Part shown: positions 1 through 64,000 of the stretch, one piece after another
How the letters are laid out: the number at the start of each line of letters is the position of its first letter
Numbering within the stretch: the stretch's first letter is position 1
From: Candidatus Woesearchaeota archaeon
Lineage (GTDB): Archaea > Nanobdellota > Nanobdellia > Woesearchaeales > GW2011-AR9
NCBI GenBank assembly: GCA_016181265.1
Contig: JACOZP010000008.1
Span: 132,583 to 196,582 of the forward strand
DNA: 64,000 nucleotides
Direction: 5' to 3'
Made by a program: the position numbers and the translations under genes
The notes under the pieces: generated by a model
Told to the model about the DNA's origin: nothing
What the model saw: the letters and a program-made list of their open reading frames with translations, nothing else
The model's database searches: none

Positions 1-789
1 GTTTTTGAGATGAGCGAGAACAACATTTTTCCGCGCAGCGAGAACATTAGGAAGAGATTCATCGAAGGCATCGATCTTAATAGAATGGTTAGCGTTGTTC
101 TCTTGTCGATGAGTGGATGAGAAAGAGAGTATGTTGTAAAGGGAGAAATGTTTGATGTCCCGAAAAGCTTGTCTTAAAGCGTATAACCCTGCTTCTATAG
201 CGACTGCTCCATCTTTTACGAAGCCGACGATGATTTTTTCGTCAGGAACATAACCACTCTTCCGCACGATCCAATATGCCAAGTCTCCTTTCAATGATCC
301 TGAATGAGGAAAGAGACGATACTCGCGAGAATTTATCTCTTGACCACAAAGATCAACTCCCAGCAAGAACTCATTTCCCGAAAAATATACGATCACAACA
401 AGATCTGGTCTTTTATAATCTACAGTGAGAACGATGTTCTCAGAGTTTAATGTTGCTTGGAGAAGATCGTAAATCTTCTTGGCGATGGTTTGACGGTTAT
501 CTTGACCTTTAATATTTTCTACTTCGATTTTATATTTTTGGCCGGTGTGGAAGTAAGAAGAAACTTTTTCGGTAATCACAAATTGGTCCTGATCTTTACC
601 ATGACCGAGGAGGAGGACGAGACGACGAGGAGTTTGAGCGTGAAATAACAATTTTTCGACAGGTTCATGCTTTTCTGTAGAAAAGACAACCGCATCTCCC
701 ACGACTTCCCCTTTGATTTGTGTTAATTCAAAGAGTTCTTGTTGGGCAAGCTTGCCTAATCCGGGATTTACGAGAAGACCAAATTTCAT
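1..789 (-). CDS. THUMP-domain RNA (guanine-N2) methyltransferase-like protein, N-terminal part; ORF runs off the window start
   Basis: Manual minus-strand translation from ATG (revcomp cat 787-789): [37 protein letters not shown]...[41 protein letters not shown], open to position 1 with no stop. THUMP-like N-terminus followed by the LKPSLAAAMVRLSG-like motif of UPF0020/Trm14-type methyltransferases. Overlaps the gyrA stop by 2 nt. Confidence 0.5.
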
Positions 790-3254
790 TGTGGAGGACT
801 CTCCCCACCCTCTTCTACTTCATCAATGATAATCTTCGCTGCAGCGGCGAGCTGGTCACCTTCGCTGAGACGCATGACACGGACACCTTGTGTGGCACGC
901 CCGATCGTAGAGACCTCAGCACATTTCATCCGAATACCGATCCCTTGTTTAGAGATCAACATCAGATCTTCCGAGCCGTCAACAAGCATAACGGTTTGTA
1001 CGGGACCGTTCTTGTCGGTGATCTTGATATTGGTCACGCCTTTTCCTCCGCGATTGCAGAGGCGATATTCAGAGACGGGTGTTCTTTTCCCGTAACCATC
1101 TTCAGTGAGAGTAAGGATCTCCATATTCTCTTCAGCAGCAAGCATACCAATAACTTGATCATCTTCGTCTAAGCGGATACCGCGGACACCATGTGCGGCT
1201 CGCCCCATGGGACGAACGTCTTCTTCATTGAAACGATTTGCCTGGCCTCTTTTTGTGGCGAGGATGATCTCTTGGTCACCTTTAGTGTAACGAACATTGA
1301 CGAGAGTGTCTCCTTCATCAAGATTGATCGCGCGGATTCCTCCTTTGCGAGGATTGGCAAACTCTTCTAAGCTGGTCTTCTTGACAGTTCCTCGCTGAGT
1401 AGCCATAAATAAGTAGCCTTTATTGAAGTCGCGTACGGAAATGACTGCGGTGACCCTCTCGTTAGACTGCATTTCTAAGACATTAGCAATATGTTTCCCT
1501 TTCGATTCGCGGCTGGCCTCGGGGATGTGATACACTTTTAACCAATAGACTTGACCGTTATTCGTAAAGAAAAGAAGGTAATCGTGAGTGGAGCAAGTGA
1601 AGATCTTCTCGACAAAATCTTCTTCTTTCATACCAGCGGCACGGATGCCTTTCCCTCCGCGTTTCTGGGTGCGATAGACATCGAGAGGCATGCGTTTGAC
1701 GTAGCCAGAATTAGTGATCGTAACGACGACCTGTTCATCTTCGATCAGTTCTTCCATATCAAATTCGCCATCTTCCCCAGCAACAATACTGGAACGGCGA
1801 GCATTACCATAATTATTTTTTATCTCACGTAGTTCATCTTTGATAAGATCGAGTATTTTCTGTTCTGAATTAAGTATCTCTTGGTAGTAGATGATCTTCT
1901 GTAATAACTCGAGATGTTCATCTTTGATTTTCTCTTGCTCTAACGAAGCGATTTTCTGCAGGCGCAGGTCAAGAATGGCTTTGGCCTGCTCTTCGGTGAG
2001 AGCATAGGTGCTGGTCAAAAAAAGACGTGCGTCGTCTATTGTCCGGCTGCGCTTAATCCCTGCGATGACAGGATCTATGTTATTGAGTGCGATAAGAAGA
2101 CCTTCGAGAATATGAACCCGAGCACGTGCTTGTTGAAGATCATACTCTGTACGGCGGGTGATGACTATCTTGCGATGTTTAATATGCTCCTCCAGAAGAT
2201 CTTTTAGACCTAGAAGACGAGGTTCGTTGTTGACTAATGCCAGTAAAGTGATACCAAAAGAGATTTTGAGGCGGCTGAACTGATATAATTGGTTGATGAT
2301 AACCTGAGGGTCAACATCTCTCCGGAGTTCGATAACAACACGAATACCATCGCGGTCGGATTCATCATTGATATTACGGATGCCGATGATCCTTTTTTCA
2401 TTGACGAGATCAGCAATCTGTTGGATGAGCTCTTCTTTGTTAACTTGATAAGGGATCTCTGTAACAATAATCTTATCGTTATCTTCAACGTGGGAAACAG
2501 CTTTGATCGTGACTTTGCCTTTTCCTTTGGCGTAGGCATGAATCAACCCATTGCCGCACATCACTTCGCCGCCGGTGGGAAAATCTGGGCCAGGAACTAT
2601 TTTTGTCAACTCCTCTACGCTTGCTCCGGGATTATCGATAAGGTAGATGATGGCGTCAGCAATCTCATTGAGGTTATGGGGAGGTATATTCGTAGCCATA
2701 CCGACAGCGATCCCAGACGAACCGTTTACAAGGAGATTAGGAAGAACCGTAGGGAGAATGATCGGTTCTTTTAGAGAGCCATCAAAATTGTCCCTAAATT
2801 CAACAGTATTTTTCTCGATATCGTGCAGCATCTCTTCGGCAAGTTTGTTGAGCTTGGCCTCGGTGTACCTCATGGCAGCGGCGTTGTCACCATCGATACT
2901 ACCAAAATTGCCTTGTCCTTTGATCAAAGGGTAACGTAGAGAGAAATCCTGCGCCATCCTAACGAGAGAATCATACACGGCAGTGTCACCATGAGGGTGG
3001 TATTTACCGAGAACTTCCCCGACGATACGCGCACATTTCTTGAACGGCTTGTTATGGAACATGCCAAGATCATACATGGCATAGAGAATACGTCTGTGAA
3101 CTGGTTTAAGACCATCACGGACATCGGGCAGGGCACGGCCAACAATAACAGACATGGCATACGTAACATATGCCTCTTTCATCTCTAGTTCAATAACACG
3201 CGGGATGATCTTAGTGCTTTCTTCGGGCTTATTTTCAGGGTCGGGAGGGGTCAT
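786..3254 (-). CDS. gyrA: DNA gyrase subunit A
   Basis: 822 aa. Contains the [29 protein letters not shown] active-site region with catalytic Tyr context. The C-terminal beta-pinwheel carries the GyrA-box QKRGGKG, which argues for gyrase rather than ParC. Confidence 0.93.
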
Positions 3255-3430
3255 TTTTTAGAGTTAGCGGAAGCGATTTTATCGACGATAAATGCTCAAG
3301 AAAAATGAGAGGTTGATGGTTTATAAAGATTGCGGTGGAGAATTATCACTTGCCTTTTCTTTGGTAGAATTCAGAAATCATCACAGCGAAGGGAATATTA
3401 AAAAATAACGGGAGAGAATGGATCCAAAAT

Positions 3431-4087
3431 TCATTCTTCTTTCTTCTCCTGCAGTTCACCCATCGCTTTCTTAATCTCGTCTTTAGCCTCTTCCGTATTC
3501 TCATTAAGCTCGATGAGGCGTTCTACTTCATCTGCCTCTTTGTTCACTTCCTCTGCCTCTTTGAGAATCTCTTGGGGAACAAGTTTAATGAATGCCTGTT
3601 TGGCTTCTTCACTAGGAAGGTCAAAATATTCGAAGAACTTTTTGTTTAGTTTTATTTTGAATGTACGGCCAAATTTCTCTTTTGTGATGAATCCCTGTTC
3701 TTCTAATAACCGCATATGATCATACGCCGCAGCACTGCGTAGTTTGATGACATCTGATTGGACGATGGGGTATCTCCAAGCGATAACGGCAAGAGTTTCC
3801 ATCAAAGGGCGTTCTAATTCTGTGCTGGAGACAATGCTGCTGACTAAAGGGATGAATTCGTCACGGACAGTCAATTTCCAACCGTTCTCTTTTTTAGTTA
3901 AGCGCAACGAATGGTCGCGTCCTTCGTATTCTTGCTGGAGCCTCAAAACAATTTCCTCGGTCTGCTCAACAGTTAGCGAGCAGAGGCTAGCGATACGTTC
4001 AGTGGTGATCTCTTTGCCGACAGCAAAGAGGACGGCTTCTACTTTCTTTTCGTTAACATCCATCTTAATGCTCCGCCATCTCTTCAC
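3431..4087 (-). CDS. scpB: Segregation and condensation protein B (ScpB)
   Basis: 218 aa. EAVLFAVGKEIT...ETLAVIAWRYPIVQSDVIKLRS matches the tandem winged-helix ScpB signature. Acidic coiled C-terminus. Confidence 0.8.
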   Translation of the reverse strand: MKRWRSIKMDVNEKKVEAVLFAVGKEITTERIASLCSLTVEQTEEIVLRLQQEYEGRDHSLRLTKKENGWKLTVRDEFIPLVSSIVSSTELERPLMETLAVIAWRYPIVQSDVIKLRSAAAYDHMRLLEEQGFITKEKFGRTFKIKLNKKFFEYFDLPSEEAKQAFIKLVPQEILKEAEEVNKEADEVERLIELNENTEEAKDEIKKAMGELQEKKEE

Positions 4088-4649
4088 GTAAGTAATAGAT
4101 TCCTTCTTTGAGATCTACTCTCTTCTCGTCGATCAATTGATCCAAGAAGTCTTCCAATTGATCGATGTTGACACCAGTTAGACGACTAAGTTGCGCTGCA
4201 GTGAAGTTCTGCGAGCCCAGAAGGACAAGAAGATAATTCTTAAGCAGGTCCTGAGTATTTTTCTGGAGATGTTCGTTCTGTAAACGCAGCTGTTTGGCAA
4301 CCATGTCCACTTGATGAAGACGAGCTTGGAGATCATTAAGCAGTGAGGAGATGTTCTGGCTGGATAATTGCATTTCACCGGGTTCTAAGATCTCGATTAA
4401 TGAGGGCATATAATCAAAGCAGAAACTGATAATGTCCGTTATGGAAGCTGTTTTTATTTCCATCTCAGCAAAGATCATCCATATTTCTTGCTTTTCCTGT
4501 TTCTGAATCTCGGCAATCTCCTCTGCAAGGACAGTATATTTAGTATCTTTTCTGAGTGTTTGGATATATTCTCTTAATGATTTCTCGACATGCTCTCGAG
4601 GTCGTCCAGCTACTTCAAGGACAGTGCGAAACGTAATGCCTTTTTCCAT
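4065..4649 (-). CDS. Hypothetical protein, possible kleisin ScpA-like partner of ScpB (C-terminal winged helix)
   Basis: 194 aa. Overlaps scpB by 23 nt (operon). C-terminal wHTH-like NFTAAQLSRLTGVNIDQLEDFLDQLIDEKRVDLKEGIYYL. The N-terminus is not clearly ScpA-like. Confidence 0.35.
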   Translation of the reverse strand: MEKGITFRTVLEVAGRPREHVEKSLREYIQTLRKDTKYTVLAEEIAEIQKQEKQEIWMIFAEMEIKTASITDIISFCFDYMPSLIEILEPGEMQLSSQNISSLLNDLQARLHQVDMVAKQLRLQNEHLQKNTQDLLKNYLLVLLGSQNFTAAQLSRLTGVNIDQLEDFLDQLIDEKRVDLKEGIYYLREEMAEH

Positions 4650-4675
4650 GTTTTTGTAATAATAGGAGATTGTTT

Positions 4676-6556
4676 TTAAGCCTTTCTGAAGGAGATGCCC
4701 AGGACAAGAAGTACAAGTGTGGAGATCAAAAAATAGGGAATGGCTTTTTGGGATTTGGCAGCGGTCGATTCGTATACGATAACACCGGAGGGAGGGAGAT
4801 GAACTGGTGGCGCGGGATTACTGGAGGAGGCTAAGGTCTCAGATGGGGGAGGATTAATGGTGGAAAGTAAGGGAGGACTAGAAGAATTTAATGTTGAGAC
4901 AGTGTTCTCAGAAGGAGGAGATAAAACATAGATCTCAGCAGTCTTCTCTTTAGGATTTTTCAGCCCTTCTTGAAGAAAACGGGCTTTCACCATATACTTT
5001 CCTTCTTTGATACCGGGATCTATCTTGAGGAGAATATCCTGCTTCTTCTCTTCGTTGCTGTCCAACAAAATAGTCTTCGCATCAGCATCTGTTTCCCAAG
5101 TATTGTTAAAACAAGAATAACATTTCCGGCCGTTATAAACATAACCAGAGAGACGATAAGAAAGTGGAGGCGAGGAGGTTGATGCTCCCTTAAGATGAGC
5201 CGTTACCCGCAAGACATCGCCAACGTGGACGGAAGAGGGAACTTCTAATGTTATGCTCGCAGCACGGCTGGTGGGGGAAGAAGTATTTGATACAGCAGTG
5301 TTGATCGTCTTACAAAGACTGCTGGAGAGGTCACTCACTGGTATTATCTTTTCAGCACGTTGAGCAAAACCTTCTACAACAACCACAATTTCGCCGGAGG
5401 AATATTTCTTATTACAATTGGAATCTAATTGGAGAGGAATGGTTAGTGTTGAAAGATGATATTTTTCAGTCAAGAGAAAAGAAGTAATCCTGCTTACTTT
5501 CTCGTTGTCTTGCTCAGCCCAGACACGGATCTCATTTTTGGACTCGTTTCCTTTGTAGATAGTAAGACGAAGAGGAAGCTGATCGCCCCACCGCGCTTTC
5601 TTATCTGAACCAAGACTGATACTTTCGATAGAAAGAGTCGAGTTAAGGGAAGAGGAAGCATAAGATCGAGCAAATATTTTCTGAACAGTATTATCGGAAA
5701 GGTCTCCATCAGTACAGGCAATATTCTCCACGGAGAAAGTTACAAGATATACTCCGGGTTCGATGGCAGGAGAATATTTTTGTTGAAGTGAGGTAGACAG
5801 AGAGCGATTAGTCCAGGGAGAATATTCTTTGATAAGCTTCCCATCGATAGTTTCGATCCTGCCTTTAACCGTGATATCACTGGAGGTATTTTCCGTGTTC
5901 TCTGCAATGACGCTGAAATTGAGATTGGTGCTATTAAAGAGGGGTTCGCCGGCGAGTGACAACTTGACGCCGCATGATTTAGATGGAGATACAACAATAG
6001 TGGTATTCAATGAAGTATTAGTGGAAATATTAAAAGAGATATTAGTGGGAATAACGCCTATTTCCCAAATGCTATTTTGCTTGCCCGGGGAACCACCTTG
6101 GGAAAGGGATTCACCCCACGTACCGTCGCTGCGGCGTTCTAAAGTTCGGTTATTTTTAGATGCCCCGAGAGAAGAGGTGTAGTTAAACTGGGAAGAACAG
6201 GTGCCATTAAGAATAATCACATCTCCATCGTTGTTAAGGGATAAAGAAAGGGGAATGATCGTCCCGTTAAACGAAGAAGTATTCTGGAAAATATCCGGTT
6301 TGCGAGCGACGATGATAAATTCCTGAGGAGGTAAAGATAGGGAAGGGAGCGGTTTCTCATCGAGGAAACAGTTAGAAAAGTTAGTTGTCTCGTTTCCATC
6401 GTTCCAAAGCTCTACCCATTCATTATACTGTCCGCCGGAAGCAGCAGAAGGATCGTAAGAGATCTCATTGATCTCGATCGCCGCGGAAACGAAAGGTAGA
6501 GAGATAATAGTAAAGAGAAAAAGAAGAAAAAAGATATAGTTTTCCCACCACCCCAT
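4676..6556 (-). CDS. Secreted/anchored surface glycoprotein with N-terminal Lamin-Tail-Domain (LTD)
   Basis: 626 aa. N-terminal signal/TM. LTD signature INEISYDPS...YNEWVELWNDGNETTNFSNCFLDE...LPPQEFIIVA. Dozens of N-x-S/T sequons. Ser/Pro-rich stalk (SSSPPLLSTINPPPSETLASSSNPAPPVHLPP) followed by a C-terminal TM helix. Confidence 0.6.
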   Translation of the reverse strand: MGWWENYIFFLLFLFTIISLPFVSAAIEINEISYDPSAASGGQYNEWVELWNDGNETTNFSNCFLDEKPLPSLSLPPQEFIIVARKPDIFQNTSSFNGTIIPLSLSLNNDGDVIILNGTCSSQFNYTSSLGASKNNRTLERRSDGTWGESLSQGGSPGKQNSIWEIGVIPTNISFNISTNTSLNTTIVVSPSKSCGVKLSLAGEPLFNSTNLNFSVIAENTENTSSDITVKGRIETIDGKLIKEYSPWTNRSLSTSLQQKYSPAIEPGVYLVTFSVENIACTDGDLSDNTVQKIFARSYASSSLNSTLSIESISLGSDKKARWGDQLPLRLTIYKGNESKNEIRVWAEQDNEKVSRITSFLLTEKYHLSTLTIPLQLDSNCNKKYSSGEIVVVVEGFAQRAEKIIPVSDLSSSLCKTINTAVSNTSSPTSRAASITLEVPSSVHVGDVLRVTAHLKGASTSSPPLSYRLSGYVYNGRKCYSCFNNTWETDADAKTILLDSNEEKKQDILLKIDPGIKEGKYMVKARFLQEGLKNPKEKTAEIYVLSPPSENTVSTLNSSSPPLLSTINPPPSETLASSSNPAPPVHLPPSGVIVYESTAAKSQKAIPYFLISTLVLLVLGISFRKA

Positions 6557-6685
6557 ACGACGTTAGGCAAAGGATCCCGTTAAATAGATTGTGGGAATAC
6601 AAACTAACGTCCCGGACATAGCTTTTTTACTATTATCAAATACTAAACAAAGTTTTTAAACGTCCTTCTATTCAGTAGTGATACG

Positions 6686-7216
6686 ATGTCGTGGTTCAAT
6701 AAAAAAAAGGTACCGAGAGTTCCGTTTCCGGAAGCTCATCCTGCAGGTGCGTTACGCTTCCCTTCGATGAAGCCGGAAGAACGTATTATTGAACCATCAC
6801 GGGTGAAAGAAGCAGTAGGTTTAGAAACTCCTTCTATCACTGAAGAGACACCTTCATTACCATCGTTGCCTTCCTTCGAAGAACCAGCTACTGAAAGATT
6901 TGAAGAGCGAAGAACGATGTCCTCTTCTCAAGCGATACCACCACAAAGGCCGATGATGAGGACAACAATGCCTCCCGCTTATTCTAAGCAAGAAAGTGAG
7001 CCTTTATTTGTGAAGATTGATGTCTATCAGAGAATCTTAGGAGAGATAGATTCTATCAGAAAAGATGTTTCAGATGCATTTGAGGCATCCAAGCATTTGG
7101 AAACGTCAGAATATAATGAAGAAGAGAATTATGCCAAGCTAAAAAGAGGAATACGAGTAATTCACGACCGTCTGCTGCAAGTTGATAAGACTTTATTTAA
7201 AGCGCAAGGTGATTAG
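6686..7216 (+). CDS. Hypothetical protein (Pro/Ser-rich N-terminus; C-terminal FVKIDxY...SIRK module)
   Basis: 176 aa ORF. The C-terminal 60 aa are paralogous to the adjacent 75 aa ORF. Confidence 0.45.
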   Translation: MSWFNKKKVPRVPFPEAHPAGALRFPSMKPEERIIEPSRVKEAVGLETPSITEETPSLPSLPSFEEPATERFEERRTMSSSQAIPPQRPMMRTTMPPAYSKQESEPLFVKIDVYQRILGEIDSIRKDVSDAFEASKHLETSEYNEEENYAKLKRGIRVIHDRLLQVDKTLFKAQGD

Positions 7217-7227
7217 GAGGGATATCC

Positions 7228-7455
7228 ATGGAACGCATGCCTGTTTTTGTTAAGATTGATGAATATAATGATGTTTTAGCTGTTGTTAAGTCGATCCGTA
7301 AGAAATTAGATGAAGCGAAAGAGACACTACTCAAAGTTTCAGATTTAAAGAATGAGGAAGACCACCAATTAGAGATGTGGCAAAATAGCCTTGCTGAATT
7401 AGAGAAGAAGATGGAGTTTATCGATCACTCGTTGAATGAACCGGAACAGTTCTAG
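7228..7455 (+). CDS. Hypothetical small protein (FVKIDEY...SIRK module), paralog of the C-terminus of the preceding gene
   Basis: 75 aa. PVFVKIDEYNDVLAVVKSIRKKL aligns with PLFVKIDVYQRILGEIDSIRKDV in the upstream ORF. Confidence 0.45.
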   Translation: MERMPVFVKIDEYNDVLAVVKSIRKKLDEAKETLLKVSDLKNEEDHQLEMWQNSLAELEKKMEFIDHSLNEPEQF

Positions 7456-7461
7456 GAGAAT

Positions 7462-7968
7462 ATGAAACATAAAAAAGCCGCTAAGAGCAAGACAGCAAAA
7501 GTTCATCGAGCGAGAGCTCTAGAACATAAAGAACATGAACGAGCACATGTTGAGAAAGAACCAGAATATATGATCCAGGTCGGGGATCCAAAGATGTTAC
7601 GGAAAGACCTGTTAGAATCTTTGCGGGAAGTAATCATCTTTATGCAGGGATATGAAACGTTCCGGAAAATACAGGAAGAGAAGGTCGCATTGTTCACTAT
7701 TCTTAAATCACAGATCAAAGAGATCAATACACTAGTAGATAGTAAGTTAAAGAAGTATCTGCCGAAAGGAAAATTACGCTCATTCTCGGAAAAGCAACTT
7801 CATCACCAAGAACAGGTAGAGGAATTGCCGGCTGAAGAAGCACAGCCTTTAGAGGTAGTCCCAGTAGCGACGCGACGGACGGAAACGCAAAGAGCACCGC
7901 CAAGCGAGTTGGATGAACTGGAGAAGCAGTTGAGAGATATTGAGAACCAGCTGCAGAACATTAGATAA
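7462..7968 (+). CDS. Hypothetical protein (basic N-terminus, coiled-coil C-terminus)
   Basis: 168 aa ORF, third gene of a tightly spaced +strand trio. Confidence 0.4.
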   Translation: MKHKKAAKSKTAKVHRARALEHKEHERAHVEKEPEYMIQVGDPKMLRKDLLESLREVIIFMQGYETFRKIQEEKVALFTILKSQIKEINTLVDSKLKKYLPKGKLRSFSEKQLHHQEQVEELPAEEAQPLEVVPVATRRTETQRAPPSELDELEKQLRDIENQLQNIR

Positions 7969-7980
7969 TTTTTTCGTTAC

Positions 7981-7991
7981 TTTTATAAAAG
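7981..7991 (+). promoter_or_regulatory. TATA-box-like element (TTTTATAAAAG) upstream of a tRNA-like gene
   Basis: About 45 nt upstream of the 8031 tRNA 5' end, in an otherwise intergenic stretch. Confidence 0.4.
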
Positions 7992-8030
7992 ATAGAGGGA
8001 TTTTCGACTTGCTTCGGTAGTTTGCATGAT

Positions 8031-8195
8031 GTGGGCGTGCCGGAGTGGTCAAACGGGATAGTTCGTTTGGCGAGGGTGCTAAATGAGTCCATACTCAAGT
8101 CGTTTGAGTTATGAGGTTTCCACAAGAAATCGATGAAAAACTGTGAGCCATCTATTGGCTTAGTGCCTACGCAGGTTCAAACCCTGCCGCCCACA
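8031..8195 (+). tRNA. Probable intron-containing tRNA (class II Ser/Leu-like or intron-bearing; 165 nt precursor)
   Basis: Perfect 7 bp acceptor stem gtgggcg/cgcccac plus discriminator A. Canonical T-arm gcagg-TTCAAAC-cctgc. Ser-like D-arm ccg-GAGTGGTCAAA-cgg. About 95 nt between the D- and T-arms imply one or more introns. Confidence 0.5.
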
Positions 8196-8249
8196 CTTTT
8201 TACCAACTGTTCTCCAAACTTTTTTAAATGGATGAAGTATCTTCTTGTT

Positions 8250-9584
8250 ATGCCTATTGAAATATGTACGATTGGGGGTTATACACAGACCGGTGGAAAT
8301 AGTGTTGCGATCAAAGTTGGGGAAGAGGTAGTTATTCTCGATATGGGCTTGAGTATGGAGAATTACATCCGCTATACGGAAGATCGAGAAGATATCAGCG
8401 CCAAGTCCTATAAAGAACTATTAAAAGCAGGCGCCGTGCCAGATTATGGTTTTATCAGCGACTGGAAGGATAAAGTCTTAGCAATCGTACCAAGCCATGC
8501 TCACCTAGATCACTGTGGGGCTATACCTTTTGCGGCAAGTCTTTTTCCGAAAGTTCCGATCATCTGTACACCGTATACGATAGGAGTGCTCAAAGGAACA
8601 TTAGAAGACGATAATATTGACATTCCCAACACATTTATCGCTCTGAGTGCAAATTCTACATATAAATTATCAGAAAATATCACTCTAGAATTTGTACACG
8701 TGACACATTCAATTCCCCAGACGGTGATCGTAATTTTACACACCCCAGAAGGAAATGTGATGTATGCTAACGATTATAAGTTTGATCGAGAACCGACGTT
8801 AGGAAAAGCGCCTAATTTCGAACGTTTGGAAGAGTTAGGAAAAGAAGGGATCAAAGTGTTGATTATGGAATGTCTCTATGCAGAAGAACATCGTAAGATG
8901 CCTTCTGAGTCCGTGGCAAAACAAATGTTAAAAGAAGTGATGTTAGGAACAAACAGTCAGGGAAAGGCGATGATCGTGACGACATTCTCCTCCCATATCG
9001 CCCGCCTGAAGAGTATTATTGAGCTGGGGAAGAAACTGAATCGTAAAATTGTCTTCTTAGGAAGATCTTTAGCAAAATATATTGAAGCAGCTGAAGAGAT
9101 ACATATCGTCGAATTCAAAAAAGAAGTGCAGATCATCAGTTATCGAGATCGTATCGAGAGGACGTTACGGAAGATCATGAAAGAAGGAAAAGATAAGTAT
9201 CTGATCGTCTGTACTGGCCATCAAGGCGAACCGAAGGCAATTCTCTCGCGCATGGCCAGAGAGGAACATGGTTTCCAATTCACAGAAGGAGATATTATTA
9301 TCTTCAGCTGTTCGGTGATCCCGGTGCAATTAAATCAAGACAATAGGGAGAAGTTGGAGAGCAATCTGCATAGTAAGAATGTTCGAATCTTTAAAGATGT
9401 GCATGTTTCGGGCCACGCTGCACGAGAAGATCATCGTGAACTGCTTGAACTGATTAAGCCACAGGCAGTGATTCCGGCCCATGCCGGTGGAGAAAAAGCA
9501 AAAGAACTTGCAGACCTAGCGGTGAAGATGGGATATAAAAAAGTATTTCTGATGCAAGATGGAAAACGAGTTGTAGTGAAATAG
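8250..9584 (+). CDS. rnj: Archaeal RNase J (beta-CASP metallo-beta-lactamase-fold ribonuclease)
   Basis: MPIEICTIGGYTQTGGNSVAIKV...ILDMG resembles the aRNase J N-terminus. HAHLDH metal-binding motif present. The longer ORF (8133 start) overlaps the tRNA, so a start at 8250 (or 8232) is preferred. Confidence 0.8.
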   Translation: MPIEICTIGGYTQTGGNSVAIKVGEEVVILDMGLSMENYIRYTEDREDISAKSYKELLKAGAVPDYGFISDWKDKVLAIVPSHAHLDHCGAIPFAASLFPKVPIICTPYTIGVLKGTLEDDNIDIPNTFIALSANSTYKLSENITLEFVHVTHSIPQTVIVILHTPEGNVMYANDYKFDREPTLGKAPNFERLEELGKEGIKVLIMECLYAEEHRKMPSESVAKQMLKEVMLGTNSQGKAMIVTTFSSHIARLKSIIELGKKLNRKIVFLGRSLAKYIEAAEEIHIVEFKKEVQIISYRDRIERTLRKIMKEGKDKYLIVCTGHQGEPKAILSRMAREEHGFQFTEGDIIIFSCSVIPVQLNQDNREKLESNLHSKNVRIFKDVHVSGHAAREDHRELLELIKPQAVIPAHAGGEKAKELADLAVKMGYKKVFLMQDGKRVVVK

Positions 9585-9620
9585 AACACCTGATTTTTTA
9601 CACGAAGTCTCCACCACAAC

Positions 9621-9634
9621 AAACTTTATAAAAC
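9621..9634 (+). promoter_or_regulatory. BRE/TATA-like promoter element AAACTTTATAAAAC upstream of the PCNA gene
   Basis: About 36 nt upstream of the ATG at 9670. The same 14-mer pattern (AAACATTTATAAAAC) recurs upstream of aIF2-beta. Confidence 0.45.
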
Positions 9635-9669
9635 AATTTCGTTCTTCATGCCCGTAGGGGGTAGGAACA

Positions 9670-10416
9670 ATGAAATTAGTCTTAGCAGAACCAAAATTTT
9701 TCAAAGATAGTATTAGTATCATCTCTGATTTAGTCACAGAAGCCAAATTTAAAGCTACTTCGGCAGGTCTGGAATTAGTGGCGATGGATCCAGCAAATGT
9801 AGCAATGGTCATCTTCAAGCTGTTAAGCAGCTCGTTTACGGAGTGTAAAGTTAAGGGGACAGAAGAGTTGGCAGTTAATCTCAATAATCTCAAACAGATC
9901 CTACGTCGGGCAAAGAGCGACGATATTGTAACTTTAGAGACGACAGATGACGCAAAATTGACCATCCAGTTCAAAAGTAACACGACACGTTCTTTTTCTA
10001 TCCCAACATTAGAATTAGATGAGAAAGAACAGAAAGTGCCGGAACTAACGTTTCCTCTCAGCGTGACGACTGATTCTTCAATCTTGACGGATTCGATCGA
10101 TGATGTTAGTGTTGTAGCGGAATCGGTAACTTTTCTAGGAGAGGCAAAAATGCTTTCAGTGAAAGCAGAAGGTGATCTTTCTAAAGCTTTTATTGAGATC
10201 GCTGCCGACGAGAGCACGACCATTAAAGCAGCAGGAGATACCAAATATAAAGCAAAATATTCTTTAGAGTATCTCAAGAAAATGGCAGCTGCAGGAAAAA
10301 TGGCGGATCAGGTGAGCTTGCAGTTCAATAATGATTATCCTTTGAAGTTAGAGTATAAAGTAACGGATAGATTGTTGATGAGTTTCATCCTTGCGCCGCG
10401 CGTTGATAATGATTAA
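9670..10416 (+). CDS. pcn: DNA polymerase sliding clamp PCNA
   Basis: 248 aa. MKLVLAEPKFFKDSISIISDLVTEAKFKATSAGLELVAMDPANVAMV matches the archaeal PCNA N-terminus. Confidence 0.9.
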   Translation: MKLVLAEPKFFKDSISIISDLVTEAKFKATSAGLELVAMDPANVAMVIFKLLSSSFTECKVKGTEELAVNLNNLKQILRRAKSDDIVTLETTDDAKLTIQFKSNTTRSFSIPTLELDEKEQKVPELTFPLSVTTDSSILTDSIDDVSVVAESVTFLGEAKMLSVKAEGDLSKAFIEIAADESTTIKAAGDTKYKAKYSLEYLKKMAAAGKMADQVSLQFNNDYPLKLEYKVTDRLLMSFILAPRVDND

Positions 10417-10433
10417 CTAGGAAGAAGGAAAGT

Positions 10434-10985
10434 TTATCTTTTCCGAAACTCATTGTCATTGAAGATCGGTTTGATCTGCTCATATTTATAGCGTCCTTCT
10501 TCGTCATAACCAAAAGAAGCTTTCTGGTTAAGTTTAAAGAAAACAGCGCGGAGAAGACGTAATTGAGGATAGAGAACAATATCGTGAGGCCCGTTGTTTT
10601 TTATTTCTAATGTCAACCTTCTTGGCTCAGTGCCAGAATCAGCAATCATTGCCGTTTGAACAACAGTTACACCTAGACGAGCAATCGTACTACGCCCTTC
10701 TAACATCATGCCAATGCTCCGAGAGAGACCGATTGTTTCAAAGGTATGGCCTAACACAAAATCGCCAGAACGTAACAAGTAGGGTTTATCTTCAGTCATA
10801 ATATGTTCTTCATACTCAGGAAGCTCTTTCTTTTTTAAGTCGATGACTTTATTGCCAATCGGCTTGAGAATCTTTTCACCAAGATGAAATGTTACACCCG
10901 CCGGACGGATCTGTTCTGGAAGAAAAGGATTGATGATAAGGTCACCATTGGCAAGAGCTGAGCGGATATCAATATCGGAGAGCAT
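10434..10985 (-). CDS. dcd: dCTP deaminase (dUTPase-fold)
   Basis: 183 aa. MLSDIDIRSALANGDLIINPF...IRPAGVTFHLG matches the Dcd N-terminus; VLGHTFETIG follows. Confidence 0.85.
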   Translation of the reverse strand: MLSDIDIRSALANGDLIINPFLPEQIRPAGVTFHLGEKILKPIGNKVIDLKKKELPEYEEHIMTEDKPYLLRSGDFVLGHTFETIGLSRSIGMMLEGRSTIARLGVTVVQTAMIADSGTEPRRLTLEIKNNGPHDIVLYPQLRLLRAVFFKLNQKASFGYDEEGRYKYEQIKPIFNDNEFRKR

Positions 10986-11349
10986 TGTTCTTCTTTAAAA
11001 TAGGAAATTATTTATAATTTCTCTCATTGAAATGAATTATGCCACTTTATGGAGAAGGGATCTTATGGTATATCCTGATTGTCGACTCTATTGGGTATAA
11101 TATTCTTTGTTGGACGAGGGGAAAATGGCATAAGAAGACGACTCATTGGCTCTCATCGTATATCCCGATGAATAAAGTGATGGGCTTATTGTATTTGTTT
11201 CTGCTGTTATGGATCGGAAGTGCCCTCGGACGGCTGGATATCTTGTCGTTCAAATAAAGAAGCAGGGCAGGATATAGGCGAATACCATAAAGAATATAAA
11301 ATAACCACCCTCTTTCTCCTAAAAACAATACTTTGAGGAGGTTTATGAG

Positions 11350-12060
11350 ATGGAACAAGAACAACAAGAACAAAAGCAAGCGAAAAGACCTGATTCTGAC
11401 CGCTTTTGGAAATTTGCAACAGTCGCACTGATCGTCGTACTGGCAGTATTTGCATTTCGGAGCAATGGAGGAAGTCCAGCAGCACCAACTGGAGGAGCTG
11501 TCGTAGATGGGCAAGTACCAACCGCAGCACCAGTTGATATGAAGAAGCTAGTTGATGATGATGATGTGCTGGGAAAAGCAAGCGCGCCGGTGACAATTGT
11601 AGAGTTTAGTGACTATGAGTGTCCTTTCTGTGTACGATTTCATACTGATACGTGGCCGCAACTAAAACAAAATTATATCGATACGGGAAAAGTAAAAGTT
11701 GTTTACCGTGACTTCCCATTGAGCTTCCACCAGAATGCACAAAAAGCAGCAGAAGCAGCTGAGTGTGCTGGATCGCAAGGAAAGTATTGGGAGATGCATA
11801 ACCTTCTCTTCACGAAAGGAGTGGAAGGAGGTATAGCAACGTTTAAACAGTACGCGCAAAGCTTAAGCTTGGATACAGCAAAATTTAACCAATGTCTTGA
11901 TTCCGGCGAGAAAGCAAGTGAAGTACAGAAAGATATGGCAGATGGCGCTGCGGCGGGAGTCCAGGGAACTCCAAGTTTCTTCGTCAATGGAGTACCAATC
12001 TCGGGCGCGCAACCATATTCGGTCTTCCAACAAGTGATTGATGCGGCTTTGGCAGAATAG
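11350..12060 (+). CDS. DsbA-like thioredoxin-fold thiol:disulfide oxidoreductase (exported or anchored)
   Basis: 236 aa. N-terminal TM/signal anchor, then IVEFSDYECPFCVRFH with a CPFC active site. DsbA-family C-terminus (GTPSFFVNG). GGAGG SD-like sequence 9 nt upstream. Local GC about 50-55%, higher than flanking genes. Confidence 0.8.
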   Translation: MEQEQQEQKQAKRPDSDRFWKFATVALIVVLAVFAFRSNGGSPAAPTGGAVVDGQVPTAAPVDMKKLVDDDDVLGKASAPVTIVEFSDYECPFCVRFHTDTWPQLKQNYIDTGKVKVVYRDFPLSFHQNAQKAAEAAECAGSQGKYWEMHNLLFTKGVEGGIATFKQYAQSLSLDTAKFNQCLDSGEKASEVQKDMADGAAAGVQGTPSFFVNGVPISGAQPYSVFQQVIDAALAE

Positions 12061-12169
12061 AGATAGATATTTATTTTTTTATTTTTATTAGCTTTCTAGA
12101 ATACGTTTTATACAAAGTCAAGATAATAGAAAAACTAAAGAAGAGAAAAATAAGAATGTTTAAAACAAA

Positions 12170-12721
12170 TTATTTTAATCTAATCTTTATTCCAACAGCA
12201 TCCCCGAGTTGTTCTTTCTTCTCACGGATATGCCGTTTGACATGATGTTTTAGTGGGTGTAGGTACTGCGCATCAAAGGACCAGCGATCTGGCCCATTAC
12301 AGAAAATGGAGATGCAAATGATGAGCAGACCAAGATCACGGATAGCAATGTCATTATAACCCAAACCGATGATGACAAAAAGAAGATGAAGTGTCGCAAC
12401 AAATGAGGTAAGACGGGTGAGAAAGCCAGCAAGGAGAAAGAGCCCAACAGTAGTATCAAACAGACCGTTGAGAAAGATAATTGTTAATGGCTGAAGAGGG
12501 ATGAGTTTCGTAAATCCAGGAAGGTAGCCGAGGAAAGTTTGTCCATTAAAGATCTGGATCATCCCGAACCAGAAGAAAACCACGCCAATACCAATTCGAG
12601 TGATAAAAGGAGCATACTGTTGATAACGATCTAGATGGACCATGGTTTTGAAAAATAGAGTTTCAAGTTTATATTCTTTACGGTTAAAGTCAAAAGAATT
12701 ATAAGAAAATACTGTTTCCAA
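12170..12721 (-). CDS. DoxX-family membrane protein
   Basis: 183 aa, 4 TM. RIGIGVVFFWFGMIQIF and overall DoxX-like topology. Confidence 0.5.
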   Translation of the reverse strand: METVFSYNSFDFNRKEYKLETLFFKTMVHLDRYQQYAPFITRIGIGVVFFWFGMIQIFNGQTFLGYLPGFTKLIPLQPLTIIFLNGLFDTTVGLFLLAGFLTRLTSFVATLHLLFVIIGLGYNDIAIRDLGLLIICISIFCNGPDRWSFDAQYLHPLKHHVKRHIREKKEQLGDAVGIKIRLK

Positions 12722-12724
12722 AAA

Positions 12725-13258
12725 GTGATGAATAATTGGATATTTTCTTTGTTAAGAGCATTAAAAGAGGTATATTCCAGGAAGCAGTATTATATTTATT
12801 CTTTACTCTTTGCGCTCTTTATCTTTTCTCTTAATCCGCTGCTACGAAATTATAAGCTACTCAAAGCACAATTCTCTTGGTTGTTGGTATTGCAGTTAAT
12901 ACTAGCATCACCAGTTACCTCAGGAACAGTACCATTCGTATTGCTGACTATTCTTTCAATCTTATCAGGAATAGTCATGGCGTTTAGTGTTTATGTGATC
13001 CGACGACAGATTTCACAAGGAGTAAATCTCGGTCTGACGGGTGTAATTATAGGGATCGTAGCACCCGCTTGTCCTTCTTGTGCATTAGGCATCTTTGGGG
13101 TGCTTGGTCTGGGAGGGTTACTAACCATTCTTCCGTTTAAGGGATTAGAACTGGGATTTTTAGGTATATTCCTTCTGATCATTTCATTATTATATCTAAG
13201 CAAGAAGATTGAAGCAAAAGTTTGTGTTTTACCACTGAAGAAAGGAAGGAAGAGATGA
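12725..13258 (+). CDS. Membrane protein with intramembrane CPSC (CxxC) motif
   Basis: 177 aa, about 4-5 TM. GIVAPACPSCALGIFGVLGLGG lies in a predicted helix. No identifiable family. Confidence 0.4.
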   Translation: MMNNWIFSLLRALKEVYSRKQYYIYSLLFALFIFSLNPLLRNYKLLKAQFSWLLVLQLILASPVTSGTVPFVLLTILSILSGIVMAFSVYVIRRQISQGVNLGLTGVIIGIVAPACPSCALGIFGVLGLGGLLTILPFKGLELGFLGIFLLIISLLYLSKKIEAKVCVLPLKKGRKR

Positions 13259-13272
13259 AGAAAAGAGGAGAC

Positions 13273-13626
13273 TTACTGCATTAGGCAGCCTGTCTTTTGA
13301 GAAAGATCTTCTAAGCTTACTGTTCCTTCTAGACGCGTACCATTTTCTAATTCCCACGTAGGGTATCCTTTAATTTCTTTCTTTACACAGTACTCAGTCT
13401 GGGTACTGCCGTCGGGTAGAGAACATTCAACATAGTTAATGTATTGGAAACTACTGCCAAACATTTCTTTTTGATCTTTGCAATGAGAACACCAAAAAGC
13501 ACCATACATGGCTACACCTTTTTCAGTAAGGCAAGATGCGAAATAGTCATACTTTGTGCTGTTTGACGAACAACCGATAAGGAAAATGAGAGAAATGAGG
13601 ATGAAAAAGATTATGAGCGGTCTCAT
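13273..13626 (-). CDS. Thioredoxin-like lipoprotein (VKOR-associated-Trx-like domain; WCSHC active site)
   Basis: 117 aa. Signal peptide with lipobox-like LIGC. YGAFWCSHCKDQKEMFG...INYVEC...GYPTWELENG resembles the periplasmic Trx-like domain fused to bacterial VKOR homologs. Confidence 0.6.
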   Translation of the reverse strand: MRPLIIFFILISLIFLIGCSSNSTKYDYFASCLTEKGVAMYGAFWCSHCKDQKEMFGSSFQYINYVECSLPDGSTQTEYCVKKEIKGYPTWELENGTRLEGTVSLEDLSQKTGCLMQ

Positions 13627-13703
13627 TGAAGTTAGAAGAAATCACTGTTATTTAAATGTTATGAGCTACTAAGAGTAGCGGTACCATGGTTTTCTGGTTA
13701 TCC

Positions 13704-14207
13704 CTACATAAAGCCGAGTCGTCTTCCGCGGGTTGAGTTCGCTTTCTTGATTCCTTCTATAGTCTCTTCAAGAGAATAGCACCATGGCTCGAGTACTACA
13801 CATACACGAGGGAGATCAAAGAGAACAGGTTCATAAAGATGAAGATAAGGAGGAGTATTGGTCGCTTCGGTGTGATAGAAGAAAGCGACGCCTTGTCCAT
13901 GTTGGGGAAGATGATTCCTCTCCTGAAGAAGAATGGTGCGATTATACTTTGTTTGGAGAGCCCTCATCTCCCAGGGTGATGCTTTTTTTATAGTAGAGAA
14001 TGAATGTTTACCGGGTTGGAGAGAGCCGTTAAGATAGTAGTCAAAAACGTTCCCGTGAATACCATCGATGATTATCTTGAATAGTTTTTCACCTTGCACC
14101 CCCGGCTGGAGATGAAATTCGAGACGGACACCATCTTCGCAGTAGAAGGGGGATTTCACCCGGTACAATAGGTCTCGAGGAGCGAGGGGTTCTTTTTCTT
14201 TGGTCAT
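13704..14207 (-). CDS. Hypothetical protein
   Basis: ORF 13704-14279. The start at MTKEKEP (14207) abuts the ribL stop. No recognisable motifs. Confidence 0.35.
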   Translation of the reverse strand: MTKEKEPLAPRDLLYRVKSPFYCEDGVRLEFHLQPGVQGEKLFKIIIDGIHGNVFDYYLNGSLQPGKHSFSTIKKASPWEMRALQTKYNRTILLQERNHLPQHGQGVAFFYHTEATNTPPYLHLYEPVLFDLPRVCVVLEPWCYSLEETIEGIKKANSTRGRRLGFM

Positions 14208-14208
14208 A

Positions 14209-14625
14209 TTATTTTCTTTCTTCGATGAGCTTGCGAAGGAAACTACTTTTTTGAGACTCTGATTTAAATGGTTTTGCACGGACTATCGTAGGATAGAGGT
14301 TACGTGATTGAAGTTCATCGGTTAATTTTTCTTCTGCTATCTGATGGTCGTAGCCGAGACAAATGACATCTGGCCTTTTTTCACAGATAATTTTAAAGTG
14401 ATCATTCTGATCGCCAAGAATTGCCTCATCGACAAGGCGTAAGGATTGGACTAGTTTTAACCGTTGCTGTTCGTTAAAGATGATCGGTTTTTTTTGCTTT
14501 TCTTTTGTCTTATCGCGAGCAATGACAACAAGCAAGTAATCACCATATTCTTTAGCTTGTTCAAAGTAGTTGAGATGACCAAGATGCAAGAGATCAAATG
14601 TCCCGAAGCACATGACGGTTTTCAT
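14209..14625 (-). CDS. ribL: FAD synthetase (FMN adenylyltransferase), archaeal RibL type
   Basis: MKTVMCFGTFDLLHLGHLNYF (HxGH nucleotidyltransferase motif). VIARDKTKEKQKKPIIFNEQQRLKLVQSLRLVDEAILG resembles archaeal RibL. The longer ORF start (14694) would overlap the upstream gene. Confidence 0.7.
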   Translation of the reverse strand: MKTVMCFGTFDLLHLGHLNYFEQAKEYGDYLLVVIARDKTKEKQKKPIIFNEQQRLKLVQSLRLVDEAILGDQNDHFKIICEKRPDVICLGYDHQIAEEKLTDELQSRNLYPTIVRAKPFKSESQKSSFLRKLIEERK

Positions 14626-14626
14626 T

Positions 14627-16747
14627 TTAGATTTTTTTGGGAATAAGTGTGGCTTGGTGGATGAGGAGGGTGGCAGTATTCTTTTTTTCTTCAATGATCT
14701 CGGCGCTTTGGATCTTTATCTTTTTCTGAAAGAGAGGGCAATCTAATACCACCGATTCAAATTCACCACCCTCACCAGCGATGTTGAGGTATGTTTTCTC
14801 ACGAATCTTTTTTAAGCGTTCAATATCAATCTTAGTGATTGGTCGGTTTAGCCAAGACTTATCTAAGCCCTCCGCAGCAACGGCGGTAAAGATGATTTCA
14901 AATCCAGCATGAAACAGTTCTTCCATATGAGCATCTGGCTGCTTATGCCATAGAGGAGAAAATATCTTAAGACCGAGATTATCACAAATCTTTTCGATGC
15001 GATCACGTTGGTACGTCGAGAATAAAGCTCCACTGACAATCCCATCAATGTGATATTGTTCTTTAGCTTGCCGGAGAGCTTTCTCTAGATCGAGAAGCTC
15101 GATTTCTTTTTCTCCTGTTGTTTCTTGAATGATAAGCGGCAGTTCCATTGCCTGTGCTTGTAATTCCACTATCTCTACACCTGCACTTTGGAACATATAG
15201 GAATGAGAGTTCTGGGATTTTAATGTGATAAGACAAGTTAAAGCATAGTTTTGTTGTTTCATGATGTAGGCTGCAGCAGTGGAATCTTTGCCTGAAGAAA
15301 ACAGGACGCCAAGTTTAAGGTTTGGTCTAGGGTAGAATTGTTGGAGGTATGTTGACTTACTGGTGTAGCCTTGTTTTTTGGAAAGACGTTCGATAGCGTT
15401 ATCGATGCGTGAGCCGTACTGGGCGGCAACTTTTCTACGAAAAGCAAATTCTTCTGGAATGCCTTCTTTTTGTGCGATCGTACGGAGAATAATTTTAGTG
15501 TGTAAATCATCGATCTTATATTTAGGTGGTATCTTAAGTGAATATGTAATCAATTCTTTATCAAGATAAGGTAAACGAAGTTCAAGATTATTGTCCATAG
15601 TGAGGACATCGTCTCGATAGAGATCTCGTTCGTAGAGCTTGATCAACCCAGAAACACATTCTTGATTGATATTAGCGGATTGCTTATGCCGTTCATAGCC
15701 AGCAAAGATCTCTTCGCTGCCGAGACCGGAGAAGATTACTTTACAGCCGTCTTCTTTAGCCATCTCACAAGCAAGATAAAAAGTAAGAGCAACGCCAACT
15801 TTAGTGACATTGGAATCTTCGATAAGAGGGACTATTTTTTGAAGGAGGGGGGGGATTTCATCTATCTTCACTTTTTTGATCTTTAAGTTTAAGTGTAGTT
15901 GTTGCGCGATCTCCTGTGCGGCGAGCAGATCAGAGGGGGGAACGGTGTCGTTATCGAGGACAGCAGTATAGCACGTAAACTCATAGTCGCGATCTTTAAG
16001 GAATTTAGCCAGATACGTGGAGTCGATTCCTCCAGAGAAGAGAACGCCAAATTTCTGTTGAGGGATGCGTTTCTCTATAGCTTGATGGAGTAATTCTGTG
16101 GTTCTCTCCCTAATCCGTTGGATATCTTCTTGATGTTCAGGAAGGTAGTGGAAGAAATTGCGTCGTTGGATAGAATAAGTATTTGTTGAAATAGTGTACC
16201 GAAGTATAGACCGCGGGTTGAGTTCTTGGATATCAGTGAAACCTATTTTTTCTAATACTTTTTTTTCAGAGGCAAAGGCAAAAGAACCGTTGGTATGGGT
16301 AAACCACAATGGTTTCTCTCCAAGTATGTCACGAATAAGGGTGACGGTATCTTTTTTCCAGTAAGCGGCGGCGTAGACGCCGTCGAGTTCGTCTACTTTT
16401 TCAGTGCCGAACTTTTCAAAGAGTTGAAGAAGGAGATCGGCATCGTTTCGGGCTTTGAGACTAAATTTTTTTGCTAACTCTTTCCAATTATAGATCTCAC
16501 AATTAGTTGAAAGAACACCTTCTCGTCGTAGCGGTTGGGACACGTGATCGACAACGGCATGGAGGGTATGGCCAAGAAGGTGATTACCTTTGATCAAAGG
16601 AAGGTCCCGGAGGGTTGGATTGGTGACGATTTCTGTTTCGGAAGCGACACCACAGCCATCTTTTCCACGGTTATGTAACGAGGCTAACGCTGACCTAATC
16701 TTGTCCTTTGCGTCCGGATGGTTAAAGATGCCAATGATGCCACACAT
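14627..16747 (-). CDS. Three-domain fusion: class-II glutamine amidotransferase + asparagine synthetase (PP-loop SGGIDS) + C-terminal MJ0570/Dph6-like diphthine-ammonia ligase domain (PP-loop SGKDS, EGGEFES)
   Basis: 706 aa continuous ORF. MCGIIGIF N-terminal nucleophile. FSGGIDSTYLAKFL AsnB PP-loop. C-terminal about 230 aa: LFSSGKDSTAAAYIMK...DGIVSGALFSTYQRDRIE...IAGEGGEFESVVLDCPLF aligns closely to MJ0570-type diphthine-ammonia ligase. Confidence 0.75.
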   Translation of the reverse strand: MCGIIGIFNHPDAKDKIRSALASLHNRGKDGCGVASETEIVTNPTLRDLPLIKGNHLLGHTLHAVVDHVSQPLRREGVLSTNCEIYNWKELAKKFSLKARNDADLLLQLFEKFGTEKVDELDGVYAAAYWKKDTVTLIRDILGEKPLWFTHTNGSFAFASEKKVLEKIGFTDIQELNPRSILRYTISTNTYSIQRRNFFHYLPEHQEDIQRIRERTTELLHQAIEKRIPQQKFGVLFSGGIDSTYLAKFLKDRDYEFTCYTAVLDNDTVPPSDLLAAQEIAQQLHLNLKIKKVKIDEIPPLLQKIVPLIEDSNVTKVGVALTFYLACEMAKEDGCKVIFSGLGSEEIFAGYERHKQSANINQECVSGLIKLYERDLYRDDVLTMDNNLELRLPYLDKELITYSLKIPPKYKIDDLHTKIILRTIAQKEGIPEEFAFRRKVAAQYGSRIDNAIERLSKKQGYTSKSTYLQQFYPRPNLKLGVLFSSGKDSTAAAYIMKQQNYALTCLITLKSQNSHSYMFQSAGVEIVELQAQAMELPLIIQETTGEKEIELLDLEKALRQAKEQYHIDGIVSGALFSTYQRDRIEKICDNLGLKIFSPLWHKQPDAHMEELFHAGFEIIFTAVAAEGLDKSWLNRPITKIDIERLKKIREKTYLNIAGEGGEFESVVLDCPLFQKKIKIQSAEIIEEKKNTATLLIHQATLIPKKI

Positions 16748-16802
16748 ATATCCTCTGTTCTACGGAATGTTTATAAATATTTCACTTCTTTTTAGTGGTG
16801 CT

Positions 16803-17321
16803 ATGGATGATGAAGGGAAATTGATCGAGTTAGATGCGTTTAGACAGCGTCAACAAAGAGCTCTCAAAAGAAACGGGCTAAAAGAGAAAGTGTTGAAAAG
16901 AGGAGCAGTGCTTGTGCTTAGCGGGATAAGTGCTGGCTTTCTTTTTTTAGCGGGATATGGGACCTATAAACTCTTCTCCTCGGAACCAGTTCCTCGCGCT
17001 GTTCATCATGATGCTAGTACGGATTATCAACCGGCGCAAATTGAGAAAGTTTTTCTTCCGCCTAACGTAGAATTAATCCACTATACTCCAGAGCAAACTC
17101 AACGAGAAGGAGTGGTCATTAATTATTCAGGATATCGTATCTCTTACATAGACACGGACGGGGATCATACGGTAGATCAAATTATAATTGATGATACTAC
17201 AAGTTCAGGATTTTCTCCGTTAGAAAAGAAAGTAGAGATCATGCCGATTGGTTCTGTTCATTTTAAGTATGGGACGGAATTGTTGAGAGGAGAACGAGAG
17301 AGATATTTTAGAGAACATTAA
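16803..17321 (+). CDS. Hypothetical single-pass membrane protein
   Basis: ORF 16590-17321. The upstream part overlaps the asnB-like gene on the other strand, so the start is placed at MDDEGK (16803). One TM (AVLVLSGISAGFLFLAGYG). Confidence 0.35.
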   Translation: MDDEGKLIELDAFRQRQQRALKRNGLKEKVLKRGAVLVLSGISAGFLFLAGYGTYKLFSSEPVPRAVHHDASTDYQPAQIEKVFLPPNVELIHYTPEQTQREGVVINYSGYRISYIDTDGDHTVDQIIIDDTTSSGFSPLEKKVEIMPIGSVHFKYGTELLRGERERYFREH

Positions 17322-17343
17322 AGGTCACAATCAAAAATAAGAT

Positions 17344-18441
17344 CTATCTCACATGCAATTCTAAGATATCTCCATCCTGCATGATATGATGAAGCATGTG
17401 TCTTTGCCCGGGAAATTTTGCTGACTTCCCCCAGACGCGACAGAATTTAAATTTCTTAAGAAAGTCTTTGTGCAGCTTGTTACAGATGTCCCCGACGGAT
17501 GAGCCGCTGGTGACAATCATCGGCTCGTTCATGTCAGCATCTTTCTTTGGTTCTTTCATGTAGACGCGAATGAAATTTAGTTTCTGAAAGATCAATTCTC
17601 GAAGAGTATTAATATTGATGTCGGCTTCAGCAGAGACAACAATATCGGCATTGATCTCTTGTTTAACACGCTCTACTTGATCCGCAGTGGCAAGATCAGC
17701 TTTACTGATACACGTGATTGCAGGGAGATATTTTTTGCTCCCTTCAATGCAATCGATGAGATCATCTACATTGATGGGACTGCGGATAAGAATGTTAGCA
17801 CTATTGATCTTGAATTCACGGAGAATTTGGGCAATAGTCGAATCGTCGATGTCGAGCGCAACGGTCTTGCCTATTTGGATGCCGCCGCGTGCTGTTTTTT
17901 TGATGAAGACTTCCGGCCTAGTCTTATTGAGACGGATACCGGATTCCCAGACTTCACGAAGAATGGCGGGATGATGTTCGGGATGATTAACGTCGATAAC
18001 CATGAGGACAAGATCAGCGTTGCGGATGACGGCAAGTACTTCTCGACCTCGTCCACGACCGGAGGCAGCGCCACTGACAATACCGGGAACATCTAAGATC
18101 TGAATTTTAGCTTGTTTGTATTCCATAACTCCGGGAATGACACTTAATGTAGTGAACGCATAGGCAGCGACTTCGGAGTGGGCACCGGTGAGCTTGTTGA
18201 GTAGAGTAGATTTTCCTGCCGAGGGAAAGCCGAGCAGGAGAACGGTGGCATCACCGGATTTACGGACAGCATAACCATGTTCCGACTGCCCCGTCTTTTG
18301 CTGAACACGTGAGTCTTGCTTCTCTTTGAGCATAGCCAACTTGGCTTTGACGAGACCAATATGGCCTTGTGTCGCTTTGTTGTATTTTGTCTTCTTCAGC
18401 TCGTCTTCCAATTCTTTGATCTTATCTTTATAATCGGGCAT
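17344..18441 (-). CDS. Developmentally regulated GTP-binding protein (DRG/Obg-family GTPase with C-terminal TGS domain)
   Basis: 365 aa. GFPSAGKSTLLN G1 motif. DVPG G3 motif. N-terminal KATQGHIGLVKAKLAMLK DRG-specific helix. TGS-like C-terminus. Confidence 0.85.
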   Translation of the reverse strand: MPDYKDKIKELEDELKKTKYNKATQGHIGLVKAKLAMLKEKQDSRVQQKTGQSEHGYAVRKSGDATVLLLGFPSAGKSTLLNKLTGAHSEVAAYAFTTLSVIPGVMEYKQAKIQILDVPGIVSGAASGRGRGREVLAVIRNADLVLMVIDVNHPEHHPAILREVWESGIRLNKTRPEVFIKKTARGGIQIGKTVALDIDDSTIAQILREFKINSANILIRSPINVDDLIDCIEGSKKYLPAITCISKADLATADQVERVKQEINADIVVSAEADININTLRELIFQKLNFIRVYMKEPKKDADMNEPMIVTSGSSVGDICNKLHKDFLKKFKFCRVWGKSAKFPGQRHMLHHIMQDGDILELHVR

Positions 18442-18527
18442 TGCTATCTCAAATAGAGGGGGTGTTTTTTAATGTTTGTGCTGAGAAGTGTTAGAGAGAG
18501 AACCATTCTCCACCATAAAATGGATAA

Positions 18528-19418
18528 TCATTGGACAGATAAGAACACGCCGAGAACCATAACAATAAAGAGGAGTCCTTTCTTAATGATATCACGAGCG
18601 GTAATCTTTTCTTTAAATGCGTGGGGAAAGAGAGTAGTGAAGAGGAGAGCGTAGAGAAGGACAAAGAATGGTTGAAATGATGCTACTCCTTCCATCAGGG
18701 TTACGGGGATGAATGTTAAGACGTAAGTATAAAGGGCAAATCCACCAAAGGTTGCTAGTTCCTCAAGAAAGAAGAAATGAGAATTTGTCTTGAAGCGATG
18801 AACTTGATCAATAATATTTCTACGCAGACGGGAAGAGGATAAGAGGGGGAGAGAGAATAGAAATGAAAAGACAAGACTCCACGTCAATCCTGTGCTCCAA
18901 CTGGCGGATGCGAAGATATATTTGAAAATGACAACTTCTAGTGAGAGGATGAGTGAAGCGAGACTCATGTAGAGGAATGAACGGTTAAAGCGGAGCGTTT
19001 TTCCGCCATTCCAGGTGAGCAAAGCGCTGCAAAGGACAATGATCAAAAAACCAAAATATTGGGTGAGTTGCAACCGTTCATCGACAATAAGAAAAGCAAG
19101 CAAGGGAACAAATATCTTCCCTAATGAGAACAAGGAGACAACAATAGAAGTGTCGTCATTTTGTAATGCTTTGTAGTAGGGGTAGCGATACCCAATGTCA
19201 GTGAGACCGAGAAGGAGAAAGAAAGGCAGTTCAGACCACGTCGGTAGAGAAGGCGTTTGAAAGAAAAAGATGAGCGGTACAAAAATCAGGTTAAATACGG
19301 AAGAATAAAAGATGAGAGTGGGGGTGTCTTTGAATAAGCGGTTGGTGAAATAGGTATCAAAGATATTTGAAAGAGCAAACAACGACGATCCAAAAAGAAC
19401 GATAAAGATCCAGAACAT
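18528..19418 (-). CDS. EamA/DMT-like 10-TM transporter
   Basis: 296 aa polytopic membrane protein with duplicated 5-TM halves. Confidence 0.45.
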   Translation of the reverse strand: MFWIFIVLFGSSLFALSNIFDTYFTNRLFKDTPTLIFYSSVFNLIFVPLIFFFQTPSLPTWSELPFFLLLGLTDIGYRYPYYKALQNDDTSIVVSLFSLGKIFVPLLAFLIVDERLQLTQYFGFLIIVLCSALLTWNGGKTLRFNRSFLYMSLASLILSLEVVIFKYIFASASWSTGLTWSLVFSFLFSLPLLSSSRLRRNIIDQVHRFKTNSHFFFLEELATFGGFALYTYVLTFIPVTLMEGVASFQPFFVLLYALLFTTLFPHAFKEKITARDIIKKGLLFIVMVLGVFLSVQ

Positions 19419-19467
19419 AAAAAGGTTAATTCCTAGGGATTTAACAATCTTTCGTCAAACAAAAAAT

Positions 19468-19920
19468 TTAGTCTCTAAATTTATCTTTACGGAGAGCTTC
19501 TATAGTCGCAAGAAGTTCACGTGCGAGTTCGTTTACTTTTGCAAGGTTTTTTGAGGAGATACCCATGTCTAGGGCTTGGTGTGAAGCATACTCATGAAGC
19601 GCTTGAGCTAAATTTTTTATATTTTCATTAACAAAAGGATTTGCTGGTTTTTCAAGTTGGTCAAGCAGTTGACCTCTTCCGCCCGTAAACTCAGAGCACT
19701 CCCCTAACTTTTGATTTATCTTTTTTAACGTTGTAGGAATTGATGAAGACAAAGCAATAATGTTGTTCAAAATAGATGTTAAAAGGTTTAATTTTGTCCC
19801 TGCTACTGGATCTAAATACGGTTTATACTTACCAAACCAACCAGCCATAATCACACCTCTTCCAAATCTCTTTTTATTTAAAGAGAATATAAGCTTAATA
19901 AATCTTTGGGTAAAGGCCAA
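19468..19920 (-). CDS. Hypothetical protein
   Basis: 150 aa ORF, no motifs recognised. Confidence 0.3.
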   Translation of the reverse strand: MAFTQRFIKLIFSLNKKRFGRGVIMAGWFGKYKPYLDPVAGTKLNLLTSILNNIIALSSSIPTTLKKINQKLGECSEFTGGRGQLLDQLEKPANPFVNENIKNLAQALHEYASHQALDMGISSKNLAKVNELARELLATIEALRKDKFRD

Positions 19921-19967
19921 CTTTAGAAAATGTGTAGATTAATTTTTTCTTCAGAATTGAAGAAAAG

Positions 19968-19983
19968 TAAATTATTTATAGAG
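19968..19983 (+). promoter_or_regulatory. TATA-like element (TAAATTATTTATAGAG) upstream of the ABC transporter gene
   Basis: About 20-30 nt upstream of the GTG/ATG start at 20000-20003, which suggests a leaderless or short-leader transcript. Confidence 0.35.
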
Positions 19984-19999
19984 ATAGCTGTTTTAAAAT

Positions 20000-21751
20000 G
20001 TGATGAACAAAGAAGGGAGCTGGGCAACAAAGATTCTGACAATCGTTCCTGAAATTAAGCAAGGCGTGGCGAGCGGCTTTTTAATATCATTATTTTATGA
20101 AAGTATTAAATTTATCCCAATAATTCTTCTTAAATTTATTATTGATTATTTTGTTACAGGAAAAACAGTCGCCACTCAACTGATATATGCAATAAGTGGT
20201 GTCTTTATCTCCTATGTTGTATTAGAATTGATAGAATACTTTTCTAAAAGAGCAGCATTCCGTTGGAATCTTCAATATGAAAAAACAATATTGCAAAAAG
20301 CAGAGAAGAAGTTATTAGAATTAGATATCGGATATCATGAGACTTTCAACACGGGAGCACAAGTCTCTAAAATTTCTAAAGGAGCACATCGCTTAGCGGA
20401 ACTGATTTGGTTCGCGTTTGAAGAATTTATACCAACACTAGTTCAATTGTTGATGACTGTTGGCTTATTGTTATATGAACAGTGGTTGCTTGCCGTGATC
20501 TTTGGTGTTTTTGTACCTCTAATCATCTGGATCACGATCTATGAAGGAAAAAAAGTGCAGCCGCTACGTCAACACTATCACCAAAAATATGATGAAGCAG
20601 TAGGTGAGTTGGGAGAAACTCTCTTTAATATATCCACTGTGAAGGATTATGTGCAGGAAAAACAACAAATCAAGAAATTTGAGCGACTCTTACAAGAGTA
20701 TTCTGCTTTAGCAGTCGCACGTCATGATTATTCTAGTCGTGTTTTAACTCTGCGTGATCTTCTCATAAATGGGGGGAGAGTAGCAACCCTTGGTTTTGCT
20801 TCTTATCTCGTAGTGCAAGGAGAATTAAGCGCGGGAAGTTTAGTCTTAGTATACACGCTGACAGAAAAAGCATTCTTGTCATTATATCGCATCGGAAGAC
20901 TTTATAGTTATCTTGGTGATGCAATGGAGTCAATCAACCGCCTAGCAAACTTGCTGCAAGAAAAAGCAACTGTGGCAAACATCCCTAATGCACAAACTGT
21001 CTCCCATCTGGAAGGAGCGATTGAGTTTAGAGGAACTGTTTTTTCTTACGGTGGAGAGAAAGAAGTTCTGAATAATTTCACATTAAAAATAGAACCCCAC
21101 CAGATTGTGGCATTGGTGGGAAGATCGGGATCGGGAAAAAGCACGGTCGCTAAACTCTTGCTGCGAAATTATGATGTTTCCACGGGTGAGATATTAGTTG
21201 ATGAGAAAGATATTAGGACCTATAAGATTGAAGATTATAAAAAGAGAATTGCGGTAGTATCACAGCAAGTGGAGATTTTTAATCGGAGTATTATGGATAA
21301 CATCCGTTTTGCAAAATTGGGTGCAACACGTGAGGAGGCTATCAGTGCAGCAAAAAAAGCGCATGCTCATGAATTTATTATGGATTTTCCACAAGGCTAT
21401 GATACGATCGTAGGGGAGAAAGGTGTGCGCCTCTCTGGTGGACAAAAACAGCGAGTTAGTATTGCTCGGGTATTGTTAAAGAGTCCGGATATGTACATTT
21501 TTGACGAGGCAACATCATCGCTGGATTCTGAATCAGAACAATATATCCAGAAATCAATTTTTTCAATTGCTGGGCAAAAGACAACTATTATTATCGCACA
21601 TCGTCTTTCGACGATCCGCAAAGCAAATCTGATTGTGGTTATGGATAAAGGAAGAGTAGTAGAACAAGGAACATATGAACAGTTACTGCAGAATAAAGGG
21701 GCGTTCTGGAAGATGATTCAATTGCAGGAAGGGGCAGAGTTGAGAGAGTAA
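20000..21751 (+). CDS. ABC exporter, fused permease/ATPase (MsbA-like)
   Basis: 583 aa. Six-TM N-terminus. GRSGSGKST Walker A. LSGGQKQRVSIARVLL signature. IFDEATSSLD Walker B. Nominal start is GTG at 20000 followed by ATG at 20003. Confidence 0.9.
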   Translation: MMNKEGSWATKILTIVPEIKQGVASGFLISLFYESIKFIPIILLKFIIDYFVTGKTVATQLIYAISGVFISYVVLELIEYFSKRAAFRWNLQYEKTILQKAEKKLLELDIGYHETFNTGAQVSKISKGAHRLAELIWFAFEEFIPTLVQLLMTVGLLLYEQWLLAVIFGVFVPLIIWITIYEGKKVQPLRQHYHQKYDEAVGELGETLFNISTVKDYVQEKQQIKKFERLLQEYSALAVARHDYSSRVLTLRDLLINGGRVATLGFASYLVVQGELSAGSLVLVYTLTEKAFLSLYRIGRLYSYLGDAMESINRLANLLQEKATVANIPNAQTVSHLEGAIEFRGTVFSYGGEKEVLNNFTLKIEPHQIVALVGRSGSGKSTVAKLLLRNYDVSTGEILVDEKDIRTYKIEDYKKRIAVVSQQVEIFNRSIMDNIRFAKLGATREEAISAAKKAHAHEFIMDFPQGYDTIVGEKGVRLSGGQKQRVSIARVLLKSPDMYIFDEATSSLDSESEQYIQKSIFSIAGQKTTIIIAHRLSTIRKANLIVVMDKGRVVEQGTYEQLLQNKGAFWKMIQLQEGAELRE

Positions 21752-21796
21752 ACTCTCTGATAATAACCATAATCTTTATATACAAACTTCCCGCTT

Positions 21797-22342
21797 TTGA
21801 GCAGAATGGTCAATGAAGTGATTGAAACAGCACAATCATATTTTTATGATATCACCCTAGGGGTAGCGATCCTCTTTATTGGTTTTGCATTGGGTATTAT
21901 TGTGAAGAAAGTAGTGTTTAAAGTTCTCAAAGGAGCCGAACTGAATAAAGTTGTTAATCGAGTGGGAATCCGCCACGATCTAGAGAAATGGATCAGTTCT
22001 TTGGCATCGTTTATCATTTACTTGATCACGATCGTCTTTTTTATGAATTATCTCAACATAACGTCAATTGTGTTGTATTTAATTGTAGGCGCGGTATTGA
22101 TGCTTCTGATTCTTACTTTTCTCGTCGGTCTGAAAGATGTTATTCCCAATTTTGTGGCATGGGTTATCATCCAAAAGAGAGAATTGATCCACGAAGGAAG
22201 AAAGATCGATGTACGAGAGATATCCGGTACAGTGGAGAAGATAGGATATTTAGAAACAGAAATCAAGACGGAGAATGGAGATACACTCTACGTTCCAAAC
22301 TCATTATTTCTTAAATCAAAGATGAGGGTGCGGAAAGAATGA
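21797..22342 (+). CDS. Small MscS-like mechanosensitive channel protein
   Basis: 181 aa. 3 TM followed by GRKIDVREISGTVEKIGYLETEIKTENGDTLYVPNS (MscS beta-domain signature). Confidence 0.5.
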   Translation: MSRMVNEVIETAQSYFYDITLGVAILFIGFALGIIVKKVVFKVLKGAELNKVVNRVGIRHDLEKWISSLASFIIYLITIVFFMNYLNITSIVLYLIVGAVLMLLILTFLVGLKDVIPNFVAWVIIQKRELIHEGRKIDVREISGTVEKIGYLETEIKTENGDTLYVPNSLFLKSKMRVRKE

Positions 22343-22668
22343 TCGATATTGTCAATGATGTCTGGAAAGGCCGGAGGGATTATCTTCTTACCCATGGTGC
22401 GTTATCGAAACGTCCTGATCGAGGGAAGAATGAAAAAGTAAATATTCCCTGCTTTCGAGAGGATTTAGGCAGAGGGTTACTGTCTGATTATCAAGGGGAA
22501 TGGGTAGTGTATCATAAAGGTGTCTTGTGTGGGGTGAGTACGGATGGAAAAGAACTTTATGAAACAGCAATAGAGTATTATGGATCAACCAATCTCGCGG
22601 TATTTAGAGTTCCACGAAGTGGAGAAAATCTAGAAAAAATGTTTGATGATGCTCAAGGTCAATTCTAA
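22339..22668 (+). CDS. Hypothetical small protein
   Basis: 109 aa. 4 nt ATGA-type overlap with the upstream gene suggests co-transcription. Confidence 0.4.
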   Translation: MIDIVNDVWKGRRDYLLTHGALSKRPDRGKNEKVNIPCFREDLGRGLLSDYQGEWVVYHKGVLCGVSTDGKELYETAIEYYGSTNLAVFRVPRSGENLEKMFDDAQGQF

Positions 22669-22673
22669 CGCTT

Positions 22674-22916
22674 CTATCTCTTTATACTTTCCAGAAGACT
22701 AACGACATCCCAGACCTGTGTCCGATGATAGGAGGAAAGGTCAAGAGTGTTAAGTTCTTCTAATTCTAAGAGGGCTTTTTCAACAGCAAGTTCAGCGTTG
22801 CTGTTAAGAAGCGAAACAATCGCTGCGGTCCGTTCGCGGAAGACTTTTCCAGAATCTTCATCATCGATGAGACTTTGAAGAAGTTCAACGACATCTTGGA
22901 TTATTTTTGTTTTCAT
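22674..22916 (-). CDS. UPF0147-family archaeal small helical protein
   Basis: 80 aa. VFRERTAAIVSLL...RTQVWDVVSLLE resembles the archaeal UPF0147 pattern (R..A..AI..L....RT.IW.VVS.LE). Confidence 0.55.
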   Translation of the reverse strand: MKTKIIQDVVELLQSLIDDEDSGKVFRERTAAIVSLLNSNAELAVEKALLELEELNTLDLSSYHRTQVWDVVSLLESIKR

Positions 22917-23236
22917 TTTTTCTGCTGTAGTTCTTTGACAGCTTCTTCTTGTACGGATTCTATGCTTCTTTTTATATTTTCTTCTTGCTTAAGCAAATTC
23001 TTAAGGCGAAGTTCAGCGATCTCTTTCTTCTGTTGAAGATCAAGAAGAAGATTTTGAGGTGGAGAAGCGATCATGATCTTTCCGACAATTTTGTATGCTT
23101 TATCGGTTTTACCAAGTTCTTCACAGGCAGAATTAAGTTCGATCAGCGCTGATTCTTGCTGTTGTTTTTGGAGAAGGATATTTTGCATATTCTGCTGCAA
23201 CAGCTGTAACTGATCTATTTTTGAATGAGTAGCCAT
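22913..23236 (-). CDS. pfdB: Prefoldin beta subunit
   Basis: 107 aa. Two coiled-coil arms flank a beta-hairpin (AYKIVGKIMIA). 4 nt overlap with the downstream gene. Confidence 0.7.
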   Translation of the reverse strand: MATHSKIDQLQLLQQNMQNILLQKQQQESALIELNSACEELGKTDKAYKIVGKIMIASPPQNLLLDLQQKKEIAELRLKNLLKQEENIKRSIESVQEEAVKELQQKK

Positions 23237-23281
23237 GAGAGTGGTACCTCTTGTATTTTAAACCGGGAAGGGAAAAAGAGT

Positions 23282-23416
23282 TTAACGAGCTTTGACGTGG
23301 TTAACAGTACGACGGTCTTTGTACAGAATCTTACCACCACAGTAAGGGCAACGGACTTTCGTCCGAGTATATTCATCTTCTACTTTTTTTCCGCAATCAA
23401 AACAGACGTAATACAT
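23282..23416 (-). CDS. rpoP: DNA-directed RNA polymerase subunit P (Rpo12/RpoP)
   Basis: Manual translation gives MYYVCFDCGKKVEDEYTRTKVRCPYCGGKILYKDRRTVNHVKAR (44 aa). It has a C-x2-C...C-x2-C zinc ribbon typical of RpoP. The ORF is below the 60 aa cut-off of the ORF track. Confidence 0.75.
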   Translation of the reverse strand: MYYVCFDCGKKVEDEYTRTKVRCPYCGGKILYKDRRTVNHVKAR

Positions 23417-23426
23417 TGTGCACCTT

Positions 23427-23624
23427 TTAGATTGTATATGCCTTACCGGCAAACTTGACGCTACATTTACGACACTGCCAGATGCCCATCGCGAGACGCT
23501 TTACAGCGGTTTTACTGCAAGAAGGACATTTATGAGCAGAACGTTGAATCGCTTCAATCTGACCAAACTTTTTCTTGGGTTTTGTCCCGTAACGGGTGCC
23601 GAAACGTTTTGTTGAAGTTGTCAT
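23427..23624 (-). CDS. rpl37ae: Ribosomal protein L37Ae (eL43)
   Basis: 65 aa. KRFGTRYGTKPKKK...CPSCSK...GIWQCRKCSVKFAGKAYT matches the zinc-ribbon L37Ae consensus. Confidence 0.85.
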   Translation of the reverse strand: MTTSTKRFGTRYGTKPKKKFGQIEAIQRSAHKCPSCSKTAVKRLAMGIWQCRKCSVKFAGKAYTI

Positions 23625-23647
23625 GATAATTCCCTCATAAGATAGAG

Positions 23648-23812
23648 TGGGGCTGCCCGGAATTTCGTGAAATTATTCATTTCCGTTCGAACCGGGGTTC
23701 AATGGTTTTTTTGTTGTTCCGGTCATCGCCGAAGGCTCACCCAAACCATTAGTGATAGTTGCTCGAAAATGACTATTTGAGAGTCATCTTCACCAGGCTA
23801 CACTACAGCCCC
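23648..23812 (-). tRNA. Probable intron-containing tRNA (possibly Leu-CAA; 165 nt precursor)
   Basis: The minus strand reads GGGGCTG-TA-GTGTAGCCTGGTGAAGA...CCCGG-TTCGAAC-[24 nt]-CCGGG-CAGCCCC-A. It has a perfect 7 bp acceptor stem and an archaeal AGCCTGGT D-loop. A TGACT-CTCAAAT-AGTCA hairpin could be the anticodon arm (anticodon CAA). The T-loop/T-stem is interrupted by about 24 nt, and about 70 extra nt lie between the anticodon and T arms. Confidence 0.45.
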
Positions 23813-23878
23813 ACAGTTTATTTATAAACTTTTGTGTTAAAAAGGGCACTATATTAAAAATCTTTCTTCTGTGGGGAG

Positions 23879-24919
23879 TCAGAACGGGGAAACAGTCAAT
23901 CTTTTCGTAGCTTTAGTTAATACTTCTAGTTTCTTTCCGTTCCAGACTATGGTGTCTTCTATTCTAATACCAAATTTGCTGGGAAAATAGATGCCTGGTT
24001 CGATTGTAAATGGGATATTTTTGGTGACGGTTGCTTTTGGATCAGAAAAAGATGGTCCTTCATGGACTTCTATACCTATTCCATGGCCTAACGCGTGATT
24101 GAATGTAGAAGCGTATTTGCCGAGCTTCTGGCGAGCGATTCTATCTAATTCAGAGAGAAATATCCCCTCTTCCACAGCTTCAAGGGAAGCCTGCTGGGAT
24201 CCGGCGAGCAGACGATACATTTCTTCTTCCTCGTGAGTCGGTTTACCAAGGAGAATAGTGCGGCTCATATCGGCGCAATAACTATTGATACGAGCACCAA
24301 AATCAAGTAATAAAACGCCTCGTCTGAGAGGGGTGATAGAAGTGATGTGATGAGGGATAGCCGCATTTCTACCGGCAGCAACGATCGTGGGGAAGGCGAT
24401 AGTTCCACCATTTTTACGGATGTGTGTCTCAAGGAAGAGGGCAACGTCTTGTTCTGTTTTTAATTTTCGATGAGGGAGTTCTCTAATGAGCGCGTCAAAT
24501 GCTGCAGTTGTCAGATCACATGCTCTCTTTATCATAAGGATTTCTGGAGGGACTTTTTCCAGACGGAGTTGTTCTAAAGAGGAAGAGATGTCTTTTATTT
24601 TCGCTTTAGGGAAGATCTTTCTGACCCTGTCTAAGTTCTCCACGGTGAGATTACTTTTGTTGATGCCCACAGACTTAAACTGTTTACTGCCGTATTTTTT
24701 TGACCATCCTTTGGCAAGGTAGTGGACAGTAATTCCTTTTTTCTGAGGCTTATGGTCAAGAGGGGAGATGAGAAGAATAGCTTTCCGGGGAGTGATCAAA
24801 AAATAACCTCCTGTAAACTCTCTCCCGATAAAATATGGGACAGCAGGGTCCGTATAGTTAAAGAAGGCAAGATCAATCTTCTGTTGAGTAAGAAGCCGTT
24901 GAAATTGGAGTAGTTTCAT
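23879..24919 (-). CDS. M24-family Xaa-Pro aminopeptidase/prolidase
   Basis: Creatinase-N-like N-terminal domain. Pita-bread domain with HALGHGIGIEVHEGP and LLLDFGA metal ligands. Start set at MKLLQFQ (24919) to avoid divergent overlap with the M16 gene. Confidence 0.8.
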   Translation of the reverse strand: MKLLQFQRLLTQQKIDLAFFNYTDPAVPYFIGREFTGGYFLITPRKAILLISPLDHKPQKKGITVHYLAKGWSKKYGSKQFKSVGINKSNLTVENLDRVRKIFPKAKIKDISSSLEQLRLEKVPPEILMIKRACDLTTAAFDALIRELPHRKLKTEQDVALFLETHIRKNGGTIAFPTIVAAGRNAAIPHHITSITPLRRGVLLLDFGARINSYCADMSRTILLGKPTHEEEEMYRLLAGSQQASLEAVEEGIFLSELDRIARQKLGKYASTFNHALGHGIGIEVHEGPSFSDPKATVTKNIPFTIEPGIYFPSKFGIRIEDTIVWNGKKLEVLTKATKRLTVSPF

Positions 24920-24997
24920 GAAGGGAAGAAGGGAAGATATCTTCTTAAATCCTTCTTTTTCAAAACACATATAAACCTTAAAAAAATAAGTAGATCT

Positions 24998-26203
24998 ATG
25001 CAAAAAGTGGTCTTAGGAAATGGGTTAACGATCATTCATCAGCGCAAGCCAGGAAATTCGGTAGTGGTTGAGGTGATGGTGAAAGTAGGTAGTAACCATG
25101 AACTACCAGAGGAAAGAGGGATCTCACATTTCTTGGAACACATTTTATTTGAGGGGACGACAAAAAGGCCCACTAATCGAGAGATTTCTAATGAGATTGA
25201 GAAGATTGGAGGAGACTTTAATGCGTATACCACAAATGAGAGGACATGTTTCTATGTGAAAGTCCTAAGAAAACACTTTCACAAAGCGGTAGAGATTCTA
25301 GCAGAGATATTACAACAGCCGCTTTTCGCAAAAGAACATATCGAGAAAGAGAAGAATATTGTGTTAAAAGAGATTGATATGGTTCATGACGAACCGAGCT
25401 ATTACCAATGGATTTTATTACAACAAAACTTGTTTAAGAAAGCACCCTGCCAATTTCCGACTTATGGTGACAGAAAAGTTATCAAGAATCTGACGCGGGA
25501 GATGGTGCTGGCGTATTTTCAGAAACATTATGCGCCAAACAATATGGTTATTTCTATTGTAGGAGATGTAGGAAACTGGAAGAAGGAAGTGACAACTCAT
25601 TTTACGATGGAAAAGAGAACAGTGCCTCGACAGGGATACCCAGAAGAACCGATAGCGAACAAGAATCAAGAGATCGTTGAGAAAAGAAAGAATATTGCCA
25701 ATACCTACACGGTTTTAGGTTTCAAAACAGTCCCGCGAGGACATCACGATACATATGCGCTGGAAGTGTTGAATGGGATTCTCGGTCGGGGACAAAGTGG
25801 CAGGATGTTTATTGAAATCAGGAGTAATCGGGGATTAGCTTATGAAGTAGGAACACAGCATTTCGCAGATGTGAATTTTGGTTTTTTCGCAGTCTATGCT
25901 TCGATCGATCGAAAAAATAAGAAATTGGTGAAACAGATCATTCTAGAAGAAATCGAAAAGATAAAACACTGTACGGACGATGATCTAGAAGAAGCGAGGA
26001 CATATGTGGAGGGAAGTTATCTCTTAGACATGGAAGATGGCCAGAAGATCGCCGACCAGTTATTGTTCTGGGAACAGGTAAGAGATGTGAAGTTAATGGA
26101 TGATTTCTTGAAGAAAATTAAAAAGGTCAGTAAGCAGGATCTGGTGAGAGTGATTAATACTTATTTTAAGTATCATACGTTTGTGGTGTTGAGAGGGAAG
26201 TGA
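24998..26203 (+). CDS. M16-family zinc metallopeptidase (pitrilysin-like)
   Basis: 401 aa. HFLEHILFEGT inverted HxxEH zinc motif. NAYTTNERTCFY. Confidence 0.85.
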   Translation: MQKVVLGNGLTIIHQRKPGNSVVVEVMVKVGSNHELPEERGISHFLEHILFEGTTKRPTNREISNEIEKIGGDFNAYTTNERTCFYVKVLRKHFHKAVEILAEILQQPLFAKEHIEKEKNIVLKEIDMVHDEPSYYQWILLQQNLFKKAPCQFPTYGDRKVIKNLTREMVLAYFQKHYAPNNMVISIVGDVGNWKKEVTTHFTMEKRTVPRQGYPEEPIANKNQEIVEKRKNIANTYTVLGFKTVPRGHHDTYALEVLNGILGRGQSGRMFIEIRSNRGLAYEVGTQHFADVNFGFFAVYASIDRKNKKLVKQIILEEIEKIKHCTDDDLEEARTYVEGSYLLDMEDGQKIADQLLFWEQVRDVKLMDDFLKKIKKVSKQDLVRVINTYFKYHTFVVLRGK

Positions 26204-26261
26204 GAGAAGTACTGTTAAAAAGTATTGGCTTCCTAAAGTGAGTGTCGGTTAGGCAGATAAT

Positions 26262-27281
26262 TTAGGTATACGCCGTCTTCGCGATCTTCTCTAATTTTTC
26301 TTTATTTTTCTGGAAGACAGAAAGGAGATTATTGACTTCTTTAGCAAGAGCCATCTTCAAATCTAAAGGGTGAAGTTTTTTCTGTACAAATGCTTCTTCG
26401 ATCTCTTCATAGGTAGAAAAAGAGACGTTGCCTCCAAACTTCACTGGACGCTCAATAGTAAAGTTCTCTTTACGATCAGTTTTGATGACCATAATCACAT
26501 TTTTGAGAAAGGCTAATACGCCATTGTCCTCGACGATACCTTCTTCACAATGGGCACCTTTTATCTTGTCCATTACAGCTTTCTCATCATCGAGCAAATC
26601 TATTTTTGACTTGGGGTCAGACGATGACATTTTCTTGCCGACCAAACCAGGAATCAGTGGAGTCATAACCTCTACCCGATGTTTGTAATTCAGTTTAGGT
26701 AGGTTTTCGCGCGCAAACATGAGGATCTTACGTTGATCTACTCCTCCATATTGAATATCTACATCAAGATATTGCTCATCTAAAGATTGCATCAGTGGGT
26801 AAATCAAGCCGCTTAATTTTGGATTGTCGCCAAATTTAACTACCTCAGAAGCGGATTTCATCGCATCATGGACAGAGGTAAATGTAGCCATCTTTAACAT
26901 ATCTATCATGTAATCTTTATTGAGTTGATAAGAAGAGCCTTTAACTAGTTCGATATTTTCAATGTCAGCACCGACGGCAGCGAACATCAGAGGGATAACT
27001 GCACTGTAATAAGCGTACCGTTTTTCCAAGACATCCCAGGGGCAGTTGTCTAATGCTCCGTGAAGATCAGCAAGAAGAACTTTAACTTTGAAACCCGCTT
27101 TAAGAAAGTCGGACATTTTCAATACCCAGACAAAATAACCGATGTGTGGACGTCCAGTGATGGCTGTGCCAAGATATACGGACGGCTGTTTTTTTGCTTT
27201 GAGAAGATTAAGAAGCTCTTCTTCCGTGACGATCTCTTGCGTATTGCGTTTGATGAGGTTAAAACGGTCTTTGATGTCCAT
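26262..27281 (-). CDS. tyrS: Tyrosyl-tRNA synthetase (archaeal type)
   Basis: 339 aa. IKRNTQEIVTEEEL N-terminus like M. jannaschii TyrRS. HIGY (HIGH) and KMSSS (KMSKS) motifs. C-terminal KFGGN...LHPLDLK. Confidence 0.9.
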   Translation of the reverse strand: MDIKDRFNLIKRNTQEIVTEEELLNLLKAKKQPSVYLGTAITGRPHIGYFVWVLKMSDFLKAGFKVKVLLADLHGALDNCPWDVLEKRYAYYSAVIPLMFAAVGADIENIELVKGSSYQLNKDYMIDMLKMATFTSVHDAMKSASEVVKFGDNPKLSGLIYPLMQSLDEQYLDVDIQYGGVDQRKILMFARENLPKLNYKHRVEVMTPLIPGLVGKKMSSSDPKSKIDLLDDEKAVMDKIKGAHCEEGIVEDNGVLAFLKNVIMVIKTDRKENFTIERPVKFGGNVSFSTYEEIEEAFVQKKLHPLDLKMALAKEVNNLLSVFQKNKEKLEKIAKTAYT

Positions 27282-27313
27282 GACCGCTAGAAATGATGAG
27301 GAGTATAAAATAG

Positions 27314-27844
27314 TTACTGTTCTAGCACACGGAGACCTTTTCCCTCAAATTTATTTGCGCTAACCCAATACTGAAGAAAATGAGATATGTTTTCTTGTGC
27401 TGAGTAAGGAACTTGGCAAGCAGGGATCGTAGTAAGAGGGAAGTCTTCTTTACCGGAAGTCATTCTTACATCAAAATGGCGCTTCCCCTCCAGAGCTGTC
27501 GGTTTGAGAACAACGATGCCAAAGAATGGTTCGACAACATGTTGTTCACAGAATTGATAGAAATCTGACGAATATTCTCTTGAGGAATACTGAAGCCAAG
27601 GGATGACGCAAACATCTTTTTGGTGGGAAACTAAGTATTTGTATACCAGAGATTGGTGTTGATCAGGAGAGAGAAGATCAAACGCTTTTCCACTTCTAAT
27701 CGATGTAGTTGAGTACCAACGGGAATCTGCATATCCGGCGACGAGAATTCCTGAAGGAAGAGGAGTGGCATGGGGATCATAGTTAGACCATAACATTCGT
27801 TGGACGGATGGTGTGACAACTAGATTTGCCAGCGTTTCTGTCAT
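27314..27844 (-). CDS. Hypothetical protein
   Basis: 176 aa ORF, no motif recognised. Confidence 0.35.
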   Translation of the reverse strand: MTETLANLVVTPSVQRMLWSNYDPHATPLPSGILVAGYADSRWYSTTSIRSGKAFDLLSPDQHQSLVYKYLVSHQKDVCVIPWLQYSSREYSSDFYQFCEQHVVEPFFGIVVLKPTALEGKRHFDVRMTSGKEDFPLTTIPACQVPYSAQENISHFLQYWVSANKFEGKGLRVLEQ

Positions 27845-27978
27845 ATTAGCCTTTTGAGAGAAGAGGTATTTATGTTTTTGGTTTTGGTATCAGGGAGAAG
27901 AGATGGGATTATCACTGCATTTCTGTCGCAAAATATAAATAGAAACGCGTTATTAGCAGATAACGGGGGTAGAACAGC

Positions 27979-28623
27979 ATGATAAAAGTACTTTTCTTTG
28001 ATTTTTGGGGAACATTAGTAGAGAATGGGGTCTGGAGCCCAATTAAACAGGTAAAAACGATTTTGGGAATTAAAGATCCTTTCTCTGAATACGTAGTAAA
28101 GATGGAAAAGGCGATGATGACGAGATCTTTCTCTTCGTTAAGGGAGGCATTTCAAGCATTATGTGTTGAATTTAATGTTTCTTGCACGGAAGAGAATTTA
28201 GACCTATTGGTAGGGATGTGGAACAAATCATGGATGTTAGCAAAACCATACGAAGAGGTAGTGGAAGTATTGCAACAGCTCACGCAAGATTATACGTTGG
28301 TGTTAGTCTCCAATACGGATTGCTTCTCGATCAATTCTGTCTTGGAGAAATATGCATTGAAACAATACTTTGAGAAAATTGTTTTCTCATGTGAGATAGG
28401 AAAGATTAAAACAGATGAAGATTTCTTTCCGACTGTGCTTAGAGAACTGCAGGTATCGCCGGAGGAATGTTTGATGGTTGGAGATAGTCTGCAGAGTGAT
28501 ATCGAGCCTGCAGAAAGAGTAGGGATGCATGCGGTGTTGGTTGACCGTAAAAATTCGCGAGAACATGGACATAAAATCAGTTCTCTGAGAGAATTGGAGA
28601 AGAAGATAGGAGAATTGCAGTAG
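27979..28623 (+). CDS. HAD-superfamily hydrolase
   Basis: 214 aa. FDFWGTLV motif I (DxxGT). LVSNTD motif II. MVGDSLQSD motif IV. Confidence 0.8.
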   Translation: MIKVLFFDFWGTLVENGVWSPIKQVKTILGIKDPFSEYVVKMEKAMMTRSFSSLREAFQALCVEFNVSCTEENLDLLVGMWNKSWMLAKPYEEVVEVLQQLTQDYTLVLVSNTDCFSINSVLEKYALKQYFEKIVFSCEIGKIKTDEDFFPTVLRELQVSPEECLMVGDSLQSDIEPAERVGMHAVLVDRKNSREHGHKISSLRELEKKIGELQ

Positions 28624-29514
28624 ATGACAGAAATCATATTTTTAGGGACGGGATGTATGCAGCCGACAAAGCTCCGTAATCATGCGGGGGTTCTACTGCA
28701 ACATGGAACGGAGCATATCTTATTTGATTGTGGTGAAGGAATCCAACGGCAGATGAGAGTAGCGGGTGTAAAGCCAGCGAAGATCACTAGGTTATGCATC
28801 AGTCACTTCCACGGAGATCACGTTTTTGGAATACCTGGTCTGTTAAGTAGTATGGGGGCTGATCAATTTGCAAGCAAGCTGCATATCTATGGTCCGAAAG
28901 GGACAAAGCTTTATCTTCAAAATTTTCTGGAAGCATTTGCGGCAAAGGATATCATTGAACATGAAGTCCATGAAGTGACCTCGGGTGTTATTTTAGACGA
29001 GGAAACATTTACTATCGAAGCGAAGCCGTTAAAACATTCCGTACCCTGTATCGGCTATCGTTTTCAAGAAAAAGATAAGCGAAGAATCCACGTGGCGAAG
29101 ACGGAAAAATTAGGATTAGAGGGACCACTCTTAGGAAAACTACAGGAAGGAAAGAGCGTGGAATGGAAAGGAAAGACGATCAGAGCAGATGAAGTAACTT
29201 ATATTGTTCCAGGGAAGAGTGTGAGTTATGTGACTGATACTGCGCCTTGCAATGGGGCTGTGGCGCTAGCAAAAGATGTTGATGTCTTAATCATCGAGGG
29301 GACGCTGCTAGATAATCTTCGAGTAAATGCAGAAAAATCGCTCCATCTGACGGTGAAACAAGCAGCATTGATCGCATCAGAGAACAATGTGAAAAAGTTA
29401 GTGATTACACATATCAGCCAACGGTATAAGACGAATAATGAGATCATGGAAGAAGCACAGACTTATTTTGAAGGAGCAGTCGTGGCCGAAGATTTTATGA
29501 AGATTAAAGTGTAG
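28624..29514 (+). CDS. rnz: Ribonuclease Z (tRNA 3' endonuclease, short form)
   Basis: 296 aa. IIFLGTGCMQPT...ILFDCGEGIQRQ...ISHFHGDHVFGIPGLL matches the metallo-beta-lactamase RNase Z signature. Confidence 0.85.
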   Translation: MTEIIFLGTGCMQPTKLRNHAGVLLQHGTEHILFDCGEGIQRQMRVAGVKPAKITRLCISHFHGDHVFGIPGLLSSMGADQFASKLHIYGPKGTKLYLQNFLEAFAAKDIIEHEVHEVTSGVILDEETFTIEAKPLKHSVPCIGYRFQEKDKRRIHVAKTEKLGLEGPLLGKLQEGKSVEWKGKTIRADEVTYIVPGKSVSYVTDTAPCNGAVALAKDVDVLIIEGTLLDNLRVNAEKSLHLTVKQAALIASENNVKKLVITHISQRYKTNNEIMEEAQTYFEGAVVAEDFMKIKV

Positions 29515-29539
29515 ATTTGAATAATAAGTCCGGTGAAAG

Positions 29540-30007
29540 ATGTTTCAAATTAGAAAATTCAGATCTGATGATGCGGTTTCTTTAGCCCGATTACATCGAG
29601 GAACAATCCGTTCAATTAATAAGAAAGATTATACACCAAGGGAAATCACTGTTTGGTCAGGAAGAAGTTCAGCAAAGCGTTTTCGAAATCTGGGAGAGAT
29701 AAATCAACGATATGTTGCTTTAGAAAGTAGAAAGATTGTGGGTTTTGCAGACTATAAAGATCATGAGTTGATGGGATTATACATCCACAAGAATTTTTTA
29801 GGAAAAGGGATTGGTAAGAAATTATTGATGAAGATTGAAAGAGAAGTTTATGCGAATGGGGGGAGAACGCTGAAATGTATATCGACAATCACGGCACGTC
29901 CTTTTTATGAGAAGAACGGATTTAAAGTAGTCAAGAAGGCTATTCATCAAATAAAAGATCAGAAATTACCTGTTTTTGAAATGAGAAAAAAGCTGATAAG
30001 AAAATGA
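29540..30007 (+). CDS. GNAT-family N-acetyltransferase
   Basis: 155 aa. NFLGKGIGKKLLMKIE acetyl-CoA binding motif A. Confidence 0.8.
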   Translation: MFQIRKFRSDDAVSLARLHRGTIRSINKKDYTPREITVWSGRSSAKRFRNLGEINQRYVALESRKIVGFADYKDHELMGLYIHKNFLGKGIGKKLLMKIEREVYANGGRTLKCISTITARPFYEKNGFKVVKKAIHQIKDQKLPVFEMRKKLIRK

Positions 30008-30008
30008 A

Positions 30009-30431
30009 ATGGTATTAAACCGTAAAGCGAAGGGTACAAGAGGAGAGAGGGAACTGATTAAGATATTTAATGAAAGTGGCTGGTCGGCAATCAGGGCAGC
30101 AGGGAGCGGTTCTTCACGCTATCCTTCGCCAGATATCTTGGCGGGAAATGCAGTAAGAAGAGTCGCGATTGAATGTAAAGTAACGAAAGATCAGAAGAAA
30201 TATCTCTACGCGGAGGATGTTGAGCAATTACAGACGTTCGCACAGCGGTTTGGGGCAGAATCGTGGGTTGGTATCCGTTTTCCTGGTGAAGAATGGTACT
30301 TCTTGATGCTAGAGGACTTAGAAAAAACAGGTAATTGTTGGGCGGCTTCTTTAGAATTAGCAAAAAGAAGGGGCTTGACAGCTACAGAGTTGATGGGAAA
30401 AGAAAATAATGATCTTAACCGAAACATTTAA
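30009..30431 (+). CDS. hjc: Holliday junction resolvase Hjc
   Basis: 140 aa. KGTRGERELIKIFNESGWSAIRAAGSG...DILAGN...AIECKVT matches the archaeal Hjc catalytic core (E, D, ExK). Confidence 0.85.
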   Translation: MVLNRKAKGTRGERELIKIFNESGWSAIRAAGSGSSRYPSPDILAGNAVRRVAIECKVTKDQKKYLYAEDVEQLQTFAQRFGAESWVGIRFPGEEWYFLMLEDLEKTGNCWAASLELAKRRGLTATELMGKENNDLNRNI

Positions 30432-30489
30432 AAGGGTTATTAGCACACAGTAATTACTTTTGATACTGGGTGGTAGATTTACGGCAAAA

Positions 30490-31146
30490 ATGCGCTTCAC
30501 TCCCAAAAAAATAGAGGAAATACTTATAGCTATTCTTGGTCCAGAAGGGACACCACTGATCAGAGAATTGATCGGAAAATCGAATGTTTCAGAGTTTGAT
30601 TTAGCAACACGGACAAAGAAAGATATTAAGATCATCCGCAAAATGCTTTACATCCTTCACAATTACAATCTCGTCGGTTTTACACGGAAAAAAGATAAGC
30701 AAAAAGGGTGGTATATTTACTACTGGACGCTGCTGCCGGAAAGTATCCGTTTTAATTATTACAAGATGAAGCAAAATCTTCTTGACAAATTGAATGCACA
30801 GTTGGAAGAGGAGAGAAAGGAGTTATTTTTTGTCTGTCCAAATACGTGCGTGAGATTAAATTTTGACCAAGCGATGGACTTTGAATTTCGTTGTCCAGAA
30901 TGTGGTGAATTGATCAATCAAGACAACCCGGAAGAGAGGATTAAGCAGCTACAATCACGAATTGCTAGTCTAGAAGCCGAATTTACTGAGCTGAAAGAAG
31001 AGAAGAAAGAGAAGCGGAAGCAGGGAAAAGAAAGGAAAAAAGTAGTGAAAGCAAAAATAAAAAAAGTAAGAAAAACTGATAAGAAGAAATCCGTTAAGAA
31101 AGAAACAGTTCTTAAAAAGATTAAAAAAATAGTGAAAAAGAAATAA
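30490..31146 (+). CDS. tfe: Transcription factor E (TFE, TFIIE-alpha homolog) with lysine-rich C-terminal tail
   Basis: N-terminal winged helix (GWYIYYWTL). Zinc ribbon FVCPNTC...FRCPECG. The C-terminal about 60 aa are extremely K/E-rich. Start chosen at MRFTPKK. Confidence 0.75.
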   Translation: MRFTPKKIEEILIAILGPEGTPLIRELIGKSNVSEFDLATRTKKDIKIIRKMLYILHNYNLVGFTRKKDKQKGWYIYYWTLLPESIRFNYYKMKQNLLDKLNAQLEEERKELFFVCPNTCVRLNFDQAMDFEFRCPECGELINQDNPEERIKQLQSRIASLEAEFTELKEEKKEKRKQGKERKKVVKAKIKKVRKTDKKKSVKKETVLKKIKKIVKKK

Positions 31147-31356
31147 TTATCTCTTCTTCTTACCTTTGATGATGCGTTCAATCATCACTTCTTCGTGGAG
31201 CACTTTTGATGTCAAACGTTGGATATTCATCTCCATAGAAGCGACACGACGCTCAACGAGGATCAATACTCGTAAAGAGTAGACAATCGCAGCAAGTGTA
31301 CCTACGATTACAGCAAGAATAACTTCAGCAAGATCAAGTCCTGGCATAATATACAC
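31147..31356 (-). CDS. Hypothetical small membrane protein
   Basis: 69 aa, one TM (LAEVILAVIVGTLAAIVYSL). Tail-to-tail with tfe. Confidence 0.3.
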   Translation of the reverse strand: MYIMPGLDLAEVILAVIVGTLAAIVYSLRVLILVERRVASMEMNIQRLTSKVLHEEVMIERIIKGKKKR

Positions 31357-31444
31357 ACCTCTTTTATTTATATAGTACGATGTACTATTTGAGGTATATA
31401 AATATTGCGGTGAGGCTGCAGGTTAGAAGACCACAATCTGCCTA

Positions 31445-31459
31445 AACATTTATAAAACA
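31445..31459 (+). promoter_or_regulatory. BRE/TATA-like promoter element AAACATTTATAAAAC upstream of aIF2-beta
   Basis: About 20 nt upstream of the ATG at 31479. Near-identical to the PCNA upstream element. Confidence 0.45.
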
Positions 31460-31478
31460 GACAACTTCTAATGAAAGT

Positions 31479-31886
31479 ATGGATAGTTATGAAAAATTGT
31501 TGCAAAAGGCGAGACAAGAGCTTCCTGAGATCACACAGGGAAGCGAACGATTTACGATAGATAAAGCGATGGGGCATCTTGAAGGAAATAAGACGGTCTT
31601 AAGCAATCTCAAAAAAATTGCCAAGGATATGGATCGTGATCCAGAACATCTCTTAAAGTATCTTCTGAGAGAATTGGCGACACCAGGAAAATTCTTTGGC
31701 GAAAGGGTTATTTTCGGGACAAAAATTCCAGCATCAGCGATCAATAAGAAGATCAAGAAGTATGCAAGTGAATTTGTGTTCTGTCCGGAATGTCACAAGC
31801 CGGAAACAAAATTGATCGAAGAGAAAGGAGCACAGTTCATCCGCTGTAACGCCTGTGGGGCAAAGAAGCCAGTTAAAGCAATCTAA
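31479..31886 (+). CDS. eif2b: Translation initiation factor 2 beta subunit (aIF2-beta)
   Basis: 135 aa. SYEKLLQKARQELPE...RF...NLKKIAKDMDRDPEHLLKYLLRELAT. C-terminal zinc ribbon VFCPECHKPETKL...FIRCNACGAKKPV. Confidence 0.9.
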   Translation: MDSYEKLLQKARQELPEITQGSERFTIDKAMGHLEGNKTVLSNLKKIAKDMDRDPEHLLKYLLRELATPGKFFGERVIFGTKIPASAINKKIKKYASEFVFCPECHKPETKLIEEKGAQFIRCNACGAKKPVKAI

Positions 31887-31887
31887 A

Positions 31888-32205
31888 ATGAATTTTATTG
31901 TAGCAGAAAAACAAGGGGCACACGGAATTCTGATTGTCGTGACAGATAAAGATCTCTTGGGAAAACATTTTGAAGAGGGAAAAGTCCAATTAGATATACG
32001 TTCTGTTTTTTATCAAGGAGAAGAAAAATCTCCAGAGGAAGTAAAGAAGTTAATTGAGGGTGCACGTGATGCGATGTTTACCGGGAAAGCAGCTGTGGCA
32101 CTGGGAATAGAATTGGATTTGATCGATCCAAAAAAAGTCTTGTATGTGCAGAATGTTCCACATGCGCAAGTAGCGTTGGAATGTAGTAGGTGTAATTGTT
32201 TGTAA
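31888..32205 (+). CDS. DUF424-like archaeal protein (commonly linked to aIF2-beta)
   Basis: Start at MNFIVAEK, 1 nt after the aIF2-beta stop. KVQLDIRSVFYQGEE...VLYVQNVPHAQVA. Confidence 0.55.
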   Translation: MNFIVAEKQGAHGILIVVTDKDLLGKHFEEGKVQLDIRSVFYQGEEKSPEEVKKLIEGARDAMFTGKAAVALGIELDLIDPKKVLYVQNVPHAQVALECSRCNCL

Positions 32206-32839
32206 AAACGTTGATAATTCTAAGAATAATGATGAGATAAAGATTAAAATAAAGGAACAAGAAGAGCTTATTAGACGAAAATATAGTTTAGAATCTCTTT
32301 CGGATCTGCCTAAAATAAATATTTGGAGAGAGGCATATCTCAAGTTTAATGCCAAACCGAAGGATAATAAATCCTCTGTCGAAAATTTATATCAATTAGT
32401 CCTCAGAGGAATCAAGTTAAAACCAATTAGTGCTTTAGTTGATACTTATAATTTTGTTTCTTTAAAATATATGATACCTCTGGGTGGAGAAGATGTCGAC
32501 ATGATAAAAGGAGATCTCAGACTAACTTTTGCTGGGGAAAATGAAGAAGCAGTTCTTCTCTTAGGTGACAAAGAGGCACGAGCACCACATGTTGGAGAAA
32601 TTATTTACAGAGATGCAATATCAACAATCTGTAGAAGATGGAATTGGCGCGAAGCAGAAAGAACAAAACTAACAGAAAATACAAAAAATTGCATCTTAAT
32701 ATTAGAAGGACTTCCTCCATTTACAAAGCAAGGGGTGAAAATGATCACAGAAGAGCTGAAAGAACTAATCAAGAAATATTGTGGTGGAGAAATTAAATGT
32801 TTGATTTTAGATAAAGAAAACAGAGAAGTATTAATTTAG
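32174..32839 (+). CDS. B3/B4 (PheT-like) tRNA-binding domain protein; the conserved N-terminal about 100 codons are in frame but lack a canonical start codon
   Basis: The ORF track starts at ATG 32471 (MIPLGGEDVDMIKGDLRLTFAGENEEAVLLLGD...CRRWNWREAERTKLTENTKNC). The same frame is open back to a stop at 32171 and encodes LPKINIWREAYLKFNAKPKDNKSSVENLYQLVLRGIKLKPISALVDTYNFVSLKY, which looks like the conserved N-terminal half of stand-alone B3/4 proteins. There is no in-frame ATG/GTG/TTG in 32174-32470. Confidence 0.5.
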   Translation, partial: RWNVVGVIVCKNVDNSKNNDEIKIKIKEQEELIRRKYSLESLSDLPKINIWREAYLKFNAKPKDNKSSVENLYQLVLRGIKLKPISALVDTYNFVSLKYMIPLGGEDVDMIKGDLRLTFAGENEEAVLLLGDKEARAPHVGEIIYRDAISTICRRWNWREAERTKLTENTKNCILILEGLPPFTKQGVKMITEELKELIKKYCGGEIKCLILDKENREVLI

Positions 32840-32848
32840 AAAAATGAG

Positions 32849-35800
32849 CTAACCCATAAACGCTCCTAATCCGACTTGCTTCTCTTTATCTTTGCCAAAG
32901 ATATGTTCTACATCACTCTTAATGATGTTAAGAGTCTGTTTTAAGTACGGGGAGAAGTCATATTTCTCTGCTAACATCAGTGATGGTCCAAGGTATTTAA
33001 TGACGGAACCTTCAGAAATTGTAAAGATTAGTCTCCCACCGCAAGCAGTGCACTTTCCAGCGAGTGGCGGGCGACGATATTTCTCGTTGCATTTCACGCA
33101 GCGAAATTGTTGCATGGAAAATTTCTTGAGATTCCCTTTCAAATCTTTGATGAAATGTTTCTGAATAACCAATTTAGCAACATCGTCCATATTAACAGCA
33201 CGAACTTTTTGAGCAATTTCCATCTGTCCCATCAGTTTTTCTTCCATGGAGGGAATGGTCTTGTAGGCAGAACATTGCACACCTTTATTGAAATTAGTTG
33301 TTGGATGAGTAAATCCGTATTGTTCGTACTGCAGTGGTGTTCCGAGACGATCACTGATCTGTTCTACTTTCTTTTGGTCTGGACCGGATTTCACTTCCCA
33401 AGGGGCTTTCATCTCTAACGCAGCTTCATAGAGTTCCAAAGGATAACGCCAGACAATATCAACACCATGAACTTGGTCATCAACTTCAGAAGGATTAAGG
33501 AACGCAGTCAAGACTAAGGGTGAGTCCATCGTTTTAGCACCACGTCTTTCAGGAAGATATTGTCGAGAGAAATTAAGAAGAGCATCCATCAGAAGCATAA
33601 CAGCAGCTTCATCACCATCACAATCACGCCTCATCCCGGCATGATACATCGGATGGGTAATCAATCCCTGCGTTTCGGAGAAGCCGATAATCCTACCGAC
33701 TAGTCCGGCAGAGATATGGGGAGCGATGCCAACTACAAGATGACCGACAAGGTCTTGTTCTGTATTAATGTTATAAAATGGTTCTAAATGATAAAATTGA
33801 ATCAAGAGATCATCGATGAATTTTGCGACTCGTGATAATACTTTTGGTGCAGATTCATCAAGGGAGTCAAAGCCGGGGAGGATAACATCTTGGGGTTTTA
33901 TTTCTACGACTTGTTGATCAGACTGAAGATCAGCACCATATACATCGTGAGTGTATCCCAATTCCCGTAATCTTTGGACAGAGGTCTTTATCTCTTTAGG
34001 CTTGAAATGGGTGATAGGTAATTCTGTGCAGTCATAGCGAGTGGTTCCGTCTTTATTAACATAGACATCATGTTTGGCGCGGAGTAATCCTTTGGTCAAG
34101 TGTTCTACAATATGGTGTTTGTTGGAGGTGCCACGAATGCCTTTAATGAGATCGGGAAAGATTTTTTCATTAAGACGTCCTTTGGCCTTGGTGAAGTAAT
34201 AATTAATATCAAGATCTTGGTGTTTATAACGAGAAGCAGGGCCGTGACGGCATTGATCTTCTGACAGATCACCACATTGTCGACAGAAATAATGTTGGAT
34301 GCAAGCCGTACCACAGTCCTCACAAGAAGGATAAATCATTTTTTTCTGGCAGGGTTCGCAGAAGAAACAGGGGAAAGCGCTATTAACTTTGCCGTTGACT
34401 AAAGCAGCTTGGAAACTGCGCAAACGATCGCCTTCTTCTCCCACAGGAAACATGACCTGTGGGGATCCGGTAAGGTGGCGCATCTTGGCTTTTTCTGGAC
34501 GGCCCATTCTTGCACCAATAAATGTTCCAGCTTTATCCCGCTGAGTTATCTTATTGAAAGAGTTGAGGAACTCTAACGCATTTCTAAATGAAGAGTGAGA
34601 AGGGAGAGATCTCTGCTCTAATTCCTGCGGGGAAGAAAAGTTAAAGATCAAACCAAGATATTGGGCTTCTTTTTGTTCGATGACAAGATTATCTTTATTG
34701 ATAATCTTGTGAGGAAGACCAATATTATCAAGAATCTTTTTAGGATAGGAAAGTTCTTTGTTGAAAGGGAGAATAATTTTAGTGATGCCGAGTTGGTCAC
34801 ATTTTACTTTTCCCTCTTTTAGCCATTGAAAGAGAAAGGAGACATCTTCTGCAGATGCAAGCTTCCAATAGGCGGTGAACTCAGGATGTAGAGGAACGGC
34901 ATAATGAGTAGAAATAGAAATTGCTTCTTCAAAAGTAGGGTATAAAGTAAGAGGGGATTGAAGAAGTTCATTGATCCTTTCGGGAGAGAGATTCAATTTT
35001 TGCGCCGTGTCGTTGAGCCATGAACCAGTCTGGTCTTTGCCCATTGCTTTTTCAAATTCTAGCATCCACCACTCGGGACAATAACCTGCGGGAACTAATT
35101 TTTGTCCGTTCTCAGAAAAATCACCATAATTAAAGAGGATGTCACCAAGGAAGAGAATTTCTTCAACAGATGGAATGAAAGGTTTAGCTTCCTCCTCATT
35201 TTGCAACTTCATAACAGAACCATCGGTGAGACGAACGACGGGCCCTTCTAATGAGTCACAAATAGCAACGGTTGCTGCTTTTCCTGGACGTTCAACCTTG
35301 AGCTGGGTGCCAATAGCAATGAATTTGTCAAGGACAAGGAGGGTTACGGGGTGAAGTGCCGCCGTAGAAAAACCAGTTGTTCTTGCTCTCCCGTAGCGAA
35401 GACGGAAACCGCCTGCTCCTAAAGGGTGCGTTAGAATCGGACGGCCGGCAACAAGATCCATAATAAAAGTGTTATTTGCTTTCACTACTTTTTCTGTTGA
35501 TGTTTTTTCTTCATTGTTTTTAGCAGGGCCATGAGAAGCATGAATTTCTTCTTTCAGTTTGATGAAGTCAGCAAGCCAGCTCCAATCTAGACCCATCTCT
35601 TTTCCCCATTTAGAGAGACGTTTCCATAGTTTTGGCGCTTTTTGGCAGAGGCCTTCAGCAAGAACCAACGCAACACCACCACGAATGAGATTAGACTCTA
35701 TCCGAGGAAGATCTTTATAGTTGGAAACTTCGAACTGTTCAGTGGGGTCGCCGTCCACTTCAACAGGAAGATGGGAGATCATAAATTTCAATTCTTGATC

Positions 35801-36445
35801 AGAGGGACGGTATTGAAGGTTAGTAACACGTTCGTGGTAGTCTCCAACTTCGATGGCATAACGATTGACTTCTTTTTCGTCAGGATCATAGGGTGCATAA
35901 CCCATTCTCACTCTCACATAATCAGAAAGGATGACGGAAGTAGATGCAGCAGTTCCACCGGCCCCGCGGATGGGGCCGGCATATTGGAGAGCAAAATATT
36001 CTTTACCATCTCTACGCTTTTTTATTTTAAGTCCGACGAAGCCTTCTAATGGAGCTGAAACGATCCCTAACGTGAGATACGCAAAGCCGACACGAATGCC
36101 TACTTCCATCGCCGTTTGCTTATCCTCAAATTTACAAAATTGTTCTTTGGCGACCTCTTCGGCAATGGTAAAACCAACACGCCAATCAAGAAGACCGTAT
36201 TGTTTTTCAAGTTCAGTTATACGTTGGGTAACAGTAGTATTAGTTATTTGCGGTGCGACCACAGAGATGAGACCGACAACTCGTTCAGCCATGTTTTTGG
36301 CTAATGGAATAGCAACTGTCCTTTCAGGGTCTAGGCCTTTCGCTCGCGCTTCTTCAGCAACAGCATAGGCTTTTGTTACACTTTCTGTAATCTGCTGGAA
36401 GTATTGTTGTATCTCCGGTGATGCGACGATGGCCACGTTAACCAA
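32849..36445 (-). CDS. polC: DNA polymerase II (PolD) large subunit DP2
   Basis: 1198 aa with characteristic DP2 regions and zinc-binding C-terminal cysteine clusters. No intein detected. Confidence 0.93.
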   Translation of the reverse strand: MVNVAIVASPEIQQYFQQITESVTKAYAVAEEARAKGLDPERTVAIPLAKNMAERVVGLISVVAPQITNTTVTQRITELEKQYGLLDWRVGFTIAEEVAKEQFCKFEDKQTAMEVGIRVGFAYLTLGIVSAPLEGFVGLKIKKRRDGKEYFALQYAGPIRGAGGTAASTSVILSDYVRVRMGYAPYDPDEKEVNRYAIEVGDYHERVTNLQYRPSDQELKFMISHLPVEVDGDPTEQFEVSNYKDLPRIESNLIRGGVALVLAEGLCQKAPKLWKRLSKWGKEMGLDWSWLADFIKLKEEIHASHGPAKNNEEKTSTEKVVKANNTFIMDLVAGRPILTHPLGAGGFRLRYGRARTTGFSTAALHPVTLLVLDKFIAIGTQLKVERPGKAATVAICDSLEGPVVRLTDGSVMKLQNEEEAKPFIPSVEEILFLGDILFNYGDFSENGQKLVPAGYCPEWWMLEFEKAMGKDQTGSWLNDTAQKLNLSPERINELLQSPLTLYPTFEEAISISTHYAVPLHPEFTAYWKLASAEDVSFLFQWLKEGKVKCDQLGITKIILPFNKELSYPKKILDNIGLPHKIINKDNLVIEQKEAQYLGLIFNFSSPQELEQRSLPSHSSFRNALEFLNSFNKITQRDKAGTFIGARMGRPEKAKMRHLTGSPQVMFPVGEEGDRLRSFQAALVNGKVNSAFPCFFCEPCQKKMIYPSCEDCGTACIQHYFCRQCGDLSEDQCRHGPASRYKHQDLDINYYFTKAKGRLNEKIFPDLIKGIRGTSNKHHIVEHLTKGLLRAKHDVYVNKDGTTRYDCTELPITHFKPKEIKTSVQRLRELGYTHDVYGADLQSDQQVVEIKPQDVILPGFDSLDESAPKVLSRVAKFIDDLLIQFYHLEPFYNINTEQDLVGHLVVGIAPHISAGLVGRIIGFSETQGLITHPMYHAGMRRDCDGDEAAVMLLMDALLNFSRQYLPERRGAKTMDSPLVLTAFLNPSEVDDQVHGVDIVWRYPLELYEAALEMKAPWEVKSGPDQKKVEQISDRLGTPLQYEQYGFTHPTTNFNKGVQCSAYKTIPSMEEKLMGQMEIAQKVRAVNMDDVAKLVIQKHFIKDLKGNLKKFSMQQFRCVKCNEKYRRPPLAGKCTACGGRLIFTISEGSVIKYLGPSLMLAEKYDFSPYLKQTLNIIKSDVEHIFGKDKEKQVGLGAFMG

Positions 36446-38147
36446 ACCTCAAAACTTTTATCTGTCTCGTCTTAAGATTTACAATAGGGACGCGTGCTGG
36501 TTCGGGTTCATGTCCTAATTTTTCTTGAAATGAAGTCTTGCCTTGCCAGCAGCTGCCACTGATCATCGTGACGCCGCGATAATTTGCCTGTTTGGAGTAA
36601 TGAATATGTCCAGTGATCAGGAAATCAGGGATTTTTTTGATCAGGAGGGGGTCCTCGGCATGAGAAGGATAATAAGGAGTAGATTTGAATGAGGGGGCTA
36701 AGTGGCGGCGTTTCAGAAGAAACTTCATGATTAAATCAGAACGGTGATACCCGCCTTGTGAACGAATGGATTCAACGTTAGCAACGTAATAATCAAAACT
36801 ATAACCGTGATACATCATCACATCAAAACCAGGAAAATCGTCTCTTTTTCCGATGTTGACAAGAGCAGGATTGGTGACCAACGTGACGTTAGGAAGATTA
36901 AAAAGACCAGGAGCGAACTCTTGGTAAAACACAGGTTGCGGCTCGGCAAGATGGACCACATCATGATTACCGGGACAGATGATAACTTGTTTATCGGATG
37001 GTATCTGTTTTAATAATTCGGTAAATGCCGCGTATTGACCGGAGATGTCGTCAATCTCGAGCTCTTCTTGTTGAGAAGGATAAATGCCTACTCCATCGAC
37101 AAGATCACCGGCGATGAAGATATATTTGACATTATGAGCAATGTTGCGCTGTTCATCATTGCCCGTCTCCCCTTTTAACCAATAGAGAAACTTATTAAAT
37201 TCTTCTTTGAGAAAGAGTTTTGATCCTACGTGGATGTCAGAAAGAAAAATAACATATTCTTCTACAGGACCTTTTTTAAGTTCATGATCTTGAGGAATAT
37301 CAGGCCAGACAAAAGAATCGGCAAAGATTACTTTATCATAATAAACACCGGCGACACCTATTACTTCATCAACGACCAAGTCCTTGGCAGCAAGAAAGGT
37401 TTCGTTTTTGTTCTTGGAAACAATAATCTTAATTTCTCCTGTAGGGTCTTCTACAGTTATCACAAGATTGCCGGTTTTGGTTTCACCAACCTCTTTGATA
37501 ATGCCAATAAGAGCGATTTTTTCTTTTTCGTTTTTTTGAAGAATACGTTTAATGGTAAGGGTTCCTGTTAATTCTTTGCGATGACGAAGGATTCCTTCTA
37601 GAAAACGGTAACGAGTTAAGAAAAAGTTAGTGAAATCCTCCACCAGATATTTTCTGGGAATATTTTGATAGGAAATGATGATCGAAACAGCAGATAGAGA
37701 AGGAGAAAAAAGAAATTGGTCTTCTTTAGAAACATTTTGAAATAGAGAGGATTGATTTTCGGGAAGATATTGTCCGTCGTGAGACGTGAAAGAGAAGTCT
37801 TCTTCTGGAGATAAAGAAACTTCTGTCGAGATGATCTTTTGATTAGAGGGGGGAGTGCTTAATTGAGAAGAAGAAAATTCTTGAAGTTGAGATTGATAAA
37901 GTTCATCATCACGATCTTTTTCCGCGTCGACGCGGCTTTTATCAATTTCATACCAGTCAACGAGGGAGGATTTTCCTAAAATGTTGGTGTAATCATCATT
38001 GAGAACTAGAAGATCTTCTTCCAGTTCTAATTTGGTGATGATAGTATCATCTAAAGAAGCTTGATGTCTAGTAAGAAGTTCTTCATTGATGAGTATACCC
38101 TTTTCAAACATTTCTCCAATAAATTCCTGAGTTGTTTTTTTGACCAT
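36438..38147 (-). CDS. polB: DNA polymerase II (PolD) small subunit DP1 (calcineurin-like 3'-5' exonuclease)
   Basis: 569 aa. N-terminal OB/linker. Mre11-like phosphoesterase motifs (VIFLSDIHVG, IFIAGDLVD, GNHD, GHIH). Overlaps DP2 by 8 nt (operon). Confidence 0.9.
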   Translation of the reverse strand: MVKKTTQEFIGEMFEKGILINEELLTRHQASLDDTIITKLELEEDLLVLNDDYTNILGKSSLVDWYEIDKSRVDAEKDRDDELYQSQLQEFSSSQLSTPPSNQKIISTEVSLSPEEDFSFTSHDGQYLPENQSSLFQNVSKEDQFLFSPSLSAVSIIISYQNIPRKYLVEDFTNFFLTRYRFLEGILRHRKELTGTLTIKRILQKNEKEKIALIGIIKEVGETKTGNLVITVEDPTGEIKIIVSKNKNETFLAAKDLVVDEVIGVAGVYYDKVIFADSFVWPDIPQDHELKKGPVEEYVIFLSDIHVGSKLFLKEEFNKFLYWLKGETGNDEQRNIAHNVKYIFIAGDLVDGVGIYPSQQEELEIDDISGQYAAFTELLKQIPSDKQVIICPGNHDVVHLAEPQPVFYQEFAPGLFNLPNVTLVTNPALVNIGKRDDFPGFDVMMYHGYSFDYYVANVESIRSQGGYHRSDLIMKFLLKRRHLAPSFKSTPYYPSHAEDPLLIKKIPDFLITGHIHYSKQANYRGVTMISGSCWQGKTSFQEKLGHEPEPARVPIVNLKTRQIKVLRFG

Positions 38148-38190
38148 GGTGATTTTGTGAGTGGGTTAGACAAAATGGTTTAATGGATGG

Positions 38191-39393
38191 TTAAGAGAGG
38201 TGCAATGACTTCTCTAGGATTTCTTTGAGTTTGGTAACGACTGATTCTTCCAAAGAGATGGATATTTGACGAGTTCGCCCGTACCGCCCTTTTGAAATGA
38301 TATTGGCATTGATAATCCCTAACATATCCAATTCAGCCAGGATATCCGAGACCCGACGTTGGGTAAGAACATTATAATTACTCTTTTTACACAGAGTACT
38401 ATATAACTCATAGATCTCCCCTGTAAATATTTGTTTTTGTGGCGATGAGACGAGGAGGAGAGTGTATAACACCAGCTGAAATTGTTTGGGTTGATTTGTA
38501 GCTGCATTAATAATCTTATCCGATTCTACACGATGTTCAGCTTCATCAAGATGGGTGATAGAAATGGTCAGAGACCCACTCCGTTCTGCAATTTCCCCAG
38601 CAACTCTCAAAAGATCTATCGCCCGACGGGCATCTCCATGCTCACGAGCGGCAAATGCAGCACACTTTTCGATAAGTCCAGCTTCAACAGTACCCTCACA
38701 AAAAGCTTTTGCTGCTCTTTTGCGAAGGATATCTTGAATTTGGATAGCATTATAAGGTGGAAAAATAATTTCTTCTTCAGAAAGACTACTCTTGACACGA
38801 GGGTCAAGATTTTCTGCAAAGATGAGATTATTGGAGATGCCAATAAGACAAATTTGAGAATGATGTAGTTCAGAATTGATTCTTGTTAAGTTATAAAGCA
38901 TCTCGTCACCGATTTTTTTGGTTAGTTGATCAACTTCATCGAGGACTAAGAGAATTAACTGTTTTTTACGTTCGACAAGTTTGTAAAAGATGTTATATAC
39001 TTCATCAGTAGGAAGACCGGTGGGAGGGATTTCTTGGCCAAGGAATTTGATCAATTGAGCGATAAGTCGATATTCAGTATCAGCCACGCGTTTTAATTTA
39101 CAGTTTAAATAGATAGTTTGAATGGGGATGTTATTTTTCTCAGCAATTTGACGCATGGAAAGAAGTATATAACGCACAGAAAGAGTCTTACCAGTGCCTG
39201 TCTTTCCATACACAAAAAGATTAGATGTACGTTCTAAACGTAATGCAGGAGCTAAAATGTTAGCTATTTCTTGGATTTGTTCTTCTCGGTAAGGTATATC
39301 CTCTGGATAATGAGAAGATAATAGTACCGACTTATCAACAAATAAAGAGTCTTTTTTTAGGAAGTTTTCAAAATAATTACCTATTTTAAGCAT
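38191..39393 (-). CDS. cdc6: Orc1/Cdc6 replication initiator
   Basis: 400 aa. Walker A GKTGTGKT. Walker B LVLDEVD. C-terminal winged helix. Immediately adjacent to a long AT-rich non-coding region. Confidence 0.9.
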   Translation of the reverse strand: MLKIGNYFENFLKKDSLFVDKSVLLSSHYPEDIPYREEQIQEIANILAPALRLERTSNLFVYGKTGTGKTLSVRYILLSMRQIAEKNNIPIQTIYLNCKLKRVADTEYRLIAQLIKFLGQEIPPTGLPTDEVYNIFYKLVERKKQLILLVLDEVDQLTKKIGDEMLYNLTRINSELHHSQICLIGISNNLIFAENLDPRVKSSLSEEEIIFPPYNAIQIQDILRKRAAKAFCEGTVEAGLIEKCAAFAAREHGDARRAIDLLRVAGEIAERSGSLTISITHLDEAEHRVESDKIINAATNQPKQFQLVLYTLLLVSSPQKQIFTGEIYELYSTLCKKSNYNVLTQRRVSDILAELDMLGIINANIISKGRYGRTRQISISLEESVVTKLKEILEKSLHLS

Positions 39394-39609
39394 AGAGACC
39401 CCCTTATTTCCTGTGGAAAATGATGATTCTTGGATAGGATATGATCAAAAAAGATGTGGTTTAAGATGGATAGGTTGATCAGTTGGAAGCTTTCTTATAA
39501 AGACTTTTAATTTTGAACAGGTCTATCTTAGAATATATACCAAATAGATAAAGATATTCTTTTACGGCACTTAAAAATGGTTAAATGTAATTAAAGAAAA
39601 TATTGAATA

Positions 39610-39624
39610 TTCCACTACAGTGGA
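39610..39624. repeat. ORB-like dyad TTCCACTACAGTGGA
   Basis: Inverted repeat TCCAC/GTGGA inside the candidate origin. Confidence 0.4.
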
Positions 39625-40025
39625 TAGTAGAGATATTACCACTTTTGATTTTAGGAAATTAATGTGGTTTTTATTATTTAACATTTATGATTTGTTATTT
39701 GTTATATTATTATTTACTATATAGAAAATAATAATAATAATAATAAAAATAAAAAGTTATGATAAAGAATAAATAATGATAAGTAAAAATATGATACTTA
39801 TTTGATAGTAAGATTGGTGAAGATAAATTCATGAATTAGATAAAAAATGTTATTATGCTCTTTGGTTTCTGAATGCATCAAACCATTGTTCAATGAGTGT
39901 TATTCCCTTTTTTAGGATATTTTCCTAATGTTGATTGCATTTAACAGTTTAGCCTATCATTCTTCTTGAACATTCCTCTCAAAATTTTTTATTAAATAAA
40001 TGTATGAAAAACCAATAGAAGACCA

Positions 40026-40040
40026 TTTTTCCATTTCCAT
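40026..40040. repeat. TTTCCAT tandem (TTTTTCCATTTCCAT)
   Basis: Shares the TTTCCAT core with the ORB-like elements. Confidence 0.4.
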
Positions 40041-40200
40041 AAGAAATATCATTAACTAGTTAAATGGTACTAATTTGTTGATTGAATTTTAGTCCCATTC
40101 TGCGCAGAGAACTGATCGTTGTCAGTTTTCTTGCGCTTTCAGACGTTTCCTGTATCCATAATTAAAGAAGATTTTACCTAGTTCATTAAATTTTTTCTTG

Positions 40201-40225
40201 TTTTCCATTAGAAACGATGGGGTGG
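40201..40225. repeat. ORB-like element TTTTCCATTAGAAACGATGGGGTGG
   Basis: Matches the archaeal origin recognition box pattern including the 3' G-string. Confidence 0.55.
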
Positions 40226-40312
40226 CGGTGGTTGATCAGGGATTTCCAATTATTTTAGGTTGACTTATTGTTAAATGCAATTATTTTGGCTGGTGCTTTC
40301 ATTTAATTAGTC

Positions 40313-40335
40313 TTTTCCATTAATTTCTAAGAAAT
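40313..40335. repeat. Direct repeat of TTTTCCATTA (TTTTCCATTAATTTCTAAGAAAT)
   Basis: 10/10 identity with 40201-40210. Partial dyad TTTCCATTAATTTCTAAGAAA. Confidence 0.45.
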
Positions 40336-40367
40336 GTTTATATAGTTTATATTGTGTTTTTCTACTT

Positions 40368-41234
40368 ATGGTCTTAGAATTGTTATTCAATCCATTTTCC
40401 CTGAAGAAAAAACCCTGGCAGATGTTTATCGTGGGCTTTTTTAATTCTATTATTGCTCTTATTCTTTCTTATATAGTATTTAAAGATGCAGCGGGGTTAT
40501 TGTCTGTTTTTTTAGTAGTGATGTCTACTCTTCCTTTATTTTATGTGACGATCAAACGTGAAGAAGAGCTTGACTTTAAGTATCCAGAATCCCGTATTCT
40601 AAAAGAACATGGCAAAGTACTTTTTTTCTTTATGTTCCTGTTTTTTGGGATTTTGTCGGCAATGGTATTAGCCTATGTTTTTCTTCCACAAGCAATGGTT
40701 GATTCTGTCTTTAACTTACAACAATCAGCAATCATGAATGTAAATAATGCAATCCAAACTGGACCAAGCAGTGCAGTTGTGACGGGAAATATCACTTCAA
40801 TTAGTCTCTTTATGAGAATATTATTCAATAATTTTAAAGTTCTTTTCTTCTGTTTGGTCTTCTCTTTTTTATATGGTGCCGGTGCGATCTTTATCTTAAC
40901 TTGGAATGCTTCTGTTATTGCTTCTGCAATGGGAAATTTAATCAAGACAGAAGTCGCACATGCGATCAATTCTATAGGTTTGCCCTCGGTTGCTACTTAC
41001 TTCAGCGCGGCTGCTTTTAGTGTCTTTCGATATATGACTCATGGTATTTTTGAAATTGCTGCGTATTTTATTGCTGGCTTAGCAGGGGGAATTATTTCTA
41101 TAGCGTTTATCAAACAAAACTTAAAAGAATCAAGAATTTATATGGATGTATTAGATTTAGTCTTAATCAGTATTGGCTTACTTGTTGTTGGGGGGATTAT
41201 TGAAGTATATATTACCCCCGTTTTCTTTGGCTAA
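40368..41234 (+). CDS. SpoIIM/DUF95-like polytopic membrane protein
   Basis: 288 aa, about 6 TM. HGIFEIAAYFIAGLAGG motif typical of the stage-II-sporulation-M-like family. Confidence 0.45.
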   Translation: MVLELLFNPFSLKKKPWQMFIVGFFNSIIALILSYIVFKDAAGLLSVFLVVMSTLPLFYVTIKREEELDFKYPESRILKEHGKVLFFFMFLFFGILSAMVLAYVFLPQAMVDSVFNLQQSAIMNVNNAIQTGPSSAVVTGNITSISLFMRILFNNFKVLFFCLVFSFLYGAGAIFILTWNASVIASAMGNLIKTEVAHAINSIGLPSVATYFSAAAFSVFRYMTHGIFEIAAYFIAGLAGGIISIAFIKQNLKESRIYMDVLDLVLISIGLLVVGGIIEVYITPVFFG

Positions 41235-41249
41235 TTTTTATAATTTTTA

Positions 41250-42056
41250 TTATAATACTTTTACTCTTCCCGGTTGATTTTGAAAGATATCGCCGCTTTC
41301 TAACATTCGTTGAATAATCTGTTCTGTATTATTTAAAGGGGATTTCTCAATCACTTCTTCGATGAAAACTCCTTGGCCCCGATCTAACTCTTTAATTATC
41401 TTAACTAATTTCTCGTATGATAATTCTTCTTTTACTGCTGTAATTAGTCCCAAATCAGATGTTTCTGGTGGTTTTGGTTCTGTTTTAGTTTTTTGTGGTG
41501 ATTGTTCTTTTTCTCTCTCATCTTCTTTACTTTCTTCTCTTATTTTTTTATTCTTTTTCTCTTTTGGTTTCTCTTGTTCAACAGGATGACTTACTTCTTT
41601 TTGGGTATATTTCTCCCATCCTATCTTTTTCAATTCTTCCTTTCTTATCTTTAGCCAAAGGGAATCAATTTTTTTGATAATTTCTGGCGAGATATATTTC
41701 TCTTCATTATATAATCTTATTCTCCCTATCATTTGGATAACATCTCCTACTTCTCCAGTTCGGATAGCTTTACTTTCTTCAAATAGGCGGGCGACTATTT
41801 TATCCGTTCCATCATCTAAAAGAAGATTGGTGATCATTCCAATTTTCTCTTTATTGATGATCACTGCAATTACATTTACCCTATATATCCTCTCTTCTTC
41901 TCCTATTTTTAGGTAATTTGGTTCTTGTTCTTTTTCTATGATATATTCTCCTTGATGGATAAGTCGGAGAGGGATTTTACATGCAACCTGTCTTTTATTC
42001 TTGTTTTCTAGTTTTGATGTTTCTTGTAGTGCCATGGTCCTGTGTTTTAACTTCAT
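41250..42056 (-). CDS. RPA32-like single-stranded DNA-binding protein (OB fold + K/E-rich linker + C-terminal winged helix)
   Basis: 268 aa. OB-fold-like YRVNVIAVIINKEKIGMITNLLLDDGTDKIVARLF...GDVIQMIGRIRLY. C-terminal LITAVKEELSYEKLVKIIKELDRGQGVFIEEVI...MLESGDIFQNQPGRVKVL resembles the RPA32 wH domain. Located next to mcm. Confidence 0.5.
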   Translation of the reverse strand: MKLKHRTMALQETSKLENKNKRQVACKIPLRLIHQGEYIIEKEQEPNYLKIGEEERIYRVNVIAVIINKEKIGMITNLLLDDGTDKIVARLFEESKAIRTGEVGDVIQMIGRIRLYNEEKYISPEIIKKIDSLWLKIRKEELKKIGWEKYTQKEVSHPVEQEKPKEKKNKKIREESKEDEREKEQSPQKTKTEPKPPETSDLGLITAVKEELSYEKLVKIIKELDRGQGVFIEEVIEKSPLNNTEQIIQRMLESGDIFQNQPGRVKVL

Positions 42057-42067
42057 TTAGTGGTGAT

Positions 42068-44089
42068 TTACAATCTCTGTACAAATCCTTTCCGCGGCTC
42101 AAAAATATCTCCTGAACGGCGGAGCTTATCAATAGTATCATTGATTGTTTCTGGGCTGATGCTTTTCTCTTTGGCGGCTTCAATGACCATCTCTAAAGGA
42201 ATCATCTTTGAATTTGTCTGTTCTTCTAGAGCGTGGATTATCTCTTTAACTATACTAATTGTGCCTCGCTGTGATGCAGTGATACTACTGCTGATACGAT
42301 CAATGTCGATCTTACCAGTTTTCTCATCTTTCGCTATTTGATTAAGACAGTAATCTACTAGTTCTATCGCTTTCTGCGCATCTGATTTTTCAACAGTTTT
42401 AGAAAGGCGTACTTTGGCCATCGCTTCTGATAGGCGTACGAGTGCTTCTAATTGACGGGCAGTGATGGGGATGCTCTTTATCCCTCCTTCATCTCCCACG
42501 CCAGAATTACGCATACTTATATAATATGATTTTATTTCTTCTATCGCTTCATCAGACATTTTCGGATTCATCTTTGCTCTAATATGGGCAAAAAATTTTT
42601 TTAGTAAATCAGTTGATATTTCCGAAATAGCTTTTTCCGGATCTTTGTGCAATCCAAGAATAAATTCTGCCGTTTTCTCGTCTTTTTCACGGCTAGGCAG
42701 ATCTTTGACAGGGAAGATGAGGTCAAAGCGGTTAATTAATGTTGGAGGGAGGTCAATTTGTGAAGCGATAAGATCGTAAGGATCGAAACGGCCAAATTTG
42801 GGGTTAGCAGCAGCGAGAACAGTCGTTTCACATCGTAACGTAGCTTGGATATTTGCTTTAGCAATGCTGATCGTCTGCTGTTCTAATGCTTCGTGGAGAG
42901 CGGAGGTATCTTCTTTACCCATCTTATCCATTTCATCAATAATAGCAAACCCTTGGTTAGCAAGGACGAGTGTCCCTGCTTCTAAGCTCCAGCCTCCTAA
43001 GAATTCATCTTTAACGACACTTGCCGTTAGGCCTGCTCCTGTTGCTCCTTTTCCGCTCGTAAACCGCGCTTTTGGTGCAATTTTAGAAAGACGTTTAAGA
43101 AGTTGTGATTTCCCTGATCCCGGATCACCAATGAGAAGCATATGCATATCTCCTCTTGTTACAACACCATCTGGTCGGACTTTGCGACAACCACCGGCAA
43201 GCTGGAGGATGAGCGCTTCTTTGATCTTATCGTGGCCATAGATTGAAGGAGCAAGACTTTTAGTCAATCTCTGAAGAACATTGGGATCTCTTCCGATCTC
43301 TTTGATTTCTTCTAATTCTTGTTCAGTAATGTTTAGTTCGTGTTGATCTTTTTCTGCTGGCTGAACAAAATTTGCTTCCACAATCAATTCAAATTTTGTA
43401 GATTGCCCTCCACTGCGAAGAGTGACTGGCACTTCAGTTACCCATCCACTGATAAGGACACGGGAGCCAGGACTAGTTCGTCTTTCGGACATGGGCGAAA
43501 CTAAATCGTCTTTAAGGAAAACGTTGATCCTCTTAGGTTGGGCGCCGTCTAATTCTTCTGCTGCTTCTTCTAAGACCAATCCTTGACCATCTACTAGTTC
43601 TTTAGACACTTCTTTGAATTTTCCTTTTCGACCACAGCCGCAACGGCTGGGCTCTTTGTATTTGTTGTCTAGTTGGAGAACGGTGAGGATATTACCACAG
43701 GAAGGACATTCAAATTTTGATGCAGCAACGTGAGGACGGACATCTGATTTCTGACGAACAATTCCTTCTACCCAAATAAATTTCTTGAGGTGACGGCTTC
43801 TAATCTCGTTGATCTGGATCTTTTGAGAATCGGGAAGGTTCTTGAAACGCAAGGAAAATTTTGTTATCTTTTTGGGCAAGTCAAATTCTTTGATGGCAAG
43901 TTCTCCTGCTTTGAGAATGTTTTCTGGATCTTCGAGCATCTCTTCTGATAATTCAGTATTAAATCTAACTAATTCAGCAAAATCAAGGACTAAAAAAATG
44001 TGGCCTTTACGAACTGCTTCTAAGAGCTGTGGATAATAATTTTGTTCAATGAACTCCCGAAAAGTCTTAATTTGTTCGTCTACATCCAT
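42068..44089 (-). CDS. mcm: MCM replicative helicase
   Basis: 673 aa. N-terminal zinc finger CPSCGN...CGCGRKGKF. Walker A GDPGSGKSQLL. Walker B IDEMDKM. Arginine finger region SALHEALEQQTISIAKA. C-terminal wH. No intein. Confidence 0.93.
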   Translation of the reverse strand: MDVDEQIKTFREFIEQNYYPQLLEAVRKGHIFLVLDFAELVRFNTELSEEMLEDPENILKAGELAIKEFDLPKKITKFSLRFKNLPDSQKIQINEIRSRHLKKFIWVEGIVRQKSDVRPHVAASKFECPSCGNILTVLQLDNKYKEPSRCGCGRKGKFKEVSKELVDGQGLVLEEAAEELDGAQPKRINVFLKDDLVSPMSERRTSPGSRVLISGWVTEVPVTLRSGGQSTKFELIVEANFVQPAEKDQHELNITEQELEEIKEIGRDPNVLQRLTKSLAPSIYGHDKIKEALILQLAGGCRKVRPDGVVTRGDMHMLLIGDPGSGKSQLLKRLSKIAPKARFTSGKGATGAGLTASVVKDEFLGGWSLEAGTLVLANQGFAIIDEMDKMGKEDTSALHEALEQQTISIAKANIQATLRCETTVLAAANPKFGRFDPYDLIASQIDLPPTLINRFDLIFPVKDLPSREKDEKTAEFILGLHKDPEKAISEISTDLLKKFFAHIRAKMNPKMSDEAIEEIKSYYISMRNSGVGDEGGIKSIPITARQLEALVRLSEAMAKVRLSKTVEKSDAQKAIELVDYCLNQIAKDEKTGKIDIDRISSSITASQRGTISIVKEIIHALEEQTNSKMIPLEMVIEAAKEKSISPETINDTIDKLRRSGDIFEPRKGFVQRL

Positions 44090-44255
44090 GCTTCTTTTTA
44101 GGCTTCTTTATCATATTTAAAGATTTGTTGGGTGAAAGAGATGAAACAAATATAATTCTGATTGGACAGTTTTCTATACTTTTCCTAGCAAAAGACCAAT
44201 GACTGTTTAACAAGGAGCATACAAAGACAAAAATACAAAAACAAAAAGTATATTC

Positions 44256-44816
44256 CTACTTAGCCAGAACTTTCTTTAGGTTCTCAATAAGCTTGTCGGT
44301 AGCATCATTTACTTGTTCTTCTGTCTTTGTTCCGGTACAGACAATCTTTCCATTACTAAACAAGAGAAATGTTGCATTTGTACCCTTCAGTTTATGGACT
44401 AGCCCTGGAAATTGTTCGGGCTCATATTCTGTGTTTGGTAATTTAATTCCTAAGACATTTAAATTAAGGTCCATACCAATACTTCCGGAAGCAACAATAT
44501 TCTGAACTGTAATAACCGGCTTGATTGTTACATTAATATTCAATTTTTTTAAGCTCTTGATGATACTTTGGATACTTTGATCAACCTCTTCCATTGTCCG
44601 TGCACCAGTACATACTACTTTTCCACTAGAGAAGATTAATGCTGAAGTCTTCGGCTCTTTGATGCGTAATACCAATCCAGGAAATTGTTCTGGATTATAT
44701 TCTGTGTTTGGGAGCGTGGCTGCCATCTTTTCCAAAGGAATATCTTTCTCTAGACCGGTAGATACCACAATGTTTACAATTCGTATTTTTTTCTTGGCTG
44801 AGCCAGTTGCTGTCAT
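44256..44816 (-). CDS. tbp: TATA-box binding protein
   Basis: 186 aa with two direct repeats: IVNIVVSTGLEKDIPLEKMA...PEQFPGLVLRI and VQNIVASGSIGMDLNLNVLG...PEQFPGLVHKL. Confidence 0.9.
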   Translation of the reverse strand: MTATGSAKKKIRIVNIVVSTGLEKDIPLEKMAATLPNTEYNPEQFPGLVLRIKEPKTSALIFSSGKVVCTGARTMEEVDQSIQSIIKSLKKLNINVTIKPVITVQNIVASGSIGMDLNLNVLGIKLPNTEYEPEQFPGLVHKLKGTNATFLLFSNGKIVCTGTKTEEQVNDATDKLIENLKKVLAK

Positions 44817-44985
44817 CGTTTAAACCCCCTATTTATACTTCTAAATGGCTTAATGTTAAGCTAAGTATTTAAATATTCCCTTTATAAACTGATTGCTCTC
44901 TTGTTTATATATATGCTCCATATATTAGGCAGTATTCTTCTATTTTTAGAGAATATTTAAAAATTAACTCTCTCTTGATTAAAAT

Positions 44986-45813
44986 ATGTATACTCACCTC
45001 CTTGTTCGTGGTGGGGAATTGTTCCTCAAAGGAAAAAATTATGTTCTCTTTGAACAGCGTCTAAAGCGGAATATTTCCACCCTCACAAAAATAGAACTCA
45101 AAAAGATCACTTCTCTTCGTGGACGATTTATCCTTCCTTTTTCTGAGAATCATCATTTGTTAAAAAGAGTATTTGGTCTAGTCTCTTATTCCCCTACAAT
45201 AAGGGTGGAAGCCAAGATGAAAACAATACTCTCTTGTGCTGTTACTCTCCTTAACGAAAAGAAGGGGACATTTAAAGTGGATGCTAAGCGTTCAGATAAG
45301 CGCTTTCCTATTCAGTCTCCTGAAGTAAGTAGACAACTAGGGCAGTTTATAGAGAATAATACTGCTTTATCTTTCCAAAGAGAGAATCCCGATTTCATCC
45401 TTCATGTCGAGATCAATAATGATGGAGCTTATCTTTTTTTAGAGACTATTCCTTGTTTTGGAGGGTTACCAACAGGATCGGAAGGGCCTGTTTTCTTATT
45501 GGTCGAAGATGAAACAAGCATTTTAGCGGGTCTACTGATGATGAAACGGGGCATAAGTATTATTCCCATCGGTTTTAGAGAAGAGGATATTTCTCTTCTA
45601 CAACGTTTTAGCCCTTCCACACTGATTTTACGAGTAATAGATGATTTTTCTGATTTAGAACGGCTTTCTCGGAAGGGGACCAATATCCTTGTCACGGGCG
45701 AAACGTTTGAAACATTAAATTCTATGACGACAAGTCTCCTAATTTTAAGGCCGTTGGTCGCGTTTGATTCAGAGACTATTAAAGAAAAAATTCTTCAATA
45801 TCAGCATGCTTGA
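44986..45813 (+). CDS. ThiI-like THUMP-domain protein with degenerate PP-loop (SGGIDS replaced by VEDETS), C-terminally short
   Basis: 275 aa. N-terminal ferredoxin-like + THUMP (LLVRGGELFLKGKNYVLFEQRLKRNI; TFKVDAKRSDKRFPIQSPEVSRQLG). The region homologous to the ThiI PP-loop is GPVFLLVEDETSILAGLLMMKRGISIIPIGF; compare ThiI LFSGGIDSPVAAYLMMKRG. Confidence 0.55.
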   Translation: MYTHLLVRGGELFLKGKNYVLFEQRLKRNISTLTKIELKKITSLRGRFILPFSENHHLLKRVFGLVSYSPTIRVEAKMKTILSCAVTLLNEKKGTFKVDAKRSDKRFPIQSPEVSRQLGQFIENNTALSFQRENPDFILHVEINNDGAYLFLETIPCFGGLPTGSEGPVFLLVEDETSILAGLLMMKRGISIIPIGFREEDISLLQRFSPSTLILRVIDDFSDLERLSRKGTNILVTGETFETLNSMTTSLLILRPLVAFDSETIKEKILQYQHA

Positions 45814-45817
45814 CACT

Positions 45818-46807
45818 TTAATTTCCGACCCATTTGTCATAGATTGTACTTGCTTCTGCTTCTGATTGCGCTTTGATTAGCGCTCTGCCATCTTTAAATA
45901 GAAGAATGTTTTGGAATGACAGTGTCTCATTGTCACGGAATACTTTACCTACCTTTTGCCATCGTTGTTCTATCTCTATAAAATCTTTCACTTTTCCATT
46001 GATCTGGTAGCGTCCTGTCGAGCAGAATAACATCGATTTTATTTTATTCTCATGTTGTGATAGTTCTTCTCCCTGAGTGCAGGCGATACAATTTTTCTTT
46101 TTTGGAATCCTTATTTTTTTGATGGTGTTTTCCCAAATGTTTAGATGAATCAGTTCATTCTCTCTGACAGTCTCTGCTCGTTGAGTGATGATTTTTAATG
46201 CTAATGTTACCTGCTGGGCAGAAATTGATGTTATTATCGTGTTAAGTACACCAGCAGTCGTGCATGTTTCTGGTGGAGGCGCGGTAAGAAAGCAGCGCAG
46301 GCAAGGTCCGTTAGGAAATATGGCCATTACATATCCTTCTGTCCTAATCGCAGCAGCGTAAATCCATCGTTTGTTATTTTTCTTACAATAATAATTAATC
46401 AAGAAACGAGTCTGCAGATTGTCCGTACAATCTAATACGAGGTCTGCCTCTAGAAGAGTATCAATGTTCTTGGTATTAAGATCAACTGCTTTTGGTATGA
46501 TCTCTATCTTGGAATTAATCTCTTTTAGTTTTTCTGCTGCAACAGCAGCTTTACTTCTTCCCACATCTTTTTCTGCGAAAATGTTTTGACGTTGAAGATT
46601 GGAAAGCTCGATTATGTCTCGATCAATAAGGATAATTTTCCCAATGCCAGCACGAGTTAGGAGTTCGGCAGTACTGGAACCTAATGCTCCTATACCAACG
46701 ATTACCATACTTGCTCTTCTAATCTTTTCTTGTCCTTCTCTTCCTACGATGGACAAGATTTCCTGTCGAGAATAACGTCCTTGGTCTGCTTGTTGAAAAT
46801 CATCCAT
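45818..46807 (-). CDS. E1-like ThiF/MoeB/UbaA-family adenylyltransferase with about 85 aa C-terminal extension
   Basis: 329 aa. RQEILSIVGREGQEKIRRASMVIVGIGALGSSTAELLTRAGIGKIILIDRDIIELSNLQRQ (Rossmann GxGxxG). Zinc tetrad CLRC...CIAC. The extra C-terminal domain is of unknown type. 8 nt overlap with the upstream gene. Confidence 0.85.
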   Translation of the reverse strand: MDDFQQADQGRYSRQEILSIVGREGQEKIRRASMVIVGIGALGSSTAELLTRAGIGKIILIDRDIIELSNLQRQNIFAEKDVGRSKAAVAAEKLKEINSKIEIIPKAVDLNTKNIDTLLEADLVLDCTDNLQTRFLINYYCKKNNKRWIYAAAIRTEGYVMAIFPNGPCLRCFLTAPPPETCTTAGVLNTIITSISAQQVTLALKIITQRAETVRENELIHLNIWENTIKKIRIPKKKNCIACTQGEELSQHENKIKSMLFCSTGRYQINGKVKDFIEIEQRWQKVGKVFRDNETLSFQNILLFKDGRALIKAQSEAEASTIYDKWVGN

Positions 46808-47756
46808 TGATAATCATCTCTTTCATCACGCAAGCATTACACACTTCTTTATTTGCCGCTTCACCACAACGTGAACATTGTTTTATCTCATCGATCCGTC
46901 CTTTCTCTTGCTCTCTAATATTTGGGAGAAGCGCGAGAAATGAATTGATAATCCCCTGTTTTGTCCCTTTATATTTCTGTTCAAAATCGTTAAGCATTTC
47001 TTGCACGTGATGGCGGAAGCCTTCTTTTGAATAAGGACATTCAGTAAACTGGACTTGGAACCCTTTGAGTAAGGCATAAAGACGGACTTCTTTCTCTAAA
47101 CAAAAATATAACGGTTTTACCCTTTGGATAAAGTGTTCTGATTCTTCAATCCCCGAGATGGGGCCCATCCTTCCGGCAAGCTGGGTGTTAGCTTTAAAGA
47201 TGTTCATCATGATGACCTGTGCTTCATCATCAAGATTATGGCCCGTTATCACTTTTGTCGCACCGCTTTTAGCGGCGTATTTATTGAGCAAATACCGTCG
47301 CCAGACCCCGCAAACATTGCACGGTTTTTTCTGGGTACCTTTGTTGATGATGGGGTATGCTTGGTCTAATGTCTTACCCAATTCGGTCTCGAAGCTGACG
47401 ATCTCTAACGGGATCTGATGATCACTACAGAATTTCTGAAGATCTATAATGGTCTTCTCACGATATTCTGCAATCCCTTCATCGATAGCAAGTGCTCGAA
47501 TGTTTTTTGTAGGGATGTTATTTCGCTCACAGTATTTCTTGGTCAGATACAACACCGTTAACGAATCTTTTCCTCCAGAAGTGGCGACGCAGAGAATATC
47601 TTTGCGGCCAATCAGACGGTATTTGTTAATGGTTTTCAAGACTTTTTCTTCAAAATAGTTGATGAAGTGAGTTTTACATAGTGCTCCATGCTGTACTTCA
47701 ATTACGGCTGATTTAGAACAATGAAAACAGTCCATCTTAGCCACCCGAGACGACAC
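46800..47756 (-). CDS. TtuA/NcsA-family tRNA 2-thiolation PP-loop ATPase
   Basis: 318 aa. N-terminal CxxC...CxxH zinc finger. PP-loop SGGKDS. Central PCNVCG. C-terminal CSRCGE...CNAC zinc finger. Confidence 0.8.
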   Translation of the reverse strand: MSSRVAKMDCFHCSKSAVIEVQHGALCKTHFINYFEEKVLKTINKYRLIGRKDILCVATSGGKDSLTVLYLTKKYCERNNIPTKNIRALAIDEGIAEYREKTIIDLQKFCSDHQIPLEIVSFETELGKTLDQAYPIINKGTQKKPCNVCGVWRRYLLNKYAAKSGATKVITGHNLDDEAQVIMMNIFKANTQLAGRMGPISGIEESEHFIQRVKPLYFCLEKEVRLYALLKGFQVQFTECPYSKEGFRHHVQEMLNDFEQKYKGTKQGIINSFLALLPNIREQEKGRIDEIKQCSRCGEAANKEVCNACVMKEMIING

Positions 47757-47940
47757 TTAGAAGTTCAAATACATCATTATCATGTACTGTTTCGTCCCCA
47801 ATAATCACTTCGTTATTACGGACGACAAGAAATACTTCAGGATTTATCTTTAGCTCTTTAAGAAGGTCTGTGACTGTTTTTCCATTGAATTCGATTTGCA
47901 GAGTGGTCTTTTCTCTTTCGTTGTATACTGTAATGTTCAT
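47737..47940 (-). CDS. Ubiquitin-like small archaeal modifier/sulfur-carrier protein (SAMP/TtuB-like, MoaD/ThiS fold) ending in Gly-Gly
   Basis: 67 aa. C-terminus ...ELLSVVSGG-stop. Overlaps the TtuA/NcsA start by 20 nt. It is the first gene of a three-gene minus-strand operon. Confidence 0.7.
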   Translation of the reverse strand: MNITVYNEREKTTLQIEFNGKTVTDLLKELKINPEVFLVVRNNEVIIGDETVHDNDVFELLSVVSGG

Positions 47941-48051
47941 GCCCCCTCCTTTTGTCTCAAACTAAGGCAAAAATTGGTTGGATTGTTTTTTAGGACAAGC
48001 TTTATAAATTTTTGTGGTGAATTATTTAAAGAGTGATATTATTCTTTTGTT

Positions 48052-48588
48052 ATGGATAATTATATTTTATTTGGTGAGGATGAGAACAGCAGGGAACTAA
48101 GTCTCTCTTTAGGATTTGCTCATCTCTTCTGTAAGGGAAAAGATTTTGAAATCATCAATGCTTCTTCTAAGAAAGAATTACTTCTTAAAGTGCGGCAATT
48201 GCAACAGAAGAAAATAGTTGTCCTCTTCAAACCAACGACTGAAGAAATGTTACGCTTCGCGTTGGAGAAGACTACTGTTGATGGGGTTATTGGTGTTGAA
48301 GAGATTCATCCTTCTGATTCTGTCCATTACCTGCGAGGAGGTTTAGATCAGATTTTGTGCAAGATTGCGCGGGAAAATGGGAAGAAAATAGTATTCTCTT
48401 TCTCTTCGATCTTAAATTCTTCTCACCGTTCGCGCTTGTTGGCAAGAATCATATTCAATCTGGAATTATGTCGCAAGTACAAAAATCAGACTGTTTTTGG
48501 TAATTTTTCTTTGATTTCGGAGGAGATGCGTTCCGCAGCAGATTTACTTGCGTTTCGCCGTGTTTTAGAGAAAAAGTTTATAAAGTAG
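48052..48588 (+). CDS. RNase P protein component 3 (Rpp30)-like protein
   Basis: 178 aa. C-terminal ARIIFNLELCRKYKNQTVFGNFSLISEEMRSAADLLAFRRVL resembles Rpp30 (…LCRKYGVPVVISSDAHS..ELRSP.D..AL…), with SSDA replaced by GNFS. Confidence 0.45.
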   Translation: MDNYILFGEDENSRELSLSLGFAHLFCKGKDFEIINASSKKELLLKVRQLQQKKIVVLFKPTTEEMLRFALEKTTVDGVIGVEEIHPSDSVHYLRGGLDQILCKIARENGKKIVFSFSSILNSSHRSRLLARIIFNLELCRKYKNQTVFGNFSLISEEMRSAADLLAFRRVLEKKFIK

Positions 48589-48646
48589 CCTCTTTTAAGT
48601 AGTTAAATTTGGTTTTAGTGTGTTCAATAGAATAGGTGAATAAACT

Positions 48647-48994
48647 ATGAAAACACTAAAATTAATGGCTTTAGGAGTTCTTTTAGGTGCAGGCGTCAGC
48701 AATTGTGAACCCGATGTGGAAAATAATTATTATAGTGGATCGGGAATTACTCCATCTGGTGCATACAGGGAATACACCTGTAGGGATGCTGCTGAAAGTT
48801 GGGGTAATTGTATGAGTCAACCAGGTTGGGACGATAATAAACAAATTCCCTCTAGTTATATTACACAATTAGCGGATGATTGCGAACGCCTTCCAGACCC
48901 TCAAAACTGTATTGATTGTGTTGTATCAAGTCCTTGTGATCCTAAACATAAAAAAAGTCCATTTAATTTTTGTGAAGAAGAATGTCCTTTGTAA
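48647..48994 (+). CDS. Small secreted Cys-rich (lipo)protein, family A (ENNYY...CIDCxxSxC)
   Basis: 115 aa. Signal peptide MKTLKLMALGVLLGAGVSNC. 10 Cys. Paralog of 52047-52433. Directly upstream of a giant Cys-rich protein. Confidence 0.6.
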   Translation: MKTLKLMALGVLLGAGVSNCEPDVENNYYSGSGITPSGAYREYTCRDAAESWGNCMSQPGWDDNKQIPSSYITQLADDCERLPDPQNCIDCVVSSPCDPKHKKSPFNFCEEECPL

Positions 48995-49071
48995 TTTTAT
49001 AATTATTTTTCTTCTTTTATTTTTAGGTAGATTTATAAATTTCTATCTCTTATCAATGTGATGAGGGATAT

Positions 49072-51966
49072 ATGAGAAAAAGAGGATTACTTATAGTACT
49101 AGTTATTGTTCTATTAATCTCTCTTACTATTAATATTTCTGCTGCGGATCCTTTAATGTCTATTGAGAAGAAATTAAACGATCAGAAAGTGCTGGCGTTA
49201 GGTAAAATTGTCAACGCAGCTTATTCCGCGGGTTGTGATGCAGGATCAGATGATGACTGTTGGTATGATGGGGATGGGGGGATGAAAGGTGGGGAAAATA
49301 TCGTTGTTGATAACAATCGGGTCGCTATTACTTTAGATGTTGTTACTCCTTCCACCATAATTACAGGTCATGGTGAGTATGAATGTGACAATGTGGGTGA
49401 TGATTTAAATGCATTAGGAAATAAAGGAAATTCTCAAGGTTGTTTTGTAGGCTTAATTGATAAAGATTCAGGGGATTATGACGATGGTGCAGTAGGATAC
49501 GCGGCGAAAGGCACAATCTTGGATCATCAATACAAATCCGTCGCTTTTGCAGGACGTTATACTGCTTGTGATGACGATGATGCAAATGATGCCAAGAAAG
49601 GCCTGGTTGAAGCTCGTTTTAAGACAGGTGGAGTCAACGGCCCAATGTATCTTTGTTCGGGGGATAGTCAATGGCATATCTGTAAAGATGATCGAGGAGA
49701 AGAAAATCCCCCGTATTACGGAACGTATAGTTATGGTGAAGGAAATAGCATCTATAATTGTAGCGCTAATGAACAAGATGTAGTGACTTGGATTAAGCTT
49801 CCAGGTGTCGATAATGATCATGATCTTTACACCGATTTAGCTGGCGATTGTCGTGACGATCCCACCAACGATCCGCAGTTTTGTAAAGTGATCACTACCG
49901 CTGATTGCAGCGGTGAAGTAGGAGCATTGAAATATGCTTCTTGTGCGGTCTGTATCAATCCTAGCCAACCAGAACGAGGAGGGGATGGCATCGATAACAG
50001 CTGTACTACTGGGAAGACTGGTGATAGTGTTCTTACTGTTGATGACAATATGGACTTGCCGTTGTATAAAGAAGTGTGTAATCAAGAATTTGAATTTAGT
50101 CCGGAGAGCAGCGAGCAGAACCGTTGTTGTGGTGATGACGGGATTAGAGATGTTGGCGCAGTGATCAATACACTCTCTGGTGAATACTTGTGTCTCAACG
50201 GTCAAGAGGGGGAAAAAGAATGGAAATGGATTTCTGCTGGTGTGAATAAGTTTACAATTTTTACAGTAAATAAAATTGCAGAAAGGTCCTATGATCTTGT
50301 CTCAAACGGAGAACGTTGGAAAGCGTGTTCTGCGAGTACGGAGGGGAAACTCGAAGCGTCTGCTTTTTTCCCGAATGATGCAGCGCGATTTTATTGCAGT
50401 TCTACTGATGATGAAGCAGTCTGGGCGGATTGTGCGAAAGTATCGGAGAATGGTATAAAGCAAAGAACTGTTGGTCAAGGTGTTTTCGATCTGATGAATT
50501 TTGTTAAAGATAGTTCGATCCATTTCAGCAGCCAAGGCGGATTTACTGCCTACGAGATGATCTATGGAAAGCGTTATCCTTCTTTTGCTGGTTATGATTA
50601 TCTCGATGTCTATTTTCAATTTACGGATGAAACGTTGGAAGAAGGAGTAGGACTCCGTCTGGATGCATGGTCTACTAAGGGGAAGATTGCAACAGAAAAT
50701 GTGATGGGATATGTCATCAATGGAGCTTCGCTAGTTGGTAAGAAAACATATCATGCACAGATTCCCATGCAAGGATGGAGGGATGTTACAATTATTTCTT
50801 TTGTCCCAGTTAAAACTACTTTAGAATTGAAGAATGTCCATCTTTCTAAAAAGGGAAATGATCCCGTCTGTGCGGGAAATCTCTGGCTGGATTCTCTTGA
50901 TGCAGAAGATCTTTCGGTTGAAGAAGGTCAGATGTGCACTGCTTTAGGGTTAGCGTGGCTAGGTGATAAAGTAGAAGATCCTTCACTGCGCTGTTGCGGT
51001 AATACGGCTGGTGAATATGGTGTCGGTGACGAGAAGGGGTGTTGGAATTCACAGAGTGTTGATATTGGTCAGAGGATGACAAATGTTCAATTTGAATTAA
51101 CGTACGGAAAGGGAGAGTGGACGTATGGGACGACTGCCCAAAGTATCTCTGCTGATGTTGTTATCTCTTCTCCAACGGAATCTAAAACTGTTCATTGTTC
51201 ACAAACTGTCGATAGTTCTCAACCAACAAAATTATGTGAAATTGAATTTAGCCTCTCACAATTTAGAGATGCTACTCTCATCAATGTAAATGGTAGCCGA
51301 GCTTATTTTGCTGATCCTCTTCAACCAGAAGCGTATGATGAATCGTCTACTTCTCTAAAATATGATGACCTTCTTTCTATTGGTAAAGAGAAGAGTATTT
51401 TTTATGTGATGGGTGTGGCGGATACTCTTACTCAGGCTTATTCTTTTAATCCTTCGGTTACTGAAACATTGGCTTATTCATGTGATTCTTCGCCTTGCCG
51501 GATCCATCTGAAAGGGGTTCCTCCTTATACGATCCACAATAATTTTCCACAAAAATATGATCTCTACTTCGTGACAGGTGTTGACGGGAAAGAGATTCGT
51601 ACTCTCATTGATAAAGAGAAAACCGTGTATGCTCCCGATGGTTGGTTAGAGGTTGATGCTGTTCCGTTACAGGTGCTTTTTGCGGGAACGGCATTTCTTG
51701 GTTGCGGCGACACTACTTCTTTTGGGGCTGTTTCGCTAGTGTCTGAGAAAGTATGTTTTGCACAGAAAGTGGATACCGATGGGTTCTATTGTGATCCTTT
51801 CGGCAATTGGAAGAACGATGAGCTTCCGATGACGAGCTATGATGCAGAGAATAACATCCAACTAGTCCCTGGAATAGTGCACCAACCAGGAGATCGTAAT
51901 CACACTTCCTCTATCGTCTTTGGTAGGAATCTTTTAGAGAATCCTATGTTAAGTTTAACAAAGTAA
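49072..51966 (+). CDS. Giant secreted cysteine-rich protein A (964 aa)
   Basis: Signal peptide MRKRGLLIVLVIVLLISLTINISAADP. MopE-like Asp/Cys motif (DNDHDLYTDLAGDCRDDPTNDPQFC). RCCGDDG and RCCGNTAGEYG motifs shared with protein C. Many Cys. Confidence 0.7.
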   Translation: MRKRGLLIVLVIVLLISLTINISAADPLMSIEKKLNDQKVLALGKIVNAAYSAGCDAGSDDDCWYDGDGGMKGGENIVVDNNRVAITLDVVTPSTIITGHGEYECDNVGDDLNALGNKGNSQGCFVGLIDKDSGDYDDGAVGYAAKGTILDHQYKSVAFAGRYTACDDDDANDAKKGLVEARFKTGGVNGPMYLCSGDSQWHICKDDRGEENPPYYGTYSYGEGNSIYNCSANEQDVVTWIKLPGVDNDHDLYTDLAGDCRDDPTNDPQFCKVITTADCSGEVGALKYASCAVCINPSQPERGGDGIDNSCTTGKTGDSVLTVDDNMDLPLYKEVCNQEFEFSPESSEQNRCCGDDGIRDVGAVINTLSGEYLCLNGQEGEKEWKWISAGVNKFTIFTVNKIAERSYDLVSNGERWKACSASTEGKLEASAFFPNDAARFYCSSTDDEAVWADCAKVSENGIKQRTVGQGVFDLMNFVKDSSIHFSSQGGFTAYEMIYGKRYPSFAGYDYLDVYFQFTDETLEEGVGLRLDAWSTKGKIATENVMGYVINGASLVGKKTYHAQIPMQGWRDVTIISFVPVKTTLELKNVHLSKKGNDPVCAGNLWLDSLDAEDLSVEEGQMCTALGLAWLGDKVEDPSLRCCGNTAGEYGVGDEKGCWNSQSVDIGQRMTNVQFELTYGKGEWTYGTTAQSISADVVISSPTESKTVHCSQTVDSSQPTKLCEIEFSLSQFRDATLINVNGSRAYFADPLQPEAYDESSTSLKYDDLLSIGKEKSIFYVMGVADTLTQAYSFNPSVTETLAYSCDSSPCRIHLKGVPPYTIHNNFPQKYDLYFVTGVDGKEIRTLIDKEKTVYAPDGWLEVDAVPLQVLFAGTAFLGCGDTTSFGAVSLVSEKVCFAQKVDTDGFYCDPFGNWKNDELPMTSYDAENNIQLVPGIVHQPGDRNHTSSIVFGRNLLENPMLSLTK

Positions 51967-52046
51967 ATTTGAGTAGAAAATATTTATAAATAATCCTCAA
52001 ATTGGGATACTATTCGGTTTTAGGCGTGTTCTTGGAGGACTATACA

Positions 52047-52433
52047 ATGATACGGAAAGTAATGGTAGGTGCGCTCTTGGGATATAATATTTTAGCCTGC
52101 GGACCAACAACTGAGAATAACTATTATGGTATTACACCCAGTGGCCGGGATGGTTCTTTTTCCTGCGCTGATGCGGGAGAGGTTGAACGTCTTTGTAAGT
52201 TAGACTTAACTGGAAGAGATGATAAATTTGCAGATAATTCCTGGACTGATTGTGTTGCGAAGGGATGTGAATATTACCACTTTAGTCAAGCATGTATTGA
52301 TTGTATGGTTGCCAGCGAATGTGTTGATCAACCTAAAGAATCAGGAATGCCTGAAACTCCTTGGGAATTATGCGCCGCGCAAGGCCAATGTCCTAAACAA
52401 CCTAAAGAATGGGCATTTGATGTTTGTTATTGA
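52047..52433 (+). CDS. Small secreted Cys-rich (lipo)protein, family A paralog
   Basis: Start at MIRKVMVGALLGYNILAC (lipobox-like LAC), GGAGGA 7 nt upstream. ENNYYGITPSGRDGSFSC...CIDCMVASEC aligns with 48647-48994. Confidence 0.55.
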   Translation: MIRKVMVGALLGYNILACGPTTENNYYGITPSGRDGSFSCADAGEVERLCKLDLTGRDDKFADNSWTDCVAKGCEYYHFSQACIDCMVASECVDQPKESGMPETPWELCAAQGQCPKQPKEWAFDVCY

Positions 52434-52590
52434 TAAATTCTTTTTATTTTACTTTTCTCTTTCTCTATCGCTACATTTATATAGTTTTTACTCTTAATTT
52501 CTGTTAGTACCATGAATTGGAAAAAAGAGGTTTTGATTAATGTACTTTCTCGTATTTCTACTTCAACGTTCTCAAAAAAGGTGATAAACA

Positions 52591-52950
52591 ATGAAAATAG
52601 AAGTTAGTATTACAAAAGGAAAGTTTTGGACTCTAACAGCGATGTTAGTCTTTGTTGTTAGTATTTTTGTATTTGCGGCTAAACCAACTCCTGTTGGCCA
52701 TAGTGTTGATGAGGTAGAAGGGCTGAGTGAGCTTCAGAAGAAAGTTAATGATCTTGCTGCAAAGAGTGAATGGCCCGAAGGTTCTTACTGTGTGTGGAAG
52801 AAAGGAGATTGTCCAACTGGGTTTAGTGAGGCAAGTTTACATATTGATGCTGAAGATGATGGGGATTGGAATACGGGTGGTCCTATCGGTGATAGTAAAG
52901 AAGGTGGGAAAGATAATGTTGACATTTATGCGTGTTGCAAAACTTCATGA
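52591..52950 (+). CDS. Small membrane-anchored/secreted Cys-containing protein
   Basis: 119 aa. N-terminal TM (FWTLTAMLVFVVSIFVFAA). CVWKKGDCP...YACC. 4 nt ATGA overlap with the next gene. Confidence 0.45.
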   Translation: MKIEVSITKGKFWTLTAMLVFVVSIFVFAAKPTPVGHSVDEVEGLSELQKKVNDLAAKSEWPEGSYCVWKKGDCPTGFSEASLHIDAEDDGDWNTGGPIGDSKEGGKDNVDIYACCKTS

Positions 52951-55304
52951 ACCAAAAACCAATACTCCTCTTTGTACTTTTTCTTTCTAGCATTTCGTTT
53001 GCTGCAGCATTAGAGTGTTCTGTCTCGCAGACTGCTTGTAATCAACCGGGAGAAGCAATTATTTTGTGCCTCTCTGATCAGGCAAACGCACATGCCGAAC
53101 TCCCCCAGAGCATTGGCGGTGTGCAAAGCTGCTCCAATTATCAGTGGAAATTATGTTGTAAAGATATGTTTGTAAGTAATGATTGTAGAGCCGATAATCA
53201 GATTGCTTGGCTCGCAGCTCCGACGAATTCTCACGCAGCGCAGAGCAGTGGTTCAACATATTCTATTCCTGTCTGTGTTAATGGTTTACGTGAAACAACA
53301 TGTTCGACCTCTTCTTTTTCTGGCTCAACGTGTGTTCTTTCATTTTCAAGCAAAACTAATGCACATATCGCAAGTTGTGATGAGTCAAGTTATAAGAATC
53401 GAGTTTATTGCGCGGTAAATTCAGATAATGACAAAGATGGTTATGCGGCGAATATCGATTGTGATGATGATAATAAAAATGTAAATCCTGCAGCGGAAGA
53501 GATCGGCGATGGTTTGGATAATGATTGTGATGGTCTGATCGATGGTGATGATTCTGACTTGCTTCTCCTCCCAAAAGGGTGGTATCAGGTTTCTACGGAA
53601 TTAGATAAAGATCAATTTGGTTCCTATACTGCTGAAGGGGTTGAAGTGAAGACTTTAGAAACAGGCCAGAATGTCTTTACACTCACCGATTCAGGAAGAA
53701 AAGGTCTTCTTTCTAAGAAGATAAAGATTGAGAAAGGGAAAGAGTATGTTGCGAGAGGAGTGTTGTCATGTGAAGGGACAATACAGCTCGTCTTTGATGA
53801 TACTGTTGCGGAGGAGGAAGAAAGCGGCTTTTTGGGGTTTCTGTTGGGAGTTGACCTGGTAAATTCAGCAACAGGAAAAGATTCTCTTTCTGTCGTTGCA
53901 AATTCTGGCGAAGCAGAATACGCAGCGTTGTTTGTCGATGTTAAAGGAGAGAATTGTGAAGTGCGTGATCTACAGATTGATCTGAAAGGAAAAATACAAC
54001 CTGTCGAGTACAATGATGCGGTCCAACCAAGATCTTTACCTATCGAGCCGACGACAACGTTTGCTGCTGCTGCCTGCTGTCCTCAAAATACCTGTTGGAA
54101 TGGTTTTTCTTGTGTTGAGAATATGCGCGACCAGACTTTCTTGTCAGAGATAATCACAGAAAAAACAGTATACCAATGCATTGACGGCAACTGGGTCTTC
54201 CGCGCGAAATTATATGATTGGAACAATGAGGAATTTGGTTCCTGTCCCAATGAAGGGCAGTGTTTCGTCTTGAGTTCGCAGAAAGATGCTTCGCCGGAGG
54301 CGAAGGCTAGTGATTTTTACTCGGGAAAATATCCTTTGTGTGTCAATAATGGGGAGTATATTTTTGATCACTATTGCCATGAGGGAAATTGGGTGACACG
54401 GACGCAGCTTGCTGCGGAGTACTTGCTCAAAGCCGCTCCAAGTACTGATTTCACACTTTACTGTACTAATCCTCGCGATGCGCTAGTGAGTTTGGAGAAC
54501 CAAGATCAATTTGTCTTAGGGGACCCGGTGGGTGTTGTGTCTGGACAAGCGGGTGGTCTGTTGGCGGTGGATAAGCCTCAACCAACACGTATCTGTTTCC
54601 CCGACCTGACGGAATCAGGAAAAATGCTTGTTGATGACGCTGATAATACTTGCATCAATAATGTTTGTCTTTTACAAGATACTGATGGAACTATTGCTTT
54701 TGCCACAACGTTGAACGAGGATGTTAATGATGTTACCGGTTCATTCGTGCAAGCGTTAGGGATTTCACCTGAGAACTTCGCTCAGTCTTGTAGCGGTGAA
54801 GGGGAGTATAAGACTTGCGTCATCAATGGTATAGACGGTGAGATTTATTATTCTCCAACATTAAACGCATTGATCTATAGTAAAGATGGTGTGTCGTTCG
54901 ATCCAGGCATGTTTGAGACGATCATCTCTTTCTTCACAAAATTATTTGGTGGAGCAGTTGATGAGACTACTCTCATCATTCCAGCAAACAAAGCGGTTCC
55001 TTTCATCTATCTCTCTAAAAGTGGAGATAAATCCGCTCAAGCATTTGTGGAAGATAATGGCAGAGATGCAGCGGGGAATCATAATCTTACTCTAGTCGCT
55101 AATTATTCTGGGTTCAAAACCCCAATCTGTCTCTTTGTGAATCATCTGGCGGCTCCCTCGTCTGCTGGTCAGGGGGTGTTAGGTGAATTAGCAGGGCAAA
55201 GTGGTTTTGTCTGTGTTGATAAGGATGAAATACAAGAAATTGTTGCGACAAAAGATGTTGGTTATCTTTGGCCGCAATTAACGGGCAGGTTGAGGGTCGA
55301 ATAG
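52947..55304 (+). CDS. Giant secreted cysteine-rich protein B (about 785 aa) with MopE-type putative metal-binding motif
   Basis: Signal peptide (ILLFVLFLSSISFAAALE). DKDGYAANIDCDDDNKNVNPAAEEIGDGLDNDCDGLIDGDD matches the DxDxDG...DCDD.N..VNP.A.E.CDG.DNDCDG consensus. Numerous Cys. Confidence 0.7.
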   Translation: MNQKPILLFVLFLSSISFAAALECSVSQTACNQPGEAIILCLSDQANAHAELPQSIGGVQSCSNYQWKLCCKDMFVSNDCRADNQIAWLAAPTNSHAAQSSGSTYSIPVCVNGLRETTCSTSSFSGSTCVLSFSSKTNAHIASCDESSYKNRVYCAVNSDNDKDGYAANIDCDDDNKNVNPAAEEIGDGLDNDCDGLIDGDDSDLLLLPKGWYQVSTELDKDQFGSYTAEGVEVKTLETGQNVFTLTDSGRKGLLSKKIKIEKGKEYVARGVLSCEGTIQLVFDDTVAEEEESGFLGFLLGVDLVNSATGKDSLSVVANSGEAEYAALFVDVKGENCEVRDLQIDLKGKIQPVEYNDAVQPRSLPIEPTTTFAAAACCPQNTCWNGFSCVENMRDQTFLSEIITEKTVYQCIDGNWVFRAKLYDWNNEEFGSCPNEGQCFVLSSQKDASPEAKASDFYSGKYPLCVNNGEYIFDHYCHEGNWVTRTQLAAEYLLKAAPSTDFTLYCTNPRDALVSLENQDQFVLGDPVGVVSGQAGGLLAVDKPQPTRICFPDLTESGKMLVDDADNTCINNVCLLQDTDGTIAFATTLNEDVNDVTGSFVQALGISPENFAQSCSGEGEYKTCVINGIDGEIYYSPTLNALIYSKDGVSFDPGMFETIISFFTKLFGGAVDETTLIIPANKAVPFIYLSKSGDKSAQAFVEDNGRDAAGNHNLTLVANYSGFKTPICLFVNHLAAPSSAGQGVLGELAGQSGFVCVDKDEIQEIVATKDVGYLWPQLTGRLRVE

Positions 55305-55305
55305 G

Positions 55306-55605
55306 ATGAAGATATTAAAACTGATCATTATCGTCCTGCTTGTTTTGTTTTTCTTCGGGGCTTTTTCTCAATGGAAATATTTTATCAAACCGATCTCCGA
55401 AGAGTGTGGCCAGTTTAATCTTAATCCTGATGTTTCTCATCAGAAGAGTTGTGATTGCAGCGGCTTCTCTTTTTCTGAGATTGCAAAAGGTTCAACTAAC
55501 AACTATTGTTTTGGCACCTGCAAGATGTGTGAATGTTCTAACTACTATCTGGAAAATCAAACCAGAAAGATTGTGGATTGTTCTCAGTTTGGTCAAGACG
55601 ATTAA
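55306..55605 (+). CDS. Small secreted Cys-rich protein
   Basis: 99 aa. Signal peptide MKILKLIIIVLLVLFFFGAFS. CDCSGFSF...CFGTCKMCECSNYY. Preferred over the overlapping 5' extension of the 55340 ORF. Confidence 0.5.
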   Translation: MKILKLIIIVLLVLFFFGAFSQWKYFIKPISEECGQFNLNPDVSHQKSCDCSGFSFSEIAKGSTNNYCFGTCKMCECSNYYLENQTRKIVDCSQFGQDD

Positions 55606-55651
55606 TCTCCTAACAAACTTTTATAAGGATAAACTCTTTATTCTAAAAGAT

Positions 55652-58144
55652 ATGAACAAAAAGAGGGATGCTTTTCCTATTTTGCATGCTAAAAAAGGTC
55701 AGATTACTATCTTCATCATCCTCGGCTTAGTGATTCTTACTGTTTTTCTCTTTTTGATCTTCATCGTAAACACCAGCCAGCGCGCGAACCTAGAAGCAGA
55801 AAAAGCAGAAGCATTCGACAGTATTTATTCTAAAGAAGGATTATATTTGTATCTGGATACGTGTTTGAAAGACTCGTTGACTGAAGCGGTTGCCTTGATT
55901 CAAAAACAGGGAAGACTTTGGCGAGATATCAATCCTGGTGGCTTTGTTCCGTTTGAAGAGGGTAAAACAGGAGTAACAGTCAATGGGGTTCCCATTGCGT
56001 ACGGGTTAATCTATAATCCTTTTGAACTTTCACCAGAGGCGTACCCTTGTGCTTCCGAAGAAGGAAAACCAACATTTTGTTCATATCACTATCCTGATTC
56101 TACGGTCCGTTTTGGTGAATTAGTGTTGTCGTTGTCAACTGTTGAAGATGATCTTCGTCGCTACCTCAACCAGAAAGTTGTTGATTGTGCAGAGAAACTA
56201 GCTGTTGAAGAGATAGCACCCGATGCAGTTGTAGAGATCTCCAATCCTCAGTTTACTGTTTCGCTGCAGAGCAATGGTATCGCTGTTGATGCCACTATCC
56301 CTTTTTCAATGGTGATTCGGGGAATCCATTATTTTACAACTTCCTCTCTCAAGTTCTTTTATGACACTCCGCTGCGCGAGGTTGTGGAGACTGCAGCTTA
56401 CTTTCCTCTTCAAGCCGATCGGGATCACATCGATTTTTCCTATGATGAAAATACTTTGATTGCGCAAGATTATGTTGTTGGTTCTAAAGAGGAACTGAAG
56501 GGTTCTCTCGGCCAAAGTATGTGTACTTTCAGTGAGGGTAGTGATTCTTCTTATTTCATGTGTACAAAGAAGTTAGTAGTCGGATATTCTTCTTTAGGAT
56601 TAAAAATGAACTTTCAAAATTTAGATAATGGAGATACGCATTATACCTTCATTTCTCCAACAGTACACTATACATTTGCTCGGCAAAATCGTCCACCGGC
56701 TTTAGATTATGTTGCGCGTTATGCTTGTCCGAGAGGAGAATATGATTATCTTGCAATTGCCGGAGATCCTGCGTTAGGCACGATTGATATCACAGTAACT
56801 GCACGAGACCCGGACGAACAATTACCTACGGTGAGTGTTATTGATATTTCCGAAACTCCTCTATCGGCGGACAGCGATCCTCTTACTGAGCGTTTTGTAG
56901 CTTCTAGCCTCAATCCAGGACAATATTTGTTGAAAGCGGCGGCGAAAGACCCTGCGGGATTGGAAGATACGCAGGAGGTACGCGTAGTAGTAGATAATCC
57001 CATCTCTACTTCCATTTCTGTCCATCATATGTATCCTGACCTGATGACTGCAACTTCAGAAGAAATTGTTCTTGTTTCCCCAGAAGATCCCATCACAGTT
57101 GAGATGAACCTTCCTCAGAAATCATTAACCGAGGATCTTGGAGAATTTCGTTTTTCATTCTTGACGGATCAACTAGAAACATTATTTGACTTGATCCCTG
57201 ACCAAGGTTCTCCATTTGCTTTCAACAGCTATTCTTTTGTTTTTCCTTATGGTTTTGAGGGGAAAGATTTGATTAGAGAGATAACAGACACTTCACAATT
57301 TAAATACGCTCCTTTCACCAGCAATGTTAAGCAAGGCACATTTACTTTAAATTATAATATCAATTATTGTGGTTATCATAAACAATCCAGTGAAAGTTCG
57401 GTCCCTGTTATTGTAACTCCCTGTTTACCACATCAAAATTCTGATCACCCCTTTCCTTATCCTTATCAGGATTATGTGGATAAAGATCATGATGGTATTG
57501 CAGATAGGGACACTGATGGGGAACTGGTCCTAGAAAAATTAGAAGATCCGTTCGATGCTAGTCACGCTTGTTGTCTTGGCGACCCCACTGTGCCGGCAGC
57601 TTGGAAAATCGCTTCTTTAGAAGACAATGTTGGCTGTTTTAGAGATATGGTTGATGAGGAGGAGTCACTAGGTTGCTTTGGCGATGTTGATGCTAAAGGG
57701 AGGGGATATCTTTTAGAAAAAAGAATCACTAGAACTACTTTTTGTTCAGGATCAAGGGGAAATGTTTGTGATGGTGAGGAAAAGTTCGAAGCCGAACCTC
57801 AACAAAAATGTGGCATTAAAAGCCAAACAGAATGTTCCCTCGTCGCCCAAGAATGTCAAGGGCTTGCTCCTTATACAAAAGGTGACGGCTTCTGGTGTTC
57901 TGGAGATGTAGGATGTGGAGATACAAAGAGTAATGCTTGTACTTCTGAAATTGTCACAAACGTGAAAGGATTAAGTTTTGATTACGTCCAATCACAACAC
58001 GAGCAGTATAGTTGCGGCTGTACTTCTAAAGAAAAAGATCGAACTTGTCTCAGATTAAGTGATGAGGTTATCGGTACCTGTCGAAGAGGGACTATTCCTG
58101 GCACTTCCATAATTAATCCTCTTTCTTCTTATGCGTGTAGGTAA
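55652..58144 (+). CDS. Giant Cys-rich surface protein C (about 830 aa) with type-IV-pilin-like (class III) signal peptide
   Basis: N-terminus MNKKRDAFPILHAKKG|QITIFIILGLVILTVFLFLIFIV: basic region, Gly at -1, Gln at +1, about 24-residue hydrophobic stretch, no AxA site. Ig/cadherin-like middle. C-terminal Cys-rich region with HACCLGDP (compare CCGDDG in protein A). Start placed at the in-frame ATG 55652 after the overlapping small gene. Confidence 0.65.
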   Translation: MNKKRDAFPILHAKKGQITIFIILGLVILTVFLFLIFIVNTSQRANLEAEKAEAFDSIYSKEGLYLYLDTCLKDSLTEAVALIQKQGRLWRDINPGGFVPFEEGKTGVTVNGVPIAYGLIYNPFELSPEAYPCASEEGKPTFCSYHYPDSTVRFGELVLSLSTVEDDLRRYLNQKVVDCAEKLAVEEIAPDAVVEISNPQFTVSLQSNGIAVDATIPFSMVIRGIHYFTTSSLKFFYDTPLREVVETAAYFPLQADRDHIDFSYDENTLIAQDYVVGSKEELKGSLGQSMCTFSEGSDSSYFMCTKKLVVGYSSLGLKMNFQNLDNGDTHYTFISPTVHYTFARQNRPPALDYVARYACPRGEYDYLAIAGDPALGTIDITVTARDPDEQLPTVSVIDISETPLSADSDPLTERFVASSLNPGQYLLKAAAKDPAGLEDTQEVRVVVDNPISTSISVHHMYPDLMTATSEEIVLVSPEDPITVEMNLPQKSLTEDLGEFRFSFLTDQLETLFDLIPDQGSPFAFNSYSFVFPYGFEGKDLIREITDTSQFKYAPFTSNVKQGTFTLNYNINYCGYHKQSSESSVPVIVTPCLPHQNSDHPFPYPYQDYVDKDHDGIADRDTDGELVLEKLEDPFDASHACCLGDPTVPAAWKIASLEDNVGCFRDMVDEEESLGCFGDVDAKGRGYLLEKRITRTTFCSGSRGNVCDGEEKFEAEPQQKCGIKSQTECSLVAQECQGLAPYTKGDGFWCSGDVGCGDTKSNACTSEIVTNVKGLSFDYVQSQHEQYSCGCTSKEKDRTCLRLSDEVIGTCRRGTIPGTSIINPLSSYACR

Positions 58145-58239
58145 GATATATCAAAATTTGATCGCTTATTTTAAACATTTTCTAGACGAGAACGTTCACC
58201 AAACATTTATAAACGTTAAAGCATTTATGAAATTGAATC

Positions 58240-61200
58240 ATGAGAACCCCAAAAAGAGGTTTAGCGTTAGCTTCTGCTTTATCGTTCCTAGTGATATTTC
58301 TGAGTGTTTTCATACCTGCTGTTTCTGCGCAAGAAACCAATCCAACACAAGCAAAAGGGTGTTATTTTTATTCGCAAGGAAGTCTTGATGTTTCTTGTAA
58401 AACCGGCGGGGTCACTGAAGAAGTAGCGCAAGAGGACTGCGCGGCACATAGCGGTTGTGTTCTTCCTAATTGGTTTAAAGCAGGGTCGACCTGTGCGGAT
58501 ATTCCCGAATGTAAAGTTGTCGCTTGTGATGCGGCTAAATATGCTTGTCAGGAAGTTCCTTTAGGCACGTGTGTCCAAGCTGGTGGGAAAGAGATTACTG
58601 CTGAGAACAAAGCGGCAGAGTGTACAAAAGGCTGTTGTGTTGTCCCCCTGCCTGGTGGTCCCTTCTGCGCTCCTGAATTAGTCTTTAAATCGACATGCGC
58701 AGAGATTGCAGCATCGAAACAAGGAACAGCAAGTTATAAGTTTTATAATCCGGACTCGATGACATTGGCTCTTTGTCAACAGCAATATTGCAAAGCCGCA
58801 GTTGCGGAAGGGAGCCTGATAGGAATTGTAAAAGATCCTACCGGACAGGCCATCGCAGGCGCGACGATCTCAATCTTAGGCACTGTTTCTTCTACTCAAA
58901 CTAGTGCTACGGGAAGTTATTCTCTTCTTCAACTTGTGCCCGCTACCTACTCAGTAAAAGTCTCAAAAGCAGGTTATATGGAGGTAATCAAAAGCGTATC
59001 TGTGTCTGCGGGAGATGCAACTACTTTTGATTTCCAATTACAACCAGCAGCAGGCGCATCATCTTTACGTGTCACTGTCCGTGATACTGTACAGAAACTG
59101 TTGCCGGGGATTACAGTTACGTGGAAAGGTCCTGTTCAAGGAACGACCAAGACAGATAGCCAAGGAACTGCTCTCGTTTCTAATATTCCCGCTGGTGAGT
59201 ATACTTTACTGGTGAGCGCGGTGGGATATGTTTCCCAGGAACAGAAGAGAGTTATCGGCGCAGGAGAGACCGTCGTTGATGTTACTTTACTAAATGCCGT
59301 CTTTCAAGGAGTGCAAGGAACAACATTTGTAAACGGTGAAAAGACATATGGTGTTTCGATCTATGTTGATGGTTTTTTCAAAGCTAAGTCTCAATATCCC
59401 GATGGGAAATATAGTGTCTCTCTGCCTGCCGATGGGAAAGAACACACTGTTTCTGCGACGTACCAGAGCTTTGTCTCTTCGATCGAAACAGTAGCGGTTG
59501 CAAAAGAACAAACAATACAGAAAGATCTCTATCTGGTTTCGTTAAAAGGGGAGTGTGCTGTGGATGGTCCTTCTCCTCAGAAGAATGTTCAAGTGTTCAC
59601 TGCTTCTTCGGTATTAGGAGAAAAAAAGGTCCGTCTCGTCTGGGAAAAACCGTGTCCTGAAGTAGCAAGTTATACGTTACAAAAATCAAGAGGAGAAACA
59701 CTTCTAGCAACAAATACCATTTCTGGATTGGAGACCATCTACGTTGATGATAAAGAGTTGATGTGGAAAGAAACATATTCTTACACTCTTGTCGCTCACT
59801 TTGATTCGGGCTTATCATCAGAGAATGCCGTGACCGCAACAATCACTTTAGGTGATGAGGAATGTGAAGGCAGATTTGTTGATGCAACTAGTACTTGGTC
59901 TTCATTCTGTCTTGTAAATGAAAGACAGACGGTTTACACTTGTACAAATCAGAATATACTCACACCTGCACAGACATGTTCTTCTTTAGGAACGACGTGG
60001 TATTGTGCTCAGACAACGGGCACAACGGCAAGCTGTAAAGATGCGGGAATCTGTTCTGTCAATACCGCTCCTTTTGGTTTATATGCAGTTGAGGACGTAT
60101 GCTATGGACAGGACGACGAAAAATTCTGTTATTATGATTACACAAAAAATACTATTGCAAACCAATGTGCCAGCTGTGCAACTGTGACAAGCTGTTTCGA
60201 TTACCGGAGCAGGGGTGCATGCGAGAAGAATAATTGTGTCAGTTCTCAATGCGCGTGGGTGGATGTTGCATCCAACCCTCCACTTGTTGATTATAGTTAT
60301 CTGTTCTCATCTGACATCTATAGTCCTTTAGTGACCTCGACTGAAACGGGTGCTGGTTATTGTGTTGAGAAGGAATATGACAGTGACGAGAAGTGTTCTC
60401 TCTGTAGCTCTAGTTCGAGCTTATTTGAGAATTACTTTTGTACTCCTAATGTGTGTTCAAGTCTCGGTCGCTGTTTTGCTAATCCTGAACAGACAAGCTG
60501 CGAGCAGTGTAAAGAGAGCCCAGCACCGGATGCGACCTGTTACCGCTACACTTCAGAAACGGAATGTGTTGGAAAAGGAGGAATAACAAAAGATGAATTT
60601 GGGCGTCTTTCGTTTTCTGGCGATCGCTGTTCCTGGGGTCGTTGTTCTTGGGATGGGGCAAGCTGTATTAAAGATGGTAATGCTGATAAAAAGGATGATT
60701 GTGCTCTCGTGAAAGGCAGCTCAGTCGCTTGTGCTGTGGATAACACTCCACCCACAACAACTATGTCCGGCGCTTTGGTAACGACACAATCCCCGCTCGT
60801 CACTTTCACTGCTGACGATTCTTCTGCAAAAGCAGGTCAGACGAATCCTCTTAAAACTTTATCCTATTGTCTAAGTTCCATCGGCGGACCAAATGTGTGT
60901 ACTGCCGATCAATTTGTTTCAGTAGAGTTTAAGGGATTGACTCCTACGGAGAGCATTCCATTTAATATCTCTCAATTTCCTACGTTGGGTGGAGCAAAGC
61001 CAGAGGGAAATATCTTCACTATCTATTTCTATTCGGAAGATGTTTTTTCCAATCGTGAGCAAATCCAGGAAGGAGTATTATATATTGATACTGTTTCTCC
61101 TCAATTTACAGTTGTTGAAGAAGTTGCAACTACCGGGACGGTCTCTCAGCTGAATGTTCATCTTGAAGAGGTCAATGAACCAATTAGTTGTACTTTTTCG

Positions 61201-64000
61201 TTACAGCAGGTCTTACCTCTCGGTGCTGTGCAGACAACGACTGTTCCTCTGGAGGTTCTCGATAAGAAAGCATTGTTTTCCGACCTGAAAGGGATTAAGT
61301 ATGAGTTAACAACAACGTGTACGGATAAGCATAATAACATTAACACCGTGACTGAAGCATATTCGTTCGACCTAGAGCCGAATATTAATATTATCTCTCC
61401 TTCAAAAAATGAAGTTGTTGTGAAGACTTCTGTTCTCTTTAAAGTGGAAACAACGATAGGTTCTACCTGCGTGTTATATGATGCAGCAACTAACCAGAAA
61501 ATCGCCGATTTCGTGACTGATGAGGACGGGTTTAATCACGGGACGGAGCCTATCTCTCTGGCAGAGAGAAAATATGTGGCGGAACAGAAAGTTGTTTGTA
61601 CTGAACTGCTTACGGGAAAAACATACGAAGATTATTTTGATTTTACGGTAGATACTTCTCCTCCTTCTGTTATGATCGAACTTCAAGAAGACTCTAGGGT
61701 GGTACAACATAAGGACACAGGGTGGAAAGAATCGTTTATCACTTCAGCTAATGTCCATCTGGCTTGTTCTTTGAATGGTCTAGCCTGCCAACAAATCTAT
61801 TATTGTCTTGGTGAAGCATGTACTCCTGCCGATCTTTCGGTGTTTAAATCGTACACTTCCTCTTTTGTGGTCGAACAAAGCACAAAGATCTGTTATTATG
61901 CGACACGTGAAGGGGAACAATTGTATAACAATATCTCTTGTGGATTCATCGGGATAGATGGTTTTGGTATCACGTTAGATCTGCCACCTAGTTTTACTTA
62001 CAATGATGAAGTTTGGGGAGTGAGCGCATCTCCTACATTTGATTGGCAGTTCTTCACAAAAGTTCCTACTCAAGAATGCAAGTTTGATTTTATCTCTTCG
62101 TTTACGTATGATGCGCTGGCAAAATATAAATGGAAAGAAAAAAATAGCGGTGAAAAATATCTTTTCGGTAGCTTTCCAGAAGGTGTCTTTTCATCGTTTA
62201 ATCCTAATGGTGGAATCAAAACTGTGTATGTCGCCTGTAAAGATGGGACTGGTGAAGTTAGTCCTATCCAGAAAATGAATTTAGAATACGATCCAACTCC
62301 TCCGGAAATAAAGACTGTGAGCAGTTCCCCAGACCCCGTAATTGAAGGAATAAATACTTTACTCTCTGTTTCGACTGATGATAAGACGACGTGCGTATTT
62401 ATCAATGTAGAAAATGGGAAAACTTACTCTTTTCCTGGGAAGGAGGAACATGTCTTAGATACAACTCACGAGACACTTTTTTATGTCGATGATTTCATCG
62501 GTGATAAGAAAGAGTATGTTCTTAGTGTGATGTGTGAAAACGGTGCTGGACTGAAATCTGCAGTGCAAAATCTAACTATCTCTGTCGATTACACACAAAA
62601 AGGCAGTATCACTTCAATCTATCCTCAAAAAGCGTTTGTTCAGAATGGCCCTCTTTCTGCCGAAGTTATTACCTCAAAGAGCGGCTATTGTGAGCATAAG
62701 ATTGGTGAGGGATATCTTCTCTTTAGCGAAACTAATGGTAATGTACACAAGACCATACTTAATGGCACTGGAGAAGGAGCATATACGCTTCCATTTCGTT
62801 GCTTCTTTGGCGACACTGAACAGACGGGGGAATTTAGTTACACCATCGACAAGCAGCCACCTATTATCGAGTCTATCGATGATGGGATAGTGACGTGTGG
62901 TAAAGATGAGTGGGCAGTTCTCGTGAAGACAAATGAATCTGCACTCGCAAATTACTCCTACAGCGTTTATGCAGCTACCGGTTCGACGATACTTACTGGC
63001 AACAAAACCTCGTTCAGTAAAAGTGATTTACTCTTGGAAAGTTCGGCAGGTCCAGATTCTTCTTTGGTAGTTCCTCTGTCCAGCTTTATTCCGTCGAGCC
63101 AAAATACTACTACAGGTTTTATTATCTCAATCAAAGCAATTGATGCTGCAGGAAATATTGGGCCCGTTAAAGATAGCGATGGAGTGATCGTTTCCAATTC
63201 TTCCCATCCAACTTGCCTTAAAGATTCTAAACTACCTTCGGTTACTTTTTCAACAGTGGACAGCACTTCTTGTTCTTCACGGCTGGTCTCAATGAGTTGT
63301 GGTGATGATACGGGTTGCCAGAATTATCTTTATGGTGTTGGAACGACTGTTGATTCTTGCATTCCTTTGAAACAATACAATGGTAAGAACATTGAAATCA
63401 CTTCTACAAGTTATCTCTGCTATGCAACAAAAGATGCAGTAGGGCAGAACAAGTCGAGTGCCACGCAAGTTATATTTGAGGATAAAGATAGTGATGGAGT
63501 TGCTGATACTTGTGATAGTTGTCCTGAGACTTTGGCAGGTAAGATTGCAGATAGTCAAGGTTGTGCCGAAGGCCAAGTTACTTTACTTCAAGGAGAAATT
63601 GATAGTGATGGGGATGGGCTTCCTGATGCTTGGGAAGAGCAATTCAACTCCTTGACTTGTCAGCTTTCTTCAGTCAGCAAGGATAGTGATGGTAACAGCA
63701 TCTCCGATGGACTGGAAGATTATGATAGTGATGGCAAGAATAACTATGAGGAATATACTTCTGGAAAGAACCCTTGTGTTGCAGAGGTTTCTATCTCTCA
63801 GGACGAAAAACCAGCAGTGCCTGTTTCTTTCCCTACACCTTCGTTTAGCACAGCGTGGGTACTGTTGATCTTGGGGATCATCTTTTCATTTGGAGGATTT
63901 GGTTATCTTCTCTATTCTTACTTAGCATCTGGAAAGAGGACTACCTCAGGACCACAGCGTGAGTTGCCTGCAATTAAGTTGGCTGCTGCAGCTCGTACAC
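58240..64000 (+). CDS. Giant multidomain surface adhesin-like protein D (more than 1920 aa; 3' end beyond window)
   Basis: Frame open from ATG 58240 to the window end (no +strand ORFs listed in this frame). Signal peptide MRTPKRGLALASALSFLVIFLSVFIPAVSA. Cys-rich N-terminal module. Two CarboxypepD_reg-like domains (GIVKDPTGQAIAGATISILG...; VTVRDTVQKLLPGITVTWKG...). Repeated Ig-like modules. Thrombospondin-type-3-like DxDxDG repeats (DKDSDGVADTCDSCPE, DSDGDGLPDAWEE, DSDGNSISDGLEDYDSDGKNNYEEY). Hydrophobic C-terminal TM (AWVLLILGIIFSFGGFGYLLYSYL). Confidence 0.7.
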   Translation, partial: MRTPKRGLALASALSFLVIFLSVFIPAVSAQETNPTQAKGCYFYSQGSLDVSCKTGGVTEEVAQEDCAAHSGCVLPNWFKAGSTCADIPECKVVACDAAKYACQEVPLGTCVQAGGKEITAENKAAECTKGCCVVPLPGGPFCAPELVFKSTCAEIAASKQGTASYKFYNPDSMTLALCQQQYCKAAVAEGSLIGIVKDPTGQAIAGATISILGTVSSTQTSATGSYSLLQLVPATYSVKVSKAGYMEVIKSVSVSAGDATTFDFQLQPAAGASSLRVTVRDTVQKLLPGITVTWKGPVQGTTKTDSQGTALVSNIPAGEYTLLVSAVGYVSQEQKRVIGAGETVVDVTLLNAVFQGVQGTTFVNGEKTYGVSIYVDGFFKAKSQYPDGKYSVSLPADGKEHTVSATYQSFVSSIETVAVAKEQTIQKDLYLVSLKGECAVDGPSPQKNVQVFTASSVLGEKKVRLVWEKPCPEVASYTLQKSRGETLLATNTISGLETIYVDDKELMWKETYSYTLVAHFDSGLSSENAVTATITLGDEECEGRFVDATSTWSSFCLVNERQTVYTCTNQNILTPAQTCSSLGTTWYCAQTTGTTASCKDAGICSVNTAPFGLYAVEDVCYGQDDEKFCYYDYTKNTIANQCASCATVTSCFDYRSRGACEKNNCVSSQCAWVDVASNPPLVDYSYLFSSDIYSPLVTSTETGAGYCVEKEYDSDEKCSLCSSSSSLFENYFCTPNVCSSLGRCFANPEQTSCEQCKESPAPDATCYRYTSETECVGKGGITKDEFGRLSFSGDRCSWGRCSWDGASCIKDGNADKKDDCALVKGSSVACAVDNTPPTTTMSGALVTTQSPLVTFTADDSSAKAGQTNPLKTLSYCLSSIGGPNVCTADQFVSVEFKGLTPTESIPFNISQFPTLGGAKPEGNIFTIYFYSEDVFSNREQIQEGVLYIDTVSPQFTVVEEVATTGTVSQLNVHLEEVNEPISCTFSLQQVLPLGAVQTTTVPLEVLDKKALFSDLKGIKYELTTTCTDKHNNINTVTEAYSFDLEPNINIISPSKNEVVVKTSVLFKVETTIGSTCVLYDAATNQKIADFVTDEDGFNHGTEPISLAERKYVAEQKVVCTELLTGKTYEDYFDFTVDTSPPSVMIELQEDSRVVQHKDTGWKESFITSANVHLACSLNGLACQQIYYCLGEACTPADLSVFKSYTSSFVVEQSTKICYYATREGEQLYNNISCGFIGIDGFGITLDLPPSFTYNDEVWGVSASPTFDWQFFTKVPTQECKFDFISSFTYDALAKYKWKEKNSGEKYLFGSFPEGVFSSFNPNGGIKTVYVACKDGTGEVSPIQKMNLEYDPTPPEIKTVSSSPDPVIEGINTLLSVSTDDKTTCVFINVENGKTYSFPGKEEHVLDTTHETLFYVDDFIGDKKEYVLSVMCENGAGLKSAVQNLTISVDYTQKGSITSIYPQKAFVQNGPLSAEVITSKSGYCEHKIGEGYLLFSETNGNVHKTILNGTGEGAYTLPFRCFFGDTEQTGEFSYTIDKQPPIIESIDDGIVTCGKDEWAVLVKTNESALANYSYSVYAATGSTILTGNKTSFSKSDLLLESSAGPDSSLVVPLSSFIPSSQNTTTGFIISIKAIDAAGNIGPVKDSDGVIVSNSSHPTCLKDSKLPSVTFSTVDSTSCSSRLVSMSCGDDTGCQNYLYGVGTTVDSCIPLKQYNGKNIEITSTSYLCYATKDAVGQNKSSATQVIFEDKDSDGVADTCDSCPETLAGKIADSQGCAEGQVTLLQGEIDSDGDGLPDAWEEQFNSLTCQLSSVSKDSDGNSISDGLEDYDSDGKNNYEEYTSGKNPCVAEVSISQDEKPAVPVSFPTPSFSTAWVLLILGIIFSFGGFGYLLYSYLASGKRTTSGPQRELPAIKLAAAART

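What the first reader, a model, noticed from the sequence alone, without database searches (positions are those of the whole stretch)
48647..64000. Four consecutive 'small Cys-rich secreted protein + giant Cys-rich surface protein' cassettes
From 48.6 kb onward the +strand repeats the same pattern four times: 48647 small then 49072 giant A; 52047 and 52591 small then 52947 giant B; 55306 small then 55652 giant C; then giant D (more than 1900 aa). A signal-peptide-bearing 100-140 aa Cys-rich protein sits immediately upstream of a 790 to more than 1900 aa Cys-rich secreted or anchored protein. Two of the small proteins are clear paralogs (ENNYY(S)GITPSG...C and CIDC[VM]V[SA]S[PE]C). Giants A and C share a C-C-G-D motif (RCCGDDG / HACCLGDP / RCCGNTAGEYG). 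Giants A and B carry MopE-type putative metal-binding Asp/Cys motifs, and D carries TSP3-like Ca-binding repeats, CarboxypepD_reg and Ig-like modules. The gene spacing (4 nt ATGA overlaps, gaps under 100 nt) suggests co-transcription. This looks like a dedicated, modular cell-surface or attachment system, as expected for an episymbiotic or host-attached small-genome archaeon, with the small proteins as candidate partners, chaperones or tip subunits. I cannot place the Cys-rich cores in any named family from sequence alone.
Basis: partly seen in the sequence, partly recalled or inferred. Interest (0 to 1): 0.8.

Follow-up and report, generated by a model that had tools for sequence, protein, structure and literature searches.

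The report
Woesearchaeal giant surface-protein and pilin-like locus
The genes are real, but they are not four repeated small-plus-giant cassettes: they are the front end of a roughly 30 kb cell-surface locus, conserved across Woesearchaeota, that continues into a long run of pilin-like genes and is a strong candidate for these tiny uncultured archaea's attachment apparatus.

Summary
The gene layout is confirmed. On the + strand lie S1, giant A, S2, S3, giant B, S4, giant C and giant D, in a Ca. Woesearchaeota (DPANN) genome. Cysteine content is 4.1%, against 1.2% in the rest of the window.

The "four cassettes" reading is only partly supported.
- The giants are unrelated to one another.
- A and B are two halves of what is a single ~1,700-aa protein in most relatives (77 of 77 long homologs).
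- S1 and S2 are paralogous lipobox lipoproteins. They occur in 1-5 copies, always next to A, and only in the split-A clade.
- S3 carries a partial ApeC lectin-like match. S3 overlaps B's start codon, and S4 starts 1 nt after B's stop.
- S4 is present in only two lineages. D has no small partner.
- A, C and D each have their own conserved TATA box.

The conserved unit is larger than the finding. In 20 divergent Woesearchaeal loci the order C-D-E-F-G-H-...-R is colinear. C and about 14 downstream proteins start with a [KR][GA] motif followed by a ~20-residue hydrophobic stretch, which resembles an archaeal prepilin (class III) signal.

My best explanation is a type-IV-filament-like adhesion or surface apparatus with giant disulfide-rich components. 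No assembly ATPase lies nearby, and no known pilin HMM matches. I rate it a new variant of a known kind, of moderate to high interest.

The parts
48647..48994 (+). S1: small Cys-rich putative lipoprotein. Its signal peptide ends in ...GVSNC, and an NNYY motif follows. It is the fastest-evolving member of the S1/S2 family.
   Evidence: Paralog of S2 (E 1e-19). The ortholog in L002 is 49% identical with dN/dS 0.24. The family flanks A in 1-5 copies in six genomes. No Pfam or NCBIfam hit. It has its own TATA box and a GGTG ribosome-binding site.
49072..51966 (+). Giant A (964 aa): a Sec-type secreted protein with 33 Cys. It is the N-terminal two-thirds of what is a single ~1,700-aa protein in most Woesearchaeota.
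   Evidence: Its profile finds 224 homolog clusters. All 77 hits of at least 1,400 aa also carry B's C-terminal half. The L089 1,738-aa protein aligns to A and then to B. No Pfam or PDB match. The AF2 model is unusable (pLDDT 37.6). A conserved TATA box lies about 35 nt upstream.
52047..52433 (+). S2: small Cys-rich lipobox lipoprotein (…NILAC|GP, then NNYYGITPSG). It is a paralog of S1.
   Evidence: 78% identical to the L002 ortholog with dN/dS 0.08. 55-58% identical to the L005 and L007 members. It has its own TATA box.
52591..52950 (+). S3: small secreted or anchored protein with a partial ApeC-like (apextrin C-terminal, lectin-type) module. It overlaps the B start codon (ATGA).
   Evidence: Pfam ApeC E 1.1e-8, 35.6 bits against a 26.5-bit cut-off, but only profile positions 66-134 of 208. 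Orthologs are found in L002/L090 (69% identity) and L007 (44% identity), always overlapping B's start. dN/dS is 0.21. The KG in its N-terminus is not conserved, so Sec targeting is likelier than a class III signal.
52947..55304 (+). Giant B (785 aa): a Sec-type secreted protein with 33 Cys. Residues ~300-785 correspond to the C-terminal part of the fused AB protein of relatives. The N-terminal ~300 aa, including the MopE motif at 171-199, appears only in the split form.
   Evidence: Pfam MopE E 1.5e-7. Orthologs are 63-84% identical, and every Cys-containing column in the invariant list of the four-sequence alignment is conserved. Full-length homologs occur only in Woesearchaeota MAGs.
55306..55605 (+). 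S4: small secreted 8-Cys protein that starts 1 nt after B's stop codon.
   Evidence: A 53%-identical homolog with all 8 Cys sits at the same B|C position in L007/L008 (tblastn E 1e-32). It is absent from L090, L003, L010 and L009. The metagenome gene caller missed it and extended C instead. NCBI locus-tag numbering leaves a slot for it (inference).
55652..58144 (+). Giant C (830 aa). It has a class III (prepilin-like) N-terminus, MNKKR…KKG|QITIFIILG…, then a long alpha-helix, an unmatched alpha/beta domain, tandem Ig/cadherin-like domains, and an unmatched Cys-rich C-terminal domain. It is the candidate pilus-associated adhesin.
   Evidence: The start site is fixed by ortholog alignment and a conserved TATA box. 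55 homologs were found; every one that carries a source name is from Woesearchaeota/Nanoarchaeia or is labelled only 'archaeon'. In the 48-sequence alignment G16 is not listed as conserved, while Q17, T19 and F21 are at least 90% conserved. The AF2 model has pLDDT 86.8 and its helix 16-58 starts at G16/Q17. Fold searches return only Ig-like adhesion modules. No viral relatives.
58240..64000 (+). Giant D (2,033 aa; the last ~113 aa lie beyond the window). It has a signal peptide, an N-terminal Cys-rich module, CarboxypepD_reg and Ig-like domains, three D-x-D-x-D-G Ca-type motifs, a C-terminal TM helix and a charged cytoplasmic tail. It resembles an S-layer or stalk protein.
   Evidence: The tail sequence was read in the L090 ortholog. 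Orthologs of ~2,000-2,150 aa lie directly upstream of E-F-G-H in 20 of 20 compared long loci.

Best explanation
**What it is.** Window 48.6-64 kb is the 5' part of a roughly 30 kb cell-surface locus of about 25 genes, vertically inherited in Woesearchaeota. The locus sits in the core genome, after MCM, TBP, ThiF, Ncs6, SAMP and RNase P p30.

**Core components**
1. A secreted, disulfide-rich giant. It is one polypeptide in most lineages and is split here into A and B.
2. C, a giant whose N-terminus looks like an archaeal prepilin signal. Behind it come an Ig-like stalk and a Cys-rich head.
3. D, a ~2,000-aa protein anchored by a C-terminal transmembrane helix. It resembles an S-layer or stalk protein and has Ca-type motifs and a cytoplasmic tail.
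4. About 14 small to mid-sized proteins (E to R), just beyond the window. Almost all start with M..(N)KK[GA] followed by about 20 hydrophobic residues.

**How it most likely works (inferred).** A prepilin peptidase encoded elsewhere processes C and E-R. These proteins assemble through their hydrophobic N-terminal helices into a type-IV-filament-like appendage or pseudopilus complex. C, and perhaps A/B, form the adhesive distal part. D forms the membrane-anchored envelope or base component. Extracytoplasmic disulfides and Ca2+ stabilise the whole assembly. Its role would be cell-cell (host) attachment.

**The small proteins in the window are lineage-specific accessories.**
- S1 and S2 are membrane-tethered lipoproteins that travel with the separate A gene.
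- S3 is a lectin-like (partial ApeC) protein translationally coupled to B.
- S4 is an 8-Cys secreted protein that starts 1 nt after B's stop.

**What is shown and what is inferred.** Shown: gene content, homology, synteny, the fusion, purifying selection, the N-terminal motifs and the fold of C. Inferred: signal-peptide cleavage, filament assembly, adhesion, lipidation, and that E-R follow D in this very genome (seen in the 80%-identical relative).
For: - **Synteny in close relatives.** The order S1-A-S2-S3-B-C-D is conserved in the 80%-identical relative. The order A-B-C-D is conserved in four further lineages.
- **Downstream pilin-like genes.** In the closest relative, D is followed by E, F, G, H, I and J. 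Their N-termini are GRKG|LGVGQ, KRG|Q, KRA|Q, KKG|Q, KKG|Q and RKG|A, each followed by a hydrophobic stretch.
- **Wide conservation.** The F profile finds 67 metagenomic loci. In 20 long loci compared with a reference locus, the order C-(D-like)-D-E-F-G-H-I-J-K-...-R-RPA is colinear at 25-55% identity.
- **The motif is specific to the locus.** The [KR][GA]-plus-uncharged-hydrophobic-window rule is met by 0 of 51 background genes in the window. It is met by 9 of 13 locus genes in L090 and by most downstream families.
- **Structure of C.** The AF2 model has pLDDT 86.8. Its long N-terminal helix starts at G16/Q17, and tandem Ig/cadherin-like modules typical of adhesins follow.
- **A-B fusion.** Shown in L089 and in 77 of 77 long homologs.
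- **Disulfide chemistry.** Cysteine is enriched 3.4-fold. A DsbA-like thioredoxin gene lies in the same window.
- **Selection.** dN/dS is 0.05-0.24 for all genes that have an ortholog in L090; S4 has none there and was not tested.
- **Literature.** Archaeal type IV pilus loci with one large S-layer-like protein anchored by a C-terminal TM helix, one large signal-peptide 'adhesin or minor pilin', and Cys-rich minor pilins are described in PMC4858521. Pilin islands in DPANN 'dark matter' are described in PMC6393860. Ultrasmall groundwater cells carry pili-like appendages that reach into host cells (PMC7906910), and two of the relatives found here are MAGs named NC_groundwater ... Ag.
Against: - No Pfam, NCBIfam or PDB-sequence match links C or E-J to any known pilin or class III signal family.
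- No FlaI/PilB-type ATPase signature, TadC platform or prepilin peptidase was seen within about 10 kb of the locus in any of the archaeal loci held, about 977 kb in total.
- Positively charged residues before an N-terminal TM helix are also what a plain signal anchor looks like. Cleavage is untested.
- A and D also carry an AxA-type signal peptidase I site, so they are probably ordinary Sec substrates.
- E-R were not observed in the window's own genome, because the window ends inside D.
- Neither the N-terminal alpha/beta domain nor the Cys-rich head of C matched any solved fold, so 'adhesin' rests on architecture alone.
Confidence: 0.55

Rival explanations
1. Envelope or S-layer scaffold, not a filament. 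D is the S-layer or stalk protein. A/B and C are envelope-associated giants. E-R are uncleaved bitopic (signal-anchored) membrane proteins that organise a pseudo-periplasmic space or anchor the layer. No pilus-type assembly is involved.
For: - D has the architecture of an archaeal S-layer-type protein: about 1,850 extracellular residues, a C-terminal TM helix, and a partial match to an S-layer glycoprotein model.
- No assembly ATPase or platform gene lies near the locus in any relative.
- No pilin HMM matches.
- The locus is single-copy, lies in the core genome and keeps a strict gene order. That fits an essential envelope structure.
Against: - In about 15 unrelated families a Gly or Ala directly follows the last Lys/Arg before the hydrophobic stretch, often with Gln next. 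Simple signal anchors do not need this, and it matches the archaeal prepilin peptidase site.
- 0 of 51 background genes meet the rule.
- D's match to the S-layer model is 42 bits against a cut-off of 1,400, and it covers only the CarboxypepD_reg region.
Confidence: 0.25
2. There are four dedicated small-plus-giant modules. Each small Cys-rich protein is the specific partner, chaperone or tip subunit of the giant downstream of it.
For: - S1/S2-family genes flank A in all six genomes where A is a separate gene, even in L005, where no B was seen before the contig ends.
- S3 always overlaps B's start codon where it is present.
- S4 sits at the B|C junction in two lineages.
- All the small genes tested against L090 (S1-S3) are under purifying selection.
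Against: - The giants are unrelated, and the small proteins fall into three unrelated families.
- Copy number and side vary, with 1-5 copies upstream or downstream of A.
- L003, L010 and L011 have no small gene between A and B or between B and C.
- The fused-AB relative has none at all.
- S4 is coupled to B's stop codon, while C has its own promoter, so S4 pairs with B if with anything.
- D has no small partner.
Confidence: 0.15
3. A mobile or viral island, or a variable contingency locus, that encodes adhesins acquired horizontally.
For: - The proteins are giant, orphan and Cys-rich.
- S1 evolves fast (49% identity where the giants are 80%).
- The small paralogs vary in copy number.
Against: - The locus keeps the same chromosomal position, next to replication and translation genes, across lineages whose C orthologs are about 30% identical.
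- GC content matches the flanks.
- No integrase, tRNA or repeats were seen at the borders.
- No relative of C was found in 2.9 million viral contigs.
- dN/dS is low throughout.
Confidence: 0.03

Closest known systems
Archaeal type IV pilus loci with large accessory proteins (Thermoproteales subclades 4B/4G and the methanococcal Epd/'system 1' loci; Makarova, Koonin & Albers 2016, PMC4858521; bioRxiv 10.64898/2026.04.22.720090)
   Same: - They combine one large S-layer-like protein anchored by a C-terminal TM helix and carrying conserved cysteines, one large signal-peptide protein proposed as an adhesin or minor pilin, and many small, fast-evolving pilin-like proteins rich in conserved cysteines.
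- The pilins are often undetectable by standard HMMs.
   Different: - No ATPase or TadC lies in or near the locus here.
- The giants are far larger and more numerous: AB about 1,700 aa, C 830 aa, D about 2,030 aa.
- About 14 pilin-like families keep a fixed order across an order-level clade.
- None of the families matches the arCOG- or Pfam-derived pilin models available here.
- C has no DUF2341/PilY1-type domain.
DPANN 'dark matter' pilin islands (Makarova, Wolf & Koonin 2019, PMC6393860, Fig. 2A)
   Same: These are DPANN genomic islands of unannotated proteins that bear signal peptides and were interpreted as diverse pilins.
   Different: Those islands were recognised through adjacent FlaI/TadC genes and surface proteins. 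The locus here lacks such anchor genes. I could not check whether any island in that figure is the same locus, because figures and the FTP tables are not available here.
Type IV pili of episymbiotic CPR bacteria (Saccharibacteria; PMC9894109) and pili-like appendages of ultrasmall groundwater cells (PMC7906910)
   Same: An ultrasmall episymbiont uses pilus-type appendages to contact its host. The habitat is the same: groundwater MAGs.
   Different: Those are bacterial machinery with recognisable PilA/B/C/T proteins. There is no sequence relationship. Imaged DPANN cells were not assigned to particular genes.
ApeC-domain pattern-recognition proteins of amphioxus and molluscs (PMC8361754, PMC9585378)
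   Same: S3 matches the Pfam ApeC model above its gathering score. It is small, secreted and Cys-rich, and it contains one DXED-type motif (DAED).
   Different: A full ApeC domain is about 200 aa with eight conserved Cys and three DXED motifs. S3 covers about one-third of the model and has four Cys. Glycan or peptidoglycan binding is untested.
SPEARE giant surface proteins of Ca. Nanohaloarchaeum antarcticus (PMC6642349)
   Same: These are giant secreted or anchored proteins of a DPANN ectosymbiont, proposed to mediate host interaction.
   Different: No homology was detected. As I recall, SPEARE proteins carry protease, adhesion and endonuclease domains, and none of these is found here. The proteins here are multiple, Cys-rich and linked to pilin-like genes.

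Membership tests
Archaeal type IV pilin-like proteins / class III signal peptide substrates (TFF superfamily) | A short, positively charged leader ending in [KR][GA], followed directly by about 20 hydrophobic residues at the mature N-terminus | tested here: met
   C has ...AKKG|QITIFIILGLVILTVFLFLIF. Q17 is at least 90% conserved across 48 homologs. E-J in L090 and families E-R in 20 loci show the same pattern. 0 of 51 background genes meet the rule. A and D also meet the regex but have an AxA signal peptidase I site. S3's KG is not conserved.
Archaeal type IV pilin-like proteins / class III signal peptide substrates (TFF superfamily) | Sequence-profile match to a known pilin or archaellin N-terminal family, or to a solved pilin | tested here: not met
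   No Pfam or NCBIfam pilin or class III signal family at E <= 1 for C's N-terminus or for E-J. The I-family profile finds only unrelated TM helices in PDB sequences, and in Pfam only one member gives a Flp1_like hit at E 0.054.
Archaeal type IV pilin-like proteins / class III signal peptide substrates (TFF superfamily) | An extended N-terminal alpha-helix that begins at the mature N-terminus | tested here: met
   In the AF2 model of C (pLDDT 86.8), helix 16-58 begins at G16/Q17 and is followed by helix 61-86 and an alpha/beta domain. This was tested for C only.
Archaeal type IV pilin-like proteins / class III signal peptide substrates (TFF superfamily) | An assembly system: a prepilin peptidase (PibD/FlaK/EppA), a FlaI/PilB-type ATPase and a TadC/FlaJ platform | tested here: inconclusive
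   None was seen in the window or within about 10 kb of the locus in the loci held. The rest of the genome could not be read. Pilin genes are often unlinked from the ATPase in archaea (PMC4858521).
ApeC domain (PF16977), for S3 | HMM score above the Pfam gathering threshold | tested here: met
   35.6 bits against 26.5, E 1.1e-8. The L090 ortholog is listed as a weak hit.
ApeC domain (PF16977), for S3 | A complete domain of about 200 aa with eight conserved cysteines and three DXED motifs (PMC9585378) | tested here: not met
   Only profile positions 66-134 of 208 are matched. S3 has four Cys and one DAED motif. The L007 ortholog keeps the four Cys.
MopE-type putative metal-binding motif (PF11617) | HMM match above the gathering threshold | tested here: met
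   Met for B: 32 bits against 27, residues 171-199. Not met for A: no hit at E < 0.1. A has only a conserved Asp/Cys-rich stretch at 247-268 that aligns weakly to B's motif (blastp E 0.15).
Lipobox lipoproteins, for S1/S2 | A signal peptide ending in [LVI][ASTVI][GAS]C, with the Cys as the first mature residue | tested here: met
   S2 has ILAC|GP. Paralogs have LACGP, LGCGP, FACGP and MACGP. S1 has the variant VSNC (LSNC in L002). Lipidation, and the presence of any archaeal lipoprotein machinery, were not tested.
Kustd1514-type S-layer glycoprotein (NF052345), for D | A full-length model match above the cut-off | tested here: not met
   42 bits against a cut-off of 1,400. The match covers only residues 186-347, the CarboxypepD_reg domains.
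PilY1 / DUF2341-type pilus tip adhesins, for C or A | A DUF2341 or PilY1 beta-propeller domain | tested here: not met
   No such Pfam hit. Fold searches with the C model return only Ig/cadherin-like modules. The A model is too poor to search.

The most novel reading that the evidence does not exclude
The locus encodes an undescribed attachment organelle derived from a type IV filament and conserved across the whole order. About 14 different pilin-like subunits, in fixed gene order, would build a shaft or base. Three giant disulfide- and Ca-stabilised proteins (AB, C, D) would form the host-contact head and stalk. In the window's clade, AB has split and has recruited lipoprotein (S1/S2) and lectin-like (S3) accessories, possibly as an adaptation to a particular host envelope. 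This would be the first gene-level candidate for how uncultured Woesearchaeota attach to their hosts.
Probability: 0.3. Interest if true: 0.8.

Novelty: new variant of a known kind. Interest (0 to 1): 0.6.

Why it matters
As far as I know, Woesearchaeota are abundant in groundwater and sediments but uncultured, with unknown hosts and an unknown mode of attachment. This locus gives a concrete set of genes to test.
- It is single-copy and conserved in order across lineages whose orthologs share only 25-55% identity.
- It has a high-confidence structural model for one giant (C).
- It has a Rosetta-stone link between two others (A and B).
- It makes clear predictions: cleavage after [KR][GA], disulfide dependence, and location at cell-cell contacts.

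Metaproteomics, cryo-ET of size-fractionated groundwater, or heterologous peptidase assays could test these predictions. The result also shows that gene-order patterns read in one genome ('four cassettes') can mislead. Comparative data re-centre the unit on the giants and on a pilin-like array that lies outside the window.

Tried and rejected
- **Homology among the giants.** An all-against-all blastp gave no E value below 0.15. hhalign gave probability 2.1% for A against C and 3.0% for B against C. The 'CCGD' shared motif was dropped.
- **Named families.** Pfam, NCBIfam and PDB-sequence searches of A, B, C and the small proteins found nothing beyond the MopE motif in B, the partial ApeC match in S3 and generic domains in D.
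- **Structure of A.** The AF2 run with a 5-sequence alignment gave pLDDT 37.6, so the model was not searched.
- **Pilin membership.** HMM searches with single sequences and with the I-family profile found no match.
- **Assembly ATPase.** A Walker A plus Asp-box signature search over 977 kb of archaeal loci found none.
- **Viral origin.** No relative of C was found in IMG/VR.
- **A corrected error of mine.** I first thought S4 had no homolog anywhere, because it is absent from the closest relative. A tblastn search showed a conserved, uncalled homolog in L007/L008.
- **S3 as a pilin-like protein.** This was rejected because its KG is KRK in the L090 ortholog and a FAA|KP Sec-type site is conserved.
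- **Failed look-ups.** The exact sequences of the window's C protein and of the protein encoded at 8133-9584 were not on record.
- **RNA genes.** tRNA and Rfam scans of the window found nothing.

Full report
**1. What is in the sequence**

| Gene | Coordinates | Length |
|---|---|---|
| S1 | 48647-48994 | 115 aa |
| A | 49072-51966 | 964 aa |
| S2 | 52047-52433 | 128 aa |
| S3 | 52591-52950 | 119 aa |
| B | 52947-55304 | 785 aa |
| S4 | 55306-55605 | 99 aa |
| C | 55652-58144 | 830 aa |
| D | 58240 to past the window end | 2,033 aa in the full contig |

- These proteins contain 4.07% Cys. The 48 other genes of the window contain 1.19%.
- S3 and B overlap by ATGA. S4 starts 1 nt after B's stop.
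- Exact-sequence look-ups identify the source as a Candidatus Woesearchaeota MAG. S1 is HYT55_03335, A is HYT55_03340 and C is HYT55_03365.
- The rest of the window is archaeal housekeeping: gyrase A, ScpB, RNase J, PCNA, PolD, Cdc6, MCM, TBP, ThiF/Ncs6/SAMP and RNase P p30.
- The window has no tRNA gene and no Rfam match.

**2. Are the 'cassettes' repeats?**

They are not.
- An all-against-all blastp finds only one significant pair, S1 and S2 (E 1e-19, 36% identity). Every giant-against-giant comparison has E >= 0.15.
- Profile-profile comparison gives probability 2.1% for A against C and 3.0% for B against C. The 'C-C-G-D' motif is therefore not evidence of common descent.
- The Pfam results are mixed. 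B has a MopE motif above threshold. A has none. D has two strong CarboxypepD_reg domains and a sub-threshold TSP3 hit, although three D-x-D-x-D-G motifs are visible. S3 has an ApeC match above threshold that covers only a third of the model.
- PDB sequence searches found nothing informative.

**3. Comparative genomics of the close clade**

Homolog searches and contig look-ups recovered five related lineages.

| Locus | Relation to the window | Gene order |
|---|---|---|
| L002/L090 | giants about 80% identical | S1-A-S2-S3-B-C-D (no S4) |
| L003, L010, L011 | A about 50% identical | S-A-B-C-D, with A and B overlapping by 4 nt and no small gene between any two giants |
| L007, L008 | A about 43% identical | S-S-A-S-S-S3-B-S4-C-[one gene on the opposite strand]-D |
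| L005, L006 | A about 45% identical | S-S-A, then an opposite-strand peptidase gene, then three more S genes in L005 |

What this shows:
- The S1/S2 family always flanks A. It has 1-5 copies, on either side.
- Family members have a signal peptide ending in a lipobox Cys (…LAC|GP, …LGC|GP), followed by NNYY(G). They are therefore predicted lipoproteins.
- Where S3 is present, it always overlaps B's start codon.
- S4 is absent from the closest relative. It has a 53%-identical homolog with all eight Cys, missed by gene callers, at the same B|C junction in L007/L008.
- Against L090, dN/dS is 0.24 for S1, 0.08 for S2, 0.21 for S3 and 0.05-0.09 for A-D. These are real genes under purifying selection. 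S4 has no ortholog in L090 and could not be tested this way.
- Upstream regions aligned across four genomes show conserved TTTATAAA boxes before S1, A, S2, C and D. None precedes S3, B or S4. The likely transcription units are [S1], [A], [S2-S3-B-S4], [C] and [D…].
- The same alignment, together with the ortholog alignment, fixes C's start at 55652. One gene caller had chosen 55430.

**4. A and B are one protein elsewhere**

- In a more distant Woesearchaeon (L089; its C is 31% identical) the same chromosomal position, after MCM-TBP-ThiF-Ncs6-ThiS-p30, holds one 1,738-aa protein. Its residues 202-1202 align to A, and its residues 1278-1735 align to B 302-784.
- A profile of A, searched against 1.84 billion representative proteins, finds 224 clusters. 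Among the top 149 hits, all 77 proteins of at least 1,400 aa also contain B's C-terminal half.
- The split into A and B is therefore derived. B has a new N-terminal ~300 aa that includes its own signal peptide and the MopE motif.
- S2 and S3 sit at the split point.
- L089 has no S-family, S3 or S4 gene at this position.

**5. The locus is much larger than the finding**

- A profile of C finds 55 homologs of about 810-890 aa. All that carry a source name are from Woesearchaeota/Nanoarchaeia or are labelled only 'archaeon'.
- Downstream of D, the closest relative (L090) has genes E (178 aa), F (359), G (163), H (175), I (116) and J (110). Their N-termini are GRKG|LGVGQVFVYIVAAL, SKRG|QLDLPFNWIYVLIAG, KRA|QIQMTETIAVLFIFF, LKKG|QMEMIGLVVIV, HKKG|QGLSLNAIIVALLAL and MRKG|ATEMWWIIIGAV.
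- E and F also follow D in L010, L011 and L089.
- A profile of F recovers 67 metagenomic loci.
- In 20 long loci compared with a reference locus, D, F, G and H are found in all 20 and E in 19. The order C-(a ~350-aa paralog of D's N-terminus)-D-E-F-G-H-I-J-K-L-M-N-O-P-Q-R, followed by an RPA gene, is colinear at 25-55% identity.
- Almost every family from C to R begins M..(N)KK[GA] followed by about 20 hydrophobic residues.
- A simple rule asks for [KR][GA] within the first 40 residues, followed by an uncharged 18-residue hydrophobic window. No background gene in the window meets it (0 of 51). Nine of 13 locus genes in L090 meet it.
- This is the form of the archaeal class III (prepilin) signal peptide described in PMC4858521.

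**6. Structure**

- With a 48-sequence alignment, AF2 models C at mean pLDDT 86.8. Helix 16-58 starts at G16/Q17. It is followed by helix 61-86, an alpha/beta domain up to about residue 340, tandem beta-sandwich domains at about 340-590, and a Cys-rich C-terminal domain.
- The AF2 model of A is unusable (pLDDT 37.6).

**7. Interpretation**

The architecture has four elements:
- one giant secreted Cys-rich protein (AB);
- one giant with a prepilin-like N-terminus (C);
- one very large S-layer-like protein anchored by a C-terminal TM helix, with a cytoplasmic tail (D);
- many small Cys-containing pilin-like proteins (E-R).

This matches the general plan that Makarova et al. described for several archaeal type IV pilus loci (PMC4858521) and for DPANN 'dark matter' pilin islands (PMC6393860). 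Pili-like appendages reaching from ultrasmall groundwater cells into host cells have been imaged (PMC7906910). Two relatives found here are MAGs whose names (NC_groundwater ... Ag) point to groundwater sampling of that kind. I therefore favour a type-IV-filament-like attachment or surface apparatus (confidence 0.55).

Weak points:
- No known pilin HMM or solved pilin matches.
- No ATPase, platform or peptidase gene lies within about 10 kb of the locus in the roughly 977 kb of archaeal loci held.
- Cleavage is untested.

The main rival is an envelope or S-layer scaffold made of uncleaved signal-anchored proteins (0.25). A mobile or viral origin is effectively excluded by conserved synteny in the core genome, uniform GC content and the absence of viral relatives.

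**8. The small proteins**

- **S1 and S2.** As predicted lipoproteins they would be tethered at the membrane surface. Their constant adjacency to the separate A gene, and their absence where AB is fused, suggests a role tied to the split form. One possibility is that they hold or present A at the membrane. This is inference only.
- **S3.** Its partial ApeC match points to a carbohydrate- or peptidoglycan-binding module. ApeC proteins bind peptidoglycan and agglutinate bacteria (PMC8361754, PMC9585378). S3 lacks two-thirds of that domain, so it is a lead and not an assignment.
- **S4.** It is an orphan 8-Cys secreted protein.
- **Supporting context.** A DsbA-like thioredoxin gene (11350-12060), next to a DoxX-family membrane protein gene (12170-12721, minus strand), lies in the same window. 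This fits extracytoplasmic disulfide formation.

**9. Novelty and score**

In the searchable literature I found no description of this specific locus. I could not inspect the figures or supplementary tables of the arCOG papers.

It is best rated a new variant of a known kind, namely archaeal pilin-associated surface loci. Its distinguishing features are three or four giant disulfide-rich proteins, an AB split or fusion, and about 14 pilin-like families in fixed order with no linked motor. Interest is 0.6. A specialist in DPANN or archaeal cell-surface biology would find it a valuable, testable candidate for the Woesearchaeal attachment machinery. The original 'four cassettes' claim is only partly right, and the mechanism remains inferred.

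Noticed in passing
window 11350-12060 (+) and 12170-12721 (-): A DsbA-like thioredoxin (Thioredoxin_4 E 2e-36, DSBA E 3e-19) lies next to a DoxX-family membrane protein. Together they may form an extracytoplasmic disulfide-forming pair, which would matter for the many Cys-rich secreted proteins.
   Followed up: partly
window 39394-40367, between Cdc6 (38191-39393, -) and SpoIIM (40368-41234, +): This is an AT-rich intergenic region of about 970 nt; GC falls to 0.33 across 38-42 kb. It contains several AT-rich inverted repeats and a perfect 13-nt inverted repeat (39934-39946 / 40269-40281). It may be a replication origin beside Cdc6.
   Followed up: partly
window about 49030-49045, 55615-55627, 58200-58215, with the orthologous sites in L090, L003 and L007: Strongly conserved TTTATAAA (TATA-box-like) elements lie about 25-40 nt upstream of the start codons of A, C and D. 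This suggests short or absent 5' leaders and separate promoters.
   Followed up: partly
window 55306-55652: Gene callers disagree here. The metagenome caller omitted S4 and extended C to a start at 55430 (904 aa). The same omission occurred in L007/L008. Ortholog alignment supports S4 plus a C start at 55652.
   Followed up: yes
L105 1819-2886, L089 12585-13643 and others: Many relatives carry a ~350-aa Cys-rich gene between C and D that is a paralog of D's N-terminal module (D residues ~60-170). The window has no such gene.
   Followed up: partly
L088 (GCA_018671675.1, 204,970-bp contig): Here a C homolog (30% identity) sits away from any D/E/F genes, among other orphan giants of 1,201 and 815 aa. 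The C family is therefore not always in the canonical locus.
   Followed up: no
L093/L094 (relatives of L007): The pilin-like array stops after H. Next come two genes that by their sequence look to me like LemA and an HtpX-type protease (no family search was run on them). The I-R genes must lie elsewhere or be missing in this lineage.
   Followed up: no
window 4676-6556 (-): A 626-aa protein has a lamin-tail-domain (LTD) match just below the Pfam threshold (E 7e-8, 33.2 bits against 34.3). It may be another surface protein.
   Followed up: no
window 14627-16747 (-): A 706-aa fusion joins a glutamine amidotransferase/asparagine synthase module to a diphthamide synthase (Diphthami_syn_2) domain.
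   Followed up: no
L090 22009-22341 (J family): The small pilin-like protein J has a C-terminal 10-Cys module with a weak match to a myxobacterial Cys-rich repeat (TIGR04201, E 5e-4). Together with the I and M families it shows that the downstream pilin-like proteins are also Cys-rich.
   Followed up: no

Follow-up and report, generated by a model that had tools for sequence, protein, structure and literature searches.

The window, by which we mean the whole stretch of 64,000 nucleotides that was analysed, comes from a tiny DPANN archaeon of the Woesearchaeota and carries genes for several very large proteins, the giants A, B and D and protein C, together with a small cysteine-rich protein encoded between B and C. 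Their coordinates and those of the features within protein C are collected in Table 1. The encoded 830-residue protein C agrees exactly with the N-terminus MNKKRDAFPILHAKKG|QITIFIILGLVILTVFLFLIFIV given for it in the initial annotation, and is 100% identical to GenBank HYT55_03365, itself annotated as 830 aa. Its ATG lies 32 nt 3' of a TATA box read from the sequence, and 63 of the 76 loci homologous to C have an equivalent box between -29 and -33. The conservation of this element supports the ATG as the start codon. A longer in-frame ORF of 934 aa, starting with TTG at 55340, was rejected because it overlaps the upstream gene and is supported by 0 homologues, and because the conserved TATA box precedes the ATG.

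Table 1. Position of genes and features at the protein C locus, numbered from the first letter of the window.
Feature	Position	Strand	Remarks
Giant A, 964 aa	49072-51966	+	Secreted cluster member; probable Sec signal (MRKRG...ISA|AD)
Giant B, 790 aa	52932-55304	+	Secreted, Cys-rich; MopE-type metal-binding motif
Small Cys-rich protein, 99 aa	55306-55605	+	Hydrophobic segment at the N-terminus; no family assigned
TATA box TTTATAAG	55620-55627	+	Putative archaeal promoter of C's own
Protein C ORF, 830 aa	55652-58144	+	ATG start; sequence read directly
Predicted class III leader of C, M1-G16 (MNKKRDAFPILHAKKG)	55652-55699	+	Predicted cut after G16
Predicted N-terminal helix of C, residues 16-58	55697-55825	+	Continuous, pilin alpha1-like; AlphaFold2
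Hydrophobic N-terminus of predicted mature C, Q17-V39 (QITIFIILGLVILTVFLFLIFIV)	55700-55768	+	Conserved
N-terminal alpha/beta module of C, residues 59-285	55826-56506	+	No recognised fold; AlphaFold2 secondary structure
Tandem beta-sandwich (cadherin/Ig-like) domains of C, residues ~290-590	56519-57421	+	AlphaFold2, pLDDT ~90
Cys-rich C-terminal region of C, residues 591-830, and stop codon	57422-58144	+	
Giant D	58240-64000	+	Runs past window end; Sec-type signal (AVSA|QE)
P1-P4	64347-66995 (window-equivalent)		Directly after D on Logan contig L086; each with KG|Q and hydrophobic N-terminus

The N-terminus of protein C

The leader of C contains five basic residues (four Lys and one Arg) and one acidic residue (Asp). 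It is followed by an uninterrupted hydrophobic run of 23 residues, after which the next charged residue is R44. The cleavage-type motif at the junction, K15-G16|Q17-I18, fits a FlaFind-type rule. This rule is said to go back to Szabo and co-workers in 2007, and reportedly reads [KR][GA] followed by [ALIFQMVED][ILMVTAS].

We collected 120 distinct homologues of C, all from Woesearchaeota/Nanoarchaeota. The leader varies among them in sequence and in length (3-43 aa, with a mean net charge of +3.7). The residue at position -1 is Gly in 68, Ala in 51 and Ser in one, and positions -2 and -3 are mostly Lys or Arg. On the other side of the junction, Gln at +1, Phe at +5, Ile at +7 and Gly at +9 are invariant and Thr at +3 is replaced in a single sequence (119/120), which gives the family junction G/A|Q-[IV]-T-[IV]-F-x-I-x-G. 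In the family as a whole the uncharged run measures 20-35 aa and ranks among the best-conserved parts of the protein. A variable leader joined to a conserved mature N-terminus is the signature of a prepilin, and the conservation of the hydrophobic segment suggests that it would be retained in mature C.

The pattern is selective. When the six reading frames of the window were searched with the FlaFind-like rule, the only three hits were the N-termini of A, C and D. A detector for [GA]Q plus a hydrophobic stretch was positive in 77 of 83 C homologues versus 6 of 458 unrelated ORFs of related loci. With such selectivity in both searches, the N-terminal pattern of C can hardly be due to chance.

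Protein C, the giants A, B and D and ten downstream proteins were scanned against Pfam and NCBIfam, at full length as well as by their isolated N-termini. None of these proteins matched a pilin or class III family, and PF04021 (Class_IIIsignal, DUF361) did not match the isolated N-termini even at E<=10. The best profile match, to PF13400 (TadE/G-like), was sub-threshold (E=0.069; 13.9 bits against a cut-off of 22.3 bits).

A and D, which also match the FlaFind-like rule, conserve KKRG but not the hydrophobic core, and in both the conserved mature start comes after a site of the AxA type. Because of these features, we reject A and D as clear class III substrates and lean towards the Sec/SPase I type for both. 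The caution of the initial annotation, which had called them ambiguous on account of their AxA sites, was justified. BLASTP detected no similarity between C and A, B or D.

The conserved gene cluster

Logan contig L086, reached via P0061, a homologue of P4, is identical to window positions 56468-64000 (0 mismatches over 7533 nt) and extends beyond the window end, where P1-P4 come next to D in the window's own genome. The contig completes giant D, a protein of 2033 aa whose gene ends at window-equivalent position 64341, with CarboxypepD_reg domains, a C-terminal transmembrane helix and a cytoplasmic tail of 140 aa. The genes are part of a strictly collinear cluster of about 20 genes in the order A/B, C, D, P1-P7 and X1-X7. 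This collinearity holds in more than 20 divergent loci, and the cluster is present in 200 GTDB species representatives, flanked by housekeeping genes (Rpp30-like and RPA-like). It is also present on the 1.56-Mb Woesearchaeota contig JBAYIU010000001.1. Synteny with C holds for the family of giant A, and in many lineages A and B form a fusion. All families of the cluster are unannotated and restricted to Woesearchaeota/Nanoarchaeota, and our literature search found no description of this C-containing cluster.

At least 12 further families of the cluster begin with [KR][KR][GA] and a hydrophobic helix. They comprise 74-119 members each for P1-P5, P6 and P8, and 11-31 members each for the smaller families. 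At least five of them, the unrelated families P1-P5, have Gln at +1 as in C: P2, P3 and P4 throughout, and P1 and P5 in most members. X1 and X5 have plain N-terminal transmembrane helices, and the basic-G/A site occurs in few of their members. P5 measures about 116 aa, and the P5 and P7 proteins together span 46-125 aa. The gene of protein C is clustered with other pilin-like genes in a conserved order. Since most of the approximately 20 genes carry the same signal as C, the probable product of the cluster is a pilus-like structure of the surface or for attachment.

Predicted structure of protein C

An AlphaFold2 model of C (pLDDT 88) has a single continuous helix of 43 residues at the N-terminus, which in a second model comprises residues 14-58. 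A long helix running from the predicted mature N-terminus, as in pilin alpha1, is therefore a feature of the predicted structure. The globular part that follows gave no sign of a pilin fold: a Foldseek search of residues 1-290 against the PDB returned 0 hits at E<=1e-3, and hence no solved pilin or archaellin, a negative result that is weak because the model is of moderate quality (pLDDT 74). The top Foldseek PDB hits of the beta-sandwich domains were protocadherins, SraP, SiiE and SbsB (E from 4e-9 to 1e-6). In the family alignment this region contains an invariant NRPPAL motif, and 15 Cys are invariant in the family, out of 26 Cys in the whole of C. The cadherin/Ig-like, adhesin-type domains of the model fit the proposal of the initial annotation that C would be a large pseudopilin or a tip adhesin.

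Search for processing and assembly genes

Genes for a secretion ATPase, for a platform protein of the TadC/FlaJ type and for a prepilin peptidase of the A24 family were sought in three ways. None turned up among the ORFs of the 64-kb window by Pfam, among the neighbouring genes of the cluster and its flanks by precomputed Pfam assignments, or in 2.27 Mb of related loci by screens for Walker-A motifs and multiple transmembrane segments. An association of C with an ATPase (PilB/FlaI) and a platform protein (PilC/FlaJ/TadC) was thus not seen in the loci searched. Most Woesearchaeota MAGs are reported to contain flaI, flaJ and flaK (two papers), and in Haloferax volcanii pilA1-6 are encoded away from pilB/pilC (PMC4371748). 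By analogy, the assembly genes for the C cluster may lie elsewhere in the genome. However, an annotated flaK alone does not guarantee the processing of C, because FlaK of Methanococcus maripaludis does not cut substrates with Gln at +1 (PMC4371748).

Discussion

The N-terminus of C had been proposed to be a class III (type IV prepilin-like) signal, and this assignment is strongly supported by the sequence comparisons. The junction is constant in about 120 homologues despite the varying leader, it recurs in P1-P5, and the helix predicted by AlphaFold2 begins at the predicted cut. The site is also of a proven type, since KG|QI and KG|QV are experimentally established EppA sites of the M. maripaludis Epd pilins, in which Gln at +1 is needed for cleavage (PMC4371748).

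The resemblance to the Epd system, which belongs to 'system 1' (clade 1) of the archaeal type IV filaments, goes further. Epd pilins are processed at KG|QI, KG|QV, KG|QL or RA|QI, the Gln at +1 being obligatory (PMC4371748). Their genes, too, form groups of many diverse minor pilin-like members, and large adhesin-like proteins are found within the same loci (PMC4858521). There are also clear differences. C has an invariant Phe at +5, where Glu is typical of EppA substrates and bacterial pilins, and it does not match PF04021/DUF361. The C cluster is without EppA, the EpdL ATPase and the EpdJ/K platform genes, and its families, unlike those of the Epd system, are unannotated and taxonomically restricted as described above. 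Epd pilins have roughly 70-200 aa, as against the 830 aa of C. PibD sites consist of K/R-A/G followed by I, L or S, and Gln, which is invariant in C, is not obligatory in them.

From the observed motif, its conservation and the gene cluster, together with the predicted helix, we infer a course of cleavage, a type of peptidase, filament assembly and a position and role for C. Protein C would be inserted into the membrane with the basic 16-residue leader on the cytoplasmic side. A class III signal peptidase of the A24 family (PibD/FlaK/EppA type), encoded elsewhere in the genome, would cut after Gly16. Mature C would then start at Gln17, with QITIFIILG..., the conserved hydrophobic helix, retained at its N-terminus. 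Through this helix C would pack with at least a dozen other pilin-like proteins of the cluster (P1-P8, X2-X4, X6 and X7), and together they would form a structure resembling a type IV filament on the surface of the Woesearchaeal cell. P5 would be the likeliest bulk subunit, and D an envelope giant anchored at its C-terminus. The size of C and its cadherin/Ig-like and Cys-rich domains suggest that it would be a low-copy modular minor pilin that presents an adhesin module at the tip or close to it. We regard this reading of C, as a prepilin-like precursor that becomes a minor pilin near the tip, as reasonably likely. Points against it are the negative searches for processing and assembly genes in the window, the cluster and the related loci, the lack of a Pfam or NCBIfam match, a head in which Foldseek found no resemblance to solved pilins, and the Phe at +5. 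Large pilin-like subunits and tip complexes are familiar from bacteria, such as the modular pilins PilB and PilC of Streptococcus sanguinis, GspK and the minor-pilin/PilY1 complexes. Like C, these bacterial subunits and complexes have a pilin-type N-terminus joined to, or in association with, a bulky adhesin module, which fits only at the tip or in low copy. Unlike C, they have the motif G|F/M-x-x-x-E, N-methylation and PilD-type peptidases, and their heads have a pilin fold, which was not detected in residues 1-290 of C with Foldseek.

An alternative, rather unlikely in our judgment, is that C is cut by a class III peptidase but never polymerised, and that its helix anchors it in the membrane. 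There it would join the other cluster proteins and D in a complex that is fixed in the envelope or resembles a pseudopilus, in the manner of a bindosome. Class III substrates other than pilins are well documented (PMC4371748; 2026 TFF preprint). The sugar-binding proteins of the Sulfolobus bindosome resemble C in being large extracellular proteins with a prepilin-type signal and a hydrophobic N-terminal helix that is kept, as it presumably is in C. They differ from C in that the genes of the Sulfolobus solute-binding proteins adjoin ABC transporters, whereas the C gene stands among pilin-like genes and its product has adhesin-type beta-sandwich and Cys-rich domains. A fixed complex would agree with the finding that no locus searched has a gene for an assembly ATPase or a platform within the cluster or close to it, with the S-layer-like character of the C-terminally anchored D, and with the housekeeping genes on both sides and the wide occurrence of the cluster, which suggest that it encodes a core part of the envelope more than an accessory pilus. 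However, the tiny P5 and P7, and the family-specific conservation of the hydrophobic helices in at least 12 small proteins, point to filament subunits more than to separate anchors. Several archaea, H. volcanii among them, also encode pilin genes away from pilB/pilC.

It is considerably less probable that C is an uncleaved signal anchor, that is, a type II single-pass membrane protein in which the GQITIF motif would serve helix-helix contacts within a membrane complex. This would be in line with the outcome of the peptidase searches in the window, the cluster and the related loci, with the lack of a match between C and any curated class III or pilin model, with a head domain in which Foldseek found no pilin fold, and with the plain transmembrane helices of X1 and X5. 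However, an uncleaved anchor leaves unexplained why Gly or Ala occupies -1 in 119 of 120 homologues behind basic residues at -2 and -3, why an invariant Gln opens the hydrophobic run while the leader is free to vary, and why the junction recurs in unrelated neighbouring families. The motif of C, moreover, equals EppA sites whose cleavage is proven (PMC4371748).

Removal of an ordinary Sec signal peptide by SPase I is very improbable for C: although T, S, V or A is common at +23 and S or G occurs at +25 in some homologues, the uncharged run is too long for a typical substrate with a core of about 7-15 aa, no conserved small-x-small site (-3/-1) follows it, only about 43% of the homologues have a small residue at +25, the would-be -1 position, the AlphaFold2 helix is unbroken to residue 58, and a discarded signal peptide is not expected to be among the most conserved parts of a protein.

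Large class III or adhesin-like proteins have precedents in archaeal type IV filament loci (PMC4858521; 2026 TFF preprint), which favours the preferred reading of C as a minor pilin near the tip. The subsystem 4G loci of Pyrobaculum and Thermoproteus are comparable to the C cluster in combining several minor pilins with two large proteins (Makarova et al. 2016; 2026 TFF preprint). One of these large proteins is S-layer-like with a C-terminal transmembrane helix, and the other, which has a signal peptide, may be an adhesin or a minor pilin. Further likenesses are the conserved cysteines in nearly all components and the Ig-rich, adhesin-like giants. In contrast to the C cluster, subsystem 4G loci encode a secretion ATPase, a MinD-like ATPase and a TadC-like platform. 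The organisms are of another phylum, and no sequence relationship between these loci and the C cluster was detected.

It is possible, and we suggest it tentatively, that the cluster encodes an unrecognised surface organelle found throughout Woesearchaeota, such as an apparatus for host attachment or cell-cell contact, made of 12-15 pilin-like subunits and three giant Cys-rich proteins. Since its genes stand apart from a dedicated ATPase, platform and peptidase, assembly of such an organelle would either borrow the archaellum-type FlaI/FlaJ/FlaK or use an undescribed mechanism. A life in attachment to host cells is assumed for Woesearchaeota and other DPANN archaea, and we know of no Woesearchaeal member in culture. 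An unannotated cluster that is so widespread and so rich in prepilin-like proteins, including one of 830 aa with cadherin-like adhesin domains, provides concrete candidate genes for the attachment apparatus. The groundwater study of He et al., the source of several related MAGs, stated that DPANN genomes lack the components of type IV pili. This counts against a filament made by the cluster, and the view would be overturned if the organelle were real. The cluster proteins are also possible substrates for archaeal prepilin peptidases with a +1 Gln specificity outside the methanogens, and the junction suggests a simple rule for finding more of them, namely a hydrophobic helix directly after [KR][GA]|Q.

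Results

The open reading frame of protein C starts with ATG, and its product is identical to GenBank HYT55_03365 of a Candidatus Woesearchaeota MAG (201,692-nt contig) and has no sequence similarity to the neighbouring giants A, B or D. The initial annotation had read in it a charged leader ending in Gly, Gln at +1 (the first residue after the predicted cut) and a hydrophobic stretch, and the frame contains them: M1-G16 is basic and is followed by a 23-residue hydrophobic run, Q17-V39. The FlaFind-type check proposed there was run; across six frames of the whole window, a FlaFind-like rule matched giants A, C and D at their N-termini and nothing else. A TATA element lies at -29 to -33 from the start codon in 63 of 76 homologous loci, which argues that the ATG is the true start; a longer TTG frame over C, from 55340, was rejected as spurious since the conserved TATA box precedes the ATG. 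Judged from these upstream elements, C seems to be driven by a strong promoter of its own and to be transcribed as an mRNA with no leader or a very short one; the cluster would then not be a single operon.

A search of 5.8 billion proteins yielded 55 homologues of C, almost all of 810-900 aa; those with names are all from Woesearchaeota, Nanoarchaeia or unclassified archaea, and the 55 contain no Pfam domain except one MopE motif. GTDB species representatives were scanned as well, and 200 relatives were found there. Among 120 distinct N-termini, leader sequence is free and leader length runs from 3 to 43 residues (median 15). At position -1, 68 have G, 51 have A and one has S, and K or R predominates at -2 and -3. 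Q+1, F+5, I+7 and G+9 are each present in all 120 and T+3 in 119, and no conserved SPase I site follows the hydrophobic run in the set. At the level of sequence, a variable leader, a conserved mature N-terminus and a small -1 residue are the signature of prepilin-type processing. The class III signal proposed for C thus holds up, the junction also recurring in co-clustered families, and we regard it as very probably genuine.

The strongest evidence for the prepilin-like nature of C is its gene context. In relatives, giant A/B is followed by C, sometimes a Cys-rich protein of ~355 aa, giant D (~2040-2155 aa) and small genes; at the N-terminus of almost every product of these small genes, a basic leader is followed by G or A and then by a hydrophobic helix. 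Scanning metagenomes with the P4 family as seed carried the cluster beyond P5, to P6, P7 (46-50 aa) and the X families. The full collinear order, A/B-C-(D')-D-P1-P2-P3-P4-P5-P6-P7-X1-X2-(P8 or X8)-X3-X4-X5-X6-X7, is kept strictly in over 20 divergent loci of Woesearchaeota (L087 7850-17320, L100, L119, L151, L153 and others; window-equivalent 64347 onward). An Rpp30-like gene borders the block on one side and an RPA-like gene on the other, at the cluster end; the products of the block have no Pfam or NCBIfam match. A FlaFind-like site occurs in almost every member of 13 of the 15 non-giant families (C counted), the exceptions being X1 and X5. Specificity was assessed with a detector of [GA]Q plus a hydrophobic stretch (see table). 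C is one among a dozen or more prepilin-like proteins in a cluster conserved in Woesearchaeota.

The window ends inside D. Logan contig L086 equals window 56468-64000 (7533 nt, 0 mismatches) and runs on past it; D stops at window-equivalent 64341 and is followed in order by P1, P2, P3 and P4. The P4 homologue P0061 (HYT55_03390) is on the same 201,692-nt contig as C, five locus tags later. One marine lineage has an additional 258-aa protein between P4 and P5, which begins with the same N-terminal motif as C and is followed by a 494-aa secreted protein, so the C-type N-terminus is reused on a much smaller protein. Many cluster-bearing GTDB representative MAGs are titled 'uncultured Methanosarcinales archaeon' (L010, L013-L016, L020, L035, L036, L064 and others), which is probably a wrong taxonomic label on the deposited assemblies.

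Features of the cluster and its surroundings (window positions unless a contig or residues are named; a slash marks the predicted cut)
Feature	Position	Length	Family junction	Own-genome N-terminus	Detector positives	Remark
Surface protein	4676-6556 (-)	626 aa				secreted
DsbA-like thioredoxin	11350-12060					from Pfam scan
DoxX membrane protein	12170-12721					adjoins DsbA-like gene
Unassigned membrane ORF	12725-13258					adjoins DoxX gene
Orc1/Cdc6-like gene	38191-39393 (-)
AT-rich intergenic region	39394-40367					AT-only stretch 39690-39760
Giant A	49072..51966 (+)	964 aa			1/54 (A/B)
Giant B	52932..55304 (+)	790 aa				PF11617, E=1.5e-7
TATA box TTTATAAG	55620-55627					32 nt 5' of C ATG
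Protein C	55652..58144 (+)	830 aa		MNKKRDAFPILHAKKGQITIFIILGLVILTVFLFLIFIVNTSQR	77/83
C helix 1	residues 16-58					unbroken; AlphaFold2
C helix 2	residues 61-86					AlphaFold2
C alpha/beta module	up to ~residue 285					AlphaFold2
C beta-sandwich domains	residues ~290-590					AlphaFold2
C Cys-rich region	C-terminal					15 invariant cysteines; AlphaFold2, family alignment
Giant D	58240-64000 (+); L086 1773-7874	2033 aa			0/112	probable Sec-type signal (AVSA/QE)
P1	L086	~180 aa	KKG-x-G-V-G/QVFVFI	GKKGLGVG/QVFVYIVAALTF	35/45	TTG start
P2	L086	~370 aa	KG/Q-x-E-x-T-F-N-W-I-Y-I-L-I-A-G	KRG/QLDLPFNWIYVLIAG	43/45
P3	L086	~170 aa	KG/Q-x-x-M-T-E-T-I-A-V-L-F-I-F-F	KRG/QIQMTETIAVLFIFF	37/37
P4	L086	~180 aa	KG/QME-x-I-G-L-V-V-I-V-I-L	KKG/QMEMVGLVVIVLL	28/31	six invariant Cys
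P5		~116 aa	KG/QGLSLNVIIVAALAL		9/9
Extra protein with C-type N-terminus	L115 10618-11394	258 aa				N-terminus MKKRG/QITIFIVLGILLL
Other ORFs					6/458

The initial annotation had left A and D ambiguous, as both have [KR]G and plausible AxA sites, and this caution was well placed. Their families keep KKRG at the N-terminus and are FlaFind-positive on paper (window 49072-49150 and 58240-58330; L004, L011, L012, L037, L058), but the hydrophobic core that follows shows no conservation, and the conserved mature start has an AxA-type site ahead of it. For these reasons A and D are probably Sec/SPase I substrates, a reading that does not account for the conserved KRG. Two CarboxypepD_reg domains are present in D, which also matches the Kustd1514 anammox S-layer family weakly. 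Towards the C-terminus it has bacterial TSP3-type repeats rich in Asp, a single C-terminal TM helix (1872-1892) and a Lys-rich 140-aa cytoplasmic tail; it is a candidate for an S-layer or envelope giant. B, with a MopE-type putative metal-binding motif, is fused with A in many lineages into one protein of 1500-1780 aa.

C was modelled with AlphaFold2 from a 44-sequence alignment (mean pLDDT 88). Foldseek against the PDB matched the model to protocadherins, staphylococcal adhesin SraP, Salmonella SiiE and S-layer protein SbsB (E 4e-9 to 1e-6); as modelled, C carries several adhesin-type Ig/cadherin-like domains in a row. When its N-terminal module was modelled by itself (pLDDT 74), the result had no significant match to solved structures, pilins included; C therefore has a pilin-like N-terminal helix, but no pilin-fold head was detected.

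Discussion

In M. maripaludis, EppA cuts Epd pilins at RA/QI, KG/QV, KG/QL and KG/QI and requires Gln at +1, which FlaK refuses (PMC4371748). The Woesearchaeal junction is the same, although its +5 residue is Phe where that of EppA substrates is Glu, and neither PF04021 nor any other curated model matches. Large class III or adhesin-like proteins have three kinds of precedent in archaeal type IV filament loci: the Sulfolobus binding proteins, large FlaFind-positive proteins linked to H. volcanii PilB4C4, and the Pyrobaculum 4G loci, which combine an S-layer-like giant anchored at its C-terminus (matched here by giant D) with a secreted giant and minor pilins that are rich in Cys. The kind is already known. 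What is new is this set of families, the modular architecture of 830 aa and the collinear cluster free of machinery genes; literature searches turned up no account of the cluster.

The mechanism that we favour, with somewhat better than even confidence, is that an A24 peptidase encoded elsewhere would cut C after G16, the Gln17 helix would be kept in the mature protein, and C would be built as a low-copy, adhesin-bearing subunit into a type-IV-filament-like surface structure. No secretion ATPase, FlaJ/TadC platform or A24 peptidase was found within the 64-kb window, in the cluster or in 2.27 Mb of related loci; flaI, flaJ and flaK are reported in most Woesearchaeota MAGs (PMC8407392; PMC11606122), and He et al. 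describe type IV pilus components as missing from DPANN genomes. The main rival, to which we give perhaps one chance in five, keeps the processing and places C in a non-filamentous envelope complex. An uncleaved anchor is more doubtful still; the conservation pattern is not expected of a plain anchor. A Sec signal on C is very improbable, since its hydrophobic N-terminus would not show such conservation.

The remainder of the window is typical archaeal housekeeping, in keeping with the Woesearchaeal origin, with GyrA, PCNA, PolD, Orc1/Cdc6, MCM and TBP recognized by eye and TFE, RNase J and other genes confirmed by Pfam. The AT-rich intergenic region (GC ~0.33) adjoining the Orc1/Cdc6-like gene has a switch in GC skew sign and a 13-nt element, TGTTAAATGCAAT, repeated in direct and inverted orientation around the AT-only stretch, and probably serves as a replication origin carrying ORB-like boxes. 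The genes from the DsbA-like thioredoxin to the membrane ORF (11350-13258) may form an extracytoplasmic disulfide-forming system, which would suit the many Cys-rich surface proteins. Outside the cluster, the secreted 626-aa surface protein has a lamin-tail domain scoring just under the Pfam cut-off (33.2 vs 34.3 bits).
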